From a virus (Duplodnaviria > Caudoviricetes), in the IMG/VR virus record IMGVR_UViG_3300024344_003081: DNA of 64,000 bases; one strand, written 5' to 3'. Shown one piece after another: positions 1-64,000 of this stretch. The first letter of the stretch is position 1, and each line of letters begins with the position of its first letter. Both the position numbers and the translations under genes were made by a program. The notes under the pieces are model-generated. The model was not told where the DNA came from. It made no database searches and saw only the letters and a program-made list of their open reading frames with translations.

Positions 1-2
1 CT

Positions 3-2555
3 CGACCTGTAAATATAGAAGTTGTTGATACTAATTATAATGTTATTGTACCAGAATCCACTCAATATGTTGATTCTAATACTGTAAAAATAATTTTTCC
101 CATTGCTCAAGCAGGATTTGCCGCAATAACTTTTGGTGAAGGATCGTCTGGAACTTCTGGATCTTCAGGAACTTCTGGATCTTCAGGAACTTCTGGATCG
201 TCTGGACAAGATGGAAACTTTGGTGGTGCATCTTTTCAATATGTTTTTGAAGATACTTCATTTACAGGATCAGCAAGTGATCCTGGTTCTGGAAGACTTG
301 AAGTAGGTATTGATACTGGATCTGCACCAACTGATTTCTCTACAGTTAATAGACTTTCTATAAGTGAAACAGATTCAAATGGTGCCGATACTGAAAGTTT
401 TCTAGATCAAGTTGATGCATCATCTTCAGCAATTAAAGGTCATATAAGATTGGCCGCACTATTTGATGCTGGTCAATATGTAATGTTTACAGTTGGTGAT
501 CTTACGAATGCAGGAGATTATCAAGAAATAGAAGTTACAAAGATTGGTGGACAAGACGCATTTTTTGCTGATGATGCTGATATACTTTTTACAGTTGCAA
601 GAACTGGTGATGTTGGTACCTCAGGAACTTCTGGATCGTCTGGTAGTTCTGGATCTGCTGGCTCTGCGGGTTCTGCTGGAAGTGCTGGATCTGCTGGCTC
701 TGCAGGAAGTGCTGGATCCGCTGGCTCTGCAGGAAGTTCTGGAAGTGCTGGCTCATCTGGCTCTGCAGGAAGTGCAGGTTCTGCAGGAAGTGCAGGAAGT
801 GCAGGTACTGCTGGAAGTGCTGGAAGTGCTGGCTCTGCAGGAAGTGCTGGATCATCTGGTCGTGATGGCGGATCTTTTCTTCATACTCAATCTACACCTG
901 CACTTGTTTGGTTAATAAGTCACGCTTTAAATATTAGACCTCTAAATGTAGAAATTACTGATACTAATTTTAATATAATTATTCCAGAATCAATTCAATT
1001 TATTGATTCTAATACTGTAAAAGTTATTTTTCCCACTACTCAAGCAGGATATGCGGCACTTACTTTTGGTGAAGGATCGTCTGGAACTTCTGGTTCATCT
1101 GGATTGACTTATGCTTCATCTGGTTCTTCTGGAACTGCAGGAACTACTGGCTCTGCGGGTTCATCTGGATCGTCTGGTTCTGCTGGAAGTGCTGGTTCTG
1201 CAGGGAGTGCTGGCTCTGCTGGAAGTGCTGGAAGTGCTGGATCGTCTGGTTCTGCAGGAAGTTCTGGTTCTGCTGGCTCTGCAGGATCGTCTGGTTTAAC
1301 TTATGCTTCATCTGGTTCATCGGGTTCTTCTGGAGAAACTGGAACTGCTGGATCGTCTGGTTCTGCAGGAAGTTCTGGTTCTGCTGGCTCTGCAGGAAGT
1401 GCTGGATCATCTGGATCTGCAGGAAGTACAGGAAGTGCTGGCTCTGCAGGAAGTGCTGGATCGTCTGGTTCTGCAGGAAGTTCTGGTTCTGCAGGAAGTG
1501 CAGGGAGTGCTGGAACATCTGGAACAGATGGAACTGATGGAAATGCTGGCGGTGCTTACATTCATACTCAATCTTCAGCCGCACTTGTCTGGTTGATAAC
1601 TCATGGTTTAAATACTAGACCTTTAAATATCGAAGTTGTTGATGGTAATTATAATGTTATTATACCAGAATCTACTCAATATATTGATTCTAATACTGTA
1701 AAAATAATTTTTCCCACTACTCAAGCAGGATATGCTGGTCTCACACACGGAGAAGGATCTTCTGGAACATCTGGTACTTCTGGACTAACTTATGCTTCAT
1801 CTGGATCTGCAGGAAGTGCTGGATCTGCAGGGACTTCTGGTGTTTCTGGAAGTCTTCCAGCAGGAGGTGCTGGTCAAATTCAATATTATGCAACATCATC
1901 TACTCTTGGAGCGTATTCTGGATTTCTTGTAGATGATGTTACAACTCCAACTCAGATAGCCATGAATTTTCCAATTTACTCTTCAAGTGGTGCAACTGGA
2001 TTAGCTAATCTTAAAGTACATGGAACATCTGGACTTGATGGAGCAACTACAGTAGGGGGGACTTTAACTACAGTAGATATTCTTCCTTCTGCAAATAATA
2101 CGAGTGATGTTGGTTCAGCAACAATGGTTTATAATGACATGTATGCAGTTACATTTAACGGAAGAGCAACTTCAGCAAACTGGTCTGACTTGGCCGAGAG
2201 ATATGAATCAGATAAAATATATGAACCAGGAACTGTTTTAGCAGTAGGAGGAACAAAAGAGGTCACATTATATCAAGTTGACATGCCTTATGCTGGTGTT
2301 GTTTCAGATAAACCTGGATTGAGAATGAATGATGGTATGATACAAAGAGAAAATGAATTTATGCTTTTTATTTGTTTGAAAGGAAGAATATTAGTTAAGA
2401 TTGAGGGAGGATGTAATAAAGGAGATTTTATTATAGCTTATAAAGATGGAACTGGAAAAGTTATAACTAAATATGAATATGAACCACACAAACATGATTT
2501 AATTGGAATAGCATTAACTAATAGTAATGGTGATTTTGTAGAAGTAAAAGTATGA
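3..2555 (+). CDS. Tail fibre/adhesin-like protein with Gly-X-X (GSA/GSS/GTS) collagen-like repeats, a repeated ~65-aa spacer domain and a C-terminal intramolecular-chaperone (peptidase G2/S74-like) domain; 5' truncated by the window edge
   Basis: The frame of the 450..2555 ORF is open back to position 3 (RPVNIEVVDTNYNVIVPESTQYVDSNTVKIIFP...), so the TTG at 450 is internal. Three copies of the (HTQ..LVW.I.H.LN.)RP.N.E..D.N.N.I.PES.Q..DSNTVK.IFP domain. C-terminal SDLAERYESD..YEPGTV..VGG..EVT...GVVS..PG...N....LKGR motif typical of phage fibre chaperone domains. Confidence 0.75.
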   Translation, partial: RPVNIEVVDTNYNVIVPESTQYVDSNTVKIIFPIAQAGFAAITFGEGSSGTSGSSGTSGSSGTSGSSGQDGNFGGASFQYVFEDTSFTGSASDPGSGRLEVGIDTGSAPTDFSTVNRLSISETDSNGADTESFLDQVDASSSAIKGHIRLAALFDAGQYVMFTVGDLTNAGDYQEIEVTKIGGQDAFFADDADILFTVARTGDVGTSGTSGSSGSSGSAGSAGSAGSAGSAGSAGSAGSAGSAGSSGSAGSSGSAGSAGSAGSAGSAGTAGSAGSAGSAGSAGSSGRDGGSFLHTQSTPALVWLISHALNIRPLNVEITDTNFNIIIPESIQFIDSNTVKVIFPTTQAGYAALTFGEGSSGTSGSSGLTYASSGSSGTAGTTGSAGSSGSSGSAGSAGSAGSAGSAGSAGSAGSSGSAGSSGSAGSAGSSGLTYASSGSSGSSGETGTAGSSGSAGSSGSAGSAGSAGSSGSAGSTGSAGSAGSAGSSGSAGSSGSAGSAGSAGTSGTDGTDGNAGGAYIHTQSSAALVWLITHGLNTRPLNIEVVDGNYNVIIPESTQYIDSNTVKIIFPTTQAGYAGLTHGEGSSGTSGTSGLTYASSGSAGSAGSAGTSGVSGSLPAGGAGQIQYYATSSTLGAYSGFLVDDVTTPTQIAMNFPIYSSSGATGLANLKVHGTSGLDGATTVGGTLTTVDILPSANNTSDVGSATMVYNDMYAVTFNGRATSANWSDLAERYESDKIYEPGTVLAVGGTKEVTLYQVDMPYAGVVSDKPGLRMNDGMIQRENEFMLFICLKGRILVKIEGGCNKGDFIIAYKDGTGKVITKYEYEPHKHDLIGIALTNSNGDFVEVKV
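615..860 (+). repeat. Coding 9-bp-period tandem repeat (Gly-Ser-Ala/Gly-Ser-Ser triplets), block 1
   Basis: ggaagtgct/ggctctgca/ggatctgct units encoding GSAGSAGSS. Confidence 0.9.
1074..1550 (+). repeat. Coding 9-bp-period tandem repeat (Gly-X-X), block 2, interrupted by GLTYASSG motifs
   Basis: Same units as block 1; GLTYASSG occurs twice here and once near 1780. Confidence 0.9.
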
Positions 2556-2572
2556 TATAGAAAGAAAGCAAT

Positions 2573-3115
2573 ATGTCTAGTGAACAACAGGGTGAACATG
2601 CAAAAAATGTAGATGCTCTTTTTAATGAAGAAAGAGGAGCCTGTTATAGAAAAATTTCAGATTCACCATGGTGGTCTGATTTAGATTTTGAAAGCGAACA
2701 AGATGAAGATTTAATGTTTATTGAACTTTGGTCTTCAGTAGTTACTAATGAACACTATAAAGCATATAGAGTGATAACTTCACAAGGTATAGAAGATGAT
2801 GATCCAGAAAGAGAAAATTTAATAAAAGAATTTAGTGAACCAGGTCCAGATTTTGTTCATCCAAGCGTTTTTGTTAGAGGAAGAATATTAAATGATTTTG
2901 AATCATTATCTGTTAAATATGGAGAAGACACATTCGAAACTTATATAAAAAAATTGTATAATGATTATCCCGTGCCTGAAGATCAAGAAACTTTAAATTG
3001 GGTTACAGAAAATAATAAAAATCCTGATTTTTTACTTAATCATAAATGGAAGATTTTATCTGAATTATTGAGTTCAATTCATAATTATTGTGCGAATAAA
3101 GGAATATCATTATGA
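2573..3115 (+). CDS. Hypothetical acidic protein (180 aa)
   Basis: ORF with purine-rich RBS-like upstream sequence; ATGA overlap with the next gene. Confidence 0.7.
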   Translation: MSSEQQGEHAKNVDALFNEERGACYRKISDSPWWSDLDFESEQDEDLMFIELWSSVVTNEHYKAYRVITSQGIEDDDPERENLIKEFSEPGPDFVHPSVFVRGRILNDFESLSVKYGEDTFETYIKKLYNDYPVPEDQETLNWVTENNKNPDFLLNHKWKILSELLSSIHNYCANKGISL

Positions 3116-3696
3116 CTCAAACTGAAAGAATGCGTGTTTTTAAAAAGGCTTGGGTAAAAACAATTGAAAGAACATTGTATTCTCCGAATATTTCAGCAAA
3201 TGCTATAGGAGCTGGTATGTTTCTAGGTGAAGTTTCTATGCAATTATTTCCAGATAATAATTTAACTGAAAAATTAGACTTTTCTGTTGGGGAAAAATAT
3301 GTTGATATGAGATCATTAAAGCACGATATAATTAATTTGACAGGATCAGAAATAATTCCTTTTACAAGTGCAAATGATTTAACTGAATCTATGCGTGGAT
3401 CTAGTGCATTATATCTTCATGGTGAGAATTCTAGATTACTTAAAAAATTAGGAACTCAAATTAATGCATGTGTTCATTTAGGCAATGGTTATTTTATTGA
3501 TAATATGACAGGTAGTTCATTTACTTGGGATGGATATAAATATGATAATGAATTTGAACCTAGATTATTATGGTGGACAAAGATTCATTATAATCCAACA
3601 ATACATATAAATGGTATGTATTGTAGGCCTAACAATTTAGGAGATAATAATGATGAAATTGTGTGGAGAGATTTTTGGGATGGAATATGCCCTTAG
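3112..3696 (+). CDS. Hypothetical protein (194 aa)
   Basis: ORF coupled to neighbours; no recognised motif. Confidence 0.7.
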   Translation: MTQTERMRVFKKAWVKTIERTLYSPNISANAIGAGMFLGEVSMQLFPDNNLTEKLDFSVGEKYVDMRSLKHDIINLTGSEIIPFTSANDLTESMRGSSALYLHGENSRLLKKLGTQINACVHLGNGYFIDNMTGSSFTWDGYKYDNEFEPRLLWWTKIHYNPTIHINGMYCRPNNLGDNNDEIVWRDFWDGICP

Positions 3697-4067
3697 ATCC
3701 TGAAAATAAACTAGAAATAATAGTAAATTTAAGTGTAGCAAATAATGCGTTTGTTATTACAAGTGATATTGAACCTGTTCCTGATATGACTTTTTTTGAT
3801 CATATTAGAATATTTTCTGATCATTTGACTGGTTGGGTAGAACCCAAATCGGATAATTCACATAAATTAGATTTAACTCTTACGAGTAATAATTATTCGA
3901 TTCCCAAATATGTATCTTGCGGAGGACAATGGGGCGAAGCACATTATTGGCATTTTGAATTTAATAATTCAATATATCATGATGTAATAACTATATTAGA
4001 CAATAATAATATTTCATATACAGAAGTGTCAAATACAACTCCTGTGCATGTACGATTGAAATCTTAG
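3687..4067 (+). CDS. Hypothetical protein (~126 aa)
   Basis: ATG at 3687 overlaps the previous stop; more plausible than the track start at 3663. Confidence 0.65.
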   Translation: MPLDPENKLEIIVNLSVANNAFVITSDIEPVPDMTFFDHIRIFSDHLTGWVEPKSDNSHKLDLTLTSNNYSIPKYVSCGGQWGEAHYWHFEFNNSIYHDVITILDNNNISYTEVSNTTPVHVRLKS

Positions 4068-4074
4068 GAATTAT

Positions 4075-4668
4075 ATGGCTGGACCCTTAGCATGTCCTAC
4101 AAATTTGACTAATCTTGCTTCTCAATTAAATGATTTAGTTGAGCAGTCTGATATTAATACAATGAGAACTTCTATCAATGATGAATTGACTAGAAGATCC
4201 ATAACTAATGAAACTTGGGATCCTTATGCCGATCCAATCGCCGCATCAATATTTGATGAAATACAACTCGCAGTTGAATATAATTTAGGAGGAACTACAC
4301 CAACAACAGGTGTACCAATTCAACCAACTGTTTCTGCAGGTGATCTAATTTTAGCATCTCAAATTGAAACGTTAGAATCTAATCTTGATGAATGGAAAGT
4401 TTTATGCGTATGCAATTGTAATTTCTGTCCATGTAATTGTGACTTTTGTCCTTGTAACTGTGATTTCTGCCCATGTAATTGTGACTTTTGTCCTTGTAAC
4501 TGTAATTTTTGTCCGTGTAATTGTAACTTTTGCCCATGTAATTGCAATTTTTGTCCATGTAACTGTAATTTCTGTCCTTGTAACTGTAATTTCTGTCCTT
4601 GCAACTGTAACTTTTGCCCTTGTAATTGTAACTTCTGTCCGTGTAACTGTAACTTCGGTCCAAAATAG
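4075..4668 (+). CDS. Cys-rich repeat protein, putative radical-SAM substrate (RiPP-like precursor or virion protein): ~110-aa N-domain plus 12 x C-[V/P]-C-N-C-[N/D]-F
   Basis: Translation shows 12 heptads with 36 Cys; lies 10 nt upstream of a radical SAM/SPASM gene; SD-like AGGA upstream. Confidence 0.75.
   Translation: MAGPLACPTNLTNLASQLNDLVEQSDINTMRTSINDELTRRSITNETWDPYADPIAASIFDEIQLAVEYNLGGTTPTTGVPIQPTVSAGDLILASQIETLESNLDEWKVLCVCNCNFCPCNCDFCPCNCDFCPCNCDFCPCNCNFCPCNCNFCPCNCNFCPCNCNFCPCNCNFCPCNCNFCPCNCNFCPCNCNFGPK
4405..4656 (+). repeat. 21-bp coding tandem repeat, 12 copies, synonymously diversified
   Basis: 252 nt = 12 x 21; differences mostly at third codon positions (tgt/tgc, aat/aac, ttt/ttc, cca/cct/ccg). 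Confidence 0.95.
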
Positions 4669-4677
4669 AGAAATAAT

Positions 4678-5964
4678 ATGACTCAATCACACAACTTAGA
4701 AACTGTAGCTCCAAATCAAATGTATACACCACCAAGTACAGGGTGGTCTCCTCCACAACAGCAACAGAAGAATAATGGAGGAATGCCTGGCTTTAATCCA
4801 ATGCAGAGTTTTAATTTCGATGTAAACGTAACAAGTGAATGTAATCTTGCTTGTACTTACTGTTCAGAAGGAGAATCTTGTGGTCTTTCTTCTGCTTTTC
4901 AAGAGCCCACAGAAATGACTCCTGTGCAAGTAGTTGAAGCAGTAAGAACCTTAGATTATAACAAATATAAAGATGTAAATGTTTATTGGTGGGGAGGAGA
5001 ACCTTTTGCCAATTTTCATTTTACAAGTACTTGTATGAAATTATTGAAAGATGATAAAAAAGTTAATTTCATGTATTATACAAATGGTACTTATCTGAAA
5101 AAATATAAAAAACAACTTAAAGGTATTAGAGATATGCTTGGTAAGAGAATTGATTATCCTTGGCAAGATAGATTACATATACAAATTTCTTTTGATGGTG
5201 AGCCTATTAATACAAAAGAAAGAAGAACAAAAAAAGGCGAAAGTAAAAAATTATCGGCATCTGTTCTTAAAATATATGATGAGTTGAAAAAAGATGGATT
5301 TTCTGTAGGAATGAAACCTACTATCTCATCACGAAATTTTAAATATCTTTTTGAAGTTTGGAAGTGGCATCATGATCGAGGAGAACATTATGGACCTACT
5401 CCTGATACCCATAGTGTGGATCCAGATAGACCTGATGGCGCAGTTCCAGAAGAAGAATTTGCACAACACATGAAAGATTTAAGAGTGAATTTAATGAAAA
5501 TTGTCAAATATAGCATGGAGAATAAAATAGAATTAGCACAATCTTTTAGATGGTTTAAGAGAGAAAAACAAAATTGTTCAGCAGGAATAAATTATCTATC
5601 ATTGGATCTTGATGGTAAAACTTACCCATGTCATGGTTGTATGTATCGACAAAGGGAAGATCATCATAGAGGAGATATTAAATCTAATACTTTACAAAAA
5701 CTTGTTGATGAAACAACTGCGACATATCAATCATATTTAAATGATTTTAGAACAGATGGTACCTTAGCATGTAATAGTTGTACTGCAGATTTTTGTTTAA
5801 AATGTCCAGCGGGATCTTTTGATGCATCAGATACAAAATATCCAGAAAAAACAGTAGGTGAAAAATGGCAAGATCATACTGCAAATCATCAATTATGTAC
5901 TGTATGGAAAACCTTAGAACCCGTATCTAAAGCATATAGACAATTAACAGGACATCAATTATGA
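4678..5964 (+). CDS. Radical SAM/SPASM-domain protein #1
   Basis: CNLACTYC (CX3CX2C), WWGGEP, YTNG, QISFDG; C-terminal CSAG...DGKTYPCHGC...CNSC...CLKCPAGS...C auxiliary-cluster cysteines. Confidence 0.92.
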   Translation: MTQSHNLETVAPNQMYTPPSTGWSPPQQQQKNNGGMPGFNPMQSFNFDVNVTSECNLACTYCSEGESCGLSSAFQEPTEMTPVQVVEAVRTLDYNKYKDVNVYWWGGEPFANFHFTSTCMKLLKDDKKVNFMYYTNGTYLKKYKKQLKGIRDMLGKRIDYPWQDRLHIQISFDGEPINTKERRTKKGESKKLSASVLKIYDELKKDGFSVGMKPTISSRNFKYLFEVWKWHHDRGEHYGPTPDTHSVDPDRPDGAVPEEEFAQHMKDLRVNLMKIVKYSMENKIELAQSFRWFKREKQNCSAGINYLSLDLDGKTYPCHGCMYRQREDHHRGDIKSNTLQKLVDETTATYQSYLNDFRTDGTLACNSCTADFCLKCPAGSFDASDTKYPEKTVGEKWQDHTANHQLCTVWKTLEPVSKAYRQLTGHQL

Positions 5965-6176
5965 TAATAGGTGATCCTAAAAAGTGCCCAATAGCACTTT
6001 CTGATGGATGTACAACTTGTAGTAAAATTTATAGTGGGGAAGATAGAGTGGAATTTGGTAATTGTCAAGAAGAACCTATTAAAATTAATTTTCATATGAA
6101 ATTTAAAGATCAATTAACTGAGCAACAAAGAAAACAATCTGGTAGAGATCCTTGGAAGGAATTACAATATGCCTGA
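5961..6176 (+). CDS. Small Cys-containing hypothetical protein (71 aa)
   Basis: Overlaps both neighbours; CPIALSDGCTTC motif. Confidence 0.65.
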   Translation: MIIGDPKKCPIALSDGCTTCSKIYSGEDRVEFGNCQEEPIKINFHMKFKDQLTEQQRKQSGRDPWKELQYA

Positions 6177-7395
6177 ATATCATTTAGAAGTGTCAGTAAC
6201 AGAAAAATGTAATCTTGGTTGTCCATATTGTTATGTTGCAAATCAAGACAAATTTATGACACCTGAAGTGTTTGATAAAGCATGGCCTGAATTTATAAAG
6301 TTAGTAGATAGATCAAAGGCTGATGCTAGAGGAAGATTTCATTTAACATTTTTTGGTGGTGAACCTCTTTTAAATATGCCATTAATTAAACACGCTACAA
6401 AAAAATTAAGAGGAGGCGAACATTCTGATAGACTTCATGCATTATCAATTATTTCAAATATGACATTAATAAATGATGAGATTGCTGATTGGTTAGAAGA
6501 AAATCGAGTAGGAATAAGTTGGAGTTTTGATGGAATATCTTCAAATGAGTCTAGACCTGTAATTAAAAATATGGGAGAAAATAAAGGATATTCAAGTGTG
6601 TTTGAAATGTATAATGAAAAACAGCATTTGATTAGAAGACTGACAAAATATAGTAAGACATGTAAAGTGATGATTTTTCCTGCTAATGTTGATGCAATGA
6701 CAGAAAATTTTGAATTTTTAGTTGATTTTGGAATTCCTTGTCCAGATTTTTCTATTGTAAGAGATGATATTTGGTCTATTGATGATTTACAACATTTTAG
6801 AAGAGAGGTTAGAAGATTAGCAGATAAACAAATAGAATATCTTTCTAAAGGAATTTTAGCAGTTAATGGAATGTTTAATTTACCATTACAAGATATGTTA
6901 TTGGGTATTACTAAAAACAAGAGACCATTTGGATGTTTTGCAGGAGTGAGCGGTTCAGTTATGTCAGTAGAAGGAGAATTTTATCCATGTGCTAGATTTG
7001 GATCTAAAAAAGTTTTACCTATGAAAGGAGATGAATATAATTTTTCATATTTTCAACATATTTTTAATCCTAAAACATATAATAAATGTAAGGGGTGTGA
7101 TCTATATAAAGTATGTAATGCAGGTTGTACATATTCGCAGATAAGAAATGGAAATACACCTGTAGATTCTATTTGTGAATTATTTCATATGTACTATGAT
7201 GAAGCAATAAGAATTGTTGAAGAGTGTAAAGATTTTCCAACATTTCAAGATTATATTGGAAAATTATTTAAGGGTCGAGGAGACTTTTATACTCCTTTTG
7301 AAATAGAGGAAAAGAAAGATTTATTTTCTATGCTAGAAGTTTCACAGATGAAACATAGTGAACATCAATCATTTGTGGAATCATTACCAGCATGA
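6169..7395 (+). CDS. Radical SAM/SPASM-domain protein #2
   Basis: CNLGCPYC, FFGGEP, SFDG; SPASM CFAG...EGEFYPC...CKGC...CNAGC...C. Confidence 0.93.
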   Translation: MPEYHLEVSVTEKCNLGCPYCYVANQDKFMTPEVFDKAWPEFIKLVDRSKADARGRFHLTFFGGEPLLNMPLIKHATKKLRGGEHSDRLHALSIISNMTLINDEIADWLEENRVGISWSFDGISSNESRPVIKNMGENKGYSSVFEMYNEKQHLIRRLTKYSKTCKVMIFPANVDAMTENFEFLVDFGIPCPDFSIVRDDIWSIDDLQHFRREVRRLADKQIEYLSKGILAVNGMFNLPLQDMLLGITKNKRPFGCFAGVSGSVMSVEGEFYPCARFGSKKVLPMKGDEYNFSYFQHIFNPKTYNKCKGCDLYKVCNAGCTYSQIRNGNTPVDSICELFHMYYDEAIRIVEECKDFPTFQDYIGKLFKGRGDFYTPFEIEEKKDLFSMLEVSQMKHSEHQSFVESLPA

Positions 7396-8060
7396 TATTT
7401 GATAAACCTGTAATAGATCCAAGAGTTAACCAAGGAGATGGACCACCAAAATATATTCCTGGTCAATTATTAGATAAAAAAGATTTAACAGTATATCAAC
7501 ATAAAGATACTACAATGGTTGTTTTAGATTATGATCAAAAAATTAATGTTGATGTGATGAATGAAGTTTTATATAGAACTATAGAGGGTGGAGCAATAAG
7601 AAAAAATGAATATGTAATTATAGTATCTAAAAAACAATTAAATAGAAAAATGTTTAGAAATGTAATAGATAAAATTCTATATTCACAAGATTTGAGATAT
7701 GATTATATGTCAAGTCTTCCAAAGAATTTACATAATAATGTAATAGATTTTAAAGATACTAAAGAATTAACGGGGGACTTAAATAAATCTACATACGAAG
7801 AAGAAGGCACTTTAAGTTGGGAATTACTTAGTCCGGTTGAACAAGGTTGTATAATATTTGAACAATTTTATGGTGATGATCCTGAAATTGTCGCAGGTAA
7901 AAATATAAGTGCTGAAGAATGGATATCTGCAAATAGAAATGTTTGGCATCTTGTAGATAGAGCAACAGATGAACAGAGAAAAGAGTGGTTAGAAAAGTTC
8001 TATAGATATAAAAAAGTGTATGATACATTTCCAACCGCACCACTTATTACGGAGCCATAA
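7392..8060 (+). CDS. Hypothetical protein (222 aa)
   Basis: Coupled ORF within the rSAM cluster. Confidence 0.7.
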   Translation: MIFDKPVIDPRVNQGDGPPKYIPGQLLDKKDLTVYQHKDTTMVVLDYDQKINVDVMNEVLYRTIEGGAIRKNEYVIIVSKKQLNRKMFRNVIDKILYSQDLRYDYMSSLPKNLHNNVIDFKDTKELTGDLNKSTYEEEGTLSWELLSPVEQGCIIFEQFYGDDPEIVAGKNISAEEWISANRNVWHLVDRATDEQRKEWLEKFYRYKKVYDTFPTAPLITEP

Positions 8061-8323
8061 TGAATAAAGATGAACGAAAAGAAATTTCAGAAAAGGCGGC
8101 CCGTGAAGGTGATATCAATGCAATAATAAAACAATTGCAAGATGAAGAAACTCCTGATAAAGTTCAAGCTAGAGATAAAAATTTACTCAAGAGAAGTTTC
8201 GAATATGAATCCGGAGAAGAGGGAATAGGTCATGAGCCATTATTTAAATATAATTTAGATTTTGCAGGATTAATGAGAAATATGTCCTACATAATTAAAA
8301 AATATAAGGAAAGAAAAAAATGA
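8060..8323 (+). CDS. Hypothetical protein (87 aa)
   Basis: TAATG coupling upstream, ATGA coupling downstream. Confidence 0.65.
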   Translation: MNKDERKEISEKAAREGDINAIIKQLQDEETPDKVQARDKNLLKRSFEYESGEEGIGHEPLFKYNLDFAGLMRNMSYIIKKYKERKK

Positions 8324-9696
8324 GATCCCGTTCAGATAAAATTTGTCCAGAATTTAGTAAATTGGATGATATTATTGATTATGAAAGAGGATTGAATGAT
8401 GGAGAGAGTATATGCAAACCATATACAACCCATAAGATTCATGAATTGGCAACTATTCAGGAACAGAGTCTTGCAAAAAATCCAGATTCAAAAATTAGAG
8501 AAATTTCGAATAGAAAATTAAATGAAGTAGTAAAAGAAAATTTTGAATCTGTTTCAACAGATAGACATCGACATCGTATTGAAGATTTAAAACAGGGAAA
8601 AATAAAAACTGAAGAAGCAACTGTTAGTGAAATTTATGATAGACATTTTACACATGGAGAAAATGAAAAAACAAGAGTTGCACATGGTGGTGCAATTCAT
8701 TTATTTTATATGACAAGTCAATGTAATTTAGATTGTAATTATTGCTATCAGCATTTAGAAGGAAGACCTAAACATTTACCCGAACCTCCTTTAATAGCCA
8801 ATCTTATCGATAATATTATGGAATCAGATAGACCTGATGAACAAACTCTTTATTGTATTTTTGGTGGTGAACCTTTGATGGAATGGGAGAATTGTAGATT
8901 TTTAATGGATTATGCTTATAAATCAAAACATAATTGTCATTTTAATATAACATCAAATGGTATATTATTAAGTAAGCCTGCTTTTTTTAAAAAAGTGACC
9001 ACATATTTAGAAGAGCATCCTGAAATAAAACAAAGAGTTTCTTTTGATATTAGTTTTGATGGAGTTGGAAGTCAAGATAGAGTTTATTATTCTGGGAAAG
9101 ATTCAACTCTTGATGTATTAAAATGTTTTGGTAATATTATGGAATACAATAAAGACAAATCCCGTGAAGATCAAATACGGTGGAGATGTAGATATACTAT
9201 TCATAGATCAAATGTAATGTGTTTTGCAAAAGATATGTTTCATATAGCAACGACATATGGACCAGATAGAGTTGTAACATCTTTAGATAATAAGTGTGCA
9301 GAAGGCGAAACGCCAGAAGATGAAGCAAAAATTAAATGGTTATTAAAAGAACAAATTGATTGGCTTAGAGAAAAATGGAGAAGAAATTTAATAAATTATC
9401 CTGTGTGTAGTTTATTTTGTGATATGTGTAATTCATGTGGAGAAAAGAAAGATCATAGATTTTATTATAGTCAACAAGGTCTTGCTAGAATTCAAAATGT
9501 GAATGTAAGAGTTGGAGAAGAGTTCTTTGATTTTCCAGATGCAGATCCCGAAATAGAAAGAGAATTACCTAAAGCTGGGTTACCAAAAACAATGTTTGAT
9601 CGTTTAGGTATAGTTGATACCTTTGGTCAAGGATCTGGAACAGAACATTTACAAGAAACAAAATTTGCGGAAGACGGAAAAAGTCTTTCTTGTTAG
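8320..9696 (+). CDS. Radical SAM protein #3 with N-terminal extension and short C-terminal Cys cluster
   Basis: CNLDCNYC, IFGGEP, TSNG, ISFDG; C-terminal CSLFCDMCNSC rather than a full SPASM pattern. Confidence 0.88.
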   Translation: MRSRSDKICPEFSKLDDIIDYERGLNDGESICKPYTTHKIHELATIQEQSLAKNPDSKIREISNRKLNEVVKENFESVSTDRHRHRIEDLKQGKIKTEEATVSEIYDRHFTHGENEKTRVAHGGAIHLFYMTSQCNLDCNYCYQHLEGRPKHLPEPPLIANLIDNIMESDRPDEQTLYCIFGGEPLMEWENCRFLMDYAYKSKHNCHFNITSNGILLSKPAFFKKVTTYLEEHPEIKQRVSFDISFDGVGSQDRVYYSGKDSTLDVLKCFGNIMEYNKDKSREDQIRWRCRYTIHRSNVMCFAKDMFHIATTYGPDRVVTSLDNKCAEGETPEDEAKIKWLLKEQIDWLREKWRRNLINYPVCSLFCDMCNSCGEKKDHRFYYSQQGLARIQNVNVRVGEEFFDFPDADPEIERELPKAGLPKTMFDRLGIVDTFGQGSGTEHLQETKFAEDGKSLSC

Positions 9697-9704
9697 GAGA
9701 TATT

Positions 9705-10436
9705 ATGGCTGAAGAACATGAATTGATTAAAAAACACGCTAATGAAGCAATACAAGCATTAGTTCCATTATTAGATAATGAAAAAACACGCCATATAGGT
9801 CATGTATTATTAAAAGCAATTGACTTGGGTTTAGGTATGTTGTCAGCAGATGCTAAAGGAGAGTCTAGTGGAGCGAACAATCAAATAAGAGTAAGTGGGG
9901 CTTCTCCTCCAGGAACCGTTCCTCAAAATTTTCAGAAAGATATAGAGCAAGAAAATAAGGTACAGGGATTAGTAGATGAAACATTAAAGGAATTAGAAAT
10001 GATGGATAATCATGAATCTAATCCTGTAACTACAGACAAAGATGGTAATGAAATAGAATATGTAAAAGGAATGCTTTGTAATTGTCAATTTGCTTCTGAA
10101 TTTCACAAATACTGTGATAATCAATGTAAAGAGACTTTGATTAAAGCAGAAGGAAATCCAAAAGAATATATTAAATTTATTGATAAAGAAAGAAAAGAAC
10201 AAGATACTAAATCTCTTGATGAGGCAATGGATGAGGTTACAGGCTTTATTGATACAGAATTGGGTATTGGAGTTTCTCCTAGACCAAAACCACAACAATC
10301 ACAGCAACAAGCTCCTCAAAATGATGTACAGCAAGAAACTCCTTTAAATGAAGAAAACAAGCAATTTGCGTTAGATCCTAGTCAACCTGTTATTATGCCT
10401 GGTGAACCAACTGGACTTGAAAATGACAGTAGTTAA
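9705..10436 (+). CDS. Hypothetical acidic protein with CNC...C..QC motif
   Basis: SD AGGAGA precedes ATG 9705 (track start 9690 is TTG). Confidence 0.7.
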   Translation: MAEEHELIKKHANEAIQALVPLLDNEKTRHIGHVLLKAIDLGLGMLSADAKGESSGANNQIRVSGASPPGTVPQNFQKDIEQENKVQGLVDETLKELEMMDNHESNPVTTDKDGNEIEYVKGMLCNCQFASEFHKYCDNQCKETLIKAEGNPKEYIKFIDKERKEQDTKSLDEAMDEVTGFIDTELGIGVSPRPKPQQSQQQAPQNDVQQETPLNEENKQFALDPSQPVIMPGEPTGLENDSS

Positions 10437-10677
10437 TTTATCCTCTATTAATATTATTGCAGTTCTTACTAAGATAAAAAAATTAGAAGAAAGTAATATT
10501 TCAAATAAATATTCTCGTATAGTTGATTTATTAGATTCTACAAAATCAAGATTTGATGTTTCTCTTGATTCATATAAAAATGTGGAATTATTAGCAGATC
10601 ATATAGAATTTTCAACAACGGGCTTAATTCTTTGGCAAAGAATGAGAGATAAATATAACGACTTAGCGGACAAATGA
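10423..10677 (+). CDS. Hypothetical protein (~84 aa)
   Basis: ATG 10423; ATGA overlap with the next gene. Confidence 0.55.
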   Translation: MTVVNLSSINIIAVLTKIKKLEESNISNKYSRIVDLLDSTKSRFDVSLDSYKNVELLADHIEFSTTGLILWQRMRDKYNDLADK

Positions 10678-11657
10678 TGGCATTCAATGATATACCTGGA
10701 AATTCAACATGGAAAACTGTAAAATGTGATAACGAAATTGTTTCACTTGCTAATGGAAGTGAGCCTGATAAATTTGATCAAATTTTAGATTTATTAAAAT
10801 TAAATAAACAATATTATTTAGAAAATGGAACTACAGAAAACGAATGGCTTGATCGAGTTTCGGGCTTTGCTTGTCAGAGACCATATGTATCAACAACGAA
10901 TGAAGAACGATCTAAAGGAGAAGAATTGGGATTTTATGAAGATTTAGGTAGCCCTGATTGGGAGGCTTCTCAGAATGATTCCAAGATTACTGACCTTGCT
11001 AATGGAAGCGAATCCGATAAATATGATCAAATTTTAAATATATTAAAAACAAATAAAGAATATTATTTAAAAACTGCAGTAACCGAAGATCAATGGACTG
11101 ATAGAGTTTTATATTTTGCATATCAAAGAGGATCTGATGTTAGTGGTGATCCATTTATTGTAGATGATGCACCAGTATTACCTCTTGACTATATGGATTC
11201 TAAAGATATATCATGGTTTAATAGTGATATGAGATGGGAAATCGCAATGAAAATTTTAATTAATGCAATTGATGAAAAAGGAAAAACTTGGTATACAACT
11301 GAAACTGCTCAAACTCCTGATGGTAATATAGCTGGACCAAATGATTCTCAAATTTCTAGTTTAAGTTGGTTGCCATCAAATTGTATATCATTACATAATA
11401 AACTTATAAGTTCTACTTATTCTAAGTTCATATATATTATCAAGTTAAGTAATGTTCATTTGAGATATTCTGAACCATCAAAAATATTTGATGAAATTGA
11501 TACCGAAAACACTACTGCCATTTCAAATCTCAATACATCTCAATTGACAGATTTATTAGCATATGTTAGAGAAGCATATGTAAGTCGTCCAGACGATAAA
11601 ACAAATGAAAATTTTGAAGCCGCATGTGAAATGCTAGAGTTTGATATGGCACAATAA
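10674..11657 (+). CDS. Hypothetical protein with internal tandem duplication of a ~50-aa domain
   Basis: LANGSEPDKFDQILDLLKLNKQYYLE...EWLDRV and LANGSESDKYDQILNILKTNKEYYLK...QWTDRV. Confidence 0.72.
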   Translation: MMAFNDIPGNSTWKTVKCDNEIVSLANGSEPDKFDQILDLLKLNKQYYLENGTTENEWLDRVSGFACQRPYVSTTNEERSKGEELGFYEDLGSPDWEASQNDSKITDLANGSESDKYDQILNILKTNKEYYLKTAVTEDQWTDRVLYFAYQRGSDVSGDPFIVDDAPVLPLDYMDSKDISWFNSDMRWEIAMKILINAIDEKGKTWYTTETAQTPDGNIAGPNDSQISSLSWLPSNCISLHNKLISSTYSKFIYIIKLSNVHLRYSEPSKIFDEIDTENTTAISNLNTSQLTDLLAYVREAYVSRPDDKTNENFEAACEMLEFDMAQ

Positions 11658-11673
11658 TATATTGAGGAATATA

Positions 11674-12057
11674 ATGGTTACTAGAGAAGAAATTGAACAA
11701 AAGTGTAAAGACGCTTTTGATGAAGCAGGCATGGGCCTTTCCTTCCCAGAAATTACACCAGAAAAAAATATAGCACAGGATCTTGATATTGATTCAATTC
11801 ATATTTTAGAGACTATGATTCTTATTGAAGATGAATTTGATATTATGTTAGATGCTGAAGAATTTCAAAAAGCAACTACTGTAAGGGATCTTTATGATTT
11901 AGTTGAAGTAAAAATAAAACAAGGAGCTAAAATTAAAGAACTTGAAAAAGAAGCAGGCGATGATGAAAAAGCTAGAAACAGATTATTAGAACAACTAAAG
12001 AAAGATAAAGAAGCAGGTACAGGGGTTTATGAAATGAGCCAATATGAGAAAAAGTAA
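11674..12057 (+). CDS. acpP: Acyl carrier protein with charged C-terminal extension
   Basis: DLDIDSIHILETMILIEDEFDI matches the ACP helix II motif with the phosphopantetheine Ser in DS; SD GAGGA before ATG 11674. Confidence 0.88.
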   Translation: MVTREEIEQKCKDAFDEAGMGLSFPEITPEKNIAQDLDIDSIHILETMILIEDEFDIMLDAEEFQKATTVRDLYDLVEVKIKQGAKIKELEKEAGDDEKARNRLLEQLKKDKEAGTGVYEMSQYEKK

Positions 12058-13168
12058 AATATCAGGACTTGGTGACTATGGTGTATTTATAGATGATGTA
12101 TCATTAGCAGAAATGTCTGATAATGATTGGATGCAATTAGGAAAAGAACATCTTACAGATTTAGTTACAATTATTAGAAATGTAGATATTCAACCATCTG
12201 AATTTGAACGTAAGATGTATTTATGGGGCGCCCCATATGTTATAGATGGATATCGTATTAAGAAAAAATATGAAAAAAAATTAGGAATATCTAATTTATA
12301 TACATTATTCAAACGTGATCTTTTAGAAGAAGAAGATCGCCGACATGCAGAAAATTTAACGTGGTATATTGCGGCAGGGGATAATTTTACAGAAGAAGAG
12401 GTTCCTGCTGATTCTCATTTAATTCGTATAACTGGTATGAAAGAGAATGGGAGAAGTATGGGAATGTTTGCTGAAGGAGAATTGGGCTGGCATTCTAATG
12501 AAGCGGGTTCGCTTTGCTTTACTCCTGGTGTTGCACTCATGGGCATAAAAGGAATGGTGGGGTCTTCAACAGGATTTGTTTGTTCTGCAACTTGGTACGA
12601 AAAGCAAAGAGATTCTTTTAAAAGAGAATTAGATGATATGACTGTTATTTTTAAATATCAAAATTATGAAACTGCTCCTGAATTAAATAAAGATCAAGAT
12701 GATTCATTTCGTTGGAATCAAACGTTTGAACCGATTGAACTTCCACTGGTTATTACAACCCCTGGAGGAATAAAAGGTCTGCATTATTCTCCTGGTACAG
12801 TAGAGAGAACTAAATTTTTAGATGATTTAGACAAAGAATTATTTGTAGATGAATATACTTATCATCACAAGTATGAAAGAAATAATGATATATTACTTTT
12901 TGATAATTGTATTACTTTGCATAATAGACAAGGATCCCCCATTGAACGAGTGGCTTATCGAGAACCATGTGATTATGCTCAGTTAATTCCTGATGGATAT
13001 AATTATTATTCCCAAGAGCCTTATAAAACACAATTTGAAGAAATGAGAAAAGACATACAGGAAACTCTTGGTGTTAAATCTATAGCTGAACAGAATATGG
13101 TTTTTAAAAAATATATTCAACCAAAATTCCCCAAAAGAGAATGGAAAAACAATGATCTAGTGAGGTAA
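12044..13168 (+). CDS. TauD/TfdA-family Fe(II)/2-oxoglutarate dioxygenase-like protein
   Basis: GELGWHSNE (WHxD-like) and ILLFDNCITLHNR (W/FDNxxxxHxR) motifs. Confidence 0.78.
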   Translation: MRKSKISGLGDYGVFIDDVSLAEMSDNDWMQLGKEHLTDLVTIIRNVDIQPSEFERKMYLWGAPYVIDGYRIKKKYEKKLGISNLYTLFKRDLLEEEDRRHAENLTWYIAAGDNFTEEEVPADSHLIRITGMKENGRSMGMFAEGELGWHSNEAGSLCFTPGVALMGIKGMVGSSTGFVCSATWYEKQRDSFKRELDDMTVIFKYQNYETAPELNKDQDDSFRWNQTFEPIELPLVITTPGGIKGLHYSPGTVERTKFLDDLDKELFVDEYTYHHKYERNNDILLFDNCITLHNRQGSPIERVAYREPCDYAQLIPDGYNYYSQEPYKTQFEEMRKDIQETLGVKSIAEQNMVFKKYIQPKFPKREWKNNDLVR

Positions 13169-13169
13169 A

Positions 13170-13787
13170 ATGAAAAAAATGATGATAACAGGTGTGAGTT
13201 CTGGTTTAGGAAAAGCACTTTTTGAATATTATGATGGAAAATATATTCAAAAATATAAAGATGTAATAGAAGTTGAAGGTCACAGTAGAAGATATAATCA
13301 ACATGATATTCAAGACATTAAAGATTGGTTTGATCCTGAAGCAGATATTTTTATCAATAATGCATATAGTGATCTGAGATGGTGGACTCAAACGAATGCA
13401 TTATTATATTCTTTTTCAGTTTGGGCAGATAAACCCGATAAACATATTGTGTCTATAAGTTCAATTGCACAGGAAAAAGATACTGATGGATGGCCTATTG
13501 GTCATAGTAGATATTCAGTAGGAAAAATTTCTCTTGATAAAATGAATTTAGACTGTCATGAAAAAGTAGCAAAAAAACATGGATGTAAAGTTTCTAATTT
13601 AAGACTTGGTTGGGTAGAAACACCTAGAACAACAAGAATAAGTACTGTAGTAAGTCGTTTATATGATGTTGATCCTGTTAAGCAAACAACTGGAACAATG
13701 TTGAGTACAGATGAATGTATAGATGCTATAGACTTTATGTTAAATCATAGTGGAAGAGTAAGAGAAATGACATTGGAGGCAAAATGA
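13170..13787 (+). CDS. Short-chain dehydrogenase/reductase (SDR)
   Basis: ITGVSSGLG Rossmann motif, INNA, YSVGK (YxxxK). Confidence 0.88.
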   Translation: MKKMMITGVSSGLGKALFEYYDGKYIQKYKDVIEVEGHSRRYNQHDIQDIKDWFDPEADIFINNAYSDLRWWTQTNALLYSFSVWADKPDKHIVSISSIAQEKDTDGWPIGHSRYSVGKISLDKMNLDCHEKVAKKHGCKVSNLRLGWVETPRTTRISTVVSRLYDVDPVKQTTGTMLSTDECIDAIDFMLNHSGRVREMTLEAK

Positions 13788-14812
13788 GCAAGGTGTTACA
13801 AATAGCAACTAGACATCCTGAAAATGAACATCATAATAAAGATTTTGCCGCAGAATTAAAATTATGGTGGGAAGAAAAAGGATATTCGGGTAGAGTTTTT
13901 GATAGATATCTTCCATTAACGGGTGTTGAAACTCGATATGCTTGTTATAATCGAGAGGAGATGAGAGAAAAATCTCAAACGTTTACTCAAAAAAATAAAA
14001 CATTTAATGAAGTTGCTATAAAATTATCATTAGAATGTGTAAAGGAATTGGAATTTAATCCACAAGATGTTTGTATGTTAACATCAACTACTATGACAGG
14101 TGTTGGTATTCCTACGATTCCCCATACAATATTAAAAGAATTTAATTTTCCAGAATCAATGATTAAAATACCCATGTTTGGTCTAGCATGTAATGGAGGC
14201 ACTCATATTTTAGGAATAGCAAATGAATATTTAAAAGGTAATCCAGACAAGTTAGTTATAGCAATGACTAACGATTTATGTTCAATGAATTTGTGTCCTG
14301 AACATGCTACATTAACAACTGTTTTTGGATCTGTAATATTTGGTGATGGAATTAGTGCTATTTTAATTGCAGGAGATAATTATAATGATGCACCAGGATG
14401 GAAATTACATAAACATGTGTCATATGTTTTACCAGATACAGAAGATTATATTACTCTTCAAGGATTAAGTGAAGGATTATTATATCATGTAGAATCAACT
14501 AAATTGCAAGAAATACCAAAAGCATCTGCGGCATTTAATGATAAAATTAAAGAATTTATTGAAGGTCATACTATTAATAATTGGATATGTCATCCAGGAG
14601 GAAAAATTGTTTTAGAAAATACTGTAAAGGGGCTTAATTTACCTGAAGGTGCTTTGGATTCATCTTTTGAATTATTTCGAAATTTTGGAAATATGTCTGC
14701 AACTTCAGTAATAAAAACTTTACAGCATGATTTTGATAAAGATGGCAAAACAGTTATGATTTCTTATGGGCCAGGTTTTCAGGTTGATGTTATATTATTA
14801 GAAAAAATATGA
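13784..14812 (+). CDS. Type III polyketide synthase (chalcone/alkylresorcinol synthase family)
   Basis: Cys-His-Asn triad contexts GLACNGG, WICHPGGK.VL, FGNMSATSV; also FGDG and SYGPGF. Confidence 0.92.
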   Translation: MSKVLQIATRHPENEHHNKDFAAELKLWWEEKGYSGRVFDRYLPLTGVETRYACYNREEMREKSQTFTQKNKTFNEVAIKLSLECVKELEFNPQDVCMLTSTTMTGVGIPTIPHTILKEFNFPESMIKIPMFGLACNGGTHILGIANEYLKGNPDKLVIAMTNDLCSMNLCPEHATLTTVFGSVIFGDGISAILIAGDNYNDAPGWKLHKHVSYVLPDTEDYITLQGLSEGLLYHVESTKLQEIPKASAAFNDKIKEFIEGHTINNWICHPGGKIVLENTVKGLNLPEGALDSSFELFRNFGNMSATSVIKTLQHDFDKDGKTVMISYGPGFQVDVILLEKI

Positions 14813-15237
14813 TTTGGGGAAAAGATAAACACGATATTCGTAATAGAATTTTGTCGATGACAATAGAAAATGGCTTGGGTATAGATTTACAAACAATAGA
14901 ACCCATTCAAAAAATATATGATAAATGGGGTGATAAATTTGTTAATAAAATATTAACAGATATAGAAAAGAAAAATGCACCAAATCCCATAACTGCAAAA
15001 TATTTAACAAAATGTTGGTGTGTTAAAGAAGCATTTTCAAAAGCAATTGCATCTCCATATTTGAGACTCGATGTTAGTTATACACATTTAAAAGCTAGAG
15101 GAGCAAGATTTCCTGTTGTTCATTGTGTTATGGAACCCAAAGATTGGAATTTGAAACGACAAGATATTAGACTTTCTTTATCTGATACAAAAGATTATGT
15201 GGTCGCAATAGTTATTACAGGAGTTAATCCTTTGTGA
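14809..15237 (+). CDS. acpS: Holo-ACP synthase (AcpS-type 4'-phosphopantetheinyl transferase)
   Basis: GLGIDL, W.VKEAFSKA, LSLSDTKDYVVAIV motifs; ~140 aa. Confidence 0.85.
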   Translation: MIWGKDKHDIRNRILSMTIENGLGIDLQTIEPIQKIYDKWGDKFVNKILTDIEKKNAPNPITAKYLTKCWCVKEAFSKAIASPYLRLDVSYTHLKARGARFPVVHCVMEPKDWNLKRQDIRLSLSDTKDYVVAIVITGVNPL

Positions 15238-15959
15238 TAAAAACCTTAGACTATACAATCCCTTCTGAATGGAATAATAAAAATATTATTTCTAGTTTTA
15301 TTGATTCGGGATTTTTAGTAATTAATCATCCCTTCATAGATATGAAAGAAGGTTTACTTTCTTTTAAAGAAAAACTTAAAATACAATTAAACGAATTAGA
15401 AGAAACTGAAGAGGGGTATAGAAAAATTATATTAAAAAATTGTGATAATATTAAACAAAGATTTTTAAAAGTGGGATGTGAAATTTTATATGTTATTGAA
15501 GAATTTTTAAATGTTCCTCCAAATTCTATTGCAATGAAACATGCTGATTCTGATAATGCTTTGAGATTGGTTAAATATTATAAAGATCAGAAAGGATCAA
15601 TAAGAGTAGGAGAACATTGTGATTTTGGTACTTTAACACTTGTTCATGTTTGTGATCCTGTAGAAGAATATGAAATATTTTATGATGATAAATGGAGAAC
15701 AATAAATCATCCTAGTGATGATTTTTTGATTGTGAATATAGGTGATTTTATGCAGATTTGGTCAGATAATAAATTAAAATCTACTCCGCATAGAATAACG
15801 AATAAAACAAAAAAAGAAAGACACAGTATGATTATGTTTATGGATGCTGGTAATCATACTATTAAAGGAATTGATCATGCTACTTGGAATAAAAAAAGAA
15901 TACAAATGGCTCATACAGGAGTAACATATTATCATGACAAAGGTATCGTACAAATATAA
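15234..15959 (+). CDS. Fe(II)/2OG dioxygenase, isopenicillin-N-synthase-like
   Basis: LRLVKY, GEHCDFGTLTL (HxD), VNIGDFMQIWS...STPHR, RHS (RxS). Confidence 0.9.
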   Translation: MIKTLDYTIPSEWNNKNIISSFIDSGFLVINHPFIDMKEGLLSFKEKLKIQLNELEETEEGYRKIILKNCDNIKQRFLKVGCEILYVIEEFLNVPPNSIAMKHADSDNALRLVKYYKDQKGSIRVGEHCDFGTLTLVHVCDPVEEYEIFYDDKWRTINHPSDDFLIVNIGDFMQIWSDNKLKSTPHRITNKTKKERHSMIMFMDAGNHTIKGIDHATWNKKRIQMAHTGVTYYHDKGIVQI

Positions 15960-16692
15960 AGTATGGTTTTTAATATTAATGAATCATGTTCTAATGATAA
16001 TAGGAATTTATTATGCTATAACAGAATCATCATATTATTTGTTTATTGTACTGTTTATTGGACTTTTATTGAGTAAGTTGGGTGGAGAAATAGGAACTCA
16101 TAGATATCTTTCTCACCGATCTTTTAAAACTGGACCCATAAGAAATTTTATATTGCAAATTATGGGATTAATAAATTGTAATGGTTCACCTATGACTTGG
16201 GCTATATTGCATAGATATCATCATATGAATGCAGATAAGCCAGAAGAACCCCATTCTCCAAATATAATACCATGGTGGAAGTGCTGGTTGACTTTGTGGA
16301 ATCCTATATCTCCTAATCCAAAAGAGTATATGGATTTATTGAAAGATCCATTAGTTAAAAACATACACAAATATTATTTTTATATGATAATATTGATGTT
16401 TGGAATATTATATTTGTTAGACTGGAGATTACTTGTATTTTTAGTTTGTATTCCTTCTGTAATAACCTTTCATGGATCAACTTTATTAATAAATACTATT
16501 TCTCATAAATGGGGATATCGTAATTTTGATACTGATGATAATAGTAGAAATAATACGTGGATTAATTTTTTAATATGGGGAGGGGGCTTACATAATAATC
16601 ATCACGCTTATCCTGAAAGATATAATGAAAAAGTAACAGATAACGAAAGGGATCCTTGTGGCTGGATTATTGAAAAATTTTTTAAAATATAG
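15934..16692 (+). CDS. Membrane fatty-acid desaturase (Delta9-like) paralogue 1
   Basis: His boxes HRYLSH, HRYHH, HNNHH; hydrophobic segments. Confidence 0.92.
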   Translation: MTKVSYKYKVWFLILMNHVLMIIGIYYAITESSYYLFIVLFIGLLLSKLGGEIGTHRYLSHRSFKTGPIRNFILQIMGLINCNGSPMTWAILHRYHHMNADKPEEPHSPNIIPWWKCWLTLWNPISPNPKEYMDLLKDPLVKNIHKYYFYMIILMFGILYLLDWRLLVFLVCIPSVITFHGSTLLINTISHKWGYRNFDTDDNSRNNTWINFLIWGGGLHNNHHAYPERYNEKVTDNERDPCGWIIEKFFKI

Positions 16693-17452
16693 TAGTACTT
16701 GGCATACTCATTTAGGATTTCAAATATTATTTCATATTGTAGCGGCATTAGGAATTGTCTATAGTTCTTGGCATTGGTTATGGTTAAGTCTTATTGGAGT
16801 AATATTATTTCGACATATAGGGGGTGAAATAGGCGCCCATAGATATTATGCTCATAGAAGTTTTGAAGCAAAACCTTGGGCTCAAAAATTAATGATTATA
16901 TGTGGACTTTTTTTATATCAAGGATCGCCATATTCTTTTATTCCAATTCATAGATTACATCATCAAAAATCAGATACAATTGATGATCCTCATTCTCCCC
17001 ATTTTTTAAATTTTGTAAATGTGTATTTTCCTAGTGCGAACCAGTATTATCGTGAACCCGTGGATAAATCATATTTTGCAGATTTAATTAAAGATCCCGT
17101 TTTACAATTTTTACATAGAAATTATTTAATTATAGTAACTATACCATTGATTATAACAGCATTAATAGATTGGAGAATACCTGTTTTTCTATTTGCTATT
17201 CCAGTTGTAATTACATTTCATTCTGCGGGATTGGGAAATACTATAGGTCATTTATATGGATATAGAAATTTTGAAACAACTGATAAAAGTCAAAATTCTA
17301 CATGGGTGAACATATTAACTTTAGGATCAGGATTACATAATAATCATCATGCATATCCTGAAAGATATAATTATAAAATGACAAATAAATGGTATGAAAG
17401 AGATGATTTAAATGTTTTTTTAATCGAAAAATTATTAATGGAGAAAAAATGA
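16658..17452 (+). CDS. Membrane fatty-acid desaturase paralogue 2
   Basis: HRYYAH, HRLHH, HNNHH; exact start uncertain (GTG 16658 or TTG 16670). Confidence 0.92.
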   Translation: MAGLLKNFLKYSSTWHTHLGFQILFHIVAALGIVYSSWHWLWLSLIGVILFRHIGGEIGAHRYYAHRSFEAKPWAQKLMIICGLFLYQGSPYSFIPIHRLHHQKSDTIDDPHSPHFLNFVNVYFPSANQYYREPVDKSYFADLIKDPVLQFLHRNYLIIVTIPLIITALIDWRIPVFLFAIPVVITFHSAGLGNTIGHLYGYRNFETTDKSQNSTWVNILTLGSGLHNNHHAYPERYNYKMTNKWYERDDLNVFLIEKLLMEKK

Positions 17453-18219
17453 AAATCATTTCAAAATATAATAATACCTGGATGGCATATTTTGGATTTC
17501 AAATTTTATTTCATATATTAACTGTTGTTGGATTGTTATATTCATCATGGCATTGGCTGTGGTTGTCTTTAGTGGGCATTATTTTTTTCAGACATATTGG
17601 TGTAGAAATTGGCGCCCATCGATATTTTGCACATAAAAGTTTTAAAGCAAAACCTTGGGCTAAAAAATTAATGGCCATTTGTGGACTTTTTGCATATGGA
17701 GGAACACACTATGCTTGGATTCCTTTTCATAGACTACATCATCAAAAATCAGACACTAAATTGGATCCCCATTCACCACATCACATGAGTTTCATAGATG
17801 TTTATTTTACTAACTGGCGAGTTGAAGTGTTAGATGTTAAATTGTATCAAGATTTAATAGAAGATAAATTTTTACAATTTTTACATAGAAATTATTTAAT
17901 TATAGTAACTACACCATTAATTTTATTTGCATTGATAGATTGGAGAATATCTGTTTTTCTATTTGCTATTCCAAGTGCATTTGCACTTCATTCTGGGGGG
18001 CTGGTAAATTCTATAGGGCATTTATATGGATATAGAAATTTTGATGATACAAACGATAAAAGTCGAAATTCTACATGGGTGAATATACTAACTTTAGGAG
18101 AAGGTCTGCAGAATAATCATCATGCACATCCTGAAAGATATAATTTTAAAATGTCTAATAGATGGTATGAGACAGATTTTTTGAACGTTTTTCTAATAGA
18201 AAAGTTTTTAAAGGCGTGA
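17449..18219 (+). CDS. Membrane fatty-acid desaturase paralogue 3
   Basis: HRYFAH, HRLHH, QNNHH. Confidence 0.9.
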   Translation: MKIISKYNNTWMAYFGFQILFHILTVVGLLYSSWHWLWLSLVGIIFFRHIGVEIGAHRYFAHKSFKAKPWAKKLMAICGLFAYGGTHYAWIPFHRLHHQKSDTKLDPHSPHHMSFIDVYFTNWRVEVLDVKLYQDLIEDKFLQFLHRNYLIIVTTPLILFALIDWRISVFLFAIPSAFALHSGGLVNSIGHLYGYRNFDDTNDKSRNSTWVNILTLGEGLQNNHHAHPERYNFKMSNRWYETDFLNVFLIEKFLKA

Positions 18220-19082
18220 TAATGTTTAAATATGAGATGACACGAAATGCAATTATTATTGGGATGATGATTCATTTATCTTTTCATGTTTTATTAGTAT
18301 ATGGAATAATAACTTTTTCTTTACATTGGTTGTGGTTAACATTAATAGGAACCATTTTAATTCGACATATAGGAACTGAAATAGGCGCTCACAGGTATTA
18401 TACTCATCAAAGTTTTAAAGCAAATCCGTGGGCACAGTGGCTTATGTCTATTTTATTTGTATGGAATTATGGAGGTAGTATGTTAGCATGGTGTCCTGGA
18501 CACAGTTATCATCATAGATTTTCTGATAGTAAACATGATATACAATCTCCACATTATATAAAAAAATTTAAAGATTTTGTTAGAGTTGTTTTTCCTGCAG
18601 TATTCGCATATGAAAAATTATATAACGATGAAATTGATAAAATGAGAATGAAAAGATACATGGAATGGTTTCATGAAAAGAGGGGTTTTATGGAATTAAT
18701 GAAGAATAAACCAGCGAGATTTACTCATAATTATTATTGGTTGATTGTATCTCTTCCAATTATAATTTTACCAATAATTGATATTCGTTTATTAATCTTT
18801 CTTATAGCAATACCATGTGTAATTAATTTTTGGTCTTTGGCTCTACTAAATTTTTTTGGACATATTTCTACTATTGGAAGTTATAAAAATTTCGAAACTG
18901 ATGAGTGGGGTAACAAGGAACGTTCAGTTAATACTCTATGGTTAAATATATTTACTGGGGGAATGGGACTACAAAATAATCACCATCATAATTCAAGAGC
19001 CTATAATTTTAAAATGAATGATAAATGGCATGAAACAGATTTTTTGAATGTATTTTTAATAGAAAAATTTTTAAAGGTTTAA
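18216..19082 (+). CDS. Membrane fatty-acid desaturase paralogue 4
   Basis: HRYYTH, HSYHH, QNNHH. Confidence 0.9.
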   Translation: MIMFKYEMTRNAIIIGMMIHLSFHVLLVYGIITFSLHWLWLTLIGTILIRHIGTEIGAHRYYTHQSFKANPWAQWLMSILFVWNYGGSMLAWCPGHSYHHRFSDSKHDIQSPHYIKKFKDFVRVVFPAVFAYEKLYNDEIDKMRMKRYMEWFHEKRGFMELMKNKPARFTHNYYWLIVSLPIIILPIIDIRLLIFLIAIPCVINFWSLALLNFFGHISTIGSYKNFETDEWGNKERSVNTLWLNIFTGGMGLQNNHHHNSRAYNFKMNDKWHETDFLNVFLIEKFLKV

Positions 19083-19083
19083 C

Positions 19084-19923
19084 ATGTTCAAATTTACAGC
19101 AAATAGGTTTGCAGTTATTATGATTTCTATTATTCATACGTTATTTCATATATTAACTGTATATGGATTAATAACTTTTTCTTTACATTGGTTATGGTTA
19201 TCTTTTATTGGTGTTATATTATTACGACATATCGGTACAGAAATAGGAAATCATCGATATTTTTGTCATAGGAGTTTTGAAGCAAAACCTTGGGCAGAAT
19301 GGCTTATGATGATTGGATATGCATTTTCGTATGGAGGAAGTAATATAGCATATGCTATAGGTCATAGATGGCATCATGCTACATCTGATACTGAAAAAGA
19401 TCCAATTTCTCCTCATAACATTAAGAATGTTAAAGATGTTTTTAGAATTATAACTCAAACTTTAGGAGAACTTCAACAGGAAGAACGTAAAGATTGGAAT
19501 ATTTTTAGAAAAAGTGAAAATAAATTTTGTAAAAAATTATTTAAAAATAAAGTAGCAAGATTCAATCATGAATATTATTGGTTAATAGCACTTTCTCCCA
19601 TTGTAATTTTATCAATAATCGATATTCGTTTGTTAATATTTTTTATAGCATTACCTTGTGTTATAACTTTTTGGTCTGGAATGTTAGCACATTTTTTAGG
19701 ACATGTAATGTTATTTGGTTGTTATAGAAATTATGAAACTACAGTTGATGATCTATCGGTAAATAATCCATGGTTAAATATAATAACAGGAGGATTAGGA
19801 ACATTACATAATAATCATCATGCACATCCTGAAAGATATAATTATAAAATGTCTAATAGATGGTATGAGACAGATTTTCCCAATGTGTTTTTAATAGAAA
19901 AGTTTTTAAAACATGATAGATAA
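19084..19923 (+). CDS. Membrane fatty-acid desaturase paralogue 5
   Basis: HRYFCH, HRWHH, HNNHH. Confidence 0.92.
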   Translation: MFKFTANRFAVIMISIIHTLFHILTVYGLITFSLHWLWLSFIGVILLRHIGTEIGNHRYFCHRSFEAKPWAEWLMMIGYAFSYGGSNIAYAIGHRWHHATSDTEKDPISPHNIKNVKDVFRIITQTLGELQQEERKDWNIFRKSENKFCKKLFKNKVARFNHEYYWLIALSPIVILSIIDIRLLIFFIALPCVITFWSGMLAHFLGHVMLFGCYRNYETTVDDLSVNNPWLNIITGGLGTLHNNHHAHPERYNYKMSNRWYETDFPNVFLIEKFLKHDR

Positions 19924-20707
19924 CCTTAATAAATTATTTGTTAAAGATTTTCAAATTAGTATATTACAATATGTGTGGATTTATACCTTTCCTATCATAT
20001 CTGTATTGGGAATAATATATTCGTCATGGCATTGGTTGTTTTTAACATTAGTGGGTATAATTTTGTTTAAAGATATTGGAGGCGAAATAGGAGTCCATAG
20101 ATACTGGACACATAATTCATTTAAAGCGAAACCTTGGGTACCAAAATTATTTTCAATTTGTACAATTTTATGCTATGCTGGTAGTCCTCTTACTTGGTCA
20201 TATGTTCATAGACATCATCATGAGCATTCTGATACTGAAAAGGATGTACACTCTCCCCACCACAGCAAATGGTATCATATCTGGAGAGGATATTGGGATT
20301 TTTCAAAAATAGAAAAGTTTGATCCTAGATTCGTAGCAGATTTGTTGAAAGATGAATCAATAAAATTTGCACATCGATATCATTTATTAATTCAAATATG
20401 CGTAATCATAATAACTGTGTCTATAGATTGGAGAATATTTGTATTTTTATTTGCTCTTCCTAGTGCAATAACATTTTGGTTTGGATCTATAGCTGTTAAT
20501 ATGATGAGTCATTTGTGGGGATATCGTAATTTTGAAACACCTGATAATTCAAAAAATAATATACTTGCTTGTATTCTTGTTTCTTCTGGAGGATTACAAA
20601 ACAATCATCATTATAATCCTTCTTCATATAATTTTAAAATGTCAGATAGATGGTATGAACAAGATATGAAAAATGTGTTTCTTATTGAAAGATTTTTTAA
20701 AGCATGA
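19913..20707 (+). CDS. Membrane fatty-acid desaturase paralogue 6
   Basis: HRYWTH, HRHHH, QNNHH. Confidence 0.9.
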   Translation: MIDNLNKLFVKDFQISILQYVWIYTFPIISVLGIIYSSWHWLFLTLVGIILFKDIGGEIGVHRYWTHNSFKAKPWVPKLFSICTILCYAGSPLTWSYVHRHHHEHSDTEKDVHSPHHSKWYHIWRGYWDFSKIEKFDPRFVADLLKDESIKFAHRYHLLIQICVIIITVSIDWRIFVFLFALPSAITFWFGSIAVNMMSHLWGYRNFETPDNSKNNILACILVSSGGLQNNHHYNPSSYNFKMSDRWYEQDMKNVFLIERFFKA

Positions 20708-21468
20708 TTAATTATTATATTAAATCTAAGCGAACTCCCTATTTTTTCTTAATTAATTTAATTGCTCATTTAGCAATTATACCCGCAATTCTTTATGGCG
20801 AATGGTGGATGTGGATATTAAGTTTGATATGGTGGCAGTGGATAGGATGTACAGCATATACTACTGGGTATCATAGGTATTATACTCATAAAAGTTTTAA
20901 AGCACCGCTTTGGTATGATTATTATTTTAATTTTTTTTCTTTATTTGGTAATCCAGGACCAGTTCTTATATGGAGCGGAACACATAAATTACACCACAAA
21001 TATAGTGATACGGAATTAGATCCACATAGTCCTAAACATAAAGGATTTTGGAATGTGTGGACAAGTTTTTGGGGAATGGGAGTGTTTACAATAGATCCTC
21101 CTACAAGAGAAGATTTAAAAGATTGGTTAGAAGAAACAAAAGATCCTATTGCTAAATGGTTTTATGATAATTATCTTTCTTTAACAGTTATTATTATGAT
21201 TGTATTGTTATTCATGGGTCCTTGGTTTTTTATATTTGGTTTTTGTATTCCTACATGTTTAATACTTCATGGTTCGGGTATTATTAATGCATTTACTCAT
21301 AAGAATGGAAAACCAGAGAATAAAAATTTAGTGGCATTGATAACCGCTGGAGAAGGATGGCATTTGAATCATCATGAAGATCCATCTAATTATACGACAA
21401 GAAAAGAGTCGTATAAATGGTGGCAAGTTGACTTAAATGGTATATGGATCAATTTAATTAAAATATAG
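20704..21468 (+). CDS. Membrane fatty-acid desaturase paralogue 7 (closest to canonical Delta9)
   Basis: GYHRYYTH, HKLHH, GEGWHLNHH. Confidence 0.93.
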   Translation: MINYYIKSKRTPYFFLINLIAHLAIIPAILYGEWWMWILSLIWWQWIGCTAYTTGYHRYYTHKSFKAPLWYDYYFNFFSLFGNPGPVLIWSGTHKLHHKYSDTELDPHSPKHKGFWNVWTSFWGMGVFTIDPPTREDLKDWLEETKDPIAKWFYDNYLSLTVIIMIVLLFMGPWFFIFGFCIPTCLILHGSGIINAFTHKNGKPENKNLVALITAGEGWHLNHHEDPSNYTTRKESYKWWQVDLNGIWINLIKI

Positions 21469-21486
21469 GCTCGATATATATTAACA

Positions 21487-21517
21487 CCAGAGAATGGAAA
21501 CGAAAGTTCCGCTTTGG
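21487..21517 (+). other. Stem-loop with GAAA tetraloop upstream of the tRNA-like element
   Basis: CCAGAG/CTTTGG outer helix enclosing GGAAAC-GAAA-GTTCC. Confidence 0.5.
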
Positions 21518-21519
21518 AC

Positions 21520-21592
21520 AGGGGTGTAGTTTAATTAAAACGGCCAACAGGGTGTTGGGAAGTTGTGAGTGTAAATCTCGCCACCCCGACCA
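21520..21592 (+). tRNA. Non-canonical tRNA-Pro(GGG)-like RNA with encoded CCA
   Basis: Cloverleaf: acceptor AGGGGTG/CACCCCG plus A-CCA, D stem GTTT/AAAC, anticodon arm CCAA-CAGGGTG-TTGG, T stem GTGAG/CTCGC; lacks D-loop GG, U33 and TTC. Confidence 0.6.
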
Positions 21593-21612
21593 AAATTAAA
21601 AAAAAGTATGTT

Positions 21613-22419
21613 ATGATTACAATTAATACATGGAAAAATAATTATATTATTGCACATGATCCTCATTCAAAAATTGAAATAGATTCTTTGAATAAATTAT
21701 TTGTTTCATTAGTAGATAAAATTGGGGGTAGTGATCAAGATTCTATTGAACGAGCAAAGAGAAAAGGTGAATATTTATTAATTGCTGGACATGCAAATAT
21801 AAAATATGAATTGTTAGCAAGAACTTTTCAAGATTTTCTTAAACAATTTGAAATTGGTTATGATTGGAGAGGTGAAAGTTCTGCTGATAATATATCATTA
21901 TTTAATGAATTAAATATTTTACCAACAGAAGATCCTTCTACAGGTGCTATAGGTGGAGGAGTGCCTGATGATAATCAGAATGAAATAGAATTAGGTATTC
22001 TTCCATTGGTTACTATTCTCAATACATTTGATGGAATTAGAACTTTTGGTTCATGTGAAGGACACTATGTTAAGTCTGATTTTCTCAATGCGTATATATC
22101 ATGGACTGCTTGCAATATAAATGGACTAAATTATTCTACATTTCTTTTAAAAAATGCAATTAATGGTGTTTGGGAAAAAAGAAAATTAAATGATGATGAG
22201 AATTTTAATATAAATCAAATAATTAATAGAATTACATTAAGTTTTAATACAGGATATTGGAAGCCTGCACGTTTAAGGACTGCTCCATTACCAGGTGAAA
22301 ATTTTTATCATTTTCGTTTTGATTATGAATTTAAATTTCGATCACTTGTTTTTAATATAATAAATGATATTGCTGAACATATTATAAATGAAAAATATGA
22401 ATTGTCAAAGGAGATATAA
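21613..22419 (+). CDS. Hypothetical protein with LV..LN...GIRTFGSCEGH motif (weakly TYW3-like)
   Basis: Track start (21565 GTG) lies inside the tRNA-like element, so ATG 21613 is preferred; family guess from a short motif only. Confidence 0.6.
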   Translation: MITINTWKNNYIIAHDPHSKIEIDSLNKLFVSLVDKIGGSDQDSIERAKRKGEYLLIAGHANIKYELLARTFQDFLKQFEIGYDWRGESSADNISLFNELNILPTEDPSTGAIGGGVPDDNQNEIELGILPLVTILNTFDGIRTFGSCEGHYVKSDFLNAYISWTACNINGLNYSTFLLKNAINGVWEKRKLNDDENFNINQIINRITLSFNTGYWKPARLRTAPLPGENFYHFRFDYEFKFRSLVFNIINDIAEHIINEKYELSKEI

Positions 22420-22682
22420 TGGCTAAAATTAGTGAAATATCTAATGAGTTGAAGAAAAAACTTGAAGACACAATGCAGGGTGGATATACAGGAGGCTGTC
22501 AAGAGTGGATTAATTTAATTGCAACTGCTGAACCGTCAGAAAATGAAAAAGAAGCAAATATGTTAAAAGCGTTAAATGATTTAACAACACAATTTACAGC
22601 AACGATGTCTGGAAATGCACCAGGTGATCTGACAATTTGGTATCAAGAATTAAACTTTGCTATGAATGAATATTTGACTTAA
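22419..22682 (+). CDS. Hypothetical protein (87 aa)
   Basis: SD GGAG; TAATG coupling. Confidence 0.7.
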   Translation: MAKISEISNELKKKLEDTMQGGYTGGCQEWINLIATAEPSENEKEANMLKALNDLTTQFTATMSGNAPGDLTIWYQELNFAMNEYLT

Positions 22683-22689
22683 TAATCTT

Positions 22690-23373
22690 ATGAAAATAGA
22701 ATTTTATGGTTCTAGTATAATAGGATCAAATACTTTTCAAATAGAAAAGCCTAAAGCATTCTATGATTTGATTCTTGATCATTTCAATGCTTCTTCATTA
22801 AATTATATGATAGCACAATGTTCAGAAGAAAGGATTCTTTACAATTTAAAAAAGACCAGTGAAATTGATATAGCAATAATCTTTCATTCAACTCCTCAAT
22901 TTATATATTTTCCAAATTTTACTAGAGATTTTATTTATATGAATGATGATAGAGTTGATGATTGGGATAATCGGCAACATTTTTTAGATTATGTTGATGC
23001 TTTTAAACAAAACAGAAAAGACATAGTTACAAATTTTAGTGTACCTACAGAACCTATTGATGCATCAATTATAAAAGATTTCATGAAATTACATTTTAAT
23101 AGAGATGTAAATAGAAATAGATTTCATGGAGCATTATCTTTAATTGATGAATATGTTTATTCAAAAAAAATACCAACAATACACGTTATAAATGATCATA
23201 TTCCTGGTTGGTTTACTTTTAAATCGGGCATTATAGATGAAGATATTTGTGAAATCGAAAAAGAATATAGTGTATCATTCAATAAATCTGTAAATGGAAT
23301 AAGTGAAGAGGGAAATAATCTTATTTTTAATAAATTAATTGGTTTGATCCAAAGTACAATACAAAGGACATAA
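22690..23373 (+). CDS. Hypothetical protein (227 aa)
   Basis: ORF; no confident motif. Confidence 0.65.
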   Translation: MKIEFYGSSIIGSNTFQIEKPKAFYDLILDHFNASSLNYMIAQCSEERILYNLKKTSEIDIAIIFHSTPQFIYFPNFTRDFIYMNDDRVDDWDNRQHFLDYVDAFKQNRKDIVTNFSVPTEPIDASIIKDFMKLHFNRDVNRNRFHGALSLIDEYVYSKKIPTIHVINDHIPGWFTFKSGIIDEDICEIEKEYSVSFNKSVNGISEEGNNLIFNKLIGLIQSTIQRT

Positions 23374-23377
23374 ACCA

Positions 23378-23385
23378 TATAAATA
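23378..23385 (+). promoter_or_regulatory. T4-type late promoter
   Basis: Exact TATAAATA in the intergenic region ahead of the head genes; gp55 is encoded in the window. Confidence 0.75.
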
Positions 23386-23417
23386 TAAATTAGATAACGA
23401 AATTTATTTAGAGGGTT

Positions 23418-23996
23418 ATGAAAAAATTTAAAGATTTATCAGCAACGGCTAAAAAAGAAGTAAAAGAGCATTTTAGTGGTGTTCCACATCAACATCCTCA
23501 TGGAAAAATGAATTATGATGATGTTGAGGGGAGAATGGCTAAACAAAGTTTATACAAACTACACAAATATAGTAGAGAACTTTTTGAAATGCTCGATGAT
23601 CATACAGAATTAGAAGCATGGGTTCAAGATAAAATTTCAAGAGCATGTTCTTATATAAGTTCTGTAAAGCATTTTCTTGAATATGAAATGGATCATGGTT
23701 CAGAAGATAATCCTTATGAGGAATTCGAATATGATGATGATCTGGATATGATTGAAGATGTTCATCATATTGATGATTTAATTCCATTACTCAAGCAAAT
23801 TTATAAAGTTCAAGAATCACATAAAATAAATTTGAAAGATGTTCAAGTAATTGTTGAACCTGATGATGCAGAGGTTTTATACGAAACTTATAAAAAATTA
23901 AATGACGAAAATAAGAAAGAATTTTCTAAAAAAATATTTGAAAGTAAAGAAGATTTTTGGAATATGGTTTCTTTTTCTAGAAGCAGAGGAGAATAA
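23418..23996 (+). CDS. Hypothetical head-module protein (192 aa)
   Basis: First ORF after the late promoter; EGRMAKQ...LEAWVQDKIS segment. Confidence 0.65.
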   Translation: MKKFKDLSATAKKEVKEHFSGVPHQHPHGKMNYDDVEGRMAKQSLYKLHKYSRELFEMLDDHTELEAWVQDKISRACSYISSVKHFLEYEMDHGSEDNPYEEFEYDDDLDMIEDVHHIDDLIPLLKQIYKVQESHKINLKDVQVIVEPDDAEVLYETYKKLNDENKKEFSKKIFESKEDFWNMVSFSRSRGE

Positions 23997-23999
23997 TTA

Positions 24000-24248
24000 A
24001 TGGCTTATAAACTACTTGGTGCCTTAGTAACCGATCCAGCAAATAATACTATTGGTTCAGCAACTACAGTTGCATGTAACATAGAAACTGCGGGAACCGT
24101 AGAAGTACAGGGACCTGCAATAAATGGTGGATCTTGGGAATCTAAAGGAACGATTAAACTTCCTGTAGGAATACATAAAATTCTTAAAAATTCTGATTGG
24201 AGTGTAACTTTTACGGGTCAGGCAACTTCAGTAGCACATTCGGACTAA
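24000..24248 (+). CDS. Hypothetical head-module protein (82 aa)
   Basis: SD GAGGAG; beta-rich small protein. Confidence 0.65.
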   Translation: MAYKLLGALVTDPANNTIGSATTVACNIETAGTVEVQGPAINGGSWESKGTIKLPVGIHKILKNSDWSVTFTGQATSVAHSD

Positions 24249-24256
24249 GGTCATGA

Positions 24257-24565
24257 ATGAAGAGAATACATAAAATAAGTCGTGTTCGAACTATTGGTGG
24301 TAGACGAAAAGCATTTAGAAATATTTTTAGAAAAAATAGAGGACTGATTGGTAAGGGATATAGAAAGGTTGCAGGTAAGAAAATTCTTAAAAAAATGACT
24401 GCAAAAGAAAGAAAGAAATTTAATCCTAAAACTAATCTGAAAATAAGACAGTCTTTAAGAAAAAGAAAAATAAAACAGAGATTAATAAACATAAAAAGAA
24501 AAAAAACATTAAGGTCTGGATTATTTAGAGGAATTTCAAAGCTAAATAAAAATATAAAAAGATGA
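24257..24565 (+). CDS. Highly basic protein (Lys/Arg-rich), possible prohead core or DNA-binding protein
   Basis: Composition; position upstream of gp21. Confidence 0.6.
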   Translation: MKRIHKISRVRTIGGRRKAFRNIFRKNRGLIGKGYRKVAGKKILKKMTAKERKKFNPKTNLKIRQSLRKRKIKQRLINIKRKKTLRSGLFRGISKLNKNIKR

Positions 24566-24963
24566 AAATATTCAGAGAATTTAAAGACGAAGCAGAATAT
24601 CAGCATGTTCCTCTAGAGGAAAGAAAGTTTACTCTTCAACAAAGATTGAAAGCGGGACAACGGGCTAGGAGAAGGTCTAAGTTGTTGAAGAGAGCAAAAC
24701 AAAGAGCATTGAGAAGAATTGCGAGTCCAGAAGTATTACAAAAGCGGGCTAGAAGAACGGCTAGAAATATAATGAAAAGCAGAATTGCTAGAGGACAAAG
24801 CCTTTCACAAATGTCTCCTGCTCAAAAAATAATGCTTGCGACAAGATTAGAGAAATTTTTACCAAGAATTAAAAAAATGGCTAAAAGATTAGTAAAAGTT
24901 AAAAGAAAAGAAGAATTAGCACGTAAAAGAAACAGAACAAAAACACCAGGTCAAAAAGGTTAA
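24562..24963 (+). CDS. Prohead core protein, gp68-like
   Basis: Arg/Lys-rich (QQRLKAGQRARRRSK...KRARRTARN); immediately upstream of gp21. Confidence 0.6.
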   Translation: MKIFREFKDEAEYQHVPLEERKFTLQQRLKAGQRARRRSKLLKRAKQRALRRIASPEVLQKRARRTARNIMKSRIARGQSLSQMSPAQKIMLATRLEKFLPRIKKMAKRLVKVKRKEELARKRNRTKTPGQKG

Positions 24964-24966
24964 GTT

Positions 24967-25614
24967 ATGCATTTAATTACAGAACTAAACGAAAATATAG
25001 AGTACGTTACAGAAGAAGGAAAAGACGGGAAAAAATCTCTATATATCCAAGGACCCTTTATGATGGCAGAAGTGAAAAATAAGAATGGAAGAATTTATCC
25101 TAAAGAAGTTCTTATGAAAGAAATAAAAAGATATAACGAAAGTTATGTCGGAAAAAATAGAGCATTCGGGGAACTGGGTCATCCAGACGGTCCTGGTATA
25201 AATTTAGAACGGGTATCACACATGATTACTGAATTAAAAGAAGATGGTAATAATGTTGTCGGTAAAGCGAAGATTATTGATACCCCATATGGCAAAATTG
25301 TGCAAAATCTTATCGAGAATGGCGCACAATTAGGCGTATCTTCTAGAGGAATGGGTTCTTTAGAAGAAAAAGGCGGAGTAAAATACGTAAAAGATGATTT
25401 TTATTTAGCAACTGCCGCAGACATAGTTGCTGATCCTTCTGCTCCTGAAGCCTTTGTTCAAGGTATCATGGAAGGAAAGGAATGGGTTTGGGAATCAGGT
25501 GTTCTTAGAGAAAAGGTGATTTCAGCTATTCACAAAGAAGTTACCAAAGCGCCGTCTAAAAAACTAGAAAATGTTAAGTTAAAAGCATTTAATAGCTTTC
25601 TTTCAAACCTATAA
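24967..25614 (+). CDS. gp21: Prohead core scaffold protease
   Basis: NKNGRIYP, GELGHPD, GVSSRGMGSL, DIVADPSAP motifs. Confidence 0.95.
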   Translation: MHLITELNENIEYVTEEGKDGKKSLYIQGPFMMAEVKNKNGRIYPKEVLMKEIKRYNESYVGKNRAFGELGHPDGPGINLERVSHMITELKEDGNNVVGKAKIIDTPYGKIVQNLIENGAQLGVSSRGMGSLEEKGGVKYVKDDFYLATAADIVADPSAPEAFVQGIMEGKEWVWESGVLREKVISAIHKEVTKAPSKKLENVKLKAFNSFLSNL

Positions 25615-25617
25615 TTG

Positions 25618-25625
25618 TATAAATA
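25618..25625 (+). promoter_or_regulatory. T4-type late promoter
   Basis: Exact TATAAATA between gp21 and gp22. Confidence 0.8.
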
Positions 25626-25673
25626 TAAACATGAGACAGAGACAATATTCTCACAAAATTAAGGAGTTATCAC

Positions 25674-26906
25674 ATGTCAGAAGAAAAAAATGAAGCTCTG
25701 GAGCAAGAAGCAACAAGTGAAGAAGTGACTGAGGAAACTCAAGAAGAGTCCACTCAAGAAGACGATGTTCAAGTCGATGAGGCTTCCCTTCCAGGTGCTG
25801 GAAAAAATAAAGAACCTATGCACCCCGCTCCTGAAAAAGCGGCCGATACGGGTGTGAATAATGAGGTTCCAGATGGACCCAAACCTGATTTCACAAAAGG
25901 GGTCCCATCTGCTAAGAAACGTCCTGCTGATAAAGGAAAAGTTTCTGAAAGTGCATCAAAGATGTCACTTATTAAATCGATTTACGATAAGTTGGACGAG
26001 ATGAGCAAAGACGAAGTTGCTGAAATTCTCGGCGCACTTAACGAAGTTGAAGATACCGAATTCGATGAAGAAGGTAACGAAATTGTTTCTGAAAATAAAA
26101 AAGAAACAAAAGAAGTAGTTGCTAAAGAAGAATTTGATTTGGAAAGTGATGTTCAAGCACTTATCGAAGGCGAAGAGCTTTCAGACGAATTCAAAGAGAA
26201 AGCGGCCACTATATTTGAAGCCGCAGTTTTTGCCAGAGTAAATGATGAAATTTCGACAAGAATAGACAAACTTGATGAACAATACAAAACAGAACTTCAA
26301 GAAGCCATTGAAAACAATCGTACTGTTATGATTGAAAAAGTAGATGATTTCATGAATTATGTTGTTAAAGAATGGATGCAAGAAAATGAACTTGCAGTTG
26401 ATAAAGGTATTCGTTCAGAAATTGTTGAAGATTTCATGGTCGGTCTTAAAAATCTATTTGTTGAACACTATGTCGATATTCCAGACGAAAAAGTTGATCT
26501 TGTAGATGACTTATTCGCCAAAGTTGAAGACTTAGAGGGTTCATTAAATTCTGAGATACAGAAAAACATTGATTCATCTAAAGAACTCCAAGAGTACAAA
26601 AAGATGGATGCTCTGTATACAGTTTCAGAGGGAATGACTGAAGTTGATCAAGAAAAAATGGTCAAATTGGCAGAAGGTATTGAGTATGAAGACGAAGAAT
26701 CCTATACTGAAAAACTTCAGATCATTAAAGACAAGTATTTTCGTACAGAAAACGCTGAAGACAAACAGGTTTTAACTGAAGGATCTACAGACACACAAGA
26801 TGATATGGAACCAAATGACGAAAATTCTTCAGATGATGCAATGGCACAAGCACCTGAACATATACAACATTATGCTAAAGCCATTTCTAGAACTATTACT
26901 AAATAA
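25674..26906 (+). CDS. gp22: Prohead core scaffold protein
   Basis: Acidic coiled coil; LSDEFKEKAATIFEAAV, YVVKEWMQENELAV motifs; lies between gp21 and gp23. Confidence 0.92.
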   Translation: MSEEKNEALEQEATSEEVTEETQEESTQEDDVQVDEASLPGAGKNKEPMHPAPEKAADTGVNNEVPDGPKPDFTKGVPSAKKRPADKGKVSESASKMSLIKSIYDKLDEMSKDEVAEILGALNEVEDTEFDEEGNEIVSENKKETKEVVAKEEFDLESDVQALIEGEELSDEFKEKAATIFEAAVFARVNDEISTRIDKLDEQYKTELQEAIENNRTVMIEKVDDFMNYVVKEWMQENELAVDKGIRSEIVEDFMVGLKNLFVEHYVDIPDEKVDLVDDLFAKVEDLEGSLNSEIQKNIDSSKELQEYKKMDALYTVSEGMTEVDQEKMVKLAEGIEYEDEESYTEKLQIIKDKYFRTENAEDKQVLTEGSTDTQDDMEPNDENSSDDAMAQAPEHIQHYAKAISRTITK

Positions 26907-26925
26907 CAATTAAGGAGATTTACAC

Positions 26926-28266
26926 ATGTATCTTTCAGAAAATTTACAAAAAAAGTGGGCTCCTATTCTTGACCATCCAGAATTGGGTAAAATAGACGAC
27001 CCATATCGTAAAGCAGTAACAACTGTTTTGTTGGAGAACCAAGAAAAGTCCATGCAGGAAGACAATCAAGTTCTTTCCTCACAGAATTTCTTGACAGAGG
27101 GACAGGCTTCAGGTGCATTTCCAGACACAGGTGGAGTTGCAAAATATGATCCTATTATGATTTCTCTGGTCAGGCGTGCAATGCCTAATTTGATTGCATA
27201 CGATGTTTGTGGTGTGCAACCAATGACTGGTCCAACTGGACTTATCTTTGCTATGAGAGCAAGATATGTCACAATGAATCAGTCCCCAGAGGCCCTTTAC
27301 AACGAAGCAGATACAAGTTTTGCTTCTAATACCTCTGCTGTAACACAAGCTGATAACACACCAGGCCTTCATATCCATACAGATGGAACAGCTAACGCTT
27401 CTCATACTTTAGTAGCGGGTGGATTATCAACTGCCGTAGGCGAAGGCGTAACACCTAATAACATGGCTTTCTCAATCGAGAAGGTTACTGTTACTGCGAA
27501 GACAAGAGCTTTAAGAGCAGATTACACAATGGAAGTTGCTCAGGATCTTAAAGCAGTTCATGGTCTCGATGCAGAAACAGAACTCAGCAATATTCTTTCC
27601 GCTGAGATTCTTGCAGAAATTAACCGTGAGGTTGTTCGTAAGATTTACAGGGAAGCCAAAGTTGGTGCCCAAAATAACACTACACAATCAGGTATCTTTG
27701 ATCTTGACACAGATTCAAATGGTCGCTGGTCCGTTGAGAAGTTTAAAGGTCTCATGTTCCAGATCGAGAGAGAAGCAAACGAGATTGCGAAGAAGACACG
27801 TAGAGGAAAAGGTAATATGATTATCACTTCTTCAGATGTTGCTTCTGCACTTCAAATGGCTGGAGTCCTTGATTACGCTCCTGCTCTTGATAGCAATAAT
27901 CTCAATCCTGATGATGCAGGAAACACTTTTGTTGGCGTACTTAACGGTCGCTATCGTGTTTATGTTGATCCATATGCAGTAACAAATGATGTCAACTACT
28001 TTGTAGTTGGATACAAAGGATCCTCATCTTATGATGCAGGTATGTTCTACTGCCCATACGTTCCGTTACAAATGGTACGTGCGGTTGACACAAACACCTT
28101 CCAGCCAAAAATTGGATTCAAGACTCGTTACGGTCTCGTAAGGAATCCTTTTGCAACTGGAGCCGCAGATATCACAAGTACTGGATCCTCGGATATCAGT
28201 GGTGATAATGCTGGTGCATCAAGCAATGAGTACTACAGGCTTGTAAGAGTAGCTAACTTAATGTAA
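26926..28266 (+). CDS. gp23: Major capsid protein
   Basis: LVRRAMPNLIAYDVCGVQPMTGPTGLIFAMR, TAKTRALRADYTME, FYCPYVPL, FQPKIGFKTRYG. Confidence 0.98.
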   Translation: MYLSENLQKKWAPILDHPELGKIDDPYRKAVTTVLLENQEKSMQEDNQVLSSQNFLTEGQASGAFPDTGGVAKYDPIMISLVRRAMPNLIAYDVCGVQPMTGPTGLIFAMRARYVTMNQSPEALYNEADTSFASNTSAVTQADNTPGLHIHTDGTANASHTLVAGGLSTAVGEGVTPNNMAFSIEKVTVTAKTRALRADYTMEVAQDLKAVHGLDAETELSNILSAEILAEINREVVRKIYREAKVGAQNNTTQSGIFDLDTDSNGRWSVEKFKGLMFQIEREANEIAKKTRRGKGNMIITSSDVASALQMAGVLDYAPALDSNNLNPDDAGNTFVGVLNGRYRVYVDPYAVTNDVNYFVVGYKGSSSYDAGMFYCPYVPLQMVRAVDTNTFQPKIGFKTRYGLVRNPFATGAADITSTGSSDISGDNAGASSNEYYRLVRVANLM

Positions 28267-28292
28267 GTTTCTCTAAAAAACTTAGTATACAT

Positions 28293-28325
28293 AAAAGGAG
28301 TAGGGTAAAACCTACTCCTTTTTTT
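28293..28325 (+). terminator. Rho-independent terminator after gp23
   Basis: AAAAGGAGTAGG-gtaaaa-CCTACTCCTTTT followed by a T run. Confidence 0.9.
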
Positions 28326-28340
28326 GTTTTTGGAGATATT

Positions 28341-28871
28341 ATGCATGAAAAAATTGATTTATATAAACAACTTCCCCCCTATCCTGGTATTTCTCTTACC
28401 CCCCATTTAGACAATATTAAAAAATTAATAAAAACTACAAAATCAAAAACCGCATTAGATTATGGATGTGGAGATGCATTTCACTATATCCAGGGTATTC
28501 ATTTATCATGGGGACTTGATAAGATGGGGCTTTATGATCCTGCAATATTAAAATGGAATAGTTTACCAGGAGATAATTTTGATTGTGTTATTTGTACAGA
28601 TGTTTTAGAACATGTTCCAGAAGGAGAAATAAACGATACTTTAAAAGAAATTTTTACATTATCAAATAAATGTGTTTTTTTAAATATAGCAATGTATCTT
28701 GCACGCCAGATTTTACCAAATGGTGAAAATGCTCATTGTACATTGAAACCGATACAGTGGTGGAGACATAAAATAGCTGAAACAATAAAAGAAAATATTA
28801 TAACTCATGTTGTATATTCGTATACACATGATAATAGAAACAAAGAATATGAAATTTATACAAAAAAATGA
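28341..28871 (+). CDS. Class I SAM-dependent methyltransferase
   Basis: LDYGCG; FDCVICTDVLEHV. Confidence 0.85.
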   Translation: MHEKIDLYKQLPPYPGISLTPHLDNIKKLIKTTKSKTALDYGCGDAFHYIQGIHLSWGLDKMGLYDPAILKWNSLPGDNFDCVICTDVLEHVPEGEINDTLKEIFTLSNKCVFLNIAMYLARQILPNGENAHCTLKPIQWWRHKIAETIKENIITHVVYSYTHDNRNKEYEIYTKK

Positions 28872-29536
28872 TTTTTTGCATAGGTAATGGTAAATCAAGA
28901 GAAGCAATAGACTTGCATTTTTTGAAGAAAAGGGGTATAATATATGGAAGTAATGCTTTATATCGGGATTTTACGCCTGATATACTCGTTACATGTGATC
29001 CACTAATGCTTGAAGAAATAATTGAGTCTGAATATTCTAAAGAAAATAAAGTTTATACAACTGAATATGGATATGGTAATGTATTAGAAAAAGTACCTAA
29101 AGGACATAAAGTTTCTTTAGTACCTTTTAAAAAAATATATCCAGTAAATTCTGGATGGACGAGTATTAGATTAGCTTATCATTTTTATCCAGAAGAGCAG
29201 ATATATATGATAGGTTTTGATATGTTTGGTGATAGAAAAAACATTTATGATCGTACTCGTAATTATCCAAGAGGTGCTGGTTTGTGGACGAAAGGAAGAT
29301 ATAAAGAAAAATATGATAATAATGCATATAAAGATGATCCTAAAGTTGATATGCATCTACAAGCAGAAAAAGAATTTCGTTGTGGTGAAGATGAAAGAGT
29401 TGGATTGTTTTATTTGTTAAAAGAAGAATTTTGTCCTGGAATAAGATTGACAAGAGTTATTGATGATAATACAAAAATTGAAAATATTGATAATATAACA
29501 ACAGAACAGTTTCTTGAAGAATTAAAATGGCAGTAG
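28868..29536 (+). CDS. GT42/Maf(DUF115)-like Rossmann protein, paralogue A
   Basis: CIGNGKSR, GSNALYRDFTPD, SGWTSIRLA...IYMIGFD. Confidence 0.55.
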   Translation: MIFCIGNGKSREAIDLHFLKKRGIIYGSNALYRDFTPDILVTCDPLMLEEIIESEYSKENKVYTTEYGYGNVLEKVPKGHKVSLVPFKKIYPVNSGWTSIRLAYHFYPEEQIYMIGFDMFGDRKNIYDRTRNYPRGAGLWTKGRYKEKYDNNAYKDDPKVDMHLQAEKEFRCGEDERVGLFYLLKEEFCPGIRLTRVIDDNTKIENIDNITTEQFLEELKWQ

Positions 29537-30210
29537 TTATAATAGGAAATGGGAAATCCAGACAGCATATGGATTTAAATAAAATTAAAGAAAAAGCATG
29601 GACATTTGGTTGCAATGCTTTGTATCGTGATTTTGCACCAGATTATCTTTTAACCATTGATCCTCATGTTACTCATGAAGTAATAGATTCTGATTATTCT
29701 TTAAATAATAAAGTTCTTATTAGTAATATGAATCCTCTTCCAGGAGAAGTTAGAGACTCTATGGAAATTCCTAATGATGCTATATTATATGAGAATGATC
29801 CAACTGGTTATGAATTCATTTTTAATGGATTTAGACGACATCATTATGTAACTTGGATAAAAGAAAAAAGTCAAATATCACATGTTCCCAGTCCGATATA
29901 TGGAGGAAGTGCTGGTATACAAACTATAAGAGTAGCACATACTTATTATCCCAAAGACATAAAATATTTAATAGGTTTTGATGTATTTGGTGAAAGAGAT
30001 AATATGTATGATGGTACTAATGGATATCCTTCAGAAGGAACGGCTAATAATATGACAGATGAATTCATAGAAGGATTCAAAGACTTACTAAATATATATG
30101 ATGATCTTATAATGAAAAGAGTTATTGATCAAGATCAAGAATTAGAAAATATACCTAACGTATCGGAAGATGAATTATGGCAGAATCTAGCAGACAACCA
30201 AAAAATTTAA
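29527..30210 (+). CDS. GT42/Maf(DUF115)-like Rossmann protein, paralogue B
   Basis: IIGNGKSR, GCNALYRDFAPD, SAGIQTIRVA...KYLIGFD. Confidence 0.55.
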   Translation: MAVVIIGNGKSRQHMDLNKIKEKAWTFGCNALYRDFAPDYLLTIDPHVTHEVIDSDYSLNNKVLISNMNPLPGEVRDSMEIPNDAILYENDPTGYEFIFNGFRRHHYVTWIKEKSQISHVPSPIYGGSAGIQTIRVAHTYYPKDIKYLIGFDVFGERDNMYDGTNGYPSEGTANNMTDEFIEGFKDLLNIYDDLIMKRVIDQDQELENIPNVSEDELWQNLADNQKI

Positions 30211-30683
30211 ATTATTTTATACCTACGGGTTTTAAATTTAATATTGACAAAATTCCGCATGTAAACTTTTTTTGTCAATCTACGAATTTACCTGGACTGT
30301 CAGCGGGTCAGTGGTTATTGACAACTCCCCTTAGAGATATTCCTGTTGCTGGCGATAAAGTTCAAATGAATGAATTACGTGTTAGATTTATAATAGATGA
30401 AGAATTACAAAATTGGCTAGAAATTTATGAGTGGATAAAAACACTTACTTTTCCTGAAACCCAAGAACAATACATACCAGAGCAAGTATATTCTGATGGA
30501 CTATTAACAATCCTTACAAGCAACAAAAATGTTCAATATGCGGCTAAATTTACAAATTTATTTCCCGTAGATTTAACTGATATAGAGATGTCTTCGGATG
30601 TTGCTGATGCAGAAGTTGTTGCCGCGGATGCTACATTCGCATATACTACATATAAAGTTGAGAGAATTATAGGAGAACGTTAA
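30177..30683 (+). CDS. gp3: Tail completion/tube terminator protein
   Basis: NYFIPTGFKF.I..P.V.FFCQ..NLPG...GDK...L.V.FIIDE.L.NW.EIY.W; precedes uvsY as in marine T4-likes. Confidence 0.8.
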   Translation: MAESSRQPKNLNYFIPTGFKFNIDKIPHVNFFCQSTNLPGLSAGQWLLTTPLRDIPVAGDKVQMNELRVRFIIDEELQNWLEIYEWIKTLTFPETQEQYIPEQVYSDGLLTILTSNKNVQYAAKFTNLFPVDLTDIEMSSDVADAEVVAADATFAYTTYKVERIIGER

Positions 30684-30695
30684 TTATGAGGTATA

Positions 30696-31139
30696 ATGAA
30701 ATTAGAAGATATACAAGAATTATGGACCAGTGATTGTGTTCTAGATGATTTACAATTAGATGTAGAATCAACAAGAATACCAGAACTTCACAACAAATAT
30801 TTTAAAATTTTTTCAGATGAAAAATTAAGACTTGTAAAATATGAGTCAAAAATGAAAGAATTGTCTAAATTAAAATGGCTTTATTATACAGGCAAACTCG
30901 ATAAAGATAGTTTAGATAAATTAGGATGGGAACCATTTGAATTAGATATTAAATCTAGAAACAAATTAGATATAGATAGATTTTTAAATTCAGATAAAGA
31001 TATAATTGAAATGCAAGAAAAAATTGAATATCAAAAAGAAAAAATAAATTATTTAGAATCAATTATAAAAACGATTATCAATAGAAATTTTTTGATTAAG
31101 AGTATAATTGATTGGAGAAAATTTACTTCAGGAGCATAA
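30696..31139 (+). CDS. uvsY: Recombination mediator UvsY
   Basis: ES.RIP.LH.KY, WLYYTGK, WEPF motifs. Confidence 0.9.
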   Translation: MKLEDIQELWTSDCVLDDLQLDVESTRIPELHNKYFKIFSDEKLRLVKYESKMKELSKLKWLYYTGKLDKDSLDKLGWEPFELDIKSRNKLDIDRFLNSDKDIIEMQEKIEYQKEKINYLESIIKTIINRNFLIKSIIDWRKFTSGA

Positions 31140-32152
31140 TGTATGATTATTTAATCTTTGCGCCTCAATTATTTGAAAAAGATGGTGGTGCAATGGGTGG
31201 AACTGAAAGACAGATTGTAACTGTTGCAGAAAAACTTGCTAGTGAAAATTTTAATGTTGGATTAGTACATTCTCAAACAGATGGAACTGATCGTATAATA
31301 AATGATGTGAAACATTTAAATATGTTTAGACATCATTATGCTGAATCAAGAGTGAGAATACATTGTAATCAAATTGCATATAATGGAAATAGTTGGAAAA
31401 ATTATTATATGTATAATCCCCATATTCCAGTATTATCACCTTTAGAGATTAATAGTGGAAACAATACTTATATTTGGTTGCATAATTGGACAACTTGTCA
31501 TGAAGAAGTGCCTAGATTGTTTTTATCTAATGCACTTAAAAACTATGTTCAAGGTAAAGGAAAAAAAGTTGCGGGAGATCAAACTATTCATTATATGGTT
31601 CCAAAAGATATGGATAAACAAAAGCCAAAAGAAAAGAGATCAAATTATCTTTTCTGGATGAGTGCTTTTGGAAAAGGATTTAGAGAAGCATTAACAATTT
31701 ATGTTGCTCTTTATGATAAAGGAATGAAAAGACCTTTTTATGTTTGTTGTCCTCCTCAAAGACAAAAGAAAGATGTTAAAATATTTACAGATTTTATAGC
31801 AGACCTCAATAAAAACGGATATCCTATTCATTTTTTAGGAGAATTAAATTATGAAAGAGTTTTAAAAAGTTTATCAAATGCCGCTTGTCTTTTTAGAACA
31901 GGAAGGCCCCAAGAAACTTTTGGTCTTGTTTATCTTGAAGCAAATAAACTGGGAGTACCTGTAATAACGTATGAGTCAGATGCGGCGGAAGAAATATTAA
32001 CAGACGAAAATAATATGTTTATAAGAAAAGATACAACTATAGATGATGTTTATAATTGGACTATTGATATTGAAAAAAAGAAAACATCAGTTGATATGAA
32101 AAAATTCGATCCTGATAAAATCATTAAAAAATGGACTAAACTATTAAAATGA
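31139..32152 (+). CDS. Glycosyltransferase, GT4/GT-B fold
   Basis: ETFGLVYLEANKLGVPVI (ExFGxxxxEA) motif; ATG 31139. Confidence 0.85.
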   Translation: MYDYLIFAPQLFEKDGGAMGGTERQIVTVAEKLASENFNVGLVHSQTDGTDRIINDVKHLNMFRHHYAESRVRIHCNQIAYNGNSWKNYYMYNPHIPVLSPLEINSGNNTYIWLHNWTTCHEEVPRLFLSNALKNYVQGKGKKVAGDQTIHYMVPKDMDKQKPKEKRSNYLFWMSAFGKGFREALTIYVALYDKGMKRPFYVCCPPQRQKKDVKIFTDFIADLNKNGYPIHFLGELNYERVLKSLSNAACLFRTGRPQETFGLVYLEANKLGVPVITYESDAAEEILTDENNMFIRKDTTIDDVYNWTIDIEKKKTSVDMKKFDPDKIIKKWTKLLK

Positions 32153-32781
32153 ATTCGCCAAATCCAAAAGATTTAATAAAAGCAGGTGCCCAGTTTGCTT
32201 ATCCTGTTCAGTGGAGAAGATGGGAAGTAATTAATGTTTTTGTCACACAATTTAATTGGAAAATAGGTGTTGAAATTGGTGTTAATGAGGGTTTAAATAT
32301 TTTTGAAGTAGCAAAAAATAATGAAAAATTAAAAATTTATGGTGTTGATCCATACAAAGTGCAAGAAGAAAATACTTTATATGAAAAAAAGATAGGTGAA
32401 GTACAAAAATTTAATAGAAAAAGATATGATAATGATTCTTTAAATATGATTAGAAGAAGAATGTTAAAAGAGTCTCTTAAATATTCAAATCTTAAAATAA
32501 TTATAGATACTTCTGTTAATGCTTCAAAACAATTTGATAAAGAATCAATTGATTTTGTTTTTATAGATGGAGATCATAGTTATGAAAGTGTTAAAAGTGA
32601 TATAAAATATTGGGAGCCAATAGTAAAAGAAAATGGTTTAATTATGGGTCATGATTATAATTGGGGCGATGTTGCCAGAGCAGTTGGAGAAAATTTTAAT
32701 GAAGTTTGGATATTACCTGATAATGTTTGGGTAGCTTCAAAAGTCTGGTTAAGAAATGTTAGAAAAAATTTCAATAGATAA
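32149..32781 (+). CDS. Class I SAM methyltransferase (Methyltransf_24-like)
   Basis: VEIGVNEG; DFVFIDGDHSYE; GHDY. Confidence 0.87.
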   Translation: MNSPNPKDLIKAGAQFAYPVQWRRWEVINVFVTQFNWKIGVEIGVNEGLNIFEVAKNNEKLKIYGVDPYKVQEENTLYEKKIGEVQKFNRKRYDNDSLNMIRRRMLKESLKYSNLKIIIDTSVNASKQFDKESIDFVFIDGDHSYESVKSDIKYWEPIVKENGLIMGHDYNWGDVARAVGENFNEVWILPDNVWVASKVWLRNVRKNFNR

Positions 32782-34252
32782 GAAAAATGAAGTCTACATG
32801 TTGGTTCAAGCAGAACCAGGTATTGAACAGGAAATAAGTGAATATTTTACTTTTTTTATTCCTGGTTATAGATTTATGCCGTCTTACAGAAATAAAATGT
32901 GGGATGGTAAAATTAGACTTTTTAATTTAAGATCAAAAGAATTATATATTGGATTATTAGATCATTTACTTAAATTTTCAAAAGAAAGACAATATGAAAT
33001 AGAGTATAAAAGTTTTCCTAAAAGTTTAAATAAATATGATAAAGAGGACTATGAAAGATTTGCCAAAAGTCTTGCATTAACAATTAATGCTAGAGATTAT
33101 CAGATTGATACGTTTTTATACGCTATAAATCATGAAAGGTGCTTACTTCTCTCTCCCACAGCATCTGGCAAATCTTTCATAATTTATCTTCTTTTAAGAT
33201 ATTATCAACAAAAACTTCCAACCTTTAAAGCATTAATAGTAGTTCCCACAACATCTTTAGTCGCACAAATGAAAAGTGATTTTGCTGATTATTCTAAAAC
33301 AGATAATTGGGATGCTTCGGAAAATATTCATCAAATTTATGCAGGTAAAGATCGAGTATCACCTAAACCCATTTATATTTCTACTTGGCAATCTTTATAT
33401 AAAATGACTATTAATTATTATGCTGAATTTGATTTTATTTTAGGTGATGAGGCCCATCTTTTTAAAGCAAAATCACTTACATCAATAATGGAAAAGACAA
33501 CCAAAACGAAATATAAATTTGGAACAACTGGAACTTTAGATGGTACGTTAACACATAAATTGGTATTAGAAGGATTATTTGGAAAGACTTATACAGTAAC
33601 AACTACAAAAGATTTAATAGATAAAAAAACATTATCTCCATTTCAGATTAAGTGTTTAGTTTTACAATATCCTGAAAAATTATGTGAATTAGTTAAATCA
33701 TATAATTATAAAGAAGAACTTAATTGTATTGTTTCAAATGAAGCAAGAAATAGATTCATTAGAAATCTTGCAATAAGTTTAAGCAATAATACTTTAGTAT
33801 TATTTCAAATGGTAGAAAAACATGGAAGAATAATTTATGACCTCATCAAAGAAAAGACAAAAAAAGAAAGAAAAATCTTTTTCGTATACGGGGGGACGGA
33901 AACCTCCGATAGAGAAGATATTCGAAAAATCGTTGAATCTGAATCAGATGCCATCATTGTTGCGAGTTACGGTACCTTTTCTACTGGTATCAATATTACT
34001 AATTTACATAATGTTATTTTTGCTTCTCCTTCTAAGTCAAGGGTAAGAAATTTACAGAGTATAGGAAGAGGTCTTAGAAAAAATGCATCAAAAGAAATAG
34101 CTACATTATATGATATATCTGATGATTTTACCTATAAAAGCTATAAGAACTATACTTTAAAACATTTTGTTGAAAGAATAAAGATTTATAATGAAGAGCA
34201 GTTTGAATATAAAATAATAATTGTACCAATTGGCGCTCCGCAGAAATTTTAG
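32756..34252 (+). CDS. uvsW: SF2 DNA helicase UvsW
   Basis: WDGKIRL, SPTASGKS, GDEAH, GTTGT, QSIGRGLR. Confidence 0.95.
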   Translation: MLEKISIDKKNEVYMLVQAEPGIEQEISEYFTFFIPGYRFMPSYRNKMWDGKIRLFNLRSKELYIGLLDHLLKFSKERQYEIEYKSFPKSLNKYDKEDYERFAKSLALTINARDYQIDTFLYAINHERCLLLSPTASGKSFIIYLLLRYYQQKLPTFKALIVVPTTSLVAQMKSDFADYSKTDNWDASENIHQIYAGKDRVSPKPIYISTWQSLYKMTINYYAEFDFILGDEAHLFKAKSLTSIMEKTTKTKYKFGTTGTLDGTLTHKLVLEGLFGKTYTVTTTKDLIDKKTLSPFQIKCLVLQYPEKLCELVKSYNYKEELNCIVSNEARNRFIRNLAISLSNNTLVLFQMVEKHGRIIYDLIKEKTKKERKIFFVYGGTETSDREDIRKIVESESDAIIVASYGTFSTGINITNLHNVIFASPSKSRVRNLQSIGRGLRKNASKEIATLYDISDDFTYKSYKNYTLKHFVERIKIYNEEQFEYKIIIVPIGAPQKF

Positions 34253-34294
34253 CATTTTTACCGTACGATTAAATATATATAAAATCAATTATAC

Positions 34295-34324
34295 TTGACA
34301 AATAGTAAATGTTTATGTTATCAT
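34295..34324 (+). promoter_or_regulatory. Sigma70-type promoter upstream of gp55
   Basis: TTGACA-18nt-TATCAT with extended -10 TG. Confidence 0.7.
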
Positions 34325-34358
34325 AGTAGTTCAATTAATAACTTAATGGAGAGCCATT

Positions 34359-34907
34359 ATGGCCAATTATATAAACAATGAAGATTTTCTTAATGCAATG
34401 ATTGTGTATAAAGAAGATATCAAAAAAGCAGAGGAAAAAAATATAGAAATTCCACCTGTTCCAGATTATATAGGAGAATGTTTTTTACTTATAGCGGAAA
34501 GACTTTCTTTTAGACCTAATTTTATAAATTATGCATTTAAAGATGATATGATTTCTGATGGTATAGAAAATTGTCTTCAATATGTTAATAATTTTAATCC
34601 AGAAAAATCAAAAAATCCCTTTGCATATTTTACTCAAATAATTTATTGGGCATTTGTTAGAAGAATACAAAAAGAAAAGAAGAATTTATATATCAAATAT
34701 AAAGAAATGGAAAGAATGTCCTATCTTGAAGATCATATAGAAACGAGTTCGGATGATAATAAGGAATATTTGAGTTTAATAGGATCTGCTGATTCTAGAA
34801 ATATGATATCTCAATTTATAGAAGATTTTGAAGAAAAAAGATTTAAGAAAAGAAAGAAAAAAGAAGACGATACCGTTGTTTCTAATATTGGATCAGTTAG
34901 TATATGA
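34359..34907 (+). CDS. gp55: Late-transcription sigma factor
   Basis: YIGECFLLIAERLS.RPNFINY, DGIENC, NPFAYFTQI. Confidence 0.95.
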   Translation: MANYINNEDFLNAMIVYKEDIKKAEEKNIEIPPVPDYIGECFLLIAERLSFRPNFINYAFKDDMISDGIENCLQYVNNFNPEKSKNPFAYFTQIIYWAFVRRIQKEKKNLYIKYKEMERMSYLEDHIETSSDDNKEYLSLIGSADSRNMISQFIEDFEEKRFKKRKKKEDDTVVSNIGSVSI

Positions 34908-35980
34908 AAATAGCATTAATCACAGATACGCATTGGGGAGCAAGAAATGATAATATTGCATTCTCCGATTATTTTAGTAAATTTTACAATAATATCTTTT
35001 TTCCCTATCTAGAAAAGCATGATATTAAGACATGTATTCATTTAGGAGATGTTGTTGATAGAAGAAAATATATTAATTTTAAAACTGCTAATGATTTAAG
35101 AGAAAATTTTGTAGAACGATTATGGAAAATGGGTGTTGATACTCATGTTATAATCGGAAATCATGATATTTTTTATAAAAACACCAATGATATAAATTCT
35201 ATGGAAGAATTGTTTTCTTCATCAGATGGTAAATATGAACCTTGGATTTATGCGAGTCCAAGAGAAGTTGAATTTGATGGTACTAAAATAATGATGATGC
35301 CTTGGATTACTTCTGATAATTATTCAGACTGTGTAAGTGCTATTAAAAAAACTAAAGCACAAATTATGATGGGACATCTTGAAATTAGTGGATTTGAAAT
35401 GCATCGTGGACAAATATGTGATACAGGCTTTACTGCAGAAATGTTTTCTAAATTTGATCTAGTTTATAGTGGACATTTTCATCATAAGTCTACACAAGGA
35501 AGTATTACATATCTTGGTAATCCTTATGAAATAACTTGGTCTGATTATCAAGATGCAAGAGGTTTTCATATATTTGATACTAAAACAAGAGAATTACAGT
35601 TTATTCAAAATCCGTATAATATGTTTCATAAAATTTATTATGATGATACCAAAGAAACATTCGAAACAATTAAAGAAAAAGATTATGAACAATATGCAGG
35701 ATCTATTGTTAAAATTATAGTTGTACAAAAACAAAATCCATATTGGTTTGACACAATGTTGGATGAATTATATAAAGTTGATATAGTGGATATATCAGTT
35801 ATAGAAAATATTGATCTTGAATTTGAAGATGATGATACAGTTGTGGATGAAGCTGAAGACACCCTTACAATTTTGAGTAATTATATAGATACATTAAATA
35901 TACAAAAAGATAAAAAAGAACTTGACACTTTAATAAGGACATTATACAATGAAGCAATCGACTATCAAATCTCAGCTTAG
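34904..35980 (+). CDS. gp47: Recombination endonuclease subunit (Mre11/SbcD-like)
   Basis: ITDTHWG, HLGDVVD, GNHD, GHL, SGHFH. Confidence 0.95.
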   Translation: MKIALITDTHWGARNDNIAFSDYFSKFYNNIFFPYLEKHDIKTCIHLGDVVDRRKYINFKTANDLRENFVERLWKMGVDTHVIIGNHDIFYKNTNDINSMEELFSSSDGKYEPWIYASPREVEFDGTKIMMMPWITSDNYSDCVSAIKKTKAQIMMGHLEISGFEMHRGQICDTGFTAEMFSKFDLVYSGHFHHKSTQGSITYLGNPYEITWSDYQDARGFHIFDTKTRELQFIQNPYNMFHKIYYDDTKETFETIKEKDYEQYAGSIVKIIVVQKQNPYWFDTMLDELYKVDIVDISVIENIDLEFEDDDTVVDEAEDTLTILSNYIDTLNIQKDKKELDTLIRTLYNEAIDYQISA

Positions 35981-36140
35981 AGAACTTGAATTAAATTTAC
36001 CAGATGAAATAATAGTAAAATTAGCATTAGATGCACATAAAAGAGATGTATCTTTAAATTCTCACATTATTGATATTTTGAAAAAAGAAACAAAAAATAA
36101 CGCATTTGATGGATCACCTCAATTACTTACTGAAAATTAA
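35949..36140 (+). CDS. Small ribbon-helix-helix/HicB-like DNA-binding protein
   Basis: LNLPDEII.KL...A.K.DVSLNS.I pattern. Confidence 0.5.
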   Translation: MKQSTIKSQLRELELNLPDEIIVKLALDAHKRDVSLNSHIIDILKKETKNNAFDGSPQLLTEN

Positions 36141-36291
36141 ACTTGATGAATTGTCTGTCTTAGAAGAAGAATATATTAAAACATATAGACACAAATATCA
36201 AAACAACAGAGACATAGCATACGCTAGGATTCTGGCTTGCCAAAAAGAAATAATAGAAATATTGAAATCAAATTATGATAAATTTTCATAA
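36109..36291 (+). CDS. Hypothetical protein (60 aa)
   Basis: Fills the gap before gp46. Confidence 0.5.
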   Translation: MDHLNYLLKIKLDELSVLEEEYIKTYRHKYQNNRDIAYARILACQKEIIEILKSNYDKFS

Positions 36292-37987
36292 GATCAGATG
36301 GAAAAACGTTCTTTCCACTGGTCAAAATTTTATTGAAATTGATTTAGACAAAAATCCAACAACTTTGATTGTTGGAGAAAATGGGTCTGGTAAATCTACA
36401 ATATTAGATGCTCTTACCTTTAGTCTATTCGGAAAAGCATTTCGTAATATTAATAAATCTCAAATTATCAATTCAATTAATGATAGAAATTGTCTTATTG
36501 AAACAGAATTTTCAATTGGTAATAGACACTATCTTGTACGTAGAGGAATAAAACCAAATCTATTTGAAATTGAAGTTGATGGAGCATTAATAAATCAAGA
36601 TGCAAAAGTAAGAGATTATCAAGAACATCTTGAAAAAAATATTCTTAAATTAAATTATAAATCTTTTACTCAAATTGTTGTTCTTGGTAGTTCGTCTTTT
36701 GTTCCTTTTATGCAACTCAAATCAAATGATCGTAGAATTATTATTGAAGATTTGCTCGATATTCAAATATTTTCTACAATGAATTTTATATTGAAAAGCA
36801 AAGTTTCTAATTTAAAAGAAGAACAATATCAAAATGAATTAAATTTATCAAAAGCTGAAACTGCTTTAGAATTACAAGAAGATTTTATTTCGAAAATGAA
36901 AAAAAGCAATAAACAATTAATTGCTAGTAATCAAAAAAAAATTAAAGATTCTCATAAACAAATAGAAAAATATAATTCTCTTGTTGCAACTTGTGATAAA
37001 GAAATAGCAACTCTTCAGAAACTTGTTAATGATTTTGATAAAGAACAAAAGAAACATCAAAAATTAGAACTATATCAGAATGAAATTGAAAAAAATGTAA
37101 AGAAACTTGAAAAAGAAATTGAATTTTACAATGAAAATACAGATTGTCCAACATGTAAACAAACAATTGATGATGAACATAGAAATTGCGAAATTCATTC
37201 AAAAGAAGAGAAAAAAGTAGAATTAAGTGAAGCAATTAGTAAAATAGGGAGTGATATTAAAGAATCACTTTTCGTTATTTCTGAAATGCAAACAACCCAA
37301 GAAAATATTACTGAAATTCAAAGTACTGTAACAAAACATAATGTTTCGATATCTGCAATTAATCAATATATTGAAAAAATAAATGAGGAAGTAAATCAAT
37401 TAAATGAAAATGATGTAGATGTTTCAGATGCTTCTGCAAAATTAAAAAAAATAAAATCAGAACAAAAAGATTTTTTAACATTAAAAGAACAGCATAGTAA
37501 TACACAATCTATATATGATACTGCAAGTGTTTTATTGAAAGATGGGGGCATTAAAACTTTGATTGTCAAAAAATATCTTCCAATTATGAATAAATTGATT
37601 AATAAGTATTTGGCAAATATGGACTTTTATGTTTCATTTAATCTTGATGAAAATTTTAATGAGACAATTAAATCTAGATTTCGTGATGAATTTACTTATG
37701 CTTCTTTTAGTGAAGGAGAAAAGATGCGTATTGATTTAGCTTTGCTTTTTACGTGGAGAGCAATTGCTAAGTTGAAAAATAGTATGAGTACTAATTTACT
37801 TATACTAGACGAAGTATTTGACAGTTCGCTTGATGAAGATGGAACAAGTGATTTTCTTAAAATAATACATTCTCTTGGTAGTGCATCAAATGTGTTTGTG
37901 ATAAGTCATAAGGGAGAAATACTTTATGATAAATTCAAACACATGATTAAATTTGAGAAAATTAAAAATTTTAGTAGGATAGTGTAA
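36275..37987 (+). CDS. gp46: Recombination ATPase subunit (Rad50/SbcC-like)
   Basis: GENGSGKS, CPTC zinc hook, FSEGEKMR, LILDE, VISH. Confidence 0.96.
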   Translation: MINFHKIRWKNVLSTGQNFIEIDLDKNPTTLIVGENGSGKSTILDALTFSLFGKAFRNINKSQIINSINDRNCLIETEFSIGNRHYLVRRGIKPNLFEIEVDGALINQDAKVRDYQEHLEKNILKLNYKSFTQIVVLGSSSFVPFMQLKSNDRRIIIEDLLDIQIFSTMNFILKSKVSNLKEEQYQNELNLSKAETALELQEDFISKMKKSNKQLIASNQKKIKDSHKQIEKYNSLVATCDKEIATLQKLVNDFDKEQKKHQKLELYQNEIEKNVKKLEKEIEFYNENTDCPTCKQTIDDEHRNCEIHSKEEKKVELSEAISKIGSDIKESLFVISEMQTTQENITEIQSTVTKHNVSISAINQYIEKINEEVNQLNENDVDVSDASAKLKKIKSEQKDFLTLKEQHSNTQSIYDTASVLLKDGGIKTLIVKKYLPIMNKLINKYLANMDFYVSFNLDENFNETIKSRFRDEFTYASFSEGEKMRIDLALLFTWRAIAKLKNSMSTNLLILDEVFDSSLDEDGTSDFLKIIHSLGSASNVFVISHKGEILYDKFKHMIKFEKIKNFSRIV

Positions 37988-38535
37988 TGATTTTAGACCT
38001 CGTAGATGGAGTACATCCTTTAATAGAAACTAAATTAGACGAATTTGATTTCGATTCTAATAAAACAACATATTTTGATGATGAAAAAGTATTACATACA
38101 TTGAATGCTCACGAATTAGAACAAATACTTCTAGAAAACATGGTTCATCATGAAGGATTGGGTATTTCTTCTAATCAAATAGGGATTAATTGCAGAGCAT
38201 TTGCAATGTTACATGAAGGCGAGCCTTTGATTATGATTAATCCTAAAGTTATACAAGCAACAGAAGAAGAAGTTTTGATGAAAGAAGGATGTCTTACATG
38301 GTTTGGTTTATTTCCTAATGTAAAAAGACCTAGTGGTGTTTCTATTAATTGGAAAGATAGAGATGGTGAAGATTATAATGGAAATTTTATCGGCCTTTCT
38401 GCAAGAATTATTTTGCATGAATATGATCATTTGAATGGCTATACTTTTTTTGATAGAACAAGTACATATCATATGCAACAAGCAAGAAAGAAAAGAAAAC
38501 TATTTTTAAGGAAGGTGAAAAATGGCAAAATATAA
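37987..38535 (+). CDS. def: Peptide deformylase
   Basis: GLGISSNQIG, EGCL, HEYDHLNG. Confidence 0.92.
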   Translation: MILDLVDGVHPLIETKLDEFDFDSNKTTYFDDEKVLHTLNAHELEQILLENMVHHEGLGISSNQIGINCRAFAMLHEGEPLIMINPKVIQATEEEVLMKEGCLTWFGLFPNVKRPSGVSINWKDRDGEDYNGNFIGLSARIILHEYDHLNGYTFFDRTSTYHMQQARKKRKLFLRKVKNGKI

Positions 38536-38650
38536 ATTATTAGTTGAAGATGTTGGAGATTATTCTGAAGATAATTTGTTAAAATTATTCTATCTTGTTA
38601 TTAAGCACAGATTTGGACATTTTTTAAAGGGCGAAGGTTTTCGTGATTGA
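38522..38650 (+). CDS. Small hypothetical protein (42 aa, MAKYKLL...HRFGHFLKGEGFRD), not in the ORF track
   Basis: SD-like GGAAGGT upstream; exactly fills the gap between def and the next gene. Confidence 0.55.
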   Translation: MAKYKLLVEDVGDYSEDNLLKLFYLVIKHRFGHFLKGEGFRD

Positions 38651-39485
38651 TAAAATTATCACGAATATTATTGATCAAGAAGCACCTGATCAAACAGTTG
38701 CAGTATTGATGTCTGGAGGAACAGATAGTCTAACAGTTGCCGCGGCCGCTCATAGATTGAATAAAAAATTAAATTGCTATACATTTAGAGTTGATGGAAA
38801 AGATTCTGATGATAGCATATATGCAGAAAAAGCATGTAAGCATTTTGGTTGGAATTTTAAACTTATAGATGTTCCAGTTGACAATATTGAAAATGATTTT
38901 TTTACTTTGATTAAAACATATGAATGTAAAAAGAAAACTCATGTAGAATGTACATTTCCTTTTTTATATGTTTATCCTCATATAAAAGAGAAATATATCT
39001 TAACTGGTTGGGCCGCTGATGGTTATTATGGGGTGAGCAAAAAAGCAAATATACATTTCAAACACACCAAAGAATTGATGGATGAATTCAGACGGGATTA
39101 CTTTGGTAAATTAGATGAGACTACACAAAAATTTATTCCAGGAAATCCTGTAGGAGTGAAACAACAAATGTTGTTGGCAGAATCAATAGATTCTATTTTA
39201 GTTGCTCCATACATTGATAAGACGGTCTGGGACTGGATGATACAGTATGATTGGGATTTTTTCAATAAACCATATCAGAAAGCTCCGCTATTTGATGCAT
39301 TTCCCGAATTGCTTGAAATAAAGAGAAGAAATCATCTGAATTTACAGTTAGCCGCAGGAATACCAAATTATTTTGAGAAATTGCTTGACAATAAGGAAAT
39401 TAATATCTATAATAGAAGCAGAATAATGGATTTAGTCAGAGATTGGAAAACTACAACTACAAATATAGAGGAATTTTTTGTATGA
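38643..39485 (+). CDS. Asparagine-synthase C-terminal-like N-type ATP pyrophosphatase
   Basis: VLMSGGTDS PP-loop; LTGWAADGYYG; no Ntn glutaminase domain. Confidence 0.75.
   Translation: MIDKIITNIIDQEAPDQTVAVLMSGGTDSLTVAAAAHRLNKKLNCYTFRVDGKDSDDSIYAEKACKHFGWNFKLIDVPVDNIENDFFTLIKTYECKKKTHVECTFPFLYVYPHIKEKYILTGWAADGYYGVSKKANIHFKHTKELMDEFRRDYFGKLDETTQKFIPGNPVGVKQQMLLAESIDSILVAPYIDKTVWDWMIQYDWDFFNKPYQKAPLFDAFPELLEIKRRNHLNLQLAAGIPNYFEKLLDNKEINIYNRSRIMDLVRDWKTTTTNIEEFFV
39385..39413 (+). promoter_or_regulatory. Sigma70 consensus promoter for the DNA methylase, embedded in the upstream CDS
   Basis: TTGACA-17nt-TATAAT. Confidence 0.65.
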
Positions 39486-40705
39486 GTTATCAAAAATATT
39501 ATGTAAAAGATGTTAAAGAAAAATCATCTGAAAAACTATTTAATGTTATTAGTTGTTTTGCTGGTGGTGGAGGAAGTTCTACTGGATATAGACTCGCTGG
39601 AGCAAATATTCTTTTAATTAATGAATTTGTTGAAGAAGCAATTTCAACATATCAAGCAAATTTTCCAGATACAAACGTTTTAGTTGATGATATTAAAAAA
39701 TATACATCAGATGATTTTTTAGAAATGGCAGGAATTAAAGTTGGAGAATTAGATTTACTTGATGGTTCTCCTCCATGTTCTGCATTTTCACTTGCAGGTA
39801 AGAGAAATAAAGGATGGGAAGGTTATGTAGAAGATACAAGAGAATCTTCTATTGATCTTGAAACTGGTGAAGTTGTGCAGACAGGAGAATTAAAGAAAAA
39901 AGATGGAATAAAGAAATATTCTGAAGATAAAATTCAAGAAAGTATTGAAGATTTGTTTTTAGAATATATAAGAATTGCTAAGGGAATTCAACCAAAAGTT
40001 ATCGTAGCAGAAAATGTTAAAGGAATAACTTTTGGAGAATCTAAGAAAAAACTTTTAGAATTTATTAATGATTTTGAACGAATAGGTTATGAAGTTTCGT
40101 ATCAAGTTATGAATGCGGCTGATTTTGGAACACCTCAAGGAAGAGAAAGAACTATTTTTATTTGTGTTCGAAAAGATGTTGCAGAAACGATAGGTCTTAA
40201 TTTTATGAATATAAGTGGTATTTTTCCTACTAAAACTGTAACTAAACACGTTACAATGAGAGAGGCTTTTGAAGATATTGAAAATGATCCCGAAGAAATT
40301 AAAATGCTGACAGAGTTTGTCGAAGGTTCTTTTCAAAAAAAATTTTTAAGTTTTCTTCCATTTAATCCAGAAAAACCGATTAAACCCTCAGATAAACAAT
40401 TTCGTGAATTTAATCCTAAAGGATCATGTTTTAATATGATTCGACCAGCACCCGATCTTCCTTCTCCTACTTTGACTCAACAAGGTCAGAAGAAAGGATT
40501 GTCTGGTGTTTTTCATTATGCTGAAAATCGCAAACCGACCATTGTTGAATTTAAAAGACTTATGGGTATGCCAGAAGATTTTATTTTGACAGGTGATTTT
40601 GATCAACAAGCAGAAAGATTAGGAAGAATGGTCGCTCCAAAAATGATGAAAGAAATCGCAAATAGTATATACAAAAATGTACTAGAACCCTTTAATAAAA
40701 AATAA
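39482..40705 (+). CDS. DNA cytosine-5 methyltransferase
   Basis: FAGGGG (I), GSPPCSAFS (IV), ENV (VI), Q.RER (VIII), GRMVAP (X). Confidence 0.93.
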   Translation: MSYQKYYVKDVKEKSSEKLFNVISCFAGGGGSSTGYRLAGANILLINEFVEEAISTYQANFPDTNVLVDDIKKYTSDDFLEMAGIKVGELDLLDGSPPCSAFSLAGKRNKGWEGYVEDTRESSIDLETGEVVQTGELKKKDGIKKYSEDKIQESIEDLFLEYIRIAKGIQPKVIVAENVKGITFGESKKKLLEFINDFERIGYEVSYQVMNAADFGTPQGRERTIFICVRKDVAETIGLNFMNISGIFPTKTVTKHVTMREAFEDIENDPEEIKMLTEFVEGSFQKKFLSFLPFNPEKPIKPSDKQFREFNPKGSCFNMIRPAPDLPSPTLTQQGQKKGLSGVFHYAENRKPTIVEFKRLMGMPEDFILTGDFDQQAERLGRMVAPKMMKEIANSIYKNVLEPFNKK

Positions 40706-40707
40706 TT

Positions 40708-40920
40708 ATGAAAGCTGATATCAAAAAACAAGTAAAAGAAAAACTTGCAAAATATAATATGAAATATGCCGCTATGGACTGGGACTATAAGTGGTTTTGC
40801 TTTGAAAAGAAGCCGAAATGTGTCGATGATACATGGGATGTCAAAGATGGACATTATATGAGAATTCATACTCTTCCTACTGAAGGTTTTGACTGGAGAG
40901 ATTCATTAGTCCAAAAATAA
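40708..40920 (+). CDS. Hypothetical protein (70 aa)
   Basis: Coupled ORF. Confidence 0.6.
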   Translation: MKADIKKQVKEKLAKYNMKYAAMDWDYKWFCFEKKPKCVDDTWDVKDGHYMRIHTLPTEGFDWRDSLVQK

Positions 40921-40932
40921 CCAAGAATTGTC

Positions 40933-40961
40933 TTGACAGTATTTCCAGATATTGATACCAT
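40933..40961 (+). promoter_or_regulatory. Sigma70-type promoter
   Basis: TTGACA-17nt-TACCAT, extended -10 TG. Confidence 0.7.
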
Positions 40962-40999
40962 ATAAGTGAAGGTTAAAAACTAATCAAAAAGGATATCTT

Positions 41000-43333
41000 A
41001 TGAATGAAATACAGTCTACAAAATCTCTTTTAGCAAAACTTCTTGCTTCTGAGAACATTACAGTAGAGCATGGTAATTATCAAACAGCATCATTTGATGT
41101 TAAAAATCGGGTCATTCGTCTACCAATTTTCAAGTATATGAGTGGTTCGATTTATGATTTGATGGTTCTCCATGAAGTTGGACATGCACTTTGGACTCCT
41201 TTAAAAGGATTGCATTCTGAGAAGAATGAGAAGGGTCCTGGATTTAAGTCTTATCTTAATGTTGTTGAAGATGCTAGAATTGAGAAAAAGATAAAAAGAA
41301 AATATCCAGGTGGTTCAAAGCCGATGATTGAAGGCTATCGCCAACTTGTATCAGAGAACTTTTTTGCAACAAAAGATCGTGATCTGAATGCATTAAATTT
41401 GATTGATAGAATTAATTTACATTATAAAATCGGTGCATCTGCGGGTATTGAATTTGATGAAATAGAAAGTCCTTTTCTTACTGAAATTGATAAAGCAGAG
41501 ACTTTTGAAGAAATTTATGATATAACTGTAAGACTTTATGATTATTCAAAAGAAAATGAAAGTCAAACAGATTTTCAAGATTTTACTGATTTTGATTCTT
41601 CAATGTGTGAAGGTTTTGAAAGTTTTGAAGAAGAGCCTGAAGTAATGGGTGATTCTCCGCTTGAGTGGATGGAAGAAGAGGAAGAACGTGAAGATGCCAA
41701 GTCGGGTATGAGAGGTGATAGTTTAGAATCTGAAGAGGAAGAAGGATCTTCTGAAGAAGATTCTGCTGGAACATCTGAAGAAGATTCTGCTTCTGCTGGA
41801 AATAAAGGAGAAAATGAAGATGAAAATGGAGATAAAGGTAAAGAAGCGAGTGGAATAACTTCTGGTCTTGAGGGTGGAGTATCGAATGATGAAAGATATG
41901 AACCTAAATCTATAACTGATGAAGCATGGCAAGAATCAGCAAAAGATTTAAATCAAGAAACTGACCGAATTAGGGAATATGTAACAATTCCAAAAGCAAA
42001 TTTGGAAGAAATAATTGTTCCTCACAAAGAATTATATAAGATGACTCGGGACTTTTTTAAAGATTCTAAGTATGAAGACGGTCGTTATGATGAATTCTTT
42101 GCCGCCGCACAAAGTATGGTGAAAGATTTCAAAAGAAAAAATTCAAAAACAGTAGATTATCTTGTTAAAGAATTTGAAATGAAAAAGAGGGCTGATGAGT
42201 ATAAAAGAACCAGCATTTCAAAAACTGGTTTACTTGATATGTCTTCAATTCATTCTTACAAATATAATGATAATCTTTTCAAAAAAGTTGCAACTATTGC
42301 TTCTGGAAAAAATCACGGTCTTGTTTTATTCATAGACTGGTCTGGTTCTATGCATTCCAATTTACCTGGTACTATTGATCAACTTTTGAATCTGGTTTTA
42401 TTTTGCAGAAAAGTAAATATTCCTTTTGAAGTATATGCTTTTACTGATCGTAATATTAAACAACCACTGGTTGATGGACAGCCAGTAGATTCTTCAATTC
42501 AAGAAGATATTAAACAGAAGGACAGGGTTTTCTTTCAAAAAGAAGGTCATATTGCTTCTAATTCTACTTTGTTTTTGATGAATCTTTTTAGTAGTTCAAT
42601 GTTAACTTCAGAGTTGAATTATGCTATGCAAATTATGATGCAAATGAAGATGAGATATGATACTGAAAATTGGTACGGTTTTAGATACAGTATTCCATAT
42701 CATTTTGAATTGGGCGGAACTCCTCTTGATGCAACAATTATTACAGCATTGGAATTGATTCCTGAATTTCAAAAGAAAAATCGTGTACAAATTGTAAATA
42801 CAGTTTTTCTTACTGATGGTGAATCTCACACTAATACTCAAGTTTGGAGACCTAATAAAGAAGGTGTTCTTGATAAAGAATATTTTGATAGTAGAGGAAG
42901 AGACACTTATTATACTGATCCTGTCAGTAAAAAAACTTATACATCTACAGGTCGCCGATCTGGAATGTCTACTCATACTTTTTATAATATTTTGAAAGAT
43001 CGATGTAAAGTCAATATTCTGGGATTTTTCTTAATAGGAAAAAGATTTAAATGGGTAAGTTCTGATATTTCCTGGGGTACAAAGAATGCTCCAAATCCTG
43101 CTGAAATTTTAAAATTATTCAAAAAAGAAAAATCATATGTTGCTTCAAATTGGATCGGATATGATAAATTATATTACATTAAAGATGGTAGTGATTTGAA
43201 TGTTGAAGATGAAGGTTTTGCTGTTACTGAAGATGCTTCAAAAAGTCAATTGACTAAAGCATTTAAAAAATTCACTGGCAAAAAACTTACTAACAGAATT
43301 GTTCTGAAAAGTTTTGCAGAAATGGTCGCATGA
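41000..43333 (+). CDS. CobT-like protein: N-terminal HExxH domain, acidic linker, C-terminal vWA domain
   Basis: HEVGH; DWSGS MIDAS, GGTPL, LTDGE; partner AAA+ gene nearby. Confidence 0.82.
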   Translation: MNEIQSTKSLLAKLLASENITVEHGNYQTASFDVKNRVIRLPIFKYMSGSIYDLMVLHEVGHALWTPLKGLHSEKNEKGPGFKSYLNVVEDARIEKKIKRKYPGGSKPMIEGYRQLVSENFFATKDRDLNALNLIDRINLHYKIGASAGIEFDEIESPFLTEIDKAETFEEIYDITVRLYDYSKENESQTDFQDFTDFDSSMCEGFESFEEEPEVMGDSPLEWMEEEEEREDAKSGMRGDSLESEEEEGSSEEDSAGTSEEDSASAGNKGENEDENGDKGKEASGITSGLEGGVSNDERYEPKSITDEAWQESAKDLNQETDRIREYVTIPKANLEEIIVPHKELYKMTRDFFKDSKYEDGRYDEFFAAAQSMVKDFKRKNSKTVDYLVKEFEMKKRADEYKRTSISKTGLLDMSSIHSYKYNDNLFKKVATIASGKNHGLVLFIDWSGSMHSNLPGTIDQLLNLVLFCRKVNIPFEVYAFTDRNIKQPLVDGQPVDSSIQEDIKQKDRVFFQKEGHIASNSTLFLMNLFSSSMLTSELNYAMQIMMQMKMRYDTENWYGFRYSIPYHFELGGTPLDATIITALELIPEFQKKNRVQIVNTVFLTDGESHTNTQVWRPNKEGVLDKEYFDSRGRDTYYTDPVSKKTYTSTGRRSGMSTHTFYNILKDRCKVNILGFFLIGKRFKWVSSDISWGTKNAPNPAEILKLFKKEKSYVASNWIGYDKLYYIKDGSDLNVEDEGFAVTEDASKSQLTKAFKKFTGKKLTNRIVLKSFAEMVA

Positions 43334-43336
43334 ATT

Positions 43337-43729
43337 ATGGCAATCGATAATCCTGTATGGGACAATAAAAATAAAGAAATACAAAAAATCTTAACAGAAA
43401 AGATTCTGACAGATTCCCAATTGCTTAAAGCAATGGAAACTTCAGCCCATAAGGAAATAAATAGACTGCAAGAACATGCAAATCTTTTAGTAAAACAAGC
43501 ACACGAAATTATGGAAAGAGTACAATTAACAAAAAGAATACATGAAAGAGTTGATATTCAATTTCGTATTGTAAAAGAAAAACATTATTTTTTATATGAA
43601 GATGATACATTATCTTTAATTTCTCCAGAAGAATGGGATAAGAAAGAATCATCTATTACAGTAAAACAATTAGGAGATGGAACGTGGGAAGAAGTAATTA
43701 ATTTGGATGAAAACCAAGAAATGTCTTGA
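43337..43729 (+). CDS. Hypothetical protein, DUF2452-like
   Basis: Coiled coil plus YFLYE...LSLISPEEW; family from recall only. Confidence 0.55.
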   Translation: MAIDNPVWDNKNKEIQKILTEKILTDSQLLKAMETSAHKEINRLQEHANLLVKQAHEIMERVQLTKRIHERVDIQFRIVKEKHYFLYEDDTLSLISPEEWDKKESSITVKQLGDGTWEEVINLDENQEMS

Positions 43730-43754
43730 CACTATTGTTGAAATTTGAGATAAT
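43726..43754 (+). promoter_or_regulatory. Sigma70-type promoter
   Basis: TTGACA-17nt-GATAAT, extended -10 TG. Confidence 0.7.
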
Positions 43755-43758
43755 AGTA

Positions 43759-43877
43759 GTGAAGAGTGAGGGAAGAATGAGGTGAATACCGCCCGGCTCA
43801 TGGAAATGTTTGCCCTGTGAATAGAAAAACAGGTAAGAAAAAAGGAGCGCCCCGCCGCCATGACATTCACTCTTTAT
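43759..43877 (+). ncRNA. Candidate structured RNA/leader upstream of cobS
   Basis: GC-rich island starting at the predicted TSS; ends pair (GTGAAGAGTGA/TCACTCTTTAT); internal CCTGT/ACAGG hairpin. Confidence 0.4.
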
Positions 43878-43910
43878 TTTTTATAACTTATATATTATGG
43901 AGATTGTGAA

Positions 43911-45101
43911 ATGAATGCTAATCAAAAATCGCTTATTGAAGCCGTTATTGAAGCAGGTTATGAAGATGAAATTACACGTCCAGAATTGAAAGCAATTGGA
44001 AGAAAACTTGGTGTAAGTACTGCATGGGTGCAAAAAAATACTGCATACAAGGTTGCTAGAGGTGTATATCGTATCCCCCAAATTGATGGTTCTGTAAAAA
44101 GTGCATTAGCACAAACTGTTGCTAGTGAAAACATCGAAGAAAAAGAAAATAAAGTGATTCCATTTCCAACACAAACTGAATCTTTTATTCCAGATAAAGA
44201 TTCTCATTTTGTTAGATTTGGACATTGTAAAGATGTAGAGTCAATTGTTAAATCAAGAATTTTTTATCCAACATTTGTTACTGGTCTTTCTGGTAATGGT
44301 AAAACTTTCATGATTGAACAGGTTTGTGCAAGACTTAATCGTGAAATGTTTCGTGTTAACGTTACTATTGAAACTGATGAAGACGATTTGCTTGGTCACT
44401 ATCTTTTAAAAGATGGTGAAACTGTTTGGCAAGATGGTCCAGTTATTCAAGCAATGAAACGTGGTGCAATTTTGCTTCTTGATGAAGTTGACCTTGCATC
44501 AAATAAAATTATGTGTTTGCAACCTGTTCTTGAAGGTAAAGGAATTTTTATTAAAAAGATAAACCAATGGGTTCGTCCTATTCGTGGTTTTAATATTTTT
44601 GCTACTGCAAATACTAAAGGAAAAGGTTCTGATGATGGTCGATTTATTGGAACAAATATTCTTAATGAAGCATTTCTTGAAAGATTTGCAATTACTATGG
44701 AACAAGAATATCCTAGTATAGGAGTTGAGAAAAAAATTCTCAATTCAGTTCTTGCTTCTCTTGATTGTGTAAATACAGAATTCGTTGAGAAACTTACAAA
44801 TTGGGCGGATATTATTCGCAAAACATTTTATGATGGTGGTGTTGATGAAATTATTGCTACTCGCCGATTGGTTCATATTTGTAATGCTTATGCTATCTTT
44901 AAAGATAAAATGAAATCAATTCAAATGTGTGTTAATCGTTTTGATGAAGAAACAAAATCAGCTTTCCTTGATTTGTATAGTAAGGTTGATGCTGAAGTTG
45001 TTAATCCTAACGATGATCCTGCGGCTGAAGGAGAAGCGGCACTTGATGCTGAAATTACTGAATCTACTGAATCCGAAGAAGATCCAGAAACTCCTTTTTA
45101 A
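43911..45101 (+). CDS. cobS: CobS/MoxR-like AAA+ ATPase
   Basis: GLSGNGKT, LLLDEVD, FATANTKGKG, LNEAFLERF. Confidence 0.9.
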   Translation: MNANQKSLIEAVIEAGYEDEITRPELKAIGRKLGVSTAWVQKNTAYKVARGVYRIPQIDGSVKSALAQTVASENIEEKENKVIPFPTQTESFIPDKDSHFVRFGHCKDVESIVKSRIFYPTFVTGLSGNGKTFMIEQVCARLNREMFRVNVTIETDEDDLLGHYLLKDGETVWQDGPVIQAMKRGAILLLDEVDLASNKIMCLQPVLEGKGIFIKKINQWVRPIRGFNIFATANTKGKGSDDGRFIGTNILNEAFLERFAITMEQEYPSIGVEKKILNSVLASLDCVNTEFVEKLTNWADIIRKTFYDGGVDEIIATRRLVHICNAYAIFKDKMKSIQMCVNRFDEETKSAFLDLYSKVDAEVVNPNDDPAAEGEAALDAEITESTESEEDPETPF

Positions 45102-45117
45102 TCGTTTTATCTGACAG

Positions 45118-45125
45118 TATAAATA
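45118..45125 (+). promoter_or_regulatory. T4-type late promoter
   Basis: Exact TATAAATA, intergenic. Confidence 0.65.
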
Positions 45126-45163
45126 ATAGAGGATATAGAGTAAAATCTTATCCTCTATTTTTT
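45125..45163 (+). terminator. Rho-independent terminator after cobS
   Basis: AATAGAGGATA...TATCCTCTATT plus T run. Confidence 0.75.
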
Positions 45164-45186
45164 TATCATTTTCACGTGGAGAAATA

Positions 45187-46194
45187 ATGCAGATTGAGAT
45201 TAAAGTTGAAGAATTAAGAAAGAAAAAAATATTTGTAGCAACACCAATGTATGGTGGTCAATGTCATGGAATGTATGCAAAATCCGCCATTGATCTTGCA
45301 ACATTGTGTGCAAATTATGGAGTAGAATGTAGGTTTTTTTACATATTTAATGAATCTCTTATTACCAGAGCAAGAAATTATTTAGTCGATGAATTTTTAA
45401 GAGCGGAAGAATTTACACACTTGATGTTTATTGATAGTGATATTCATTTTGATCCAAGGGATGTTTTGTCTCTTGCGGCTTTATGTGATGATGATAAACC
45501 TATTATTGGTGGACCCTACGGTAAAAAATGTATTGCTTGGGAAAAAATTGTGCAAGCAGTAGATTCAGGAATTGCGGATAAAGATCCAGAAGAACTATCA
45601 AAATTTGTAGGTGATTTTGTGTTTAATCCAGTTGCAGGAACGCAAGAACTTGCAATTAATGAACCCGTAAATGTTTTAGAAATTGGAACTGGTTTTATGA
45701 TGGTTCAGAGACAAGTTTTTGATAAATGGAGAGAAGCATATCCTCAGTTTCATTATAAACCAGATCATAATCGTTCAGAGCAATTTAAAGGTGATCGATA
45801 TATTCATGCATATTTTGATACAGTCATTGATAATGAACAATATATGCCTATGGGTTCATCGAATAAATCTGATCGATATTTATCGGAAGATTATGCATTT
45901 TGTCAATTATCAAGACATATAGACATTCCTATCTATTTGTGTCCTTGGATGAAATTAGGACATATAGGCACTTATGTTTTTGATGGTTCAATGGCTGATC
46001 TTGGAAGAATAGATACTTCAAATCCACTTGCAAAAAGTCATCAAGAACAATCTCAAAAATTAAGGGCGGCTAGAATAAAAGTTACTGAAGAAGCACAAGC
46101 AGTAAAGAAAATTGAAGACATTGAAAAGGTAAAAGGAAACAGGCAAGAAAGACGAAAAGCATTAAGAGATAAGAAGAAAAAGAAGAAACGTTGA
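45187..46194 (+). CDS. GT-A fold glycosyltransferase-like protein
   Basis: ATPMYGG, ESLITRARN, FIDSD (DxD), IGTGFM, YLSEDYAFC. Confidence 0.75.
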   Translation: MQIEIKVEELRKKKIFVATPMYGGQCHGMYAKSAIDLATLCANYGVECRFFYIFNESLITRARNYLVDEFLRAEEFTHLMFIDSDIHFDPRDVLSLAALCDDDKPIIGGPYGKKCIAWEKIVQAVDSGIADKDPEELSKFVGDFVFNPVAGTQELAINEPVNVLEIGTGFMMVQRQVFDKWREAYPQFHYKPDHNRSEQFKGDRYIHAYFDTVIDNEQYMPMGSSNKSDRYLSEDYAFCQLSRHIDIPIYLCPWMKLGHIGTYVFDGSMADLGRIDTSNPLAKSHQEQSQKLRAARIKVTEEAQAVKKIEDIEKVKGNRQERRKALRDKKKKKKR

Positions 46195-46219
46195 CATATG
46201 TTACTGTGTATGGTATAAT
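46191..46219 (+). promoter_or_regulatory. Sigma70 consensus promoter upstream of gp45
   Basis: TTGACA-17nt-TATAAT with TG extension. Confidence 0.85.
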
Positions 46220-46251
46220 GATGATAATTAAACAATTAATAGAGAAAAATT

Positions 46252-46929
46252 ATGAAATTAAGTGATCAAACGGTTTCTGTTTTGAAAAATTTTGCTAATA
46301 TTAATAGTGGAATTTTCTTTGAACAAGGAAAAGTAATCAGAACAGTTGCTCCTACTAAAGCAATTTTAGCGAAAGCTAATATTGTAGAAGAAATACCAAG
46401 AAATTTCGGTATATATGATATAACAAAAATGCTCGGTTCGTATTCTTTATTTGAATATCCTGAAGTCGAATTTGAAGATAAGTATATTGTTATTGAAGAC
46501 AAGAAGAATAAAAGAAATGTAAAATATTGGGTTTGTGATCCCGAACTTATTGTAAGACCACCAGAAGGAAAAGAAATTGCACTTCCTTCTGAAGATGTAA
46601 ATTTTGTTCTTGATTCTGATGCATTAGATTTTACAATTAAACAAGCTAGTGTTTTATCGCTTCCTGAAATAGGTATTATAGGTAATGGTACTGATATAAC
46701 TATTTCAGCATTGGATTCACAAACTAATGAAACTTCTTCCGAACAAGTAGTCGGTGAAACCGATAAAAATTTCAAATTTGTTTTTAAGTTTGAAAATATT
46801 ACAAAATTGATGGCCAAAAATTATAATGTGTCTTTGTCTAGTAAAGGATTGTCGAAATTTAACAGTTCTGATAATGTTATAGAATATTTTGTTGCTATCG
46901 AATTAGCAAATTCTATATATGAAGATTAA
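46252..46929 (+). CDS. gp45: DNA polymerase sliding clamp
   Basis: MKLSDQTVSVLKNFANINSGI N-terminus; FGIYD; precedes gp44. Confidence 0.95.
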   Translation: MKLSDQTVSVLKNFANINSGIFFEQGKVIRTVAPTKAILAKANIVEEIPRNFGIYDITKMLGSYSLFEYPEVEFEDKYIVIEDKKNKRNVKYWVCDPELIVRPPEGKEIALPSEDVNFVLDSDALDFTIKQASVLSLPEIGIIGNGTDITISALDSQTNETSSEQVVGETDKNFKFVFKFENITKLMAKNYNVSLSSKGLSKFNSSDNVIEYFVAIELANSIYED

Positions 46930-46950
46930 TATGTATATTATGGATAATAA

Positions 46951-47892
46951 ATGTTTGGAGAATCTTTTTTATGGGTCGAAAAATATAGACCTAAAACAAT
47001 CGATGAGTGTATACTTCCTGATAGAATAAAAACACTTTTTCAACAGATATCATCGGAAAGTCGTATTCCTAATATGATTCTTTCTGGCGGTCCTGGTATG
47101 GGTAAAACGACCGTTGCGAAAGCACTTTGTAATGAAGTGGGATGTGATTTTCTTATGATAAATGGTTCTGAAGAATCTGGTATTGATGTTCTACGTACTA
47201 AGATTAGAGGATATGCATCAACTGTTAGTTTTGATGGTAAAAGAAAAGTTGTTATACTCGATGAAGCAGATTATTTAAATCCCCAATCTACCCAGCCCGC
47301 CTTAAGGTCTTTTATTGAAGAATTCGAAAAACATTGTTCATTTATAATGACATGTAATTATATTAATCGAATTATTGAACCTCTTCATTCTAGATGTCAA
47401 ACAATTGATTTTCGTATAAATAAAGAAGAGAAGTTAAATGTTGGATCGAATTTCGGAAAAAGACTTTATACAATCCTAGATCAAGAAAAAGTAAATTATG
47501 ATAAGAAAGTGGTCGCCGAAGTGTTGATGAAACACTTTCCCGATTATCGCCGAGTATTAAACGAACTCCAAAAATATTCTAAATATGGTAACATAGATTC
47601 GGGCATTCTGTCCCAAGTCTCCGATATAGATTTGTCTGAACTTATGAATCATATGAAAGATAAAAAATTTAATGAGGTACGAAAATGGGTTGTTAATAAT
47701 TTAGATAATGATCCACAAAAAATATATAGAAAAATATATGATGTTGCAGAAAAATATGTACAAACAACATCGATACCTCAATTAGTATTAATTTTGGCAG
47801 ACTCCCAGTATAAATCTGCATTTGCCGCAGATCATGAATTAAATTTAGTTGCATGTCTTGTAGAGATAATGGTAGAATGTCAATTTAATTAA
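46951..47892 (+). CDS. gp44: Clamp loader large subunit
   Basis: LWVEKYRP, GGPGMGKT, ILDEADY, PLHSRC. Confidence 0.96.
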   Translation: MFGESFLWVEKYRPKTIDECILPDRIKTLFQQISSESRIPNMILSGGPGMGKTTVAKALCNEVGCDFLMINGSEESGIDVLRTKIRGYASTVSFDGKRKVVILDEADYLNPQSTQPALRSFIEEFEKHCSFIMTCNYINRIIEPLHSRCQTIDFRINKEEKLNVGSNFGKRLYTILDQEKVNYDKKVVAEVLMKHFPDYRRVLNELQKYSKYGNIDSGILSQVSDIDLSELMNHMKDKKFNEVRKWVVNNLDNDPQKIYRKIYDVAEKYVQTTSIPQLVLILADSQYKSAFAADHELNLVACLVEIMVECQFN

Positions 47893-47901
47893 AGAGATAA
47901 T

Positions 47902-48468
47902 ATGATAAAAAATGCACTTATACAAGTTCTTTTGTGTTGGTTAGTTGTTGCTTTTACAATAATGGGTATAGGTAAAGTAATAAAAGGAGAAGAAATTAGA
48001 GATCCTAATCCAAATATAAAATTATATAATTGGACAACACAATTATTGTATGATACTACAAATGCTTGTTATCAAGGAACATTACGATGGATAGTTATGT
48101 CTAAACCTGATCTTGCTGGTATTCCTCCTGGATTTGAATCTCAAAGACAAATGTTAGTGCATTGTTTTTGTGTCATGGATAGAATTAGATCGAAATATAA
48201 AATAGAAGAATATCGTAAAAAAGTTTTTGACAGCAAATTCATTGGAAGTCTTTTTATGGATAATGCATTTGAATGTGTAAAAAATGAAAAAACATTACAT
48301 TCTTTTTTTGTTGTGGAAGACAACGAATCACTTAAAACACGAAATATACCACAATTTAACGAACCAACAAAAATACCAAGAGAGAAACCTGAGGATTCAA
48401 AAGAAGAGTCACCAGACCAACAACAGGAAGAATCGGAAGGATCTCCTCAAACAATTTTTCAAGGATAA
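47902..48468 (+). CDS. Hypothetical exported or membrane-anchored Cys-containing protein
   Basis: Hydrophobic N-terminus; NAC, HCFC, FEC cysteines. Confidence 0.65.
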   Translation: MIKNALIQVLLCWLVVAFTIMGIGKVIKGEEIRDPNPNIKLYNWTTQLLYDTTNACYQGTLRWIVMSKPDLAGIPPGFESQRQMLVHCFCVMDRIRSKYKIEEYRKKVFDSKFIGSLFMDNAFECVKNEKTLHSFFVVEDNESLKTRNIPQFNEPTKIPREKPEDSKEESPDQQQEESEGSPQTIFQG

Positions 48469-48470
48469 AA

Positions 48471-49559
48471 ATGAAAAACATCAAGTATTATGGCTTGATA
48501 TGTTTTTTTATTATTATTTCACTTGTACCGATAAACATATCAGCTACAGAAAACAATTTTGGAGAAGTCGTTGAAAGGGCGAAAAAGTCAGTAGTATTAC
48601 TGTCTATGAACCCTAGTGATAATCCAGAAACAAATCCAAATTCATCAGGACTATGTTCTGGTGTAGTTATAGATGATATTGGTCATGTTCTTACAAATTT
48701 TCATTGTGTTTATAATCAAAATTTTATAAAATTATATTATTATGATGAAAATGATTGGGCTGATTATGATGTAAATGTAATAGGTTTAGATCCGCTTGCA
48801 GATTTAGCAGTACTTCAAGTCTTAGGAAAAGAAGAACCGATTCCATATCTTAAATTTGCAGAAAATTCAGATAATATAACATTAGGAACTGATGTTTTTG
48901 CATTAGGGCATCCTATGGGAATGGCATGGAGTTTAACTAAGGGAATTGTTTCTAGTAATGAAAGATATGCTAGACATCCCTTTATTAAAGCAATTCAAAC
49001 TGATTCTGCAATTAATAAAGGAAATTCGGGCGGTCCTCTTATGAACATGAAAGGAGAAATCGTAGGGATTAATGCATTAATTGTTTCTAGAATTTCTGAA
49101 AGTGCAGGAATAGGTTTAGCGATTAGAGGTGATATTGCAAAAAAATCTGTTTTATCTATGTTATCTATTGGAAGAGTTGATAGACCAGCAATTGGTATTA
49201 TGATTATGGAATTGGTCAATGAGAACTCAAGAAAAAAAATAATGAAAGAATTTCCTAAACTTAAAGAAAATCATATTCCAAATACTTATGGAATATTTGT
49301 GAGGTCTGATAAAAACCCCAAAGGAATAAAGAAATTTGATACTATTGTTGCAATTAATGATATCATGACTAATGGTCAAGTACAATTTTCTGATGAAATA
49401 AGTAAATATAATGTAGGAGATATTATTACTTTGACAGTTATACGAAAACGAAGATATTTAAAAGTTGATATTCCGTTAAAGGTTTTTCCCGTTGATGCTG
49501 ATGCATTGTATTCAGTAATACGTAGACCAACATTACCAATAGTACCAGAAAATAAATGA
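48471..49559 (+). CDS. HtrA/DegP-family serine protease with PDZ-like C-terminus
   Basis: Signal-like N-terminus; TNFHCV (His), DLAVL (Asp), GNSGGPL (Ser). Confidence 0.92.
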   Translation: MKNIKYYGLICFFIIISLVPINISATENNFGEVVERAKKSVVLLSMNPSDNPETNPNSSGLCSGVVIDDIGHVLTNFHCVYNQNFIKLYYYDENDWADYDVNVIGLDPLADLAVLQVLGKEEPIPYLKFAENSDNITLGTDVFALGHPMGMAWSLTKGIVSSNERYARHPFIKAIQTDSAINKGNSGGPLMNMKGEIVGINALIVSRISESAGIGLAIRGDIAKKSVLSMLSIGRVDRPAIGIMIMELVNENSRKKIMKEFPKLKENHIPNTYGIFVRSDKNPKGIKKFDTIVAINDIMTNGQVQFSDEISKYNVGDIITLTVIRKRRYLKVDIPLKVFPVDADALYSVIRRPTLPIVPENK

Positions 49560-49954
49560 CTCCTTTCGATTTTTTAAATGATATAAATTATGGTAAAAAA
49601 AATCTGATGGTTGATGATATCGACCATCAGGTTGAAAAACAATATACGCCCTTTATTGTTAATAAAGGACTGTCTTATACAATGGATACAGCCATTTATG
49701 CGAATGAAATGAATATTCGCCCTAATACTGATAAGAAACTACAATTTGACTATTTAATAAATACAATCAGACGTAATAAACGTTTTCCAAAGTGGATAAA
49801 ACATGAGGAAGACGAAAACATCAGAGTGATCATGGATTATTATGGATATAATGTACACAGAGCAAAGGAAGTTTTATCTTTGCACTCCATGGAAGAAATT
49901 AGTCAATTAAAAGAAAAATTAGATACGGGCGGTGAAAGGAACACAAATGTATGA
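49556..49954 (+). CDS. gp62: Clamp loader small subunit
   Basis: PFDFLNDIN, YTPFIVNKGLS, YYGYN. Confidence 0.92.
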   Translation: MTPFDFLNDINYGKKNLMVDDIDHQVEKQYTPFIVNKGLSYTMDTAIYANEMNIRPNTDKKLQFDYLINTIRRNKRFPKWIKHEEDENIRVIMDYYGYNVHRAKEVLSLHSMEEISQLKEKLDTGGERNTNV

Positions 49955-50342
49955 CATTAGTGAAATGGTAGAAATTATTTTAAAAGAGAGTGATGATTTT
50001 CTAAAAGTAAAAGAAACATTAACTCGGATTGGTGTAGCTAGTAGAAAAGAAAAAACGCTTTATCAGTCTTGTCACATTTTACACAAACAAAGTAAATATT
50101 ATATAGTGCATTTTAAAGAGTTATTTGCTCTTGATGGTAAGCCTTATAATTTTTCAGATACAGATATTGCTAGAAGAAACACAATAGCAAATCTATTAGA
50201 AGAATGGAATCTTGTTAAATTAGTAGATGTAGAAAAAACAAAAGATCCTTCTTTACCTTTAAATCAATTAAAAATACTTTCTTTTTCTGAAAAAGAAGAA
50301 TGGACATTAACACCGAAATATAATATCGGCAAAAAATCATAA
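49947..50342 (+). CDS. regA: Translational repressor RegA
   Basis: DDFLKVKETLTRIGVAS, LYQSCHILHKQ..YYIVHFKELFALDG. Confidence 0.96.
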   Translation: MYDISEMVEIILKESDDFLKVKETLTRIGVASRKEKTLYQSCHILHKQSKYYIVHFKELFALDGKPYNFSDTDIARRNTIANLLEEWNLVKLVDVEKTKDPSLPLNQLKILSFSEKEEWTLTPKYNIGKKS

Positions 50343-50866
50343 TGAATGGAACATTTGAATTACAAGAAAATTTAGGAATTTTTTGTTTGTATGATGATGT
50401 TGAAGTACCATCATTAGCAACTGAAAAGTCGGCATGTTTTGACTTGAAAGCATATCTTAAATCGCATACAAAAGTACTTGCATATAATCATTATAATCAT
50501 AAAAAAGAAATTCTCATAACAAATAACTCTTTATCAATGTTACCACATTGGAGATATCTAATACCCACAGGAATAATTTTTGATATTCCTAGAGGATATT
50601 ATGTTAAAGTTCATCCTCGTTCTGGTAATGCATTGAAAAAAGGTTTAATTACTGCAAATAATGTGGGGATTGTTGATGAAGATTATGTAGAAGAATGTAA
50701 TTGTATTATGAGAAATGTATCACATACTCCTATTCAAATTAATCATGGTGATAGAATTGCACAAGCAGAATTGCGTAAAGTAGAAAATTTCAACATCAAA
50801 CTTGTACGTAAACGACCAAAACAAAAAACAGATAGAGATGGTGGATTTGGCTCTACTGGACAATGA
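50342..50866 (+). CDS. dut: Trimeric dUTPase
   Basis: SACFDL, PRSG, GIVDEDY, GDRIAQ, RDGGFGSTG. Confidence 0.93.
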   Translation: MNGTFELQENLGIFCLYDDVEVPSLATEKSACFDLKAYLKSHTKVLAYNHYNHKKEILITNNSLSMLPHWRYLIPTGIIFDIPRGYYVKVHPRSGNALKKGLITANNVGIVDEDYVEECNCIMRNVSHTPIQINHGDRIAQAELRKVENFNIKLVRKRPKQKTDRDGGFGSTGQ

Positions 50867-51417
50867 TTATTGATTTAAAAGAATTAATAGATGATGATTT
50901 AATTTTTAATTATTTTTCTCATAAAGTTGAAAATGCCCAAAGTCTTACATCATCTTTAAAAACTATTCCAATTAAAAAAGACGGCTATAGAGGATATGAT
51001 TTTTATTGTGATTATCTATCAATGATTTTTCATTTAAAAATTACACCTTTTGTTTCAAAAATTCTAAATAAAGAATTAATACCAACTTTTTGTTTTACAA
51101 GAATGTATTTTGGGGGAAGTAAATTAGATTTTCATACAGATAGGGAAGCATGTGAAATTACTGTATCTCATTGTCATTATGGTAGTCCATGGAAAATATA
51201 TGTTTTAGAAGATGAATTTGTAACAGAAAAAGGAGTAAGTCTTTGTTATGAGGGAGCAAAAAAATCTCATGGTAGAGTTGCTCCAACATTAAATAAAGCA
51301 TTATATTCTTTTTATCATTGGGTTGAAAAAGGTGGAAAATATGATGAATTGAAGTATGATGAATCAGAAAAAATAGAAAAAATTTATAGTCAAACCCTTG
51401 ACAAATTATATATATAA
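50863..51417 (+). CDS. Fe(II)/2OG oxygenase, phage type
   Basis: RMY...L.FHTDR.ACEITVS (HxD), HGR. Confidence 0.8.
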   Translation: MIIDLKELIDDDLIFNYFSHKVENAQSLTSSLKTIPIKKDGYRGYDFYCDYLSMIFHLKITPFVSKILNKELIPTFCFTRMYFGGSKLDFHTDREACEITVSHCHYGSPWKIYVLEDEFVTEKGVSLCYEGAKKSHGRVAPTLNKALYSFYHWVEKGGKYDELKYDESEKIEKIYSQTLDKLYI

Positions 51418-51426
51418 GAGTATAAT
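51398..51426 (+). promoter_or_regulatory. Sigma70 consensus promoter upstream of hsp20
   Basis: TTGACA-17nt-TATAAT. Confidence 0.8.
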
Positions 51427-51532
51427 TGATCTTATGAGAATTAAAATGAAATTCTCATTGTTGCAATCAGCAACATCCCTCTGGCTTTATTGCAGAGGAT
51501 TAATTAGTTAATCTGCCTATAAAGGAGATAAT

Positions 51533-52000
51533 ATGTATTTAGTACCGAAATCTATCGAAGAACTCAATCGCCAACTATCAATGTCCGTAGGGTTTGATTC
51601 TTTTTTTAATCGTCTATTTGATGATGCTTTTTTAGCGAATAGTTCACAGGGGTATCCTCCTTATAATATTCGCAAAGTGACCGATACAGAGTATGCTATC
51701 GAAATTGCCTTAGCAGGATTTACAAAAGACGACCTAGATATAGAACTTGCAGATGGAACACTTACAATAAAAACAGTTCCAAACGAAAAACAAAATGATG
51801 AAAGTTATTTACATCATGGAATCGCCAAGCGAGTCTTTACCCGAAGATTTAACCTTGCTGATGATGTCATTGTGAAGGGTGCAGATTTGTTCAATGGCTT
51901 GCTTAAAGTTGAGCTGGAGCGAGTTATTCCTGAGGAAAAAAGACCTCGCAAAATTGATATAGATGATGGCGTGAAAGTGGTTGATCACAAAGTTGTGTAA
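51533..52000 (+). CDS. Small heat-shock protein (Hsp20/IbpA-like)
   Basis: YPPYNI, IEIALAGF, YLHHGIAKRVFTR.F.L, NGLL. Confidence 0.95.
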   Translation: MYLVPKSIEELNRQLSMSVGFDSFFNRLFDDAFLANSSQGYPPYNIRKVTDTEYAIEIALAGFTKDDLDIELADGTLTIKTVPNEKQNDESYLHHGIAKRVFTRRFNLADDVIVKGADLFNGLLKVELERVIPEEKRPRKIDIDDGVKVVDHKVV

Positions 52001-52022
52001 AAAAATAACAACTTAAACAAAT

Positions 52023-52056
52023 AAAGGGGGGTCATGATTATGACCTCCTTTTTTTT
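52023..52056 (+). terminator. Rho-independent terminator after hsp20
   Basis: AAAGGGGGGTCAT-gatt-ATGACCTCCTTT plus T run. Confidence 0.8.
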
Positions 52057-52069
52057 AGGATTAAATACA

Positions 52070-52534
52070 ATGAAACTCACCAAAAATTTTTCATTCAAAG
52101 AAATGACTTTTTCTGATACTGCTATTAGAAAAAATATAGACAATACTCCAGGTTTAAAAGAAGCAATAAATTTGACAAATGTTTGTAATAATATTTTGCA
52201 ACCTGTAAGAGATCATTTTGGAAAAGTAGTAAGAATTAATTCTGGATATAGATCAGTTAAATTGTGTTTAGCAGTAGGAAGTTCCGCAAAATCTCAACAT
52301 GCAAAAGGAGAGGCCGCGGATTTTGAAATTAATGGTATATCGAATCATGATTTAGCAAAATGGGTTTATAATAATTTAAATTATGATCAAATTATTTTAG
52401 AATACTACGATCCAAAAGGTGATCCCAATAGTGGTTGGGTTCATTGTTCTTATAAAGCTGATGGAACAGGTCGTAAGCAAGCTCTAATTATTAATAAAAA
52501 CACAAAGGGCAAATATCTCCCATGGAAGCCATAG
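52070..52534 (+). CDS. Peptidase M15A (D-Ala-D-Ala/L-Ala-D-Glu zinc peptidase, possible endolysin)
   Basis: INSGYRS, SQH..GEAADF, WVHCSY; ATG 52070. Confidence 0.88.
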   Translation: MKLTKNFSFKEMTFSDTAIRKNIDNTPGLKEAINLTNVCNNILQPVRDHFGKVVRINSGYRSVKLCLAVGSSAKSQHAKGEAADFEINGISNHDLAKWVYNNLNYDQIILEYYDPKGDPNSGWVHCSYKADGTGRKQALIINKNTKGKYLPWKP

Positions 52535-52695
52535 AAGCATTTTTTTGGAAATGTTATCTGCAATTATTATTCGGACTTCATTTATTAATTCATAAAAAAA
52601 CGTGGATTGACAATCATATTTTATTATGCTATACTAATTTAGATAAATTAGGTAGCAATTACGATAAATCCTGGTACTACAAATTCACTAAATGA
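52522..52695 (+). CDS. Small hypothetical protein (57 aa, MEAIEAFFWK...WYYKFTK), not in the ORF track
   Basis: Open frame ending in an ATGA overlap with the polymerase start. Confidence 0.5.
   Translation: MEAIEAFFWKCYLQLLFGLHLLIHKKTWIDNHILLCYTNLDKLGSNYDKSWYYKFTK
52607..52635 (+). promoter_or_regulatory. Sigma70-type promoter upstream of gp43
   Basis: TTGACA-17nt-TATACT with TG extension. Confidence 0.75.
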
Positions 52696-55205
52696 CCTTT
52701 TATACAAATGTTCAAAATTGGGGCGGTAAAATCTATTACAGAGGAATAGATTCTAACGGCATTCACTTCAAAAAAAAGTTGGATTATAATCCAACTCTAT
52801 TCATTAACTCACCAGAACCCACCGAATATAAAACTCTTGAAGGAACATGTCTTGCTCCTGTTGAATGTGGTAATATTAGACAAACAAGAGATTTTATAAA
52901 AAAGTATGAAGGAGTAGAGAATTTTAAAATCTACGGAAATACAAATTATCATTATACTTTTATTACAGATAATTTTCCTGATCAAATAAACTACGATTTA
53001 AGCAAAATAACAGTTGCGAATATTGATATAGAAACTGGTTCGGAAAATGGGTTTCCTAATCCTGAAACTGCTCCTGAACCTGTTACTGCAATAACTATTT
53101 CTTTAAATGGAAAATATTATGTTTTTGGATGTGGTGAATATAAAGTTCATAGGAATGATGTTGAATATTTTGAATGTGAAAATGAATTACATTTACTTCA
53201 AGAATTTATATCATTGTGGTCCAAGCAAGATATAGACATTGTTACTGGTTGGAATATTAAGTTTTTTGATATACCATATCTTGTAAATAGAATGAATTTG
53301 TTATTTGACGAATCATTTTATTATGATTTATCGCCTTGGCAGTTTGTAAGTGAGAGAACGGTGATGGGTTTCGGGGGAGCAAAACAGCAACAAGCATATG
53401 AGCTTATGGGTGTTGCGACTCTTGATTATTTAGATTTATTTCGAAAATTTACTTATACTAATCAAGAATCTTATGCGTTAAATCATATTGCTCATGTTGA
53501 ATTGGGCGAAAGAAAATTAGATTATTCTGAATATGGTTCATTACATACTCTTTGGAAAGAAGATTATCAGAAATTTATAGAGTATAATGTAAAAGATGTT
53601 GAGCTTGTTAATAAATTAGATGATAAAATGAAATTAATTGAAATGGCTATTGTATTAGCATATGATGCCAAAGTAAATTATACAGATGTTTATACACAAG
53701 TTAGAATGTGGGATACTTTAATTTATAATGAATTAAGAAATAAAGGTATACAACTTCCTCCTAAAAAAGATTCAATAAAAGATCGGCCCTATATTGGTGC
53801 TTATGTTAAAGAACCTATTCCTGGAATGTATGAGTGGGTTGCTAGTTTTGATTTGGATAGTTTATATCCACATTTAATCATGCAATATAATATTTCTCCA
53901 GAAACATTACTTACAAAATTTCCTCAAAAATCATTATCTGTTGATAAACTTTTAAATAAAGAAATTAGTACTGATTATGCTAAAACTGAAGATATATGCA
54001 TAGGAGCTAATGGGTTTCATTTTTCAAATGAGCATCAAGGATTTCTTCCAGAAATGATGGAAAGAATGTATGCAGAACGAAAAAAGTTTAAAAAAGATAT
54101 GCTCAAGGCACAACAAGAATTAGAAACAGAAACCGATGGATTGGATAGATTACGACTTATTAAAGAGGTTTCAAGATTAAATAATATGCAGATGGCAAGA
54201 AAGATTCAACTTAATTCTGCTTATGGTGCTTTAGGTAATCAATATTTTAGATTTTATGATGAAAGACAAGCAACGGCTATCACGACTGGTGGACAGCTTT
54301 CAATTAGATGGGTTGAGAATGATGTTAATCGATATTTGAATAAAATTCTCAAAACAGAAAATAAAGATTATATTATAGCCGCTGATACTGATTCGATTTA
54401 TCTAGGTTTAGATGATTTAGTTAAATCTGTTTTTACTGATACAAGCGATAAAGAAAAAATTATTAAATTTTTAGATAAGGTATGTGAAACAAAAATACAA
54501 GATTGTATAAATGATTCATTCAATCGATTGCATGTATATATGAATGCATTTGAACAAAAAATGAATATGTCTAGAGAAGTTCTAGCAGATAAAGCGGTTT
54601 GGACTGGTAAGAAACATTATATTATGAATGTTCATAATTCTGAGGGAGTACAGTATACTAAACCTAAATTAAAAGTAATGGGTATAGAGTCAGTAAAATC
54701 TTCAACTCCAGCAGTTTGTAGAGAAAAATTAAAACAGTCTTTTGATATTCTTATGAATGGGACTGAAGACCAAATGCAGAAATTTATTGAAGAATTTAAG
54801 GAATCATTCCAAACACTTCCTCCAGAAGATATTGCATTTCCAAGATCAGTTAAGGGAATTGACAAATATAGTGATAGTGTGTTATTATATAAGAAAGGCA
54901 CGCCTATACATGTAAAGGGAACAATCATACATAATAAATTACTGAAAGAACATAAACTTATAAAGAAATATCAAATTATTCAAGAGGGAGAAAAGATTAA
55001 ATTTTCTTATCTTAAAGAACCGAATCCTGTAGGAGATACTGTAATTAGTATGGGAACAGTATTGCCTTCAGAGTTTGGTTTACATGAATATATAAATTAT
55101 AATATGCAATTTGAAAAGTCTTTTTTAGAGCCGTTAAAAAATATATTAAAATGTGTTGGATGGGAACATGAAAAAAGAAGTACACTTGAAGATTTTTTTA
55201 TTTAA
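52692..55205 (+). CDS. gp43: Family B DNA polymerase
   Basis: DIET exonuclease, SFDLDSLYP, KIQLNSAYG, ADTDS; no intein evident. Confidence 0.98.
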   Translation: MTFYTNVQNWGGKIYYRGIDSNGIHFKKKLDYNPTLFINSPEPTEYKTLEGTCLAPVECGNIRQTRDFIKKYEGVENFKIYGNTNYHYTFITDNFPDQINYDLSKITVANIDIETGSENGFPNPETAPEPVTAITISLNGKYYVFGCGEYKVHRNDVEYFECENELHLLQEFISLWSKQDIDIVTGWNIKFFDIPYLVNRMNLLFDESFYYDLSPWQFVSERTVMGFGGAKQQQAYELMGVATLDYLDLFRKFTYTNQESYALNHIAHVELGERKLDYSEYGSLHTLWKEDYQKFIEYNVKDVELVNKLDDKMKLIEMAIVLAYDAKVNYTDVYTQVRMWDTLIYNELRNKGIQLPPKKDSIKDRPYIGAYVKEPIPGMYEWVASFDLDSLYPHLIMQYNISPETLLTKFPQKSLSVDKLLNKEISTDYAKTEDICIGANGFHFSNEHQGFLPEMMERMYAERKKFKKDMLKAQQELETETDGLDRLRLIKEVSRLNNMQMARKIQLNSAYGALGNQYFRFYDERQATAITTGGQLSIRWVENDVNRYLNKILKTENKDYIIAADTDSIYLGLDDLVKSVFTDTSDKEKIIKFLDKVCETKIQDCINDSFNRLHVYMNAFEQKMNMSREVLADKAVWTGKKHYIMNVHNSEGVQYTKPKLKVMGIESVKSSTPAVCREKLKQSFDILMNGTEDQMQKFIEEFKESFQTLPPEDIAFPRSVKGIDKYSDSVLLYKKGTPIHVKGTIIHNKLLKEHKLIKKYQIIQEGEKIKFSYLKEPNPVGDTVISMGTVLPSEFGLHEYINYNMQFEKSFLEPLKNILKCVGWEHEKRSTLEDFFI

Positions 55206-55214
55206 GGAGATATA

Positions 55215-56270
55215 ATGAGTTTTTTAAAAGAATATATTAAGGAGGTGGGGAATGAATATGCTGGATTGGTTTCAGATGGTATTGAAGCAGGCGATGTTGA
55301 ATCTTTCATTGATACTGGCAGTTATGCTTTTAATGCTTTACTTAGTGGCTCAATATATGGAGGTTTGGCCTCAAACAAAATTACAGCATTCGCTGGAGAA
55401 AGTGCAACTGGGAAAACATTCTTTGTACTCGGTATTGTCAAACAATTTTTGGAAGACAATCCTACTGGTGGCGTTCTTTATTTTGAGTCTGAATCTGCTA
55501 TAACAAGACAAATGATTGAGCAACGAGAAATAGATACTACTCGTATGGTTATGTTACCTGTTGCTACAATTCAAGAGTTTGCATATCAAGTTACAAAGGT
55601 TCTTGATAAACATCTTGCTAGTGAAGATAGAAAGCCTTTGATGATATGTCTTGATAGTCTTGGTATGTTATCTACTTCAAAAGAGGTGGGAGATGTTGCA
55701 GAAGGTAAAGAGACAAAAGATATGACAAGAGCCGCACTTGTAAAAGGAACATTTAGAGTATTAACACTTAAAGCAAGTAAAGCAAAAGTTCCTGTATTAA
55801 TTACAAATCATACTTATAGTCAAATTGGTGTGATGTTTCCACAGCAAATTATGGGTGGTGGTACTGGTCTTTATTATGCTTCAAGTAATATTGTATTTCT
55901 TTCAAAAAGAAAAGAAAAAGAAGGTACAGAAGTAATAGGTAATATTATTCATTGCAAAAATCATAAGTCTAGATTGACAGTAGAAAATAAAATGGTTGAT
56001 GCATTAGTGACTTATAATAAAGGATTAGATCGTTGGCATGGTATGTTAGAACTTGCTGAAGAAGCTGGTATTTTTACTAAAGTGTCAACAAGATTTGAGC
56101 TTCCAGATGGTACAAAATTATTTGGAAAACAAATTATGCAAGATCCTGAAAAACATTTTACTGAAGAAGTAATGTTAAAAATCGACAAATATTGTCAGGA
56201 GAAATTTCTATATGGAACAACAAAAGACAATGAAGAAGTGGTACACGATGGTGAAGAATCCTCAGAATGA
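55215..56270 (+). CDS. uvsX: RecA-like recombinase UvsX
   Basis: [28 protein letters not shown]. Confidence 0.95.
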
Positions 56271-56577
56271 AGAGGATGACCAATTCGCTTTTGCTATCAC
56301 TAAAGGTAAATTTAAAGATGTAGTTTATAAGTATAATCGATTTGGATTAATAGAACCAGATGCAGAACAAGAAGAGTTGAAATATCGGTTCGAATATGAT
56401 ATACTTGAAATACCTGGAGAAATCAGAGATAAGAAATATTCTGATACTGAGGGTGTAGAATTTGAAAAATTAATAGGCGACATTTTAATAGAAGTAATTC
56501 AAGAAAACATAGATTTAAATACAAACGAAGATGACGAGGATAGAGGACACGATACTGAAGAATCTGATATTCAATGA
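56248..56577 (+). CDS. Hypothetical protein at the gp40 syntenic position
   Basis: Between uvsX and gp41; start uncertain (56212/56230/56248). Confidence 0.6.
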
Positions 56578-57970
56578 TGAATATACCAGAAAATCTCTTC
56601 CATATTTAAAAAAAGAATATTTTACAGATCATAATGATAAATTTCTTTTTGAAGAAATAGAAAATTATGTGAATAGTTTTAATGTTCTTCCTACCAAAGA
56701 AGCCCTAATTATAGAAGTTGGAAATAATTCGAAACTTACTGAAGATCAATTTACTGATGTTTCTAAAAAAGTTACAGAATATTTCGATAATAAAGAAGAT
56801 ACAGAAACAGATTGGTTACTTGAAACTACTGAAAGATTTTGTCAAGATAAAGCAATTTATAATGCAGTACTTGAATCGATAGGTATTATTGATGATCAAA
56901 AAGAAACACAAAAAGATAAAGGAGCTATACCAGAAATTTTATCTGATGCTCTTTCTGTTTCTTTTGATCCTAACATAGGTCACGATTACATTGAAGATTC
57001 GAATGAACGGTTCGAATTTTATCACAAAGTTGAAGAAAAGATACCTTTTGATTTAGATTATTTTAATAAAATAACTAAGGGCGGTTTATCCAAAAAAACT
57101 TTGAATGTCACTCTTGCTGGTGTAGGTGTTGGAAAGTCATTATTCATGTGTCATCATGCGGCTTCTGCAATTGCTCAAGGATTAAATGTTTTATATATTA
57201 CTCTTGAAATGGCTGAAGAAAAGATTGCAGAAAGAATTGATGCAAATTTAATGAATATTACGATAGATGATTTACATGATATACCTAAAGATATGTTTGA
57301 TAAAAAAATAAAAAAAGTTAAAAAATCAACATCAGGTAGATTGATTGTTAAAGAATATCCCCCCGCTTCTGCGAATGTAAATCATTTTAGAAATTTATTG
57401 AATGAATTAAAATTAAAAAGAAAATTTGTACCTGAAATTATATTCATAGATTACTTAAATATTATGGCTTCATCCAGATTGAAGTATGGTAATACTGTAA
57501 ATTCTTATAATTATATTAAATCTATTGCGGAAGAAGTACGTGGTCTTGCAGTTGAAAACAATCTTCCTATTTGTTCTGCTACACAAACAACTAGATCAGG
57601 ATTTACAGATACAGATTTTGGACTTGAAGATACTTCTGAATCATTTGGATTGCCAGCAACTGCAGATTTTATGTTTGCTTTAATTAGTACAGAAGAATTA
57701 GAAGAACTTGATCAAATTTTAATTAAACAATTGAAAAATCGTTATAGTGATCCTGGTAAAAATAAAAGATTTGTAATTGGAATTGATAGAGCAAAAATGA
57801 AATTATATGATCTTGAAGAAACTGCACAAGATGATTTAGTTACGAGGTCTACACAAAAGAAAAAGCCAAGATTCAGCAAAAAAGATAAAGATGATGATCC
57901 AGTATTTGATGTTGGAACAAATAATAGAATGAAAAGAAAGAAAGATTTCTCGGAATTTTCCTTTAATTAG
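56531..57970 (+). CDS. gp41: Replicative DnaB-like helicase
   Basis: AGVGVGKS, ITLEMAE, IDYLNI, SATQTTR, SESFGLP, KQLKNRY. Confidence 0.97.
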   Translation: MTRIEDTILKNLIFNDEYTRKSLPYLKKEYFTDHNDKFLFEEIENYVNSFNVLPTKEALIIEVGNNSKLTEDQFTDVSKKVTEYFDNKEDTETDWLLETTERFCQDKAIYNAVLESIGIIDDQKETQKDKGAIPEILSDALSVSFDPNIGHDYIEDSNERFEFYHKVEEKIPFDLDYFNKITKGGLSKKTLNVTLAGVGVGKSLFMCHHAASAIAQGLNVLYITLEMAEEKIAERIDANLMNITIDDLHDIPKDMFDKKIKKVKKSTSGRLIVKEYPPASANVNHFRNLLNELKLKRKFVPEIIFIDYLNIMASSRLKYGNTVNSYNYIKSIAEEVRGLAVENNLPICSATQTTRSGFTDTDFGLEDTSESFGLPATADFMFALISTEELEELDQILIKQLKNRYSDPGKNKRFVIGIDRAKMKLYDLEETAQDDLVTRSTQKKKPRFSKKDKDDDPVFDVGTNNRMKRKKDFSEFSFN

Positions 57971-57971
57971 C

Positions 57972-57999
57972 TTGACATAATTTCTCATTTTGATATAAT
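57972..57999 (+). promoter_or_regulatory. Sigma70-type promoter
   Basis: TTGACA-16nt-TATAAT with TG extension. Confidence 0.75.
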
Positions 58000-58057
58000 A
58001 ATAGTGTATTGGTTGAGTTAGAAGCTCTTTTTGTTAATCTCAAATAAATGAGGTGAT

Positions 58058-58777
58058 ATGTATAAGTATATTATGATAATTACAGTTGCATTAACAATAT
58101 TTTCGGGCTGTGCCCCAAAAAATTATGCTGTAGCTGGTAGTAATAAAATAGGATTACCATTTGGTACTGTTCTTACAGTTGGTGGTAAAAAAATGATTGT
58201 AGTCAGTCAAGAAACTCAAGAAGTAAGATTAAAACCTTATATAGTAGAAAAAACATCTGTATCTATGACAGGTGTTAAAGCAGAAGAACCCAAAGGCAAT
58301 ATAGTAAAACCAGAGTGGGACAGTAAAAAAGTTGTTACAGAAGGAGTAAAAACTGTTCAAGAATGTCAAGATCCACGAGGATGTCCTCAGGATGTTGCAA
58401 CTGGTGAATGTCTTGAAGGGTGTTCTGAACAAAAAGTAAAAGTTGAAATGACAGAAACAATTGTTACTCCAGCAATGCAAGTAGAAGTGACTAAACCAGT
58501 TTCAGATACACTTGATCCTGAGTTAGTTCTTGAAGTATTCTTTAAATTCGAACCAACCATAGGTACCCCTAAATCTCTAAAAGGAATGTGGGCGAATTAC
58601 TATGGTAAACCCGAATGGTTATGTGTAATGATAAATTTTTCAGGAACTACACGAACTAAAGTATTATTAACAAAACTTCTCCATTCCAACCCCAAATTTC
58701 TCAAAATGTGCAATACGGCATTTCCCCGCAATGACAATTTCTGGAATCACCTTCCAAAGTCAAAATTCTACAATTAA
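58058..58777 (+). CDS. Putative lipoprotein
   Basis: Signal peptide ending in a lipobox-like FSG-C; internal C..PRGCP...CLEGC motif. Confidence 0.65.
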   Translation: MYKYIMIITVALTIFSGCAPKNYAVAGSNKIGLPFGTVLTVGGKKMIVVSQETQEVRLKPYIVEKTSVSMTGVKAEEPKGNIVKPEWDSKKVVTEGVKTVQECQDPRGCPQDVATGECLEGCSEQKVKVEMTETIVTPAMQVEVTKPVSDTLDPELVLEVFFKFEPTIGTPKSLKGMWANYYGKPEWLCVMINFSGTTRTKVLLTKLLHSNPKFLKMCNTAFPRNDNFWNHLPKSKFYN

Positions 58778-58800
58778 ACAATCCTCAATTAGATAATATA

Positions 58801-58807
58801 ATAAATA
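58801..58807 (+). promoter_or_regulatory. Possible late promoter (ATAAATA variant)
   Basis: TAATAAATA upstream of the 58850 gene. Confidence 0.45.
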
Positions 58808-58849
58808 GTTAGTGACTATTTATGTTTATATTACAGTACTTAGAGGAAA

Positions 58850-60085
58850 ATGATCGATTTTAAAGATTTTTTGCTAGAATCTCAGGGTGCTAACAAGCAC
58901 CTTGAGCATATAGAAGATGAAGTTTTAAATGGTGGTTTCGATGGTGTGAAAAAGGCAATCACCTATTTAAGTTCATTAGGATCAACTTTAAAGGGTTCTT
59001 CTTCTAAAAAAATTACAATAACGACCAAATGGGATGGAGCGCCAGCAATTGTAGCTGGAATAGATCCTGAGACTAAAAAGTTTTTTGTAGCAACTAAACA
59101 TGGAGCATTTGCTAAAGAACCTAAATTAAATTTTTCAGATGAAGATATTGAAAATAATCATGAAGCAACAGGATTGCAAGATGTATTAAAAGATTCATTA
59201 AAATATCTTAAAGATATTGGAATGGATGGTGTTTATCAAGGAGATTTATTATATAGTCCACAGAAATCTAAAACACTACAGAATATAGATGGTGAATCGC
59301 ATGTTGTTTTTACTCCAAATACTATAACATATGCGATTAAATTAAGAAGTGACTTGGGTAGAAAAATAACTGCTTCAAAATTGGGCATTGTTTGGCATAC
59401 AAAATATGTCGGTGAAAAAGTAAATCAGATGGATGCTACATTTGATGTAAATGTTGATAATTTTAAACAAACATCAGATGTATGGTTTAAAGATGCTGAA
59501 TATGAAAAAATGGATGGAATAGCATCTTTTACTAAAGAGGAAACTGAAAAATATTTTAATGTACTTTCGATGGCAGGTAGAGTATTTAGAACTCTTAATA
59601 AAAAACTGTTAGACGGTATTAAAGATGATAAATACTTAAATACACAGATTAAAGCATTTGCTAATTTTAAAATAAGACAAGGTATGCCCATTGGAAATGT
59701 TAATAGTCATGTTATTGGTTTGATTAGATATTTACAAAATAAGTTAGATAAAGAGGTTGATAAATTAAAATCAGTAAGAGGTAAAGAAAATAGGCGTAAA
59801 AAAAATGAAGATATTTTAAAATTTTTTACTGGGAATAAGACTGCTTTGAAAAATATGTTTCAAATGCAAAATATTCTTATAGCCGCTAAAATGATAGTAA
59901 TTAAGAAATTACAAGATATTCAGCCTTTGACAAAAACGTTTATACAAACCGATAAAGGTTTTGAAATTACAAATCCAGAAGGATTTGTTGCAGTTACATT
60001 AGATGATGGAGCGGTAAAATTAGTAGATAGACTAGAGTTTTCTAGACAAAATTTTTTAGCACCAAAAACATTTGGGAGTCGTTAA
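58850..60085 (+). CDS. DUF6267-like protein with ligase-type nucleotidyltransferase motifs
   Basis: NKHLEHIED; TKWDG (KxDG), YQGD, PEGFV, VKLVDR. Confidence 0.65.
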   Translation: MIDFKDFLLESQGANKHLEHIEDEVLNGGFDGVKKAITYLSSLGSTLKGSSSKKITITTKWDGAPAIVAGIDPETKKFFVATKHGAFAKEPKLNFSDEDIENNHEATGLQDVLKDSLKYLKDIGMDGVYQGDLLYSPQKSKTLQNIDGESHVVFTPNTITYAIKLRSDLGRKITASKLGIVWHTKYVGEKVNQMDATFDVNVDNFKQTSDVWFKDAEYEKMDGIASFTKEETEKYFNVLSMAGRVFRTLNKKLLDGIKDDKYLNTQIKAFANFKIRQGMPIGNVNSHVIGLIRYLQNKLDKEVDKLKSVRGKENRRKKNEDILKFFTGNKTALKNMFQMQNILIAAKMIVIKKLQDIQPLTKTFIQTDKGFEITNPEGFVAVTLDDGAVKLVDRLEFSRQNFLAPKTFGSR

Positions 60086-60498
60086 TGCAAGTAGCAGAAC
60101 AGGGTCTTTTAGACAGATTAGGCGAATCTTATATGAATATAGCATTGTCAGAAGATGTCGATGCACGATTAAAAAGATTAGCAAGAGAAGGATTAATCGG
60201 TAAACAAGAATATGCATTGTTTCTTAAAACAATGAAAGATTTGGAAGATGATAAAAAACCAAATCCAAAACAAAGAATGCTGATTATAAGAATTTTTGAT
60301 AAAATGCTTGCTCTCATTATGGGCGATAAAGTTGTATATCAAAAAATATTACAAACTGTTAAAAAAGGCAAAAAAGATAAAGCAAAAGTAGCAGAAGAAG
60401 CCTTTAGAGATACACACACCACAGTTGTTCATGGTGGAACAGAATTTTATGTTAATGCTGAGAACAAATTAGTGGAAATGCCATCTTCATTTGAATAA
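60085..60498 (+). CDS. Hypothetical protein (137 aa)
   Basis: TAATG coupling. Confidence 0.65.
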   Translation: MQVAEQGLLDRLGESYMNIALSEDVDARLKRLAREGLIGKQEYALFLKTMKDLEDDKKPNPKQRMLIIRIFDKMLALIMGDKVVYQKILQTVKKGKKDKAKVAEEAFRDTHTTVVHGGTEFYVNAENKLVEMPSSFE

Positions 60499-60506
60499 AT
60501 AATTCT

Positions 60507-62654
60507 ATGAAGATTTATAAACATTTTTTAACAGAAACAAAGCAAGAAAAAACAGCAGTTGTGACTTTTGGGAGAATGAATCCTCCTTCAATAGGTCATG
60601 TTAAACTTGCAAAAAAGATTGGAGCAGAGGCTAGAAAACATAAAGCAGAGCCTTTTATTTTTCTGTCCCCTACTCAGAATGCTAAAAAGGATCCTTTAGG
60701 TCCAGATAGAAAAGTTGTTTATGTTGAAAAAACAATAGGTCAAAATATCAATATAGATATTAAACCTACAGTTTTTGAAGCACTATCTGATTTATATTCT
60801 AATGGATTTAAAAAACTTGTATTTGTAGTTGGTAGTGATAGATTAGCTAAATTTTCAAAATGGATATCAGAATATAATGGAAAAGAGAAAAGACATGGAT
60901 TTTATGATTTTATAGATATCGATTTTGTAAGTTCAGGAGATCGTGATCCTGATGCTGAAGGTGTTGCTGGAATGTCTGCATCGAAATTAAGAGAATTTGC
61001 AGTTTCTGGAGATTTTGACAGTTTTAAAAAGGGAACGAAATTATCTGTTAAAGATACAAAGTCTATGTATAACGAAATTAGGAAGGCAATGAAAATTGAC
61101 ACTATAAAAGAAGCGGCTCTTAGACCTGGAACTAAAGTAAAAGTTGCTCATCCAGCAAAAGGTAAGGGAATGGTTACAGGAAAAGTAGTTCGCTATGATG
61201 ATCAAGGGCCTCATTCTCCTTTTTACGTTGTTGCTATTCCAGGATTAGCAAGATCAGAAAAAGTGCCCGCACATAAAATTAAAGAAGGAGCAGAATATCC
61301 CAAAACTCCTGAGGCAAAGAAAGCACATTTAGCTAAAATAATGAAAAAAGTGAAAGATACCGAAGCAAAAAGAGCAAAAGCGGGTTATAAAATAATAGAT
61401 AGAACTCCTGATTGGATGTTTTCTAAAGAAGAAGTTGAAGTAGATGAAATGAGTGCAGTACAAAAAACTGCTCTTAATATTCATAATCAAAGAGTTAAGT
61501 TGGGTATTGTTAAACCTGGTACTAAAAAGATCAAGAAGAAAGAAAGTGGAGTACAGAAAGCGGCTAGGGCTTCAGGAATGTCTAATAGAGAAAGATCCTT
61601 TTTGTACAATGATAATCATTTGGAAGATATTGAAATAGATGAAATGTCTAAAAAATTACTTTATAGAGCCGCATCAAAAGCAGAAGTACAAGGAAGAGAA
61701 CCTGAAAGTCCAGGTTCAGACACAGGTTTTGGTAAGAGAGATCCCGCAATAAGATTGAAACGAAGAAAACAAGCTGTTAAATTTGTTAAAGGAATATCTA
61801 AAGCATCAGAAGAAGTTGTAGTAGACGAAGCAAAAATAGAAAAACAACCTGATGATCATCTTAAAGCAAAGATGAAGCAATTGCGTACTAGCGGAAAAAC
61901 TGATATGCCTTCTTTTCAATTTATGATTAAACGTATTGGTAAAGAGATGAAGAAAAGGGGATTAGAAGAAAAAGCGCCTCCAGGAAGAGAAAAGCAAGTA
62001 AAAGCATTAAAGAAAAAAGTAGGTACAGAAAAAGCATATGCATTTGCTTGGGCGCAACATAATAAACATGGATTGCCCGAAGAAGCAGATCGAAAAAGAC
62101 TCCCGACAAGGAAACAAATTAAGAAACATTGGGCTGATACTCAAATAAAAAGAAAAAAAGAAATGATAAAAACCAGTCATCCTGGATATGATGAATCTGT
62201 TATAATAGACAATTTAAAATTAAAAGCTGAACAGTCTGGTATTCCATTTAAAATTTTACAAAAAGTATATACTCGTGGAATTAGTGCATGGAATACAGGA
62301 CATAGACCAGGAACTACTCCCCAACAATGGGCAGAGTCAAGAGTTAATTCATTTTTGACTGGTGGTAAAACTAGATTAATCGCAGATCAAGATTTATGGA
62401 TTCAAGTTAACTCTGTGCATAGAACAAAGGAAGAAATGGATACAAATCATGCATTCAAAAAATGGTTAGCCTTTAGTGAAGCAGATGTAGTTGTAGACAC
62501 TCCTCAAGGCAGATATGTAAAAAAAGGATCTGTTGCTTCAGAAAAAATGAGAGCAAAAAGGGCTTTCCGAGACCAGAAAGATAAAAAACAAGTAAGTACT
62601 AGGGTAGCTAACCCTATAGAAAGAAAATATCTTCAACGTAAAGATGAGGGATAA
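60507..62654 (+). CDS. HIGH-family cytidylyltransferase-like N-domain fused to basic modules and a DUF5824-like C-terminal domain
   Basis: TFGRMNPPSIGH, VVGSDR, GMSASKLR; KAEQSGIP...VY.RG..AW..GHRPG.TPQQWA..RVNSF. Confidence 0.72.
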   Translation: MKIYKHFLTETKQEKTAVVTFGRMNPPSIGHVKLAKKIGAEARKHKAEPFIFLSPTQNAKKDPLGPDRKVVYVEKTIGQNINIDIKPTVFEALSDLYSNGFKKLVFVVGSDRLAKFSKWISEYNGKEKRHGFYDFIDIDFVSSGDRDPDAEGVAGMSASKLREFAVSGDFDSFKKGTKLSVKDTKSMYNEIRKAMKIDTIKEAALRPGTKVKVAHPAKGKGMVTGKVVRYDDQGPHSPFYVVAIPGLARSEKVPAHKIKEGAEYPKTPEAKKAHLAKIMKKVKDTEAKRAKAGYKIIDRTPDWMFSKEEVEVDEMSAVQKTALNIHNQRVKLGIVKPGTKKIKKKESGVQKAARASGMSNRERSFLYNDNHLEDIEIDEMSKKLLYRAASKAEVQGREPESPGSDTGFGKRDPAIRLKRRKQAVKFVKGISKASEEVVVDEAKIEKQPDDHLKAKMKQLRTSGKTDMPSFQFMIKRIGKEMKKRGLEEKAPPGREKQVKALKKKVGTEKAYAFAWAQHNKHGLPEEADRKRLPTRKQIKKHWADTQIKRKKEMIKTSHPGYDESVIIDNLKLKAEQSGIPFKILQKVYTRGISAWNTGHRPGTTPQQWAESRVNSFLTGGKTRLIADQDLWIQVNSVHRTKEEMDTNHAFKKWLAFSEADVVVDTPQGRYVKKGSVASEKMRAKRAFRDQKDKKQVSTRVANPIERKYLQRKDEG

Positions 62655-62656
62655 AC

Positions 62657-64000
62657 ATGGATTTTAAAACGCTTCACGAAGATTGGAAAACTTTATCACC
62701 AGGTCCTTTTACAGAACCTGAAGATGAAGCAATATATCAAGAATTTTTAAAAATAAAAGAGCAAGGTGATGTACATCATCATCATTATGCTAAAGGTGAT
62801 AATCCTGATGATAAAAAGAAACGAGAGAAAGATGCTAAAGCTAAAGCAAAAGAAGGCGAAGCAAAAGCAGATAAACCAGACAGTAATGGTGAAGCAAAAC
62901 CAAAAGAAGGTGAAGCGAAAGCAAATGATAACGGTGAAGAAAAACCAAAATTAGATCCTGTTGGAAAAGAAGATGGGGATATTGATAATGATGGAGATAA
63001 AGATAAATCTGATAAGTATCTAGCGAAAAAAAGAAAAGCAATTGGTAAATCTATTAAAGCACAGAAAAAAACGAAAAACGAAAAACCTATAAAATTATCA
63101 GGCGAAAAAGAAAAAGTTAAACTTCATAAGGGAGTTGAAGAAGCAAGTACATATAGAGATAGTAAAAAAGCAGAGGATAATAAAAAGGTCAAGAAATTTG
63201 CTTTTGGAAAGAAAAAAGAAAGAAGAATTGCTGGTCAATATCATTCAGGATATAGTAAAGAAGAAACAGAACTTGGAGAGGGTCACGAAAAAGAAATTGC
63301 TAATTTTATGGACAAAGCATTTCAAGGAGTAGACTATCATTTTAAACAAGGCGCACTTCATGTAGCAAAAGGATTTAGAGGAAAAGTTGCACGAAGAATG
63401 GCGGGGGAAGGAATTAAACCTCCTATAAAAGGTATAAAAGAAGAAGCCGAACTTAAAGAAGCAGAATATGTAAAACCAGTTTTCTCGGGTAAAGAAAAAG
63501 CAAATATAAAGAGAACACTCGGATTTTCATTTGCAGACAAGGTTAAAAAATATAATAAAAAATTACAAAAAACAAAAGATTCTATTAACAAATATAAAAC
63601 AGAAGATACTGAAATTGAAGAAAGAGCATTGTCTGGTAAAGAAGTTGCTCAAAGAATGCTAAATTATAAAGGTAGAGGTGGTCATAATTATTTAAAAGGA
63701 TTTGCAAAAGATGTTGCAAAAATGAGAACAGTTACTAGAAATGATTTAGAAAAATTATTTCCCGATTATGTTGATGGAAGTGATATTACAAAATTATTAG
63801 AGGGATGGAAAAAAGGAAAATATAAAATTACTGATGATAAAGGAAAAATACATGGTGTATTTAATTCTGGTCGTCAAGCTGAAAAAGCACAACAAGATAT
63901 GATGCAAAAAGGAGATCATAAGAGACTTGAAGTATCAGCGGTGAACGAAGGAGAATTAGATGAAGCTCCATCAAACTACGAAGATGAAATTAAAAAATTT
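62657..64000 (+). CDS. Large Lys/Glu-rich modular protein (probable internal head protein), 3' truncated; not in the ORF track
   Basis: ATG 62657 and 448 open codons to the window end; LDPVGKEDGDIDNDGDKDKSD EF-hand-like motif; EETELGE/EEAELKE/EDTEIEE spacers. Confidence 0.75.
   Translation, partial: MDFKTLHEDWKTLSPGPFTEPEDEAIYQEFLKIKEQGDVHHHHYAKGDNPDDKKKREKDAKAKAKEGEAKADKPDSNGEAKPKEGEAKANDNGEEKPKLDPVGKEDGDIDNDGDKDKSDKYLAKKRKAIGKSIKAQKKTKNEKPIKLSGEKEKVKLHKGVEEASTYRDSKKAEDNKKVKKFAFGKKKERRIAGQYHSGYSKEETELGEGHEKEIANFMDKAFQGVDYHFKQGALHVAKGFRGKVARRMAGEGIKPPIKGIKEEAELKEAEYVKPVFSGKEKANIKRTLGFSFADKVKKYNKKLQKTKDSINKYKTEDTEIEERALSGKEVAQRMLNYKGRGGHNYLKGFAKDVAKMRTVTRNDLEKLFPDYVDGSDITKLLEGWKKGKYKITDDKGKIHGVFNSGRQAEKAQQDMMQKGDHKRLEVSAVNEGELDEAPSNYEDEIKKF

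Follow-up and report, generated by a model that had tools for sequence, protein, structure and literature searches.

A tail-fibre island of a T4-like marine phage carries a tightly packed array of radical-SAM and lipid-type biosynthetic genes

Gene content of the accessory region

The window analysed here, a stretch of 64,000 nucleotides from a virus (IMGVR_UViG_3300024344_003081), belongs to a T4-like marine myophage, with homologues of gp21, gp22, gp23, UvsW, gp46, gp43 and gp41 present. Its nearest group appears to be the pelagimyophages, a relationship for which the sole basis is the 64% identity of the major capsid protein to that of Pelagibacter phage HTVC008M. Positions 2573-21468 are the accessory portion of a hypervariable tail-fibre island (Table 1). 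The C-terminal domain of the preceding tail-fibre protein, g01, is found again ~1 kb upstream of the radical-SAM trio in distant contigs. The three small genes that follow it, g02-g04, returned no matches in Pfam and PHROG searches and shift within the island: in two relatives (L007 and L009) they lie at its opposite end, immediately before g31.

Table 1. Features of the accessory region and its flanks, numbered from the first letter of the window
Feature	Coordinates	Strand	Evidence or remark
g01, collagen-repeat tail-fibre gene	3..2555	+	Pfam Collagen 7e-32; tail-fibre PHROGs, phrog_5073 4.7e-36; 5' end beyond the window
g02-g04, three small orphan genes	2573..4067	+	synteny; island-mobile
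TATAAATA, only + strand copy in the region, intragenic within g03	3535..3542	+	128 nt before the longest g04 ORF
g05, N-terminal part of ~108 aa, then 12 heptads CPCNC[ND]F; candidate radical-SAM substrate	4075..4668	+	translation; homologues with the radical-SAM trio in 26 distant loci
g06, radical SAM/SPASM maturase-like enzyme	4678..5964	+	Pfam Radical_SAM 1.5e-13; SPASM 3e-4
g07, Cys-containing small protein of 71 aa	5961..6176	+	
g08, radical SAM maturase-like; most conserved of the trio	6169..7395	+	PapB 1.8e-41, below cut-off
g09 (222 aa) and g10 (87 aa)	7392..8323	+	g10 travels with the trio in 26 distant loci
g11, third radical SAM enzyme, N-terminal extension of ~125 aa	8320..9696	+	
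g12 (248 aa) and g13 (91 aa)	9690..10677	+	radical-SAM side by identity to L125 (93%, 87%)
g14, all-helical orphan with internal duplication; first gene of the lipid cassette	10674..11657	+	predicted structure, pLDDT 75
g15, acyl carrier protein; DSI serine motif, charged C-terminal tail	11674..12057	+	Pfam PP-binding 2.2e-7; ATG start at 11674 probable
g16, TauD-family Fe/2OG oxygenase	12044..13168	+	Pfam TauD 8.4e-11; position varies in relatives
g17, short SDR-like protein	13170..13787	+	weak match
g18, type III polyketide synthase	13784..14812	+	Pfam Chal_sti_synt N and C (PF00195, PF02797, both above cut-off)
g19, AcpS-type phosphopantetheinyl transferase	14809..15237	+	Pfam ACPS 4.2e-11; NCBIfam acpS matches below cut-off
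g20, 2OG-Fe(II) oxygenase	15234..15959	+	43% homologue within the radical-SAM-only island of G001
g21-g27, seven tandem membrane desaturase paralogues	15934..21468	+	intact His boxes HRYxxH / HRxHH / HNNHH
96-nt spacer, sole gap >17 nt	21469..21564	.	right breakpoint of the lipid cassette relative to L125
g28-g30, remainder of the packed island	21565..23373	+	synteny
TATAAATA, first intergenic copy after the region	23378..23385	+	40 nt before g31; position conserved in four relatives

Positions 4075-10677 (g05-g13; cassette A) encode a (CPCNC[ND]F)x12 repeat protein, three enzymes resembling radical-SAM/SPASM maturases, and small partner proteins. All three enzymes (g06, g08 and g11) match Pfam Radical_SAM above cut-off, and a SPASM match was obtained in g06 only, at 21.4 bits for a cut-off of 21.5. 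Matches of the trio to NCBIfam equivalogs all fell far under the cut-offs (PapB, for example, at 142 bits against 340), including the best match of g06, to the PapB family; by sequence, membership of the superfamily is confirmed but that of a specific family is not. Profile searches of g02-g30 recognised no peptidase or transporter domain. In distant phages a repeat of the CxCNCN[FY] type sits inside a tail-fibre-type protein, and the g05 homologue in contig L020, a fibre-type protein, bears a Peptidase_S74 domain. Because these distant homologues are fibre-type proteins with a chaperone domain of this kind, g05 probably has a structural role and is less likely to be released as a peptide. Cassette A is a widespread phage module, and we predict that its three enzymes cross-link the CxCNCN[FY] heptads of g05 intramolecularly, through bonds of the thioether type.

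Cassette B (10674-21468, g14-g27) encodes a helical orphan protein, an acyl carrier protein (ACP), a type III polyketide synthase (PKS), a phosphopantetheinyl transferase (PPTase), two oxygenases and seven desaturases. The predicted structure of g14 gave no fold match, and the protein has 11 representatives among 1.84 billion proteins. The Cys136/His270/Asn303 triad of the PKS, g18, is invariant in three orthologues; its best solved relative is the M. tuberculosis alpha-pyrone synthase Pks11 (2.4e-29), with Pks18 and CylI as other relatives in the PDB, and relatives are labelled 'alkylresorcinol/alkylpyrone synthase' in one source. The g18 family is a tight clade of just 20 clusters (68-100% identity) among 5.8 billion proteins. 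The three His boxes (HxxxxH / HxxHH / HxxHH) are invariant across all seven desaturase paralogues, which we take from these motifs to be of the Δ9 type (SCD-DesC type); PF00487 is above cut-off in five of the seven, and the best NCBIfam match, to the DesA family, is below cut-off.

Cassette B may constitute a self-contained thiotemplated lipid pathway, in which the phage PPTase would activate the phage ACP, the desaturases and Fe/2OG oxygenases would modify an acyl chain bound to it, and the type III PKS would extend and cyclise this chain to yield an alkylpyrone- or alkylresorcinol-like lipid. As drawn, the pathway is incomplete, since neither an acyl-loading enzyme (FAAL or acyltransferase) nor a release enzyme was recognised in the cassette.

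Packing of the array and its transcription signals

A first-pass annotation of this DNA had listed 11 ATGA/GTGA overlaps in the region (at 3112, 5961, 7392, 8320, 10674, 13784, 14809, 15234, 17449, 18216 and 20704), and all are real, each joining the stop and start of successive + strand ORFs at exactly -4 nt. With the longest ORFs, 21 of the 26 junctions in 2573-21468 are at or below 0 nt (median -4, widest spacer 17 nt) compared with 18 of the window's other 48 (median +5, maximum 294), and the region differs from the remainder in overlapping or abutting junctions (Fisher p=0.0005), in -4 overlaps (p=0.008) and by the Mann-Whitney test (p=0.0003). Every gene across these junctions is on the + strand. 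When downstream alternative starts are used, the long overlaps shrink and the gap never exceeds 19 nt (+16 for the ACP from ATG 11674, +19 for g21 from ATG 15979). The region is, as had been claimed, behind a tail-fibre gene: the co-directional and unusually tight run directly follows a genuine one (PHROGs, E=4.7e-36). It also extends beyond 21468 to 23373 (g28-g30), past a single 96-nt spacer that contains no tRNA and no Rfam match and whose folding is not above that of shuffles (z=-0.7). Spacers longer than 40 nt are few in the islands of the close relatives scanned.

The same annotation had reported no terminator or clear promoter between these genes, and we likewise found no convincing terminator and no intergenic copy of the T4-type late promoter motif TATAAATA in 2573-21468, nor any in the islands of the relatives scanned; we would add that the upstream promoter would lie outside the window. 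The terminator scan of the region yielded four weak + strand matches, all intragenic with 3-4 G:C pairs (on both strands, seven were found against 5.4+/-2.3 in shuffles), and detected the positive control, a 12-bp terminator after gp23, at 28293-28322. A sigma-70 promoter scan was at chance level, with 131 found and 132.8 expected. Across the window TATAAATA is depleted (7 found, 14.8+/-4.0 expected), and three of the five + strand copies (23378, 25618 and 45118) occupy spacers, at 40-69 nt from the start codon that follows. The intragenic copy at 3535 has a counterpart at the same offset in L016 and none in L125. Close relatives have no intergenic copy in the island, and in the four with that junction in view the motif returns 38-42 nt ahead of the g31 homologue; in L016, one copy stands 27 nt before the first gene of a packed fibre run.

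Judged from these signals, co-transcription of the array as one late message is likely. Transcription would most probably enter the array, which is promoter-poor, terminator-free and co-directional, by read-through from a late promoter situated ahead of the tail-fibre genes, and translation of the array may involve much stop/start re-initiation.

Relatives, and the choice between one product and two

It had been suggested that related phage contigs be checked for keeping both clusters together, and they do so in one direction only. In PKS-bearing contigs with enough upstream sequence, all of them from one phage clade, cassette B lies directly downstream of cassette A in 8 of 8 contexts, at radical-SAM identities of 40-100%, and the PKS cassette was never seen apart from the radical-SAM cassette. 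Cassette A, in contrast, occurs alone. In G001:C1 the homologues of g31-g37 are mostly 95-99% identical (g32 51%) and those of core genes 97-99%, and there is a diverged radical-SAM cassette only, with no PKS or desaturase anywhere in the G001 assembly with these queries. About 28 further IMG/VR viral contigs carry the trio, in the order g06-g08-g11 in all but one and joined by g05- and g10-like genes in 26, with ACP, PKS, PPTase and desaturase absent within +/-10 kb. Desaturase arrays of 1-10 copies are present without the trio in about 73 contigs, together with an ACP in 23 and a PPTase in 10, and in L060 a FabF-like ketosynthase replaces the PKS beside the desaturase array.

The two halves also have different histories with respect to the closest relative, L125: g05-g13 are 86-100% identical, g14-g27 are 37-81% identical with a different gene content, and the downstream genes g28-g36 are 89-100% identical. 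The nucleotide breakpoints lie at ~10850-10990, inside g14, on the left and at 21464 on the right, from where identity leaps to 98%. The boundary between the cassettes is not clean, as homologues of g20 and g28, found here in and after the lipid half, sit among radical-SAM genes in G001 (those of g28 also accompany such genes in L007), and mosaicism inside cassette B as well (L124 versus L126) means that the cassette is not the sole unit of exchange. These patterns show that the two cassettes are separable in evolution; as we read them, they are stacked at a single recombination hot spot.

Overall, we moderately favour a reading in which the region is accessory cargo of the tail-fibre island, a single late-read array of two separable cassettes with separate products. 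Packing, gene families, separability and mosaic history are observed here; the single transcript, the chemistry of either cassette and the separateness of the products are deduced. It might instead be that the cassettes and the tail-fibre gene are each expressed from distinct, unrecognised promoters within upstream coding sequence, for instance early or middle for the metabolic genes and late for the fibre, with the tight packing due to T4-like genome compaction only. T4-like phages often have promoters within upstream genes, and one TATAAATA is indeed intragenic, at 3535, with the same offset in L016. Enzymes that had to complete a product ahead of assembly would be expected to act early, and overlaps are common elsewhere too (18 of the 48 junctions outside the region). 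Prediction of middle and late promoters failed in pelagimyophages, whose promoters are poorly defined (PMC7029224), and internal early or middle promoters may exist here. We nevertheless consider such separate expression unlikely, since 26 junctions lack a promoter-sized spacer or terminator, as do those in the relatives scanned, TATAAATA is depleted overall and otherwise located in intergenic spacers, and genes elsewhere in the window are packed significantly less tightly.

That the two chemistries converge on one product, as first proposed, is not supported: the independent carriage in relatives that had been named as a refutation is seen in part, with cassette A and ACP/PPTase/desaturase arrays each occurring alone, the histories of the two halves relative to L125 differ, and no lipid-peptide joining enzyme was recognised. 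In a single pathway, B would tailor A, the ACP-bound desaturated or polyketide acyl chain being moved onto cross-linked g05 to give either a fibre tip that is lipidated and braced by thioethers or a lipopeptide that is released, as in fatty-acyl/PKS-RiPP hybrids. The position of B directly after A across radical-SAM identities of 40-100%, kept in all eight PKS contexts despite rearrangement of g02-g04, TauD and 2OG genes, is exactly what an add-on tailoring role predicts, and the asymmetry (A often alone, PKS-type B never) suits a base module with an add-on. The A/B junction is tight, the flanking genes sharing an ATGA at 10674 here and overlapping by 1 nt or directly abutting in all four relatives examined there (L124-L126 and L134); the orphans g13 and g14 are found only where both cassettes are present; and 2OG oxygenases are common to both halves. 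However, with all PKS contigs in one clade, the eight contexts may represent a single acquisition held by homologous recombination. Moreover, A is present without B in a backbone with 97-99% core identity and in about 28 other phages, ACP/PPTase/desaturase arrays without A exist, the halves are discordant in identity to L125, the all-helical repeat protein g14 matches no enzyme-like fold, and Pfam, NCBIfam and PHROG searches found no GNAT, condensation, acyltransferase or ligase domain in any gene, g09, g12, g13 and g28-g30 being uncharacterised orphans. A shared pathway is therefore improbable in our estimation, and more doubtful still is its fullest form, in which B is a dedicated add-on to A and a lytic marine phage would first make a fibre protein whose Cys heptads are braced by thioethers and next couple to it a lipid, polyunsaturated or polyketide, built on the phage's own ACP. 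If true, this would imply a lipid-anchored receptor-binding or membrane-penetrating part of the virion; to our knowledge, lipid-attached, thioether-braced chemistry is not known for virions of tailed phages.

Comparison with known systems

Like the host-recognition cluster of pelagimyophages and cyanomyophages (Zaragoza-Solas et al. 2020, PMC7029224), the island described here is large and non-syntenic, lies in the structural region of a T4-like marine myophage, and combines tail fibres with unrelated accessory genes. In pelagimyophages this island is hypervariable and radical-SAM cassettes distinguish two similar genomes, and freshwater members have lipid genes (fabF, stearoyl-CoA desaturase) (PMC7029224). 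The present island differs in adjoining the prohead genes (the gp21/22/23 block) rather than lying between VrlC and gp14. Its cargo also sets it apart: the 26 genes of this 19-kb biosynthetic array include an ACP, a PPTase, a type III PKS and seven desaturases of its own, nothing of the kind being described in that paper.

The radical-SAM enzymes of cassette A, with their SPASM-type C-terminal Cys motifs, resemble those of ranthipeptide systems (PapB/freyrasin type; CXXX-repeat family TIGR04115), their top NCBIfam matches being PapB and other peptide maturases, and g05 resembles ranthipeptide-type precursors in its long N-terminal part followed by a repetitive core of Cys plus Asn/Asp. Unlike those systems, there are three maturases rather than one, all family matches are far below cut-off, and searches of the cassette revealed no protease, no exporter and no recognisable RRE domain. 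In lipolanthines and goadvionins, an ACP-made lipid is joined to a ribosomal peptide of the same cluster; these clusters require a dedicated GNAT-type acyltransferase, whereas none is recognisable here.

In bacterial polyynes, ACP-tethered desaturation by several desaturases is established (PMC9828172), and cassette B resembles polyyne clusters (cay/pgn: FAAL, dedicated ACP, desaturase triad, thioesterase; PMC9828172) in grouping a dedicated ACP with several membrane desaturases, an arrangement that implies desaturation of an ACP-bound acyl chain. It differs from them in carrying seven desaturases where they have three, in including a type III PKS together with a PPTase, and in residing in a phage rather than a bacterium, and domain searches recognised no fatty acyl-AMP ligase (AMP-binding), thioesterase or rubredoxin among the polyyne hallmarks. 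The PKS, g18, shares its Cys-His-Asn triad with the Pks11/Pks18 alkylpyrone synthases and bacterial alkylresorcinol synthases, and unlike long-chain-primed type III PKS systems it is accompanied by its own ACP and PPTase. The auxiliary desaturase genes of cyanophages and pelagiphages, such as FA_desaturase of Pelagibacter phage Mosig (a homologue at 31% identity), belong to the same Pfam family, PF00487, with His boxes of the Δ9 type. Those occur singly and are presumed to act in remodelling of host membrane lipids, whereas here seven tandem paralogues share a cluster with genes for an ACP, a PPTase and a PKS.

Gene content and phage setting

Every long ORF of the window lies on the + strand, at a G+C content of ~30%. 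Downstream of the region under study (2573-21468) lie genes for a T4-type prohead protease, scaffold and major head protein, together with a UvsW-like helicase, a gp46-like nuclease, a DNA polymerase, a gp41-like helicase and CobS. Identity of the major head protein is 64% to Pelagibacter phage HTVC008M, 62-63% to Methylophilales phage Melnitz and Pelagibacter phage Mosig, and ~59% to cyanomyophages; by these genes and identities, the window is classed as a T4-like marine myophage close to the pelagimyophages. The CobS-like ATPase is a typical accessory gene of marine myophages, as is a further gene for a 715-aa protein whose N-terminal domain is cytidylyltransferase-like. Megablast of positions 1-21500 against cultured phages gave zero matches, ARAGORN detected no tRNA in the window, and Rfam returned nothing over 1-26000 at E<=0.1. 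The nearest 'prokaryote' genome, G001 (1.9 Mb, 60 contigs, 6% contamination), includes a 161-kb near-relative contig, seen through L011 and L012; this phage-like contig may be a binning artefact or derive from an infected cell, and may offer a hint of the host.

Cassette A (g05-g13) combines a Cys-heptad protein, g05, with three radical-SAM (rSAM) enzymes, g06, g08 and g11, whose top NCBIfam matches are peptide maturases, PapB first, all far under the family cut-offs. Homologues of g08 occur in Campylobacter phages at 34% identity, and the CP220 copy stands singly in a different setting, without a matching trio nearby. No family could be assigned by Pfam and PHROG searches to g02-g04, g07, g09, g10, g12-g14 or g28-g30; Atlas leads for g28 as MTHFR_C/DUF6919 were weak (score 0.84-0.88) and were set aside. 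In two contigs of distant phages, L020 and L041, a CTCNCNY heptad repeat accompanies the rSAM trio and is followed by an 'SDxRLKxNI' segment, which in L020 corresponds to Pfam Peptidase_S74 (endosialidase chaperone) within the same protein as the repeat. This intramolecular-chaperone domain is typical of tail fibres and spikes, and the L020 repeat therefore belongs to a tail-fibre or tail-spike-type protein. That the trio so consistently neighbours fibre-type Cys-repeat proteins is a testable lead to enzymatically cross-linked virion fibres.

Cassette B (g14-g27) is a lipid set. There were zero PDB sequence matches to the TauD-like g16, and in the desaturases g24 and g25 the stretch from His box 2 to His box 3 holds an insertion of 20-30 aa. 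The alignment of all seven desaturases was too divergent for a search of relative loci, and an alignment of g22/g23 orthologues was used instead. At the junction of the cassettes sits g14. A ~65-aa segment of it is duplicated internally in the window and its relative L125 alone; the protein ends in an invariant AACEMLEFD and is found only alongside the PKS cassette, and a profile search of 1.84 billion representative proteins yielded just 11 relatives.

Coordinates and assignments of features in the window and in related viral contigs
Feature	Location	Strand	Remark
g01	3-2555	+	collagen-repeat tail-fibre protein
TATAAATA copy	3535		intragenic
g05	4075-4668	+	~108-aa N-terminal part, then twelve CPCNC[ND]F heptads
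g14	10674-11657	+	cassette junction
g15			ACP
g16			TauD-family oxygenase
g17			SDR-like, weak match
g18			type III PKS; Cys-His-Asn triad conserved; best solved relative M. tuberculosis Pks11
g19			AcpS-type PPTase
g20			2OG-Fe(II) oxygenase
g21-g27	15934-21468	+	seven desaturase paralogues; all three His boxes intact
Spacer	21469-21564		96 nt
TATAAATA copy	23378	+	ahead of g31
Prohead protease, scaffold, major head protein	24967-28266	+	T4-type; downstream of region
TATAAATA copy	25618	+	ahead of scaffold gene
Intrinsic terminator	28293-28322		12-bp stem and T run
CobS-like ATPase	43911-45101
TATAAATA copy	45118	+	ahead of g56
715-aa protein	60507-62654		N-terminal cytidylyltransferase-like domain
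Heptad repeat and 'SDxRLKxNI' segment	L020:12685-13473; L041:11288-11713
PF05118 gene	L134:8395-9177; L125:11462-12007; L128:5988-6506		within lipid cassette
Desaturase cluster	L060:222-15549		IMGVR_UViG_3300013006_001903

Packing and expression signals

To the first-pass annotation the two clusters appeared to form one coupled operon behind the tail-fibre gene. The eleven ATGA/GTGA overlaps that it listed are all real, and 21 of the 26 junctions in the region overlap or abut, with a widest spacer of 17 nt, as against 18 of 48 junctions and spacers of up to 294 nt in the remainder of the window (Fisher p=0.0005). The packed run extends beyond the region, past one 96-nt spacer and via g28-g30, to 23373; the spacer holds no tRNA (ARAGORN) and no Rfam match, and folds no better than its shuffles (z=-0.7). 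Nor was a convincing terminator predicted between the genes: hairpins in the region are all weak and intragenic and no more frequent than in shuffled sequence. The terminator scan did recover a strong intrinsic terminator directly after the major head gene, the sole convincing one in the first 42 kb of the window.

A sigma-70 promoter scan gave a count equal to chance and was uninformative. The T4 late-promoter motif, TATAAATA, is ~two-fold depleted in the window (7 found vs 14.8 expected), and three of its five + strand copies lie in spacers, 40-69 nt ahead of start codons. The copy ahead of g31 is kept in four relatives, and in the related contig L016 the motif stands 27 nt upstream of the first gene in a packed fibre run. 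This distribution suggests that T4-type late promoters can be read from sequence in this phage group; published attempts on pelagimyophages failed (PMC7029224). Within the region the spacers contain no copy of the motif, and its only copy there lies inside a gene. Transcription from a late promoter ahead of the fibre genes probably runs through the array, which would make its co-expression with the fibre gene plausible. Separate expression of the cassettes seems to us unlikely.

Occurrence and history of the cassettes in relatives

Relatives were gathered in three ways: by scanning IMG/VR, by searching 5.8 billion proteins and looking up their contexts, and from the nearest related genome assembly. 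The PKS family is very small, with 20 clusters at 68-100% identity among the 5.8 billion proteins, and a wider scan with the PKS alignment returned no IMG/VR contigs beyond the same four. At least 5 kb of sequence precedes the PKS in eight distinct contexts: the window, the L007/L134 type, L009, L124, L125, L126/L127, L128 and L129-L131. All share the gene order third rSAM gene, g12, g13, g14, ACP, SDR-like, PKS, PPTase, 2OG, desaturases, with TauD, a Rieske oxygenase, a FabA-like dehydratase or an Asp/Arg-hydroxylase-family gene as variable extras and with 2-7 desaturases, the window being at the maximum. Whether relatives keep both clusters together, a check that the first-pass annotation proposed, has a mixed answer: the PKS cassette always lies directly behind the rSAM cassette (8/8), but cassette A and desaturase arrays each occur alone elsewhere.

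Some 28 more viral contigs (<=214 kb) carry the trio g06-g08-g11 without lipid genes within 10 kb, and just one departs from this gene order; profile HMMs detect g05- and g10-like genes in 26 of the ~28. In distant contigs a homologue of the g01 C-terminal domain often lies ~1 kb upstream of the trio. The 161-kb contig of G001, whose g31-g37 homologues are mostly 95-99% identical to those of the window (g32, 51%), carries a tail fibre, a g05 homologue and a diverged rSAM cassette, and these queries found no PKS or desaturase anywhere in that assembly. Desaturase arrays of 1-10 copies occur without the trio in ~73 contigs, with an ACP in 23 and a PPTase in 10. L060, which also lacks the trio, has 10-11 desaturase paralogues together with an ACP, a PPTase, a FabF-like ketosynthase, a Rieske protein, an ATP-grasp enzyme and a PP-loop ATPase-like protein. 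Cassettes that link several desaturases to an ACP look like a recurring, undescribed phage feature. Given cassette A alone in G001 and the ~28 contigs, and desaturase arrays alone in ~73, each chemistry therefore exists as an autonomous phage cassette. We also note that L062 and L080 likewise have larger lipid clusters without any rSAM trio.

The closest relative, L125, matches the window at 86-100% protein identity over g05-g13 (g06 99%, g08 100%, g11 98%) and at 89-100% over g28-g36, but at just 37-81%, with differing gene content, over g14-g27. Nucleotide similarity falls at ~10850-10990, within g14, and returns to 98% exactly at 21464, at the end of g27; thus, in this pair, the lipid cassette was exchanged independently of its neighbours. 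Between L124 and L126 identity is 94-99%, except that it falls to 66-76% across the PKS and PPTase genes, and the two also differ by a one-desaturase indel; single genes are therefore exchanged as well.

One product or two

We favour, with some reservation, two co-transcribed but functionally separate cassettes. The first-pass annotation had suggested that both chemistries might converge on one product, a reading for which the invariant adjacency and the asymmetry of occurrence can be cited. A single acquisition within one clade, held in place by homologous recombination, would predict the same pattern equally well, and the separability and discordant histories of the halves speak against an obligate joint pathway; we consider a joint product improbable. 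None of the genes has a recognisable acyltransferase, condensation, ligase or thioesterase domain. As a candidate joining enzyme g14 was rejected: its AF2 model is confident and all-helical (pLDDT 75), and Foldseek found no match to it in the PDB and AFDB clusters at E<=0.001.

In G001, g20 and g28 have homologues placed amid the rSAM genes, so the functional boundary between the halves is not perfectly clean. Several relatives carry an Asp/Arg-hydroxylase-family (PF05118) gene within the lipid cassette, in L134 exactly between g14 and the ACP; the window has none in the region. LpxO acts on an acyl chain, and the PF05118 enzyme could do likewise or act on the Asn/Asp-rich heptads. If the Cys-repeat protein proves to be a target of the lipid cassette, this would be a new type of virion modification. 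Since the halves are separable cassettes, each can be expressed and assayed alone, and their separability shows that phage islands build natural-product-like pathways module by module.

The array fits best as cargo carried in the hypervariable tail-fibre island known from pelagimyophages, in which radical-SAM cassettes have already been noted as variable content (PMC7029224). Biosynthetic gene clusters are reported to be exceedingly rare among phage genomes derived from virions, with bacteriocins of temperate phages making up nearly all of the known ones (bioRxiv 10.1101/2020.10.01.322628). Here, the host-recognition island of a lytic-type T4-like marine phage holds ~19 kb of packed enzymes representing two chemistries.

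Follow-up and report, generated by a model that had tools for sequence, protein, structure and literature searches.

The window analysed here, a 64,000-nucleotide stretch of viral DNA (Duplodnaviria; Caudoviricetes; IMG/VR record IMGVR_UViG_3300024344_003081), is assigned to a marine T4-like myovirus because its predicted major capsid protein shares 64% identity with the counterpart in Pelagibacter phage HTVC008M. Within it, a gene for a cysteine-rich repeat protein heads a cassette of radical SAM genes, which lies behind a tail-fibre gene:

3–2555, + strand: collagen-like (Gly-Ser-Ala) tail-fibre gene, matching several tail-fibre PHROGs, directly 5' of the cassette operon
4075–4668, + strand: heptad-repeat protein of 197 aa, in which a helical N-domain and a pre-repeat helix are followed by 12 Cys-rich units, the last residues being GPK
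4405–4656, + strand: twelve consecutive C-x-C-N-C-(N/D)-F heptads (residues 111–194), the presumed substrate region
4678–5964, + strand: rS1, radical SAM/SPASM enzyme of 428 aa (Pfam Radical_SAM and conserved SPASM cysteines)
5961–6176, + strand: lineage-specific 71-aa ORF with four cysteines, overlapping both neighbours and without a family match
6169–7395, + strand: rS2, radical SAM/SPASM enzyme of 408 aa (Pfam Radical_SAM; PapB as top NCBIfam match)
7392–8060, + strand: lineage-specific 222-aa ORF of unknown function
8060–8323, + strand: conserved small helical partner of 87 aa, immediately 5' of rS3
8320–9696, + strand: rS3, radical SAM enzyme of 458 aa (Pfam Radical_SAM and one C-terminal four-Cys motif)
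9690–10677, + strand: two coupled lineage-specific ORFs of 248 aa (9690–10436) and 91 aa (10402–10677), without family matches

The genes downstream of the heptad ORF overlap or almost abut, with the two radical SAM/SPASM genes and the third radical SAM gene in a translationally coupled chain. A preliminary description of this DNA had reported a 197-aa protein with 12 heptads and 36 cysteines upstream of two SPASM-type and one further radical SAM enzyme, and had recognised no transporter, peptidase or double-Gly leader. The ORF at 4075–4668 bears out the first point, Pfam scores and cysteine conservation bear out the second, and a search of positions 2573–11657 with Pfam and NCBIfam detected neither a peptidase nor a transporter, nor any of the known leader families (Nif11, NHLP). 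The window shows no enrichment of the T4 late-promoter motif TATAAATA (7 found, 14.8 expected), and none lies 5' of the cassette. We considered whether the ACP/PKS/desaturase block downstream is part of the system and rejected this, as L023 and L044, the closest relatives, are the only ones in which it goes together with the cassette.

The array of the 197-aa protein consists of one CVCNCNF, three CPCNCDF and eight CPCNCNF units, all 12 consecutive, and holds 36 of the cysteines, the other being Cys7. At the DNA level, TRF describes the array as a repeat of period 21 with 82% identity. Because synonymous changes outnumber non-synonymous ones (195 and 38 when the 12 units are compared pairwise), the array is taken to be kept at the protein level. 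In an AF2 monomer model, the N-terminal 110 aa form three helices (pLDDT 73–86) and are the only confident part, the heptads falling below 55; a Foldseek search of this model against the PDB gave no match at E ≤ 0.001. The N-domain carries GDxIxAxxhNxLR-type motifs, after which a helix runs straight into the 12 units. Residues 88–158 match phrog_26958, the CPt10_1891 family (1.7e-19), which is a PHROG of unknown function and the one family model that matches the heptad family. Pfam gave no match for heptad family proteins apart from the Peptidase_S74 domain described below, and the NCBIfam precursor models (CXXX-repeat target, Nif11, NHLP, SCIFF and others) gave no relevant match, either for the window protein or for a varied set of 10 family members. 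A lead from the Atlas, PF27846, scored 0.83 at rank 83, which is under the mark that the tool itself sets for reliability.

All three enzymes exceed the Pfam Radical_SAM (PF04055) cutoff of 29.5 bits (rS1 51.7, rS2 51.0, rS3 31.1), and the CxxxCxxC motif is conserved across 43 rS1, 37 rS2 and 28 rS3 orthologues. For SPASM we looked for the seven-Cys C-terminal motif CX9-15GX4C ... CX2CX5CX3C ... C, which serves two auxiliary [4Fe-4S] clusters. In rS1, C55/59/62 are followed by SPASM cysteines C300, C318, C365, C368, C373, C376 and C407, and in rS2, C14/18/21 by C256, C274, C307, C310, C316, C320 and C336, each at least 98% conserved; rS2 retains the canonical CX2CX5CX3C, which is also conserved in its orthologues. 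The Pfam SPASM score of rS1, 21.4 bits, lies just under the 21.5 cutoff. Judged by these cysteines, rS1 and rS2 are members of the SPASM subfamily. In rS3, conserved C135/139/142 are joined by a conserved C-terminal CX3CX2CX2C (C363/367/370/373), and since its auxiliary cysteines are limited to this motif, rS3 is not a SPASM enzyme. It is also extended at the N-terminus by about 125 lineage-specific residues and has no sequence match in the PDB. The rS1 and rS3 clades, with 23 and 14 sequences, each have support of 1.0.

The top NCBIfam family for all three enzymes is PapB, followed by QhpD, nif11-rSAM, CcpM and the SCIFF maturase. Against PapB (NF047865), rS2 scores 142.5 bits and the other two enzymes 77.5 and 53.5, below the equivalog cutoff of 340. 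The best scores for the further families are likewise under their cutoffs: 96.4 against 453 for QhpD (TIGR03906, with rS2), 75.4 against 500 for CcpM (TIGR04068), 67.4 against 425 for the SCIFF maturase (TIGR03974) and 58.7 against 350 for the CXXX-repeat maturase (TIGR04115). Of the three, rS2 can be aligned with CteB (5wgg, E 6.7e-13) along its entire length and also matches anSME (3e-5; TIGR03942 at 9e-15), and the N-terminal half of rS1 matches the epimerase YydG (3e-5). Since all three enzymes lie far below every equivalog cutoff, other radical SAM chemistry, such as epimerisation or formylglycine formation, may apply instead.

The remaining ORFs of the cassette differ in how far they extend beyond the window. 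Homologues of the 87-aa partner occupy the corresponding site in no fewer than 14 distinct loci and share the motif H-L-F-x-Y-x-x-D-(Y/F)-x-x-(F/L)-(L/M)-x-N-M-S-x-I-I-K. We rejected the idea that it is an RRE/PqqD-like domain; its AF2 model is all-helical, with the C-terminal helix alone confident. The 71-aa ORF has a homologue only in L037 (7e-12), and the 248-aa and 91-aa ORFs have homologues only in L023 and L044. The slot of the 222-aa ORF is taken in L010 by a fourth small radical SAM gene.

To find further loci, we used a DNA-level IUPAC pattern for two consecutive units, and blastn at the DNA level for phage records. The pattern identified 58 loci in IMG/VR versus 5 among 185,579 species genomes, so that the heptad family is essentially restricted to viruses. 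Radical SAM orthologues of the same types are present at nearly every heptad locus with enough flank. IMG/VR and the genome contigs together gave 47 distinct sets of heptad proteins; counted within the fetched flank, all three types occur in 22 of these and one or two types in 14 more. At L020 and L039 the trio lies just beyond the locus limits, and L028, L029, L031 and L058 are at contig ends. When heptad homologues that occur without radical SAM genes were sought, a single informative fragment was found (L017, 43.8 kb, encoding a 17-unit protein), and the association stands. Several heptad loci with three cysteines per unit (L013, L042, L049) show rS1 and rS2 only, and thus rS3 is not universal; this led us to reject a rule that three Cys per unit require three enzymes. 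A sister system has two enzymes, rS1-like and rS2-like, with a differing CxCNxD motif in the same place before S74. In the reverse direction, a heptad ORF is found in 28 of the 33 loci with an rS2 orthologue versus none of 46 with more distant phage radical SAM/SPASM genes. Two loci, L024 and L034, contain three to four tandem paralogous repeat genes, and in a Clostridium genome (L076) a small Cys-rich peptide with two units adjoins a radical SAM gene. The cassette is widespread among phages and is not a one-off.

Four parts of the system were searched for among 50,697 cultured-phage records. Three of them, the repeat protein and the rS1-like and rS2-like genes, are confined to one identical set of 15 Campylobacter Firehammervirus records, and an rS3-like gene is found in CPt10. 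Because the radical SAM genes in Firehammerviruses are dispersed across the genome, this co-occurrence does not simply reflect linkage. The association of the heptad protein with the radical SAM genes is therefore strongly supported, by gene neighbourhoods in both directions and by the identical distribution in cultured phages. The literature on the CPt10_1891-type gene notes only a 21-bp intragenic repeat (PMC2853527). A homologue of CPt10_1891, gene 3-9 of Campylobacter phage IBB_35, is listed in virion MS/MS with 2.6% coverage (PMC3322345 supplement), which corresponds to about one peptide of a protein that is a distant homologue of the window protein.

The repeat family comprises about 513 clusters at 50% identity, with a family-wide unit C-x-C-(N/D/Q)-C-(N>>D)-(Y/F/H). 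The cysteines and an Asn/Asp are invariant in the unit, and the Asn at position 6 is 86% conserved. Units are spaced by 7 residues in 789 cases and by 8 in 419, and this variability counts against a fibre fold with a strict period. Family proteins range from 150 to 1200 aa, and their architecture is one of helix motifs, then heptads, then often Peptidase_S74; the most conserved part is the region just before the repeats. S74-type members form more than 600 clusters at 90% identity. Among 203 members, 21 end in a full S74 tail and 61 in a 12-residue stub, SDxRLKxxIxYI. All seven full-tail members scanned, L016 included, score above the Pfam cutoff for Peptidase_S74, and position 1 of the S74 model coincides in full-tail members with the residue immediately after the last unit. 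A profile built from the window N-domain alone reaches 21/21 of the S74-full proteins (1e-20 to 1e-28), with no shuffled match, and an S74-type member matches tail-fibre and virion PHROGs. In three lineages the cassette lies 3' of a tail-fibre gene with a shared C-terminal domain; the domain that ends the window's own fibre gene, which matches phrog_22593/19602, also ends fibre genes 5' of the cassette in L010 and L120. On this evidence the heptad family has a fibre-type architecture. The preliminary description had called the protein virion or tail-associated rather than a secreted bacteriocin, and had not recognised the heptad family as characterised. The first of these claims stands in part: S74-bearing relatives, tail-fibre neighbours and the IBB_35 virion listing favour it, albeit indirectly, whereas the window's own protein ends in GPK and has no Peptidase_S74 (PF13884) match in Pfam. 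The second holds, in that no Pfam or NCBIfam model describes the family, its one PHROG is of unknown function and no description was found in the literature.

Several lines of evidence lead us to favour, at slightly better than even confidence, the hypothesis that this is a phage-encoded maturation cassette which follows RiPP logic and acts on a small fibre-type structural protein, probably by thioether stapling of a virion fibre tip. We infer that the heptad repeat is the radical SAM substrate, that the chemistry on it is thioether formation and that the window's own protein is trimeric or located in the virion. Late in infection, rS1, rS2, rS3 and the small helical partner would modify the units while the chain is unfolded, each of the 12 C-x-C-N-C-N-F units behaving as an autonomous module. 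The most likely chemistry would be intramolecular Cys-S-to-carbon thioethers to neighbouring Asn/Asp or aromatic residues, two overlapping C-x-x-N pairs being offered per unit, and a virion fibre would thereby gain a C-terminal rod or tip that is densely stapled, rigid and resistant to proteases.

A different fate for the product is conceivable, in which the N-terminal 110 aa are a long leader and the enzymes cyclise the 12 units of a true RiPP, giving a free Cys-rich product (a metallophore, toxin or signal) that is not part of the virion. The enzymes do fall within the peptide-maturase radiation, the core motifs are repeated, and the tandem genes in L024 and L034 resemble multiple precursors; the two-unit peptide of the Clostridium locus is a further point in favour. 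The long, highly conserved region before the repeats would suit a leader, neither S74 nor any further virion domain is present in the window protein, and no transporter would be needed because the modified peptide could be released at lysis. We nevertheless regard this reading as rather unlikely, given that protease, transporter, RRE and known leader family were all not found, that the family is essentially confined to viruses and that the cassette sits behind tail-fibre genes; many members, moreover, fuse the repeats to the trimer-dependent S74 chaperone or embed them in proteins that are 500–1200 aa long, and the IBB_35 homologue was detected in virions.

The substrate and enzymes could also be as we propose and the chemistry another: L-to-D epimerisation of alternating residues, conversion of Cys to formylglycine or a dehydro residue, or C-C cross-links to the aromatic residue. 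The matches to YydG and anSME point in this direction, as does the fact that none of the three enzymes reaches an equivalog cutoff, and the strictly alternating C-x-C-x-C would suit an alternating modification. The top families PapB, QhpD and SCIFF, however, form Cys-derived thioethers, CcpM acts on Cys-rich peptides, and the invariant Cys and Asn/Asp match known donor-acceptor pairs, which makes these chemistries unlikely in our estimation. It seems to us very unlikely that the heptads stay unmodified and serve as a metal-binding or disulfide-rich module, with the radical SAM enzymes acting elsewhere. Such a module might resemble metallothionein, form a layer of cysteines on a trimer axis as the HxH-iron sites do in the T4 gp37 tip, or hold Fe/S in reserve for the cluster-rich enzymes. 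It would be in keeping with 36 cysteines within 84 residues, with an alternation that would place the three cysteines of a unit on one strand face, and with the Fe-S assembly genes that radical SAM-rich marine T4-like genomes also carry (PMC5332604). It is at odds with the way in which the enzyme clades track the Cys motif in both directions, across unrelated phage lineages and even where the genes are dispersed, and with the pairing of rS1-like and rS2-like enzymes with the CxCNxD motif in the sister system; nor does metal binding explain the conserved Asn at position 6.

If the stapling hypothesis is extended beyond the window, hundreds of phage lineages (among them marine T4-like phages, large uncultured viral contigs and Firehammerviruses) would staple a Cys-rich virion fibre tip through C-S links made by dedicated radical SAM/SPASM enzymes, and many would then expose the tip by means of the self-cleaving S74 chaperone; to this broader proposal we give somewhat less than an even chance. 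The known products of radical SAM/SPASM maturases are secreted peptides and a small number of bacterial enzymes, and we know of no virus structural protein that is matured by one. If correct, the proposal would describe the first viral structural protein to be cross-linked by enzymes in the RiPP manner, together with a new heptad-repeat fold, a large new substrate family and three new enzyme clades. The many radical SAM genes of Campylobacter CP220-type and some marine T4-like phages are a long-standing oddity (PMC2853527, PMC5332604), and their abundance would be accounted for. Receptor-binding tips built in this manner would bear on phage host recognition, stapled repeat rods could offer stable scaffolds, and the Firehammerviruses, which are grown on Campylobacter jejuni, provide a cultured model.

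Among systems already described, the distal tip of T4 gp37 has HxH repeats that bind iron on the trimer axis. The likeness, drawn from general knowledge, is one of short repeats with alternating residues, placed (for the heptads, putatively) at the far end of a T4-type fibre; the gp37 tip uses His, whereas the heptads use Cys and Asn with a spacing of 7 or 8 and have associated enzymes. With the Peptidase_S74 fibres (such as endosialidase and T5 pb1) many heptad members share the S74 domain, in which the Ser...Lys dyad spacing (SDxRLK) is kept; to our knowledge, the S74 fibres described so far lack both Cys-rich repeats and radical SAM enzymes of their own. CPt10_1891 / CPT_0180 shares the pre-repeat helix with the window protein and has units of the form C-T-C-(D/N)-C-N-Y. 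Unlike the window protein, CPt10_1891 is 534 aa long and has another N-domain and dispersed C-terminal CxC(N/D)x(N/D) motifs, and the CPt10 genome carries the same enzyme clades as the window, but with scattered genes.

QhpD, also a radical SAM/SPASM enzyme, ranks second among the families that rS2 matches. It forms several Cys-to-Asp/Glu thioethers in the gamma subunit of quinohemoprotein amine dehydrogenase (QhpC), a protein that remains in a larger complex instead of being exported in peptide form. The links in QhpC are three and irregularly spaced, in contrast to the tandem array of the phage protein, and the system concerns a bacterial periplasmic enzyme and not a virion protein. Of the traits of a RiPP cluster, the phage cassette, as far as its sequence can be read, has the modifying enzymes and the repeat core, protease, transporter and RRE not being detected, and the heptad/radical SAM gene set is described by no paper or curated family. 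PapB/PapA (freyrasin) and the ranthipeptides (SCIFF/CteB, NxxcB) likewise place a radical SAM/SPASM gene beside a substrate with tandem Cys motifs and Asp/Asn acceptors. Ranthipeptide systems have one enzyme, motifs of the CX3D or NxxC type and a short exported peptide as substrate, whereas the phage cassette combines three distinct enzymes with a C-x-C-N-C-N-(F/Y) unit in a virus-restricted protein of 150–1200 aa that often carries its own S74 chaperone.

The Cys-rich repeat protein of the window and the three radical SAM genes downstream of it (rS1, rS2 and rS3) form a recurrent cassette, and we consider it very probable that the repeat is the substrate of these three enzymes. The genes 3' of the repeat ORF overlap or abut and form one chain to 10677:

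3-2555, + strand: giant fibre gene directly upstream of the cassette, with long proline-free Gly-Ser-Ala collagen-like tracts
4075-4668, + strand: repeat protein, 197 aa (ORF translation)
4678-5964, + strand: rS1, first chain gene after the repeat ORF
between rS1 and rS2, + strand: 71-aa ORF, chain gene
6169-7395, + strand: rS2, chain gene
7392-8060, + strand: 222-aa ORF, between rS2 and the 87-aa ORF
directly upstream of rS3, + strand: 87-aa ORF, a conserved component
8320-9696, + strand: rS3, chain gene
after rS3, reaching 10677, + strand: two more ORFs, end of the chain

The GC content of the window, a T4-like myovirus, is ~30%, and every gene lies on the + strand. Its PHROG matches include the major head protein, a gp43-type polymerase, a gp41-type helicase and CobS, and its capsid protein shares 64% identity with its counterpart in Pelagibacter phage HTVC008M. 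Residues 111-194 of the 197-aa protein are 12 uninterrupted units (one CVCNCNF, three CPCNCDF and eight CPCNCNF) followed by GPK; this array and the gene chain, read from ORF translations, bear out the preliminary description of a Cys-rich protein of 12 heptads directly upstream of radical SAM genes. The eight identical CPCNCNF units are all distinct at synonymous sites, pairwise codon differences among the units are 195 synonymous versus 38 non-synonymous, and array DNA identity at period 21 is 82%. Given this synonymous excess and DNA identity between units, the array is under protein-level selection and is no fresh product of slippage.

Two consecutive units, searched as an IUPAC DNA pattern with negligible chance expectation, were found at 58 loci in IMG/VR versus five in 185,579 prokaryote species (one genome each). 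One of the five, L073, is a contig of 161,038 bp (PAAV01000055.1) from a 'Chloroflexota' MAG. It encodes a window-type repeat protein ending in CAWSK and an rS1 orthologue (1.6e-152), and probably represents the genome of a T4-like phage that ended up in a bacterial bin. After removal of duplicates and Campylobacter phages, 47 distinct repeat-protein sets remained across IMG/VR and prokaryote genomes, and the heptad and radical SAM neighbourhood proposed earlier for searching recurs in most of them: all three enzyme types lie in the fetched flank of 22 sets, one or two in that of 14, and none in that of 11. Among these 11, the trio lies just outside the locus in two (L020, L039), five are contig ends or 1-3 kb stubs (L012, L028, L029/L031, L051, L058), two encode long proteins like CPt10_1891, a Campylobacter phage homologue (L075, L077), and one encodes a Clostridium peptide accompanied by another kind of radical SAM enzyme (L047/L076). 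In the reverse direction, a profile of rS2 orthologues (A3; orthologue cut E <= 1e-47) found a heptad ORF within 8 kb in 28 of 33 rS2-orthologue loci. The other five are L082 (contig edge), L099 (8.6-kb contig), L107 (phage CPt10 itself), L109 and L084; at L084:10200-11600 both the N-domain and the Peptidase_S74 (S74) domain are retained, though not in one frame, and neither the helix nor the heptads are present, reflecting either assembly collapse of the repeat or natural deletion. Strict heptads occur in none of 46 loci with more distant phage radical SAM/SPASM genes.

One cellular, RiPP-like look-alike was found. In Clostridium rectalis (NZ_UYZZ01000009.1; L076/L047), a 148-aa Cys-rich protein with two heptad-like units adjoins a 434-aa radical SAM enzyme, which is weakly related to rS3 (7e-9).

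Among 50,697 GenBank phage records, the same 15 (11 Campylobacter Firehammervirus phages) match the repeat, rS1 and rS2 queries, the repeat query being heptad DNA or the CPt10_1891 N-domain; rS2 is 34% identical to its matches there. No rS1 or N-domain matches occur among these records beyond the 15, and weak rS2 matches (22-26% identity) occur in 28 more, mostly gut-metagenome phage fragments. In CPt10 an rS1-like gene follows the repeat gene at a distance of three genes, and rS2-like and rS3-like (E 1e-20) genes lie far from it, at ~17.8 kb and ~84.8 kb; these scattered positions imply co-occurrence at the genome level, beyond linkage. In earlier work, only a 21-bp intragenic repeat in CPT_0180/CPt10_1891 and, separately, 11-12 unexplained radical SAM genes were described (Timms et al. 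2010; PMC2853527).

A family profile (hmmsearch, 1.84 billion representatives) yields 513 clusters with E <= 1e-3, of which 270 reach E <= 1e-10. The family unit is C-x-C-(N 61%/D 27%/Q 7%)-C-(N 86%/D 9%)-(Y 74%/F 12%/H 8%), in which the three Cys are fixed by the unit regex and the percentages inform on other positions only. Because the unit-to-unit spacing is freely 7 (789 cases) or 8 (419), the units suggest autonomous small modules and not a strictly periodic superhelix. An iterated profile of the first 110 residues of the window protein, with repeats removed, matched 195 of 203 N-domains and no shuffled controls and reached all 21 members with a full S74 tail at 1e-20 to 1e-28; as the full profile had served to choose these 203 members, the result demonstrates N-domain motifs held in common and is not an independent discovery. 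By sequence, the window N-domain is homologous to those of other family members. Its consensus is two or three copies of VSxGDxIxASxhNELRxxIN, the last continuing directly into the first unit, and in the AF2 model of the window protein it forms three helices (pLDDT 73-86) and the repeats are not folded.

Peptidase_S74 (PF13884) acts as an intramolecular chaperone in trimeric tail fibres and spikes. A full tail (~70 residues) is present in 21 of the 203 members; the full tails pass the Pfam cutoff for this domain, and in each one tested position 1 of the model coincides with the residue that follows the last heptad. A further tail type, the 12-residue SDxRLKxxIxY(I/L/M) after the last unit (61/203), keeps the S74 Ser and Lys with the rest of the domain absent; examples are four tandem genes (L024:4685-7282) and L034:7389-9455, where the full domain is found in one paralogue and this stub in two others. 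We take the Ser/Lys spacing of SDxRLK to be that of the catalytic dyad of endosialidase chaperones. The (heptad)n-S74 architecture was confirmed on IMG/VR loci such as L036. The window protein has no S74 tail; in its subfamily (window 4657-4668, P0003-P0014, L029, L058) the last unit is always followed by two residues and Lys (GPK, IPK, QGK, NSK, AGK, WSK), and an N-terminal C-P-(T/S)-N-L-T motif with a conserved Cys7 is common to it. Three metagenomic members of 380-463 aa (P0098, P0145, P0148) carry sub-threshold Hint_2 matches (24-27 bits; cutoff 28.4) that begin at model position 1 directly after the Cys-rich array, and this tail could represent a second type of self-cleaving domain at the C-terminus.

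Homologues of the 87-aa ORF, with a motif of invariant His, Leu and Tyr, occur in at least 14 distinct loci, and it is a conserved fifth cassette component. An RRE-like fold for its product was ruled out on the all-helical AF2 model. The remaining small ORFs of 4075-10677 recur in the closest relatives only. Many S74-type cassettes have a small fourth radical SAM gene, unrelated to the 222-aa ORF, between rS2 and the 87-aa-type partner; in L010:6334-7224 (296 aa) it takes the slot of that ORF. Directly downstream, ORF translations of 11641-21468 read as ACP-like, type III PKS-like and PPTase-like genes, oxygenases and a run of desaturase-like genes. L023 and L044 are the only loci in which homologues of its first two genes travel with the cassette, so this block has the look of a module of its own.

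The cassettes of the window, L010 and L120 are preceded by long fibre genes with a common C-terminal domain (..DLAERYESD.. in 3-2555), which matches phrog_22593/19602. An S74-type member has PHROG matches to virion structural or tail fibre proteins, one long member contains a C-type lectin domain, and the sole PHROG match of the window protein is phrog_26958 (CPt10_1891 family, unknown function). A sister system (L110, L111, L116, L118, L119, L120, L125; e.g. L119:3262-6237) has an rS2-like and rS1-like radical SAM/SPASM pair and then a fibre-type protein, whose pre-S74 segment has four CxC(N/H)x(D/V) hexads in place of heptads (CICNSDCSCNNVCACHNDCDCNY, then SDERLK...; CICNSD-CSCNNV-CACHND-CDCNY, then SDERLK and S74). 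No rS3 is in view in these loci, and in the phylogeny the sister enzymes are placed inside the rS1 and rS2 clades or next to them. Both systems share a cluster of CxC(N/D) motifs immediately ahead of the S74 cleavage site and the rS1/rS2 pair.

The family has the build of a trimeric fibre that ends, at the C-terminus, in the repeat. On this ground we lean towards a role in the virion, and not as a free peptide, for the window protein. The earlier proposal of a virion or tail protein instead of a secreted bacteriocin gains indirect support from the fibre-like build, S74 tails and upstream fibre genes of the family; the window protein itself lacks S74. A released RiPP is a rival. The virion proteome of phage IBB_35 includes gene 3-9 (1605 bp, 60,318 Da; 2.6% coverage; PMC3322345 supplement), by position and size the CPt10_1891 homologue, which is weak but experimental evidence for the virion role. 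Another rival, that the repeat is an unmodified metal- or disulfide-binding module, would accord with repeat proteins free of radical SAM genes; among the 47 sets, L017 (a fragment of 43.8 kb with an estimated completeness of 23%) is the one genuine case with none in view.

The repeat proteins have no match among Pfam or NCBIfam models, their source annotations are only 'hypothetical protein' or 'Chaperone of endosialidase', and a literature search for a radical SAM-associated phage heptad protein found no description. All three enzymes pass the Pfam Radical_SAM cutoff and keep CxxxCxxC, with seven further Cys in SPASM spacing in rS1 (43 orthologues) and rS2 (37 orthologues, with the canonical CX2CX5CX3C), whereas rS3 (28 orthologues) has only a C-terminal CX3CX2CX2C. 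These conserved Cys sets show that two SPASM-type enzymes and one further radical SAM enzyme had been correctly recognised. In a FastTree phylogeny they fall in separate clades (rS1, 23 sequences, support 1.0; rS3, 14, 1.0; heptad-linked rS2 group, 18, 0.98). A different radical SAM chemistry on the repeat is a further rival, and rS1, rS2 and rS3 all score far below the NCBIfam equivalog cutoffs. Their top NCBIfam match is PapB in each case, followed, in an order varying by enzyme, by QhpD, the nif11-peptide maturase, CcpM and the SCIFF maturase. rS3 has no match among solved chains; rS2 and CteB (5wgg; E 6.7e-13) align from end to end, and rS1 matches the SPASM part of CteB and the core of YydG. 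Each unit holds two overlapping C-x-x-N pairs. Since Cys and Asn/Asp are the invariant residues and the nearest enzyme families all make Cys-derived thioethers, thioether formation is, by analogy with these maturases, the leading candidate chemistry.

Follow-up and report, generated by a model that had tools for sequence, protein, structure and literature searches.

A type III polyketide synthase, a carrier protein and seven membrane desaturases in a swappable cassette of a marine T4-like phage

Why would a phage of virulent type carry genes that look like a lipid-building pathway? [quoted passage not shown] A preliminary description of the sequence had recognized here a contiguous block borne by a T4-like genome, and both its 13 ORFs, all on the plus strand, and the flanking phage genes were verified. 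Neighboring ORFs in the cassette overlap by 4-35 nt or are separated by gaps of 1-2 nt. That description could not place such a pathway in a lytic-type phage, and no account of such a phage cassette was found in the literature we searched either.

With Pfam calls counted at the gathering score, family membership was confirmed for the ACP, TauD, PKS, ACPS and 2OG proteins and, under FA_desaturase, for five of the seven desaturases, while the SDR and the other two desaturases fell below the score or had no Pfam match. The earlier statement that every component has intact motifs can be kept for the ACP, PKS, AcpS, 2OG oxygenase and desaturases. It has to be dropped for the TauD-like protein, which has no canonical HxD/E, and qualified for the SDR, which lies under the Pfam cut-off but shows its motifs.

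Table 1. Features of the cassette and of the island around it (positions in the window)
Feature	Position	Strand	Evidence or remark
Upstream module: Cys-heptad protein, three radical SAM (rSAM) enzymes, orf222, orf248, orf91, orf327	4075..11657	+	constant upstream neighbor of the lipid cassette
ACP, 127 aa from ATG	11674..12057 (PP-binding region 11641/11674-12057)	+	Pfam PP-binding 31.5 bits, above cut-off
TauD/TfdA-like protein	12044..13168	+	Pfam TauD 42.7 bits; phrog_24590 E 2e-63
Short SDR-type oxidoreductase, 205 aa	13170..13787	+	adh_short 18.2 bits, under cut-off of 26.6 bits
Type III PKS, 342 aa	13784..14812	+	Chal_sti_synt_N and Chal_sti_synt_C above cut-off
AcpS-type 4'-phosphopantetheinyl transferase, 142 aa	14809..15237	+	Pfam ACPS 43.3 bits; NCBIfam holo-ACP synthase models
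2OG-Fe(II) oxygenase, IPNS/ACC-oxidase type	15234..15959	+	Pfam 2OG-FeII_Oxy 62.2 bits
D1, group B	15934..16692	+	PF00487 58 bits; SCD1 structure 4ymk E 2e-15; tree
D2, group C, GTG start uncertain	16658..17452	+	PF00487 60.7 bits; 69% identical to D3
D3, group C, third box QNNHH	17449..18219	+	PF00487 56.8 bits; alignment
D4, group C, third box QNNHH	18216..19082	+	PF00487 56.1 bits; tree and alignment
D5, group C, sister of D4	19084..19923	+	no Pfam match; NCBIfam DesA_fam E 1e-15
D6, group C, long branch, third box QNNHH	19913..20707	+	PF00487 57.8 bits; tree
D7, group A, without GYRNFxT segment	20704..21468	+	no Pfam match; NCBIfam DesA_fam E 1e-14
Trailing island genes orf284, orf87, orf227	21565..23363	+	right island border at 23363

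The cassette is a genuine part of the accessory genome of a marine T4-like phage, of virulent type and related to the pelagimyophages. It is flanked by tail-fibre genes upstream and by the head genes of a pelagimyophage-like T4-type phage, with a prohead protease, scaffold, major head protein, gp46-like protein, DNA polymerase and helicase following downstream. The MCP shares 64% identity with its counterpart in Pelagibacter phage HTVC008M, and the GC content is 29.5% in the cassette versus 30.8% in the phage core.

Comparison with related phages shows that the block lies in a hypervariable island and can be swapped there as a cassette. In one relative (G001:C1), the DNA from 23364 onward is 94-96% identical, but the cassette is lacking and the island cargo is different; the right border of the island is further marked by loose ends at 23363 in three runs and by a step in depth. 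A T4-type late promoter motif, TATAAATA, lies at 23378, and no recognizable T4 late promoter occurs between 3535 and 23378. The cassette is kept in at least seven distinct related phage contigs, and every contig with a PKS has the core ACP-SDR-PKS-AcpS plus two to seven desaturases, which in every variant are interleaved and translationally coupled with ACP, AcpS and PKS. Oxygenases present in relatives are of Asp/Arg-hydroxylase, TauD, 2OG and Rieske types. In contig L008, the flanking rSAM and orf284 proteins are 99% identical to those of the window, the cassette is 58-81% identical and other accessory genes are present, among them a FabA-like dehydratase (E 6e-29; weak ApeI-like and MaoC matches) inserted directly 3' of the PKS.

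Could the block have arisen by chimeric assembly with host DNA, or is it an acquired stretch that is decaying and without function? Island depth in the same runs is about 6-8 against about 25-40 for the core, and there was no RNA run among the runs listed for this DNA. Such a depth step is, however, expected of a strain-variable island present in only part of the phage population. Identical DNA was found in at least 20 runs from at least six studies; contigs of four independent runs tile 8-26 kb with 0-6 differences, and independent contigs span both junctions (orf327 to ACP, and D7 through orf284 to orf192), which settles in favor of a non-chimeric phage context the doubt voiced in the preliminary description. 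All ORFs are intact, and dN/dS is 0.14-0.43 for every gene tested, indicating purifying selection. Together with the phage-like GC content and the architecture shared among distinct contigs, these observations have already largely refuted an artefact.

The carrier protein also matches NCBIfam ACP models, down to E 4e-12, and the Ser within its D-S-I motif is invariant across six orthologues. Its C-terminal tail of about 45 aa, rich in Lys and Glu, is shared with the L008 ACP and absent from other relatives. In AcpS, the GxD and KEAxxKA motifs are visible. The SDR matches a FabG-like PHROG (E 4e-7) and belongs to a large family of short SDRs of viruses (Atlas score 0.98); it carries TGxxxGxG, NNA, Ser and YxxxK, of which all except the Ser were scored as invariant. 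It is an invariant core member, always placed between ACP and PKS, and likely a ketoreductase.

In the PKS, Cys136 and Asn303 are invariant, at least 90% of 13 homologues have His270, and the FGDG motif retains its Phe. FabH (KAS III) models reach E 1e-5 versus 1e-29 for Pks11, and Chal_sti_synt fits far better. The clade is phage-only among the collections searched, and identity to the nearest cellular enzymes is 28-31%, with a maximum of 31%. We regard the enzyme as a probable user of long-chain starters because its best solved relative is the alkylpyrone synthase Pks11 of M. tuberculosis (E 2e-29), its nearest named relatives are annotated as alkylresorcinol/alkylpyrone synthases, and in engineered E. 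coli a type III PKS took a JamC-bound desaturated acyl chain (bioRxiv 10.1101/291195).

The two oxygenases, previously listed as parts of the cluster, are floating island accessories and not core members of the pathway, as both families occur without a PKS. The TauD-like protein has a non-canonical metal motif, WHSNE ... ITLHNR, with W-H-S-N-E invariant where HxD/E is expected. Homologues in the Prochlorococcus phages P-HM1, P-HM2 and MED4-213 share 34-36% identity with it, and in those phages the family is present without PKS; in relatives of our phage the gene sits elsewhere in the cassette or is missing. The 2OG oxygenase has the HxD...H...RxS motif, its best solved match is TraH (E 4e-12), and a 43% homologue exists in G001:C1, which has neither ACP nor PKS.

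The seven desaturases form three old lineages, one of which has expanded to five copies. HRYxxH, HxxHH, another His, an Asn and (H/Q)xNHH are present in all 21 phage copies compared, and D5 and D7 retain every metal-ligand column despite having no Pfam match. D4 has an insert of about 30 aa following box 2 and an orthologue at 14749-15615 of L008; D7 has orthologues in L004, L005, L007 and L008. In polyyne fatty acid synthesis, an ACP-held chain is desaturated by a triad of membrane desaturases (PMC9828172). Cellular homologues of D3 (30-34% identity) sit in FAAL-desaturase-ACP cassettes for polyynes or alkynes, and two further, unrelated viral contexts have ACP genes next to SCD-like desaturases, which gives indirect support to a functional tie between ACP and desaturases here. 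The phage enzymes branch outside the cellular clade with the JamB-like enzymes, and solo lipid desaturases are equally close, so the substrate could also be host membrane lipid. The acetylenic product suggested earlier found no backing, since no sequence feature separates these desaturases from ordinary ones; the polyyne idea is a resemblance only.

Our preferred reading, to which we give a probability of roughly 0.5, is that an ACP-templated, multiply desaturated acyl chain is taken up by the PKS to give a phenolic or pyrone lipid, whose identity and role we infer. Phage AcpS would turn apo-ACP into the holo form, a step suggested by the enzyme families present, and a fatty acyl chain would then be loaded onto the phage ACP. 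With O2 and an electron donor of the host, the seven SCD1/JamB-type di-iron membrane desaturases may add several unsaturations to the tethered chain. The PKS could then be primed with this chain and elongate it from malonyl-CoA, and by releasing the resulting lipid, of alkylresorcinol or alkylpyrone type, it is proposed to substitute for the missing thioesterase. Finally, the SDR, acting as ketoreductase, and the variable oxygenases may tailor the product. It is important to note that the pathway had been called complete, which goes too far: among the window ORFs examined there was no acyl-ACP ligase (FAAL), no acyltransferase, no thioesterase and no electron donor such as rubredoxin or ferredoxin. 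Since no phage loading enzyme was found, host fatty-acid synthesis or an unrecognized protein must supply the chain; loading step and electron supply are both assumed.

A rather unlikely alternative is that host lipids are remodelled. The desaturases, and the oxygenases of relatives, would act directly on membrane lipids or lipid A acyl chains, while a separate acyl donor, for instance 3-hydroxyacyl-ACP, would come from ACP, PKS and SDR, the aim being an altered cell surface and exclusion of competing phages. LpxO and OlsC, hydroxylases of lipid acyl chains, belong to the Asp_Arg_Hydrox family, and a desaturase stands with Asp_Arg_Hydrox, TauD and sugar-modifying genes, without ACP, in Pelagibacter phage Mosig and in contig L023. 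The island itself corresponds to the pelagimyophage 'host recognition cluster', linked by its authors to surface modification and co-infection avoidance (PMC7029224), and cyanophage vFADs are proven Delta-9 desaturases that in yeast acted on C16 lipid chains (PMC5776448). In 66 of 80 examined viral contigs with such desaturases, moreover, ACP was undetected within 10 kb, a count that weighs against our preferred reading. Yet seven paralogues far exceed the needs of fluidity control, their coupling with ACP, AcpS and PKS recurs in every variant, the condensing enzyme is by homology a type III PKS rather than a FabH, and no acyltransferase for moving a chain from ACP to lipid was found among the window ORFs examined.

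It is quite unlikely that the PKS-like protein is the ketosynthase of an iterative ACP-bound cycle, with the SDR as ketoreductase and, in some variants, the FabA-like protein as dehydratase, yielding, much as aryl-polyene and flexirubin systems do, an acyl-ACP that is hydroxylated or a polyene and is oxidized further by the desaturases. The invariant ACP-SDR-PKS order fits this, other large-virus contigs combine desaturase arrays with a FabF/B-type ketosynthase and ACP, and the SDR and the L008 dehydratase adjoining the PKS hint, against our preferred reading, at FAS-like processing on ACP and not at resorcinol release. The chemistry of the enzyme family argues otherwise: type III PKSs draw their extender units from CoA thioesters, keep the nascent chain on a Cys of their own and are not known to run an ACP cycle. 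The PKS, again, fits Chal_sti_synt far better than KAS III, and the window has neither dehydratase nor enoyl reductase. Very improbable, in our view, is a hybrid in which an ACP-made lipid is joined to the rSAM-modified Cys-heptad protein, so that a lipo-RiPP-like product, or an altered component of virion or tail, results. Lipolanthines and selidamides are fatty-acylated RiPPs and offer precedents, and the Cys-repeat/rSAM module precedes the lipid cassette on the same strand in every PKS-bearing contig, in the stretch devoid of a recognizable late promoter. However, G001:C1 has this module without ACP or PKS, the divergence of L008 (99% for rSAM versus 58-81% for the cassette) indicates that module and cassette are inherited separately, and no lipid-peptide joining enzyme (GNAT, condensation, acyl-transfer) was found. 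The module is a candidate partner of the lipid genes.

Parts of the proposed pathway have parallels in several known systems. Polyyne and terminal-alkyne cassettes (cay/pgn; JamABC/TtuABC) likewise place a dedicated ACP beside several SCD1-type membrane desaturases with HxxHH/QxxHH boxes; cay/pgn comprise FAAL, ACP, three membrane desaturases, a thioesterase, and rubredoxin or ferritin. The phage cassette differs in lacking FAAL/JamA, thioesterase and rubredoxin, in having a type III PKS, SDR and AcpS, in being carried by a lytic-type phage, and in its desaturases, which lie outside the JamB-like clade and give no sequence indication of triple-bond formation. Alkylresorcinol and alkylpyrone systems (M. 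tuberculosis Pks11/Pks18; Azotobacter ArsABCD; Streptomyces SrsA; CylI) share the Cys-His-Asn type III PKS of about 340-350 aa. ArsB/C receive their starter straight from a carrier protein, and the ars operon has its own PPTase, ArsD. Unlike these, the phage has a PKS of low identity to the cellular enzymes, a stand-alone ACP instead of a type I FAS, an attached desaturase array and a viral carrier. The engineered JamABC + HsPKS1 route (bioRxiv 10.1101/291195) comes close to the proposal, as a membrane enzyme desaturates an ACP-held chain that a type III PKS then takes as its starter, but it is man-made and includes the acyl-ACP ligase that the phage lacks.

Among phages, cyanophage vFAD-I/II are likewise Delta-9/DesC-type membrane desaturases of marine T4-like phages; they group with the two DesC types of picocyanobacterial hosts at <70% protein identity, each as a single gene amid other viral genes (PMC5776448), whereas the cassettes described here couple ACP, PPTase and PKS with between two and seven paralogues that have diverged deeply. 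The Streptomyces plasmid-phage ZL12 also has a type III PKS gene (22% identity over 71% of our query) but is a pseudolysogenic actinophage. The phage-borne BGCs reported in one survey (bioRxiv 2020.10.01.322628) are rare, mostly in temperate phages and mostly for bacteriocins. Oxygenase-rich hypervariable blocks adjoining tail-fibre genes are found in other marine T4-like phages too, as the dioxygenase tandem arrays of cyanophages (Syn9; PMC2938197) and as the host-recognition island of pelagimyophages (PMC7029224), but those arrays have no scaffold-building enzyme or carrier protein, both of which the phage cassette provides through PKS, ACP and PPTase.

By its appearance, the cassette would give a phage a self-contained route to an unusual unsaturated lipid, most likely destined for the envelope of the infected cell. 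The earlier proposals of a toxin, an anti-grazing compound or a virion coat are conjectural. Its place in a hypervariable island beside the tail fibres, and its exchange between near-identical phages, speak for a function in conflicts of the phage with its host or with other phages rather than in core replication; the lipid may block superinfection or protect the envelope during infection.

The contiguous block of ACP, AcpS, PKS, SDR, two oxygenases and seven desaturases (D1 to D7) that the preliminary description had claimed is borne out. In the cassette at 11674-21468 there are 13 plus-strand ORFs, and successive ORFs either overlap by 4-35 nt or are 1-2 nt apart. The HMM check of the cluster placed 10 ORFs above Pfam curated cut-offs: six (the PP-binding ACP, the TauD-like protein, the type III PKS, AcpS, the 2OG-Fe(II) oxygenase and the FA_desaturase D1), and then four more desaturases. 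With a PP-binding domain bearing the conserved Ser in one and an ACPS domain in the other, the ACP and AcpS would, as judged from sequence, form a carrier and PPTase pair. Encoded after the ACP/TauD pair and before the PKS, the SDR falls short of the Pfam cut-off; its motifs TGxxxGxG, NNA, Ser and YxxxK are invariant, it matches a PHROG FabG-like family, and it has an Atlas score of 0.98 with a large family of short viral SDRs. The AF2 models of the SDR (pLDDT 48) and the TauD-like protein (pLDDT 31) come from shallow alignments and are too poor for fold searches.

Coordinates of the cassette genes, neighboring features and comparison loci
Feature	Sequence	Coordinates	Strand	Profile result
ACP	window	11674-12057	+	PP-binding, above cut-off
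TauD-like protein	window	12044-13168	+	TauD, 42.7 bits
SDR (205 aa)	window	13170-13787	+	adh_short, 18.2 bits (under the 26.6 cut-off)
Type III PKS	window	13784-14812	+	Chal_sti_synt C 41.9 bits, N 33.0 bits (gathering cut-off 27)
AcpS	window	14809-15237	+	ACPS, above cut-off
2OG-Fe(II) oxygenase	window	15234-15959	+	Pfam, 62.2 bits
D1	window	15934-16692	+	FA_desaturase, above cut-off
D2	window	16658-17452	+	PF00487, above cut-off
D3	window	17449-18219	+	PF00487, above cut-off
D4	window	18216-19082	+	PF00487, above cut-off
D5	window	19084-19923	+	No Pfam match; NCBIfam DesA_fam
D6	window	19913-20707	+	PF00487, above cut-off
D7	window	20704-21468	+	No Pfam match; NCBIfam DesA_fam
Cys-heptad repeat protein and three radical SAM genes	window	4075-9696		
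orf222	window	7392-8060		
D7-orf284 spacer (96 nt)	window	21469-21564		
orf284	window	21565-22419		
ORF matching orf284 and orf222	L004, a relative's contig	~3980-4690		
TauD-like homologue	L098, Prochlorococcus phage P-HM2	1090-2148		
Oxidative island	L011, Pelagibacter phage Mosig (MT647606.1)	50756-69274		
Radical SAM, desaturase and ACP trio	L043, a viral contig	9038-11037		

Intact motifs, which had been claimed for every component, are found in the ACP (Ser), the PKS (Cys-His-Asn), AcpS, the 2OG oxygenase and the desaturases (metal ligands), but not in the TauD-like protein. The 2OG oxygenase is of the IPNS/ACC oxidase type, has HCD, PHR and RHS in its sequence, and can be aligned with TraH. 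In the TauD-like protein the distal HNR is kept, and an invariant W-H-S-N-E stands in place of the family's proximal HxD/E, leaving the HxD/E...H facial triad incomplete. The same motif occurs in a 36% identical homologue of Prochlorococcus phage P-HM2, and the protein is therefore a conserved, non-canonical family member. Across phages, the TauD-like family phrog_24590 has an invariant WHSNE instead of the canonical HxD/E iron ligands; the family may carry out chemistry unlike TauD's.

The PKS passes the Pfam cut-off in both of its domains. In comparison with 13 phage homologues, C136, N303 and F186 never vary, H270 is present in at least 90%, and the gatekeeper Phe of FGDG is kept; the triad aligns with that of Pks11, a synthase of long-chain alkylpyrones. 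Among solved structures Pks11 also matches best (E 2e-29), better than plant CHS/STS. The nearest named relatives carry the label of a bacterial type III PKS or of an "alkylresorcinol/alkylpyrone synthase" (JGI naming), at an identity of just 28-31%, and no NCBIfam equivalog is reached (DpgA gives 77 bits against a cut-off of 425). In an exhaustive profile search of 1.84 billion representatives, the phage PKSs formed one cluster at 50% identity, with the remaining full-length relatives at most 31% identical; at 90% identity the clade comprises about 20 clusters, every one of them metagenomic. Motif and pattern scans of 185,579 species genomes, which distant relatives would escape, found no members of the clade. 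Among isolated phages, megablast with the cluster gave no match, and tblastn with the PKS matched only Streptomyces phage ZL12 (22% identity), the sole reported phage type III PKS by that search and the literature (bioRxiv 2020.10.01.322628). A representative from the profile search, P0021, is a predicted protein of 4818 aa in which 12 stretches, apart from one another, resemble type III PKSs; an unusual multi-domain protein or a run-on gene call may lie behind it.

Five of the seven desaturases are above the PF00487 cut-off, and D5 and D7, which match NCBIfam DesA_fam (54-88 bits for the desaturases against a cut-off of 400), keep all metal-ligand columns in an alignment of 21 sequences. The full SCD1-type ligand set, that is, three His boxes, the TM4 His and the di-iron Asn, is invariant in 21/21 phage copies, with the first His of box 3 replaced by Gln in D3, D4 and D6. 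Mammalian SCD1 (4ymk) is the best solved relative (E 2e-15), with the same motifs aligned. In a tree of the 21 phage copies there are three old orthologue groups: A (D7), B (D1) and C (D2-D6), the last having grown to five copies in the window, with D4 orthologous to a gene of the relative's contig L008. D2 and D3 stand closest to each other, at 69% identity and a dS of ~0.65, and other pairs are 21-55% identical. Recent duplication of the seven genes is rejected on these grounds, and the depth of the three groups indicates that the array is old and has been maintained.

Among plasmid proteins, D3 has 30-35% identical relatives of two kinds, namely solo cyanobacterial DesC-like enzymes and "acyl-CoA desaturases" of polyyne/alkyne cassettes. 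For example, one relative in Streptomyces belongs to a FAAL-Des-Des-ACP-Des-hydrolase-rubredoxin-P450 cassette, and others belong to FAAL/ACP/desaturase sets of Burkholderia gladioli and Polaromonas. In a joint tree with a small reference set, the FAAL-ACP-cassette desaturases and the solo DesC-like enzymes form one cellular clade (support 98/98), with phage groups B and C outside it and group A weakly beside it. Because cellular enzymes of both kinds share a clade without groups B and C, the phylogeny leaves the choice between acyl-ACP and membrane-lipid substrates undecided. The predicted complex of D3 with ACP residues 1-85 scored 0.05, which speaks neither for nor against binding. Phage desaturases known so far are DesC-like and cluster with the DesC types found in their picocyanobacterial hosts (PMC5776448). 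The phage enzymes described here differ from that class, with two to seven copies per phage, three deep lineages and at most 35% identity to cellular enzymes.

The window begins with a collagen-like tail-fibre gene, and downstream of the island it encodes a prohead protease, scaffold, major head protein, UvsY, UvsW, a gp46/47-like nuclease, DNA polymerase and a replicative helicase. At the level of the major head protein, identity is 64% with Pelagibacter phage HTVC008M, 63% with Methylophilales phage Melnitz and ~60% with cyanomyophages. An assembly chimera, in which the lipid genes would have been joined artificially to phage DNA, is rejected: the exact 9.9-kb block recurs in public sequencing data on marine and subsurface water, in at least 20 runs that span at least six studies, and independent contigs cross the junctions. 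Contigs of four runs tile 8-26 kb with 0-6 differences and span the joins from orf327 to the ACP, from D7 to orf284 and from orf87 to orf192. Read depth is ~6-8 across the island and 25-40 past 23363, a rise of about four-fold, and contigs from three runs diverge exactly at that position. The border at 23363/23364 is sharp; homology to the relative G001:C1 begins there, and a late-promoter motif (TATAAATA) lies at 23378. This pattern is that of a strain-variable island present in part of the phage population, not of a chimera.

GC content of the cassette (29.5%) matches that of the phage core (30.8%). The dN/dS against the nearest orthologues is 0.14-0.43 for every gene tested, and by this measure the cassette genes are kept under selection. 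No RNA runs are listed for 13170-16692. Promoter and terminator scans gave counts no different from shuffled sequence, and the T4 late promoter motif has seven sites in the window, a count below chance expectation; the sites are informative by position only. No tRNA or Rfam match was found in the island. In the spacer between D7 and orf284, ARAGORN and Rfam returned nothing, and the fold is no better than shuffles (z -1.45).

The cluster occupies the same place, with the Cys-repeat protein and its three radical SAM neighbors on the 5' side and orf192 and the head genes on the 3' side, in four IMG/VR contigs (PKS identity 72%) and in the metagenome contigs L007 (83%), L008 (75%) and L009/L010 (68%). 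All PKS-bearing contigs have ACP-SDR-PKS-AcpS with two to seven desaturases. Around this invariant set, TauD, one to three 2OG oxygenases, Rieske/Ring_hydroxyl_A oxygenases and Asp/Arg beta-hydroxylase-family proteins are among the genes that vary, and L008 has a true FabA-like dehydratase. L008 (ENA ERZ27252534 k141_1736921) was compared with window positions 4678-22682: the three radical SAM proteins, orf284 and orf87 are 99-100% identical, whereas the block from ACP to desaturases, which has the FabA-like dehydratase, an Asp_Arg_Hydrox protein, three desaturases and no TauD, is 58-81% identical. The cassette has thus been exchanged between otherwise near-identical phages.

Replacement of the lipid genes is seen in G001:C1, a 161-kb contig (161,038 bp) that is 94-96% identical to the window from 23364 on. 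It keeps the tail fibre and the Cys-repeat/radical-SAM module, but where the lipid cargo would be it encodes a 2OG oxygenase, an AMP-binding enzyme, a protein of the bile-acid/Na symporter family and several unknowns. The Cys-heptad repeat protein followed by three radical SAM genes also lies upstream in L004, L007, L008 and L009 (L005 has just two such genes in the available stretch), and its presence in a relative without ACP and PKS marks the module as a separate unit. Both orf284 (26% identity) and orf222 (37%) match one ORF on L004, and the copy behind the desaturases and the copy within the radical SAM module may thus be paralogues that diverged long ago; the Atlas model is of poor quality. 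An orf284 homologue of G001:C1 adjoins the 2OG oxygenase. G001:C1 is the largest contig of a 90%-complete, 1.9-Mb species-representative MAG, and is itself a near-complete T4-like phage genome; its presence there is either binning contamination or a hint about the host. The MAG contains no FA_desaturase. The position of the cassette corresponds to the hypervariable "host recognition cluster" of pelagimyophages, for which radical SAM cassettes but no PKS or ACP are mentioned (PMC7029224).

Type III PKSs are characterized by repeated rounds of decarboxylative malonyl-CoA condensation that need no carrier protein, and ArsB/C receive their starters straight from the ArsA carrier domain. With JamABC and HsPKS1, a type III PKS was shown to take a carrier-bound desaturated acyl starter (bioRxiv 10.1101/291195). 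In the pathway that we propose, the phage AcpS would activate the phage ACP, host enzymes would bring an acyl chain onto it, the desaturases would oxidize the chain while it is tethered, the PKS would extend the chain and release a resorcinol or pyrone lipid, and the SDR and oxygenases would tailor the product. The pathway cannot be called complete, as it had been, since no ligase, acyltransferase, thioesterase or electron carrier is found among the window ORFs scanned; an AMP-binding protein (FAAL) was found neither in these ORFs nor in the relatives' cassettes. The two dioxygenases, also counted as pathway members at first, are floating accessories, with the 2OG oxygenase in a relative that has no such pathway and the TauD-like family in cyanophages that have none either. 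For T4-like cyanophages, tandem dioxygenases encoded close to tail genes are proposed to act on peptides or on collagen-like tail proteins (PMC2938197); with collagen-like repeats in its upstream fibre, the present phage could be a similar case. The ACP may instead serve a FAS-like or polyene-type cycle, at which the SDR adjoining the PKS and the FabA-like dehydratase of L008 both hint.

Polyyne BGCs are defined by a dedicated ACP and at least three membrane desaturases with HxxHH/QxxHH boxes, and in their logic a ligase loads the ACP, a desaturase triad works on the tethered chain, and ferritin or rubredoxin assists (PMC9828172). The likeness to polyyne clusters that had been noted holds in part: the cassette shares the ACP and at least three such desaturases with cay/pgn, but the FAAL, thioesterase and rubredoxin/ferritin helper were not found in the window, and the desaturases do not group with JamB/CayB/PgnE, groups B and C lying outside the JamB-like clade. 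The cluster may still work like a polyyne BGC while not belonging to that class.

IMG/VR holds 243 contigs with SCD-like desaturases. Among the 80 that were fetched, 14 have an ACP within 10 kb of a desaturase, and no ACP was seen in 66. Four of the 14 are this cassette. Another seven show a radical SAM-desaturase-ACP context (L038, L042-L048), with a conserved trio in L042-L048 and a Rieske oxygenase and rubrerythrin-like gene nearby. The other three are large-virus fragments (L033, L034, L040) in which 7-11 desaturase genes stand in tandem, accompanied by an ACP, a ketosynthase of the FabF/B type and an ATP-grasp enzyme, to which L033 adds a Rieske protein and a rubrerythrin/ferritin-like protein. 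Tandem arrays of 5-11 SCD-like desaturases occur in these and also in L030, L031 and L062. CheckV completeness is 2-31% for five of the array records (all but L062), which are therefore probably fragments of very large viruses; an MCP search in the large-array records, as 2-31% complete fragments, gave no match. The three independent associations of ACP, desaturases and condensing enzymes fit thiotemplated polyyne logic. Against this stand the 66 loci with no ACP; in addition, Mosig and the viral contig L023 have a single desaturase alongside hydroxylases and sugar-modifying genes. In Mosig, a cultured SAR11 myophage, one FA_desaturase-domain gene lies beside tail fibres, with Asp_Arg_Hydrox, aminotransferase, FMN reductase, peroxiredoxin, TauD and methyltransferase genes as neighbors; this is a simpler oxidative island, with neither the ACP nor the PKS of the window cassette.

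In short, the observation is confirmed, with gene families, motifs, conservation, selection and phage linkage shown; the earlier interpretation is supported in part, without polyyne-class membership or a full enzyme set. The cluster combines features of type III PKS lipid clusters with those of thiotemplated desaturation, and its carrier, a marine phage of virulent type, is new. BGCs known from phages are few; most encode bacteriocins and most sit in temperate phages (bioRxiv 2020.10.01.322628). No description of such a phage cassette was found in the literature searched. Tentatively, at a probability of roughly 0.3, we propose that an abundant marine lytic phage lineage makes its own highly unsaturated (poly-ene/poly-yne) phenolic or pyrone lipid on a phage carrier, diversified by cassette swaps and desaturase expansion, as a weapon or shield among phages, hosts and grazers.

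The auxiliary genes of phages mostly supplement individual steps in the metabolism of the host, whereas this T4-type marine phage, from a group that includes SAR11 and OM43 phages, brings a carrier protein, its activating enzyme, a scaffold synthase and many oxidative tailoring enzymes. If the poly-ene/poly-yne lipid reading is true, a virulent phage would for the first time be credited with a thiotemplated pathway to a lipid natural product, and the ACP-plus-desaturase arrays of other large viruses, with up to eleven copies, would point to a general viral strategy. If the product is a new lipid, the cassette would offer a compact route by which an acyl chain on a carrier becomes a polyunsaturated polyketide lipid with neither ligase nor thioesterase, and its seven divergent small desaturases (~250 aa each) would be a resource for enzymology. 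Infected cells of very abundant ocean bacteria would then contain virus-specified lipids, with a bearing on membrane biology, superinfection exclusion and possibly marine lipid biomarkers.
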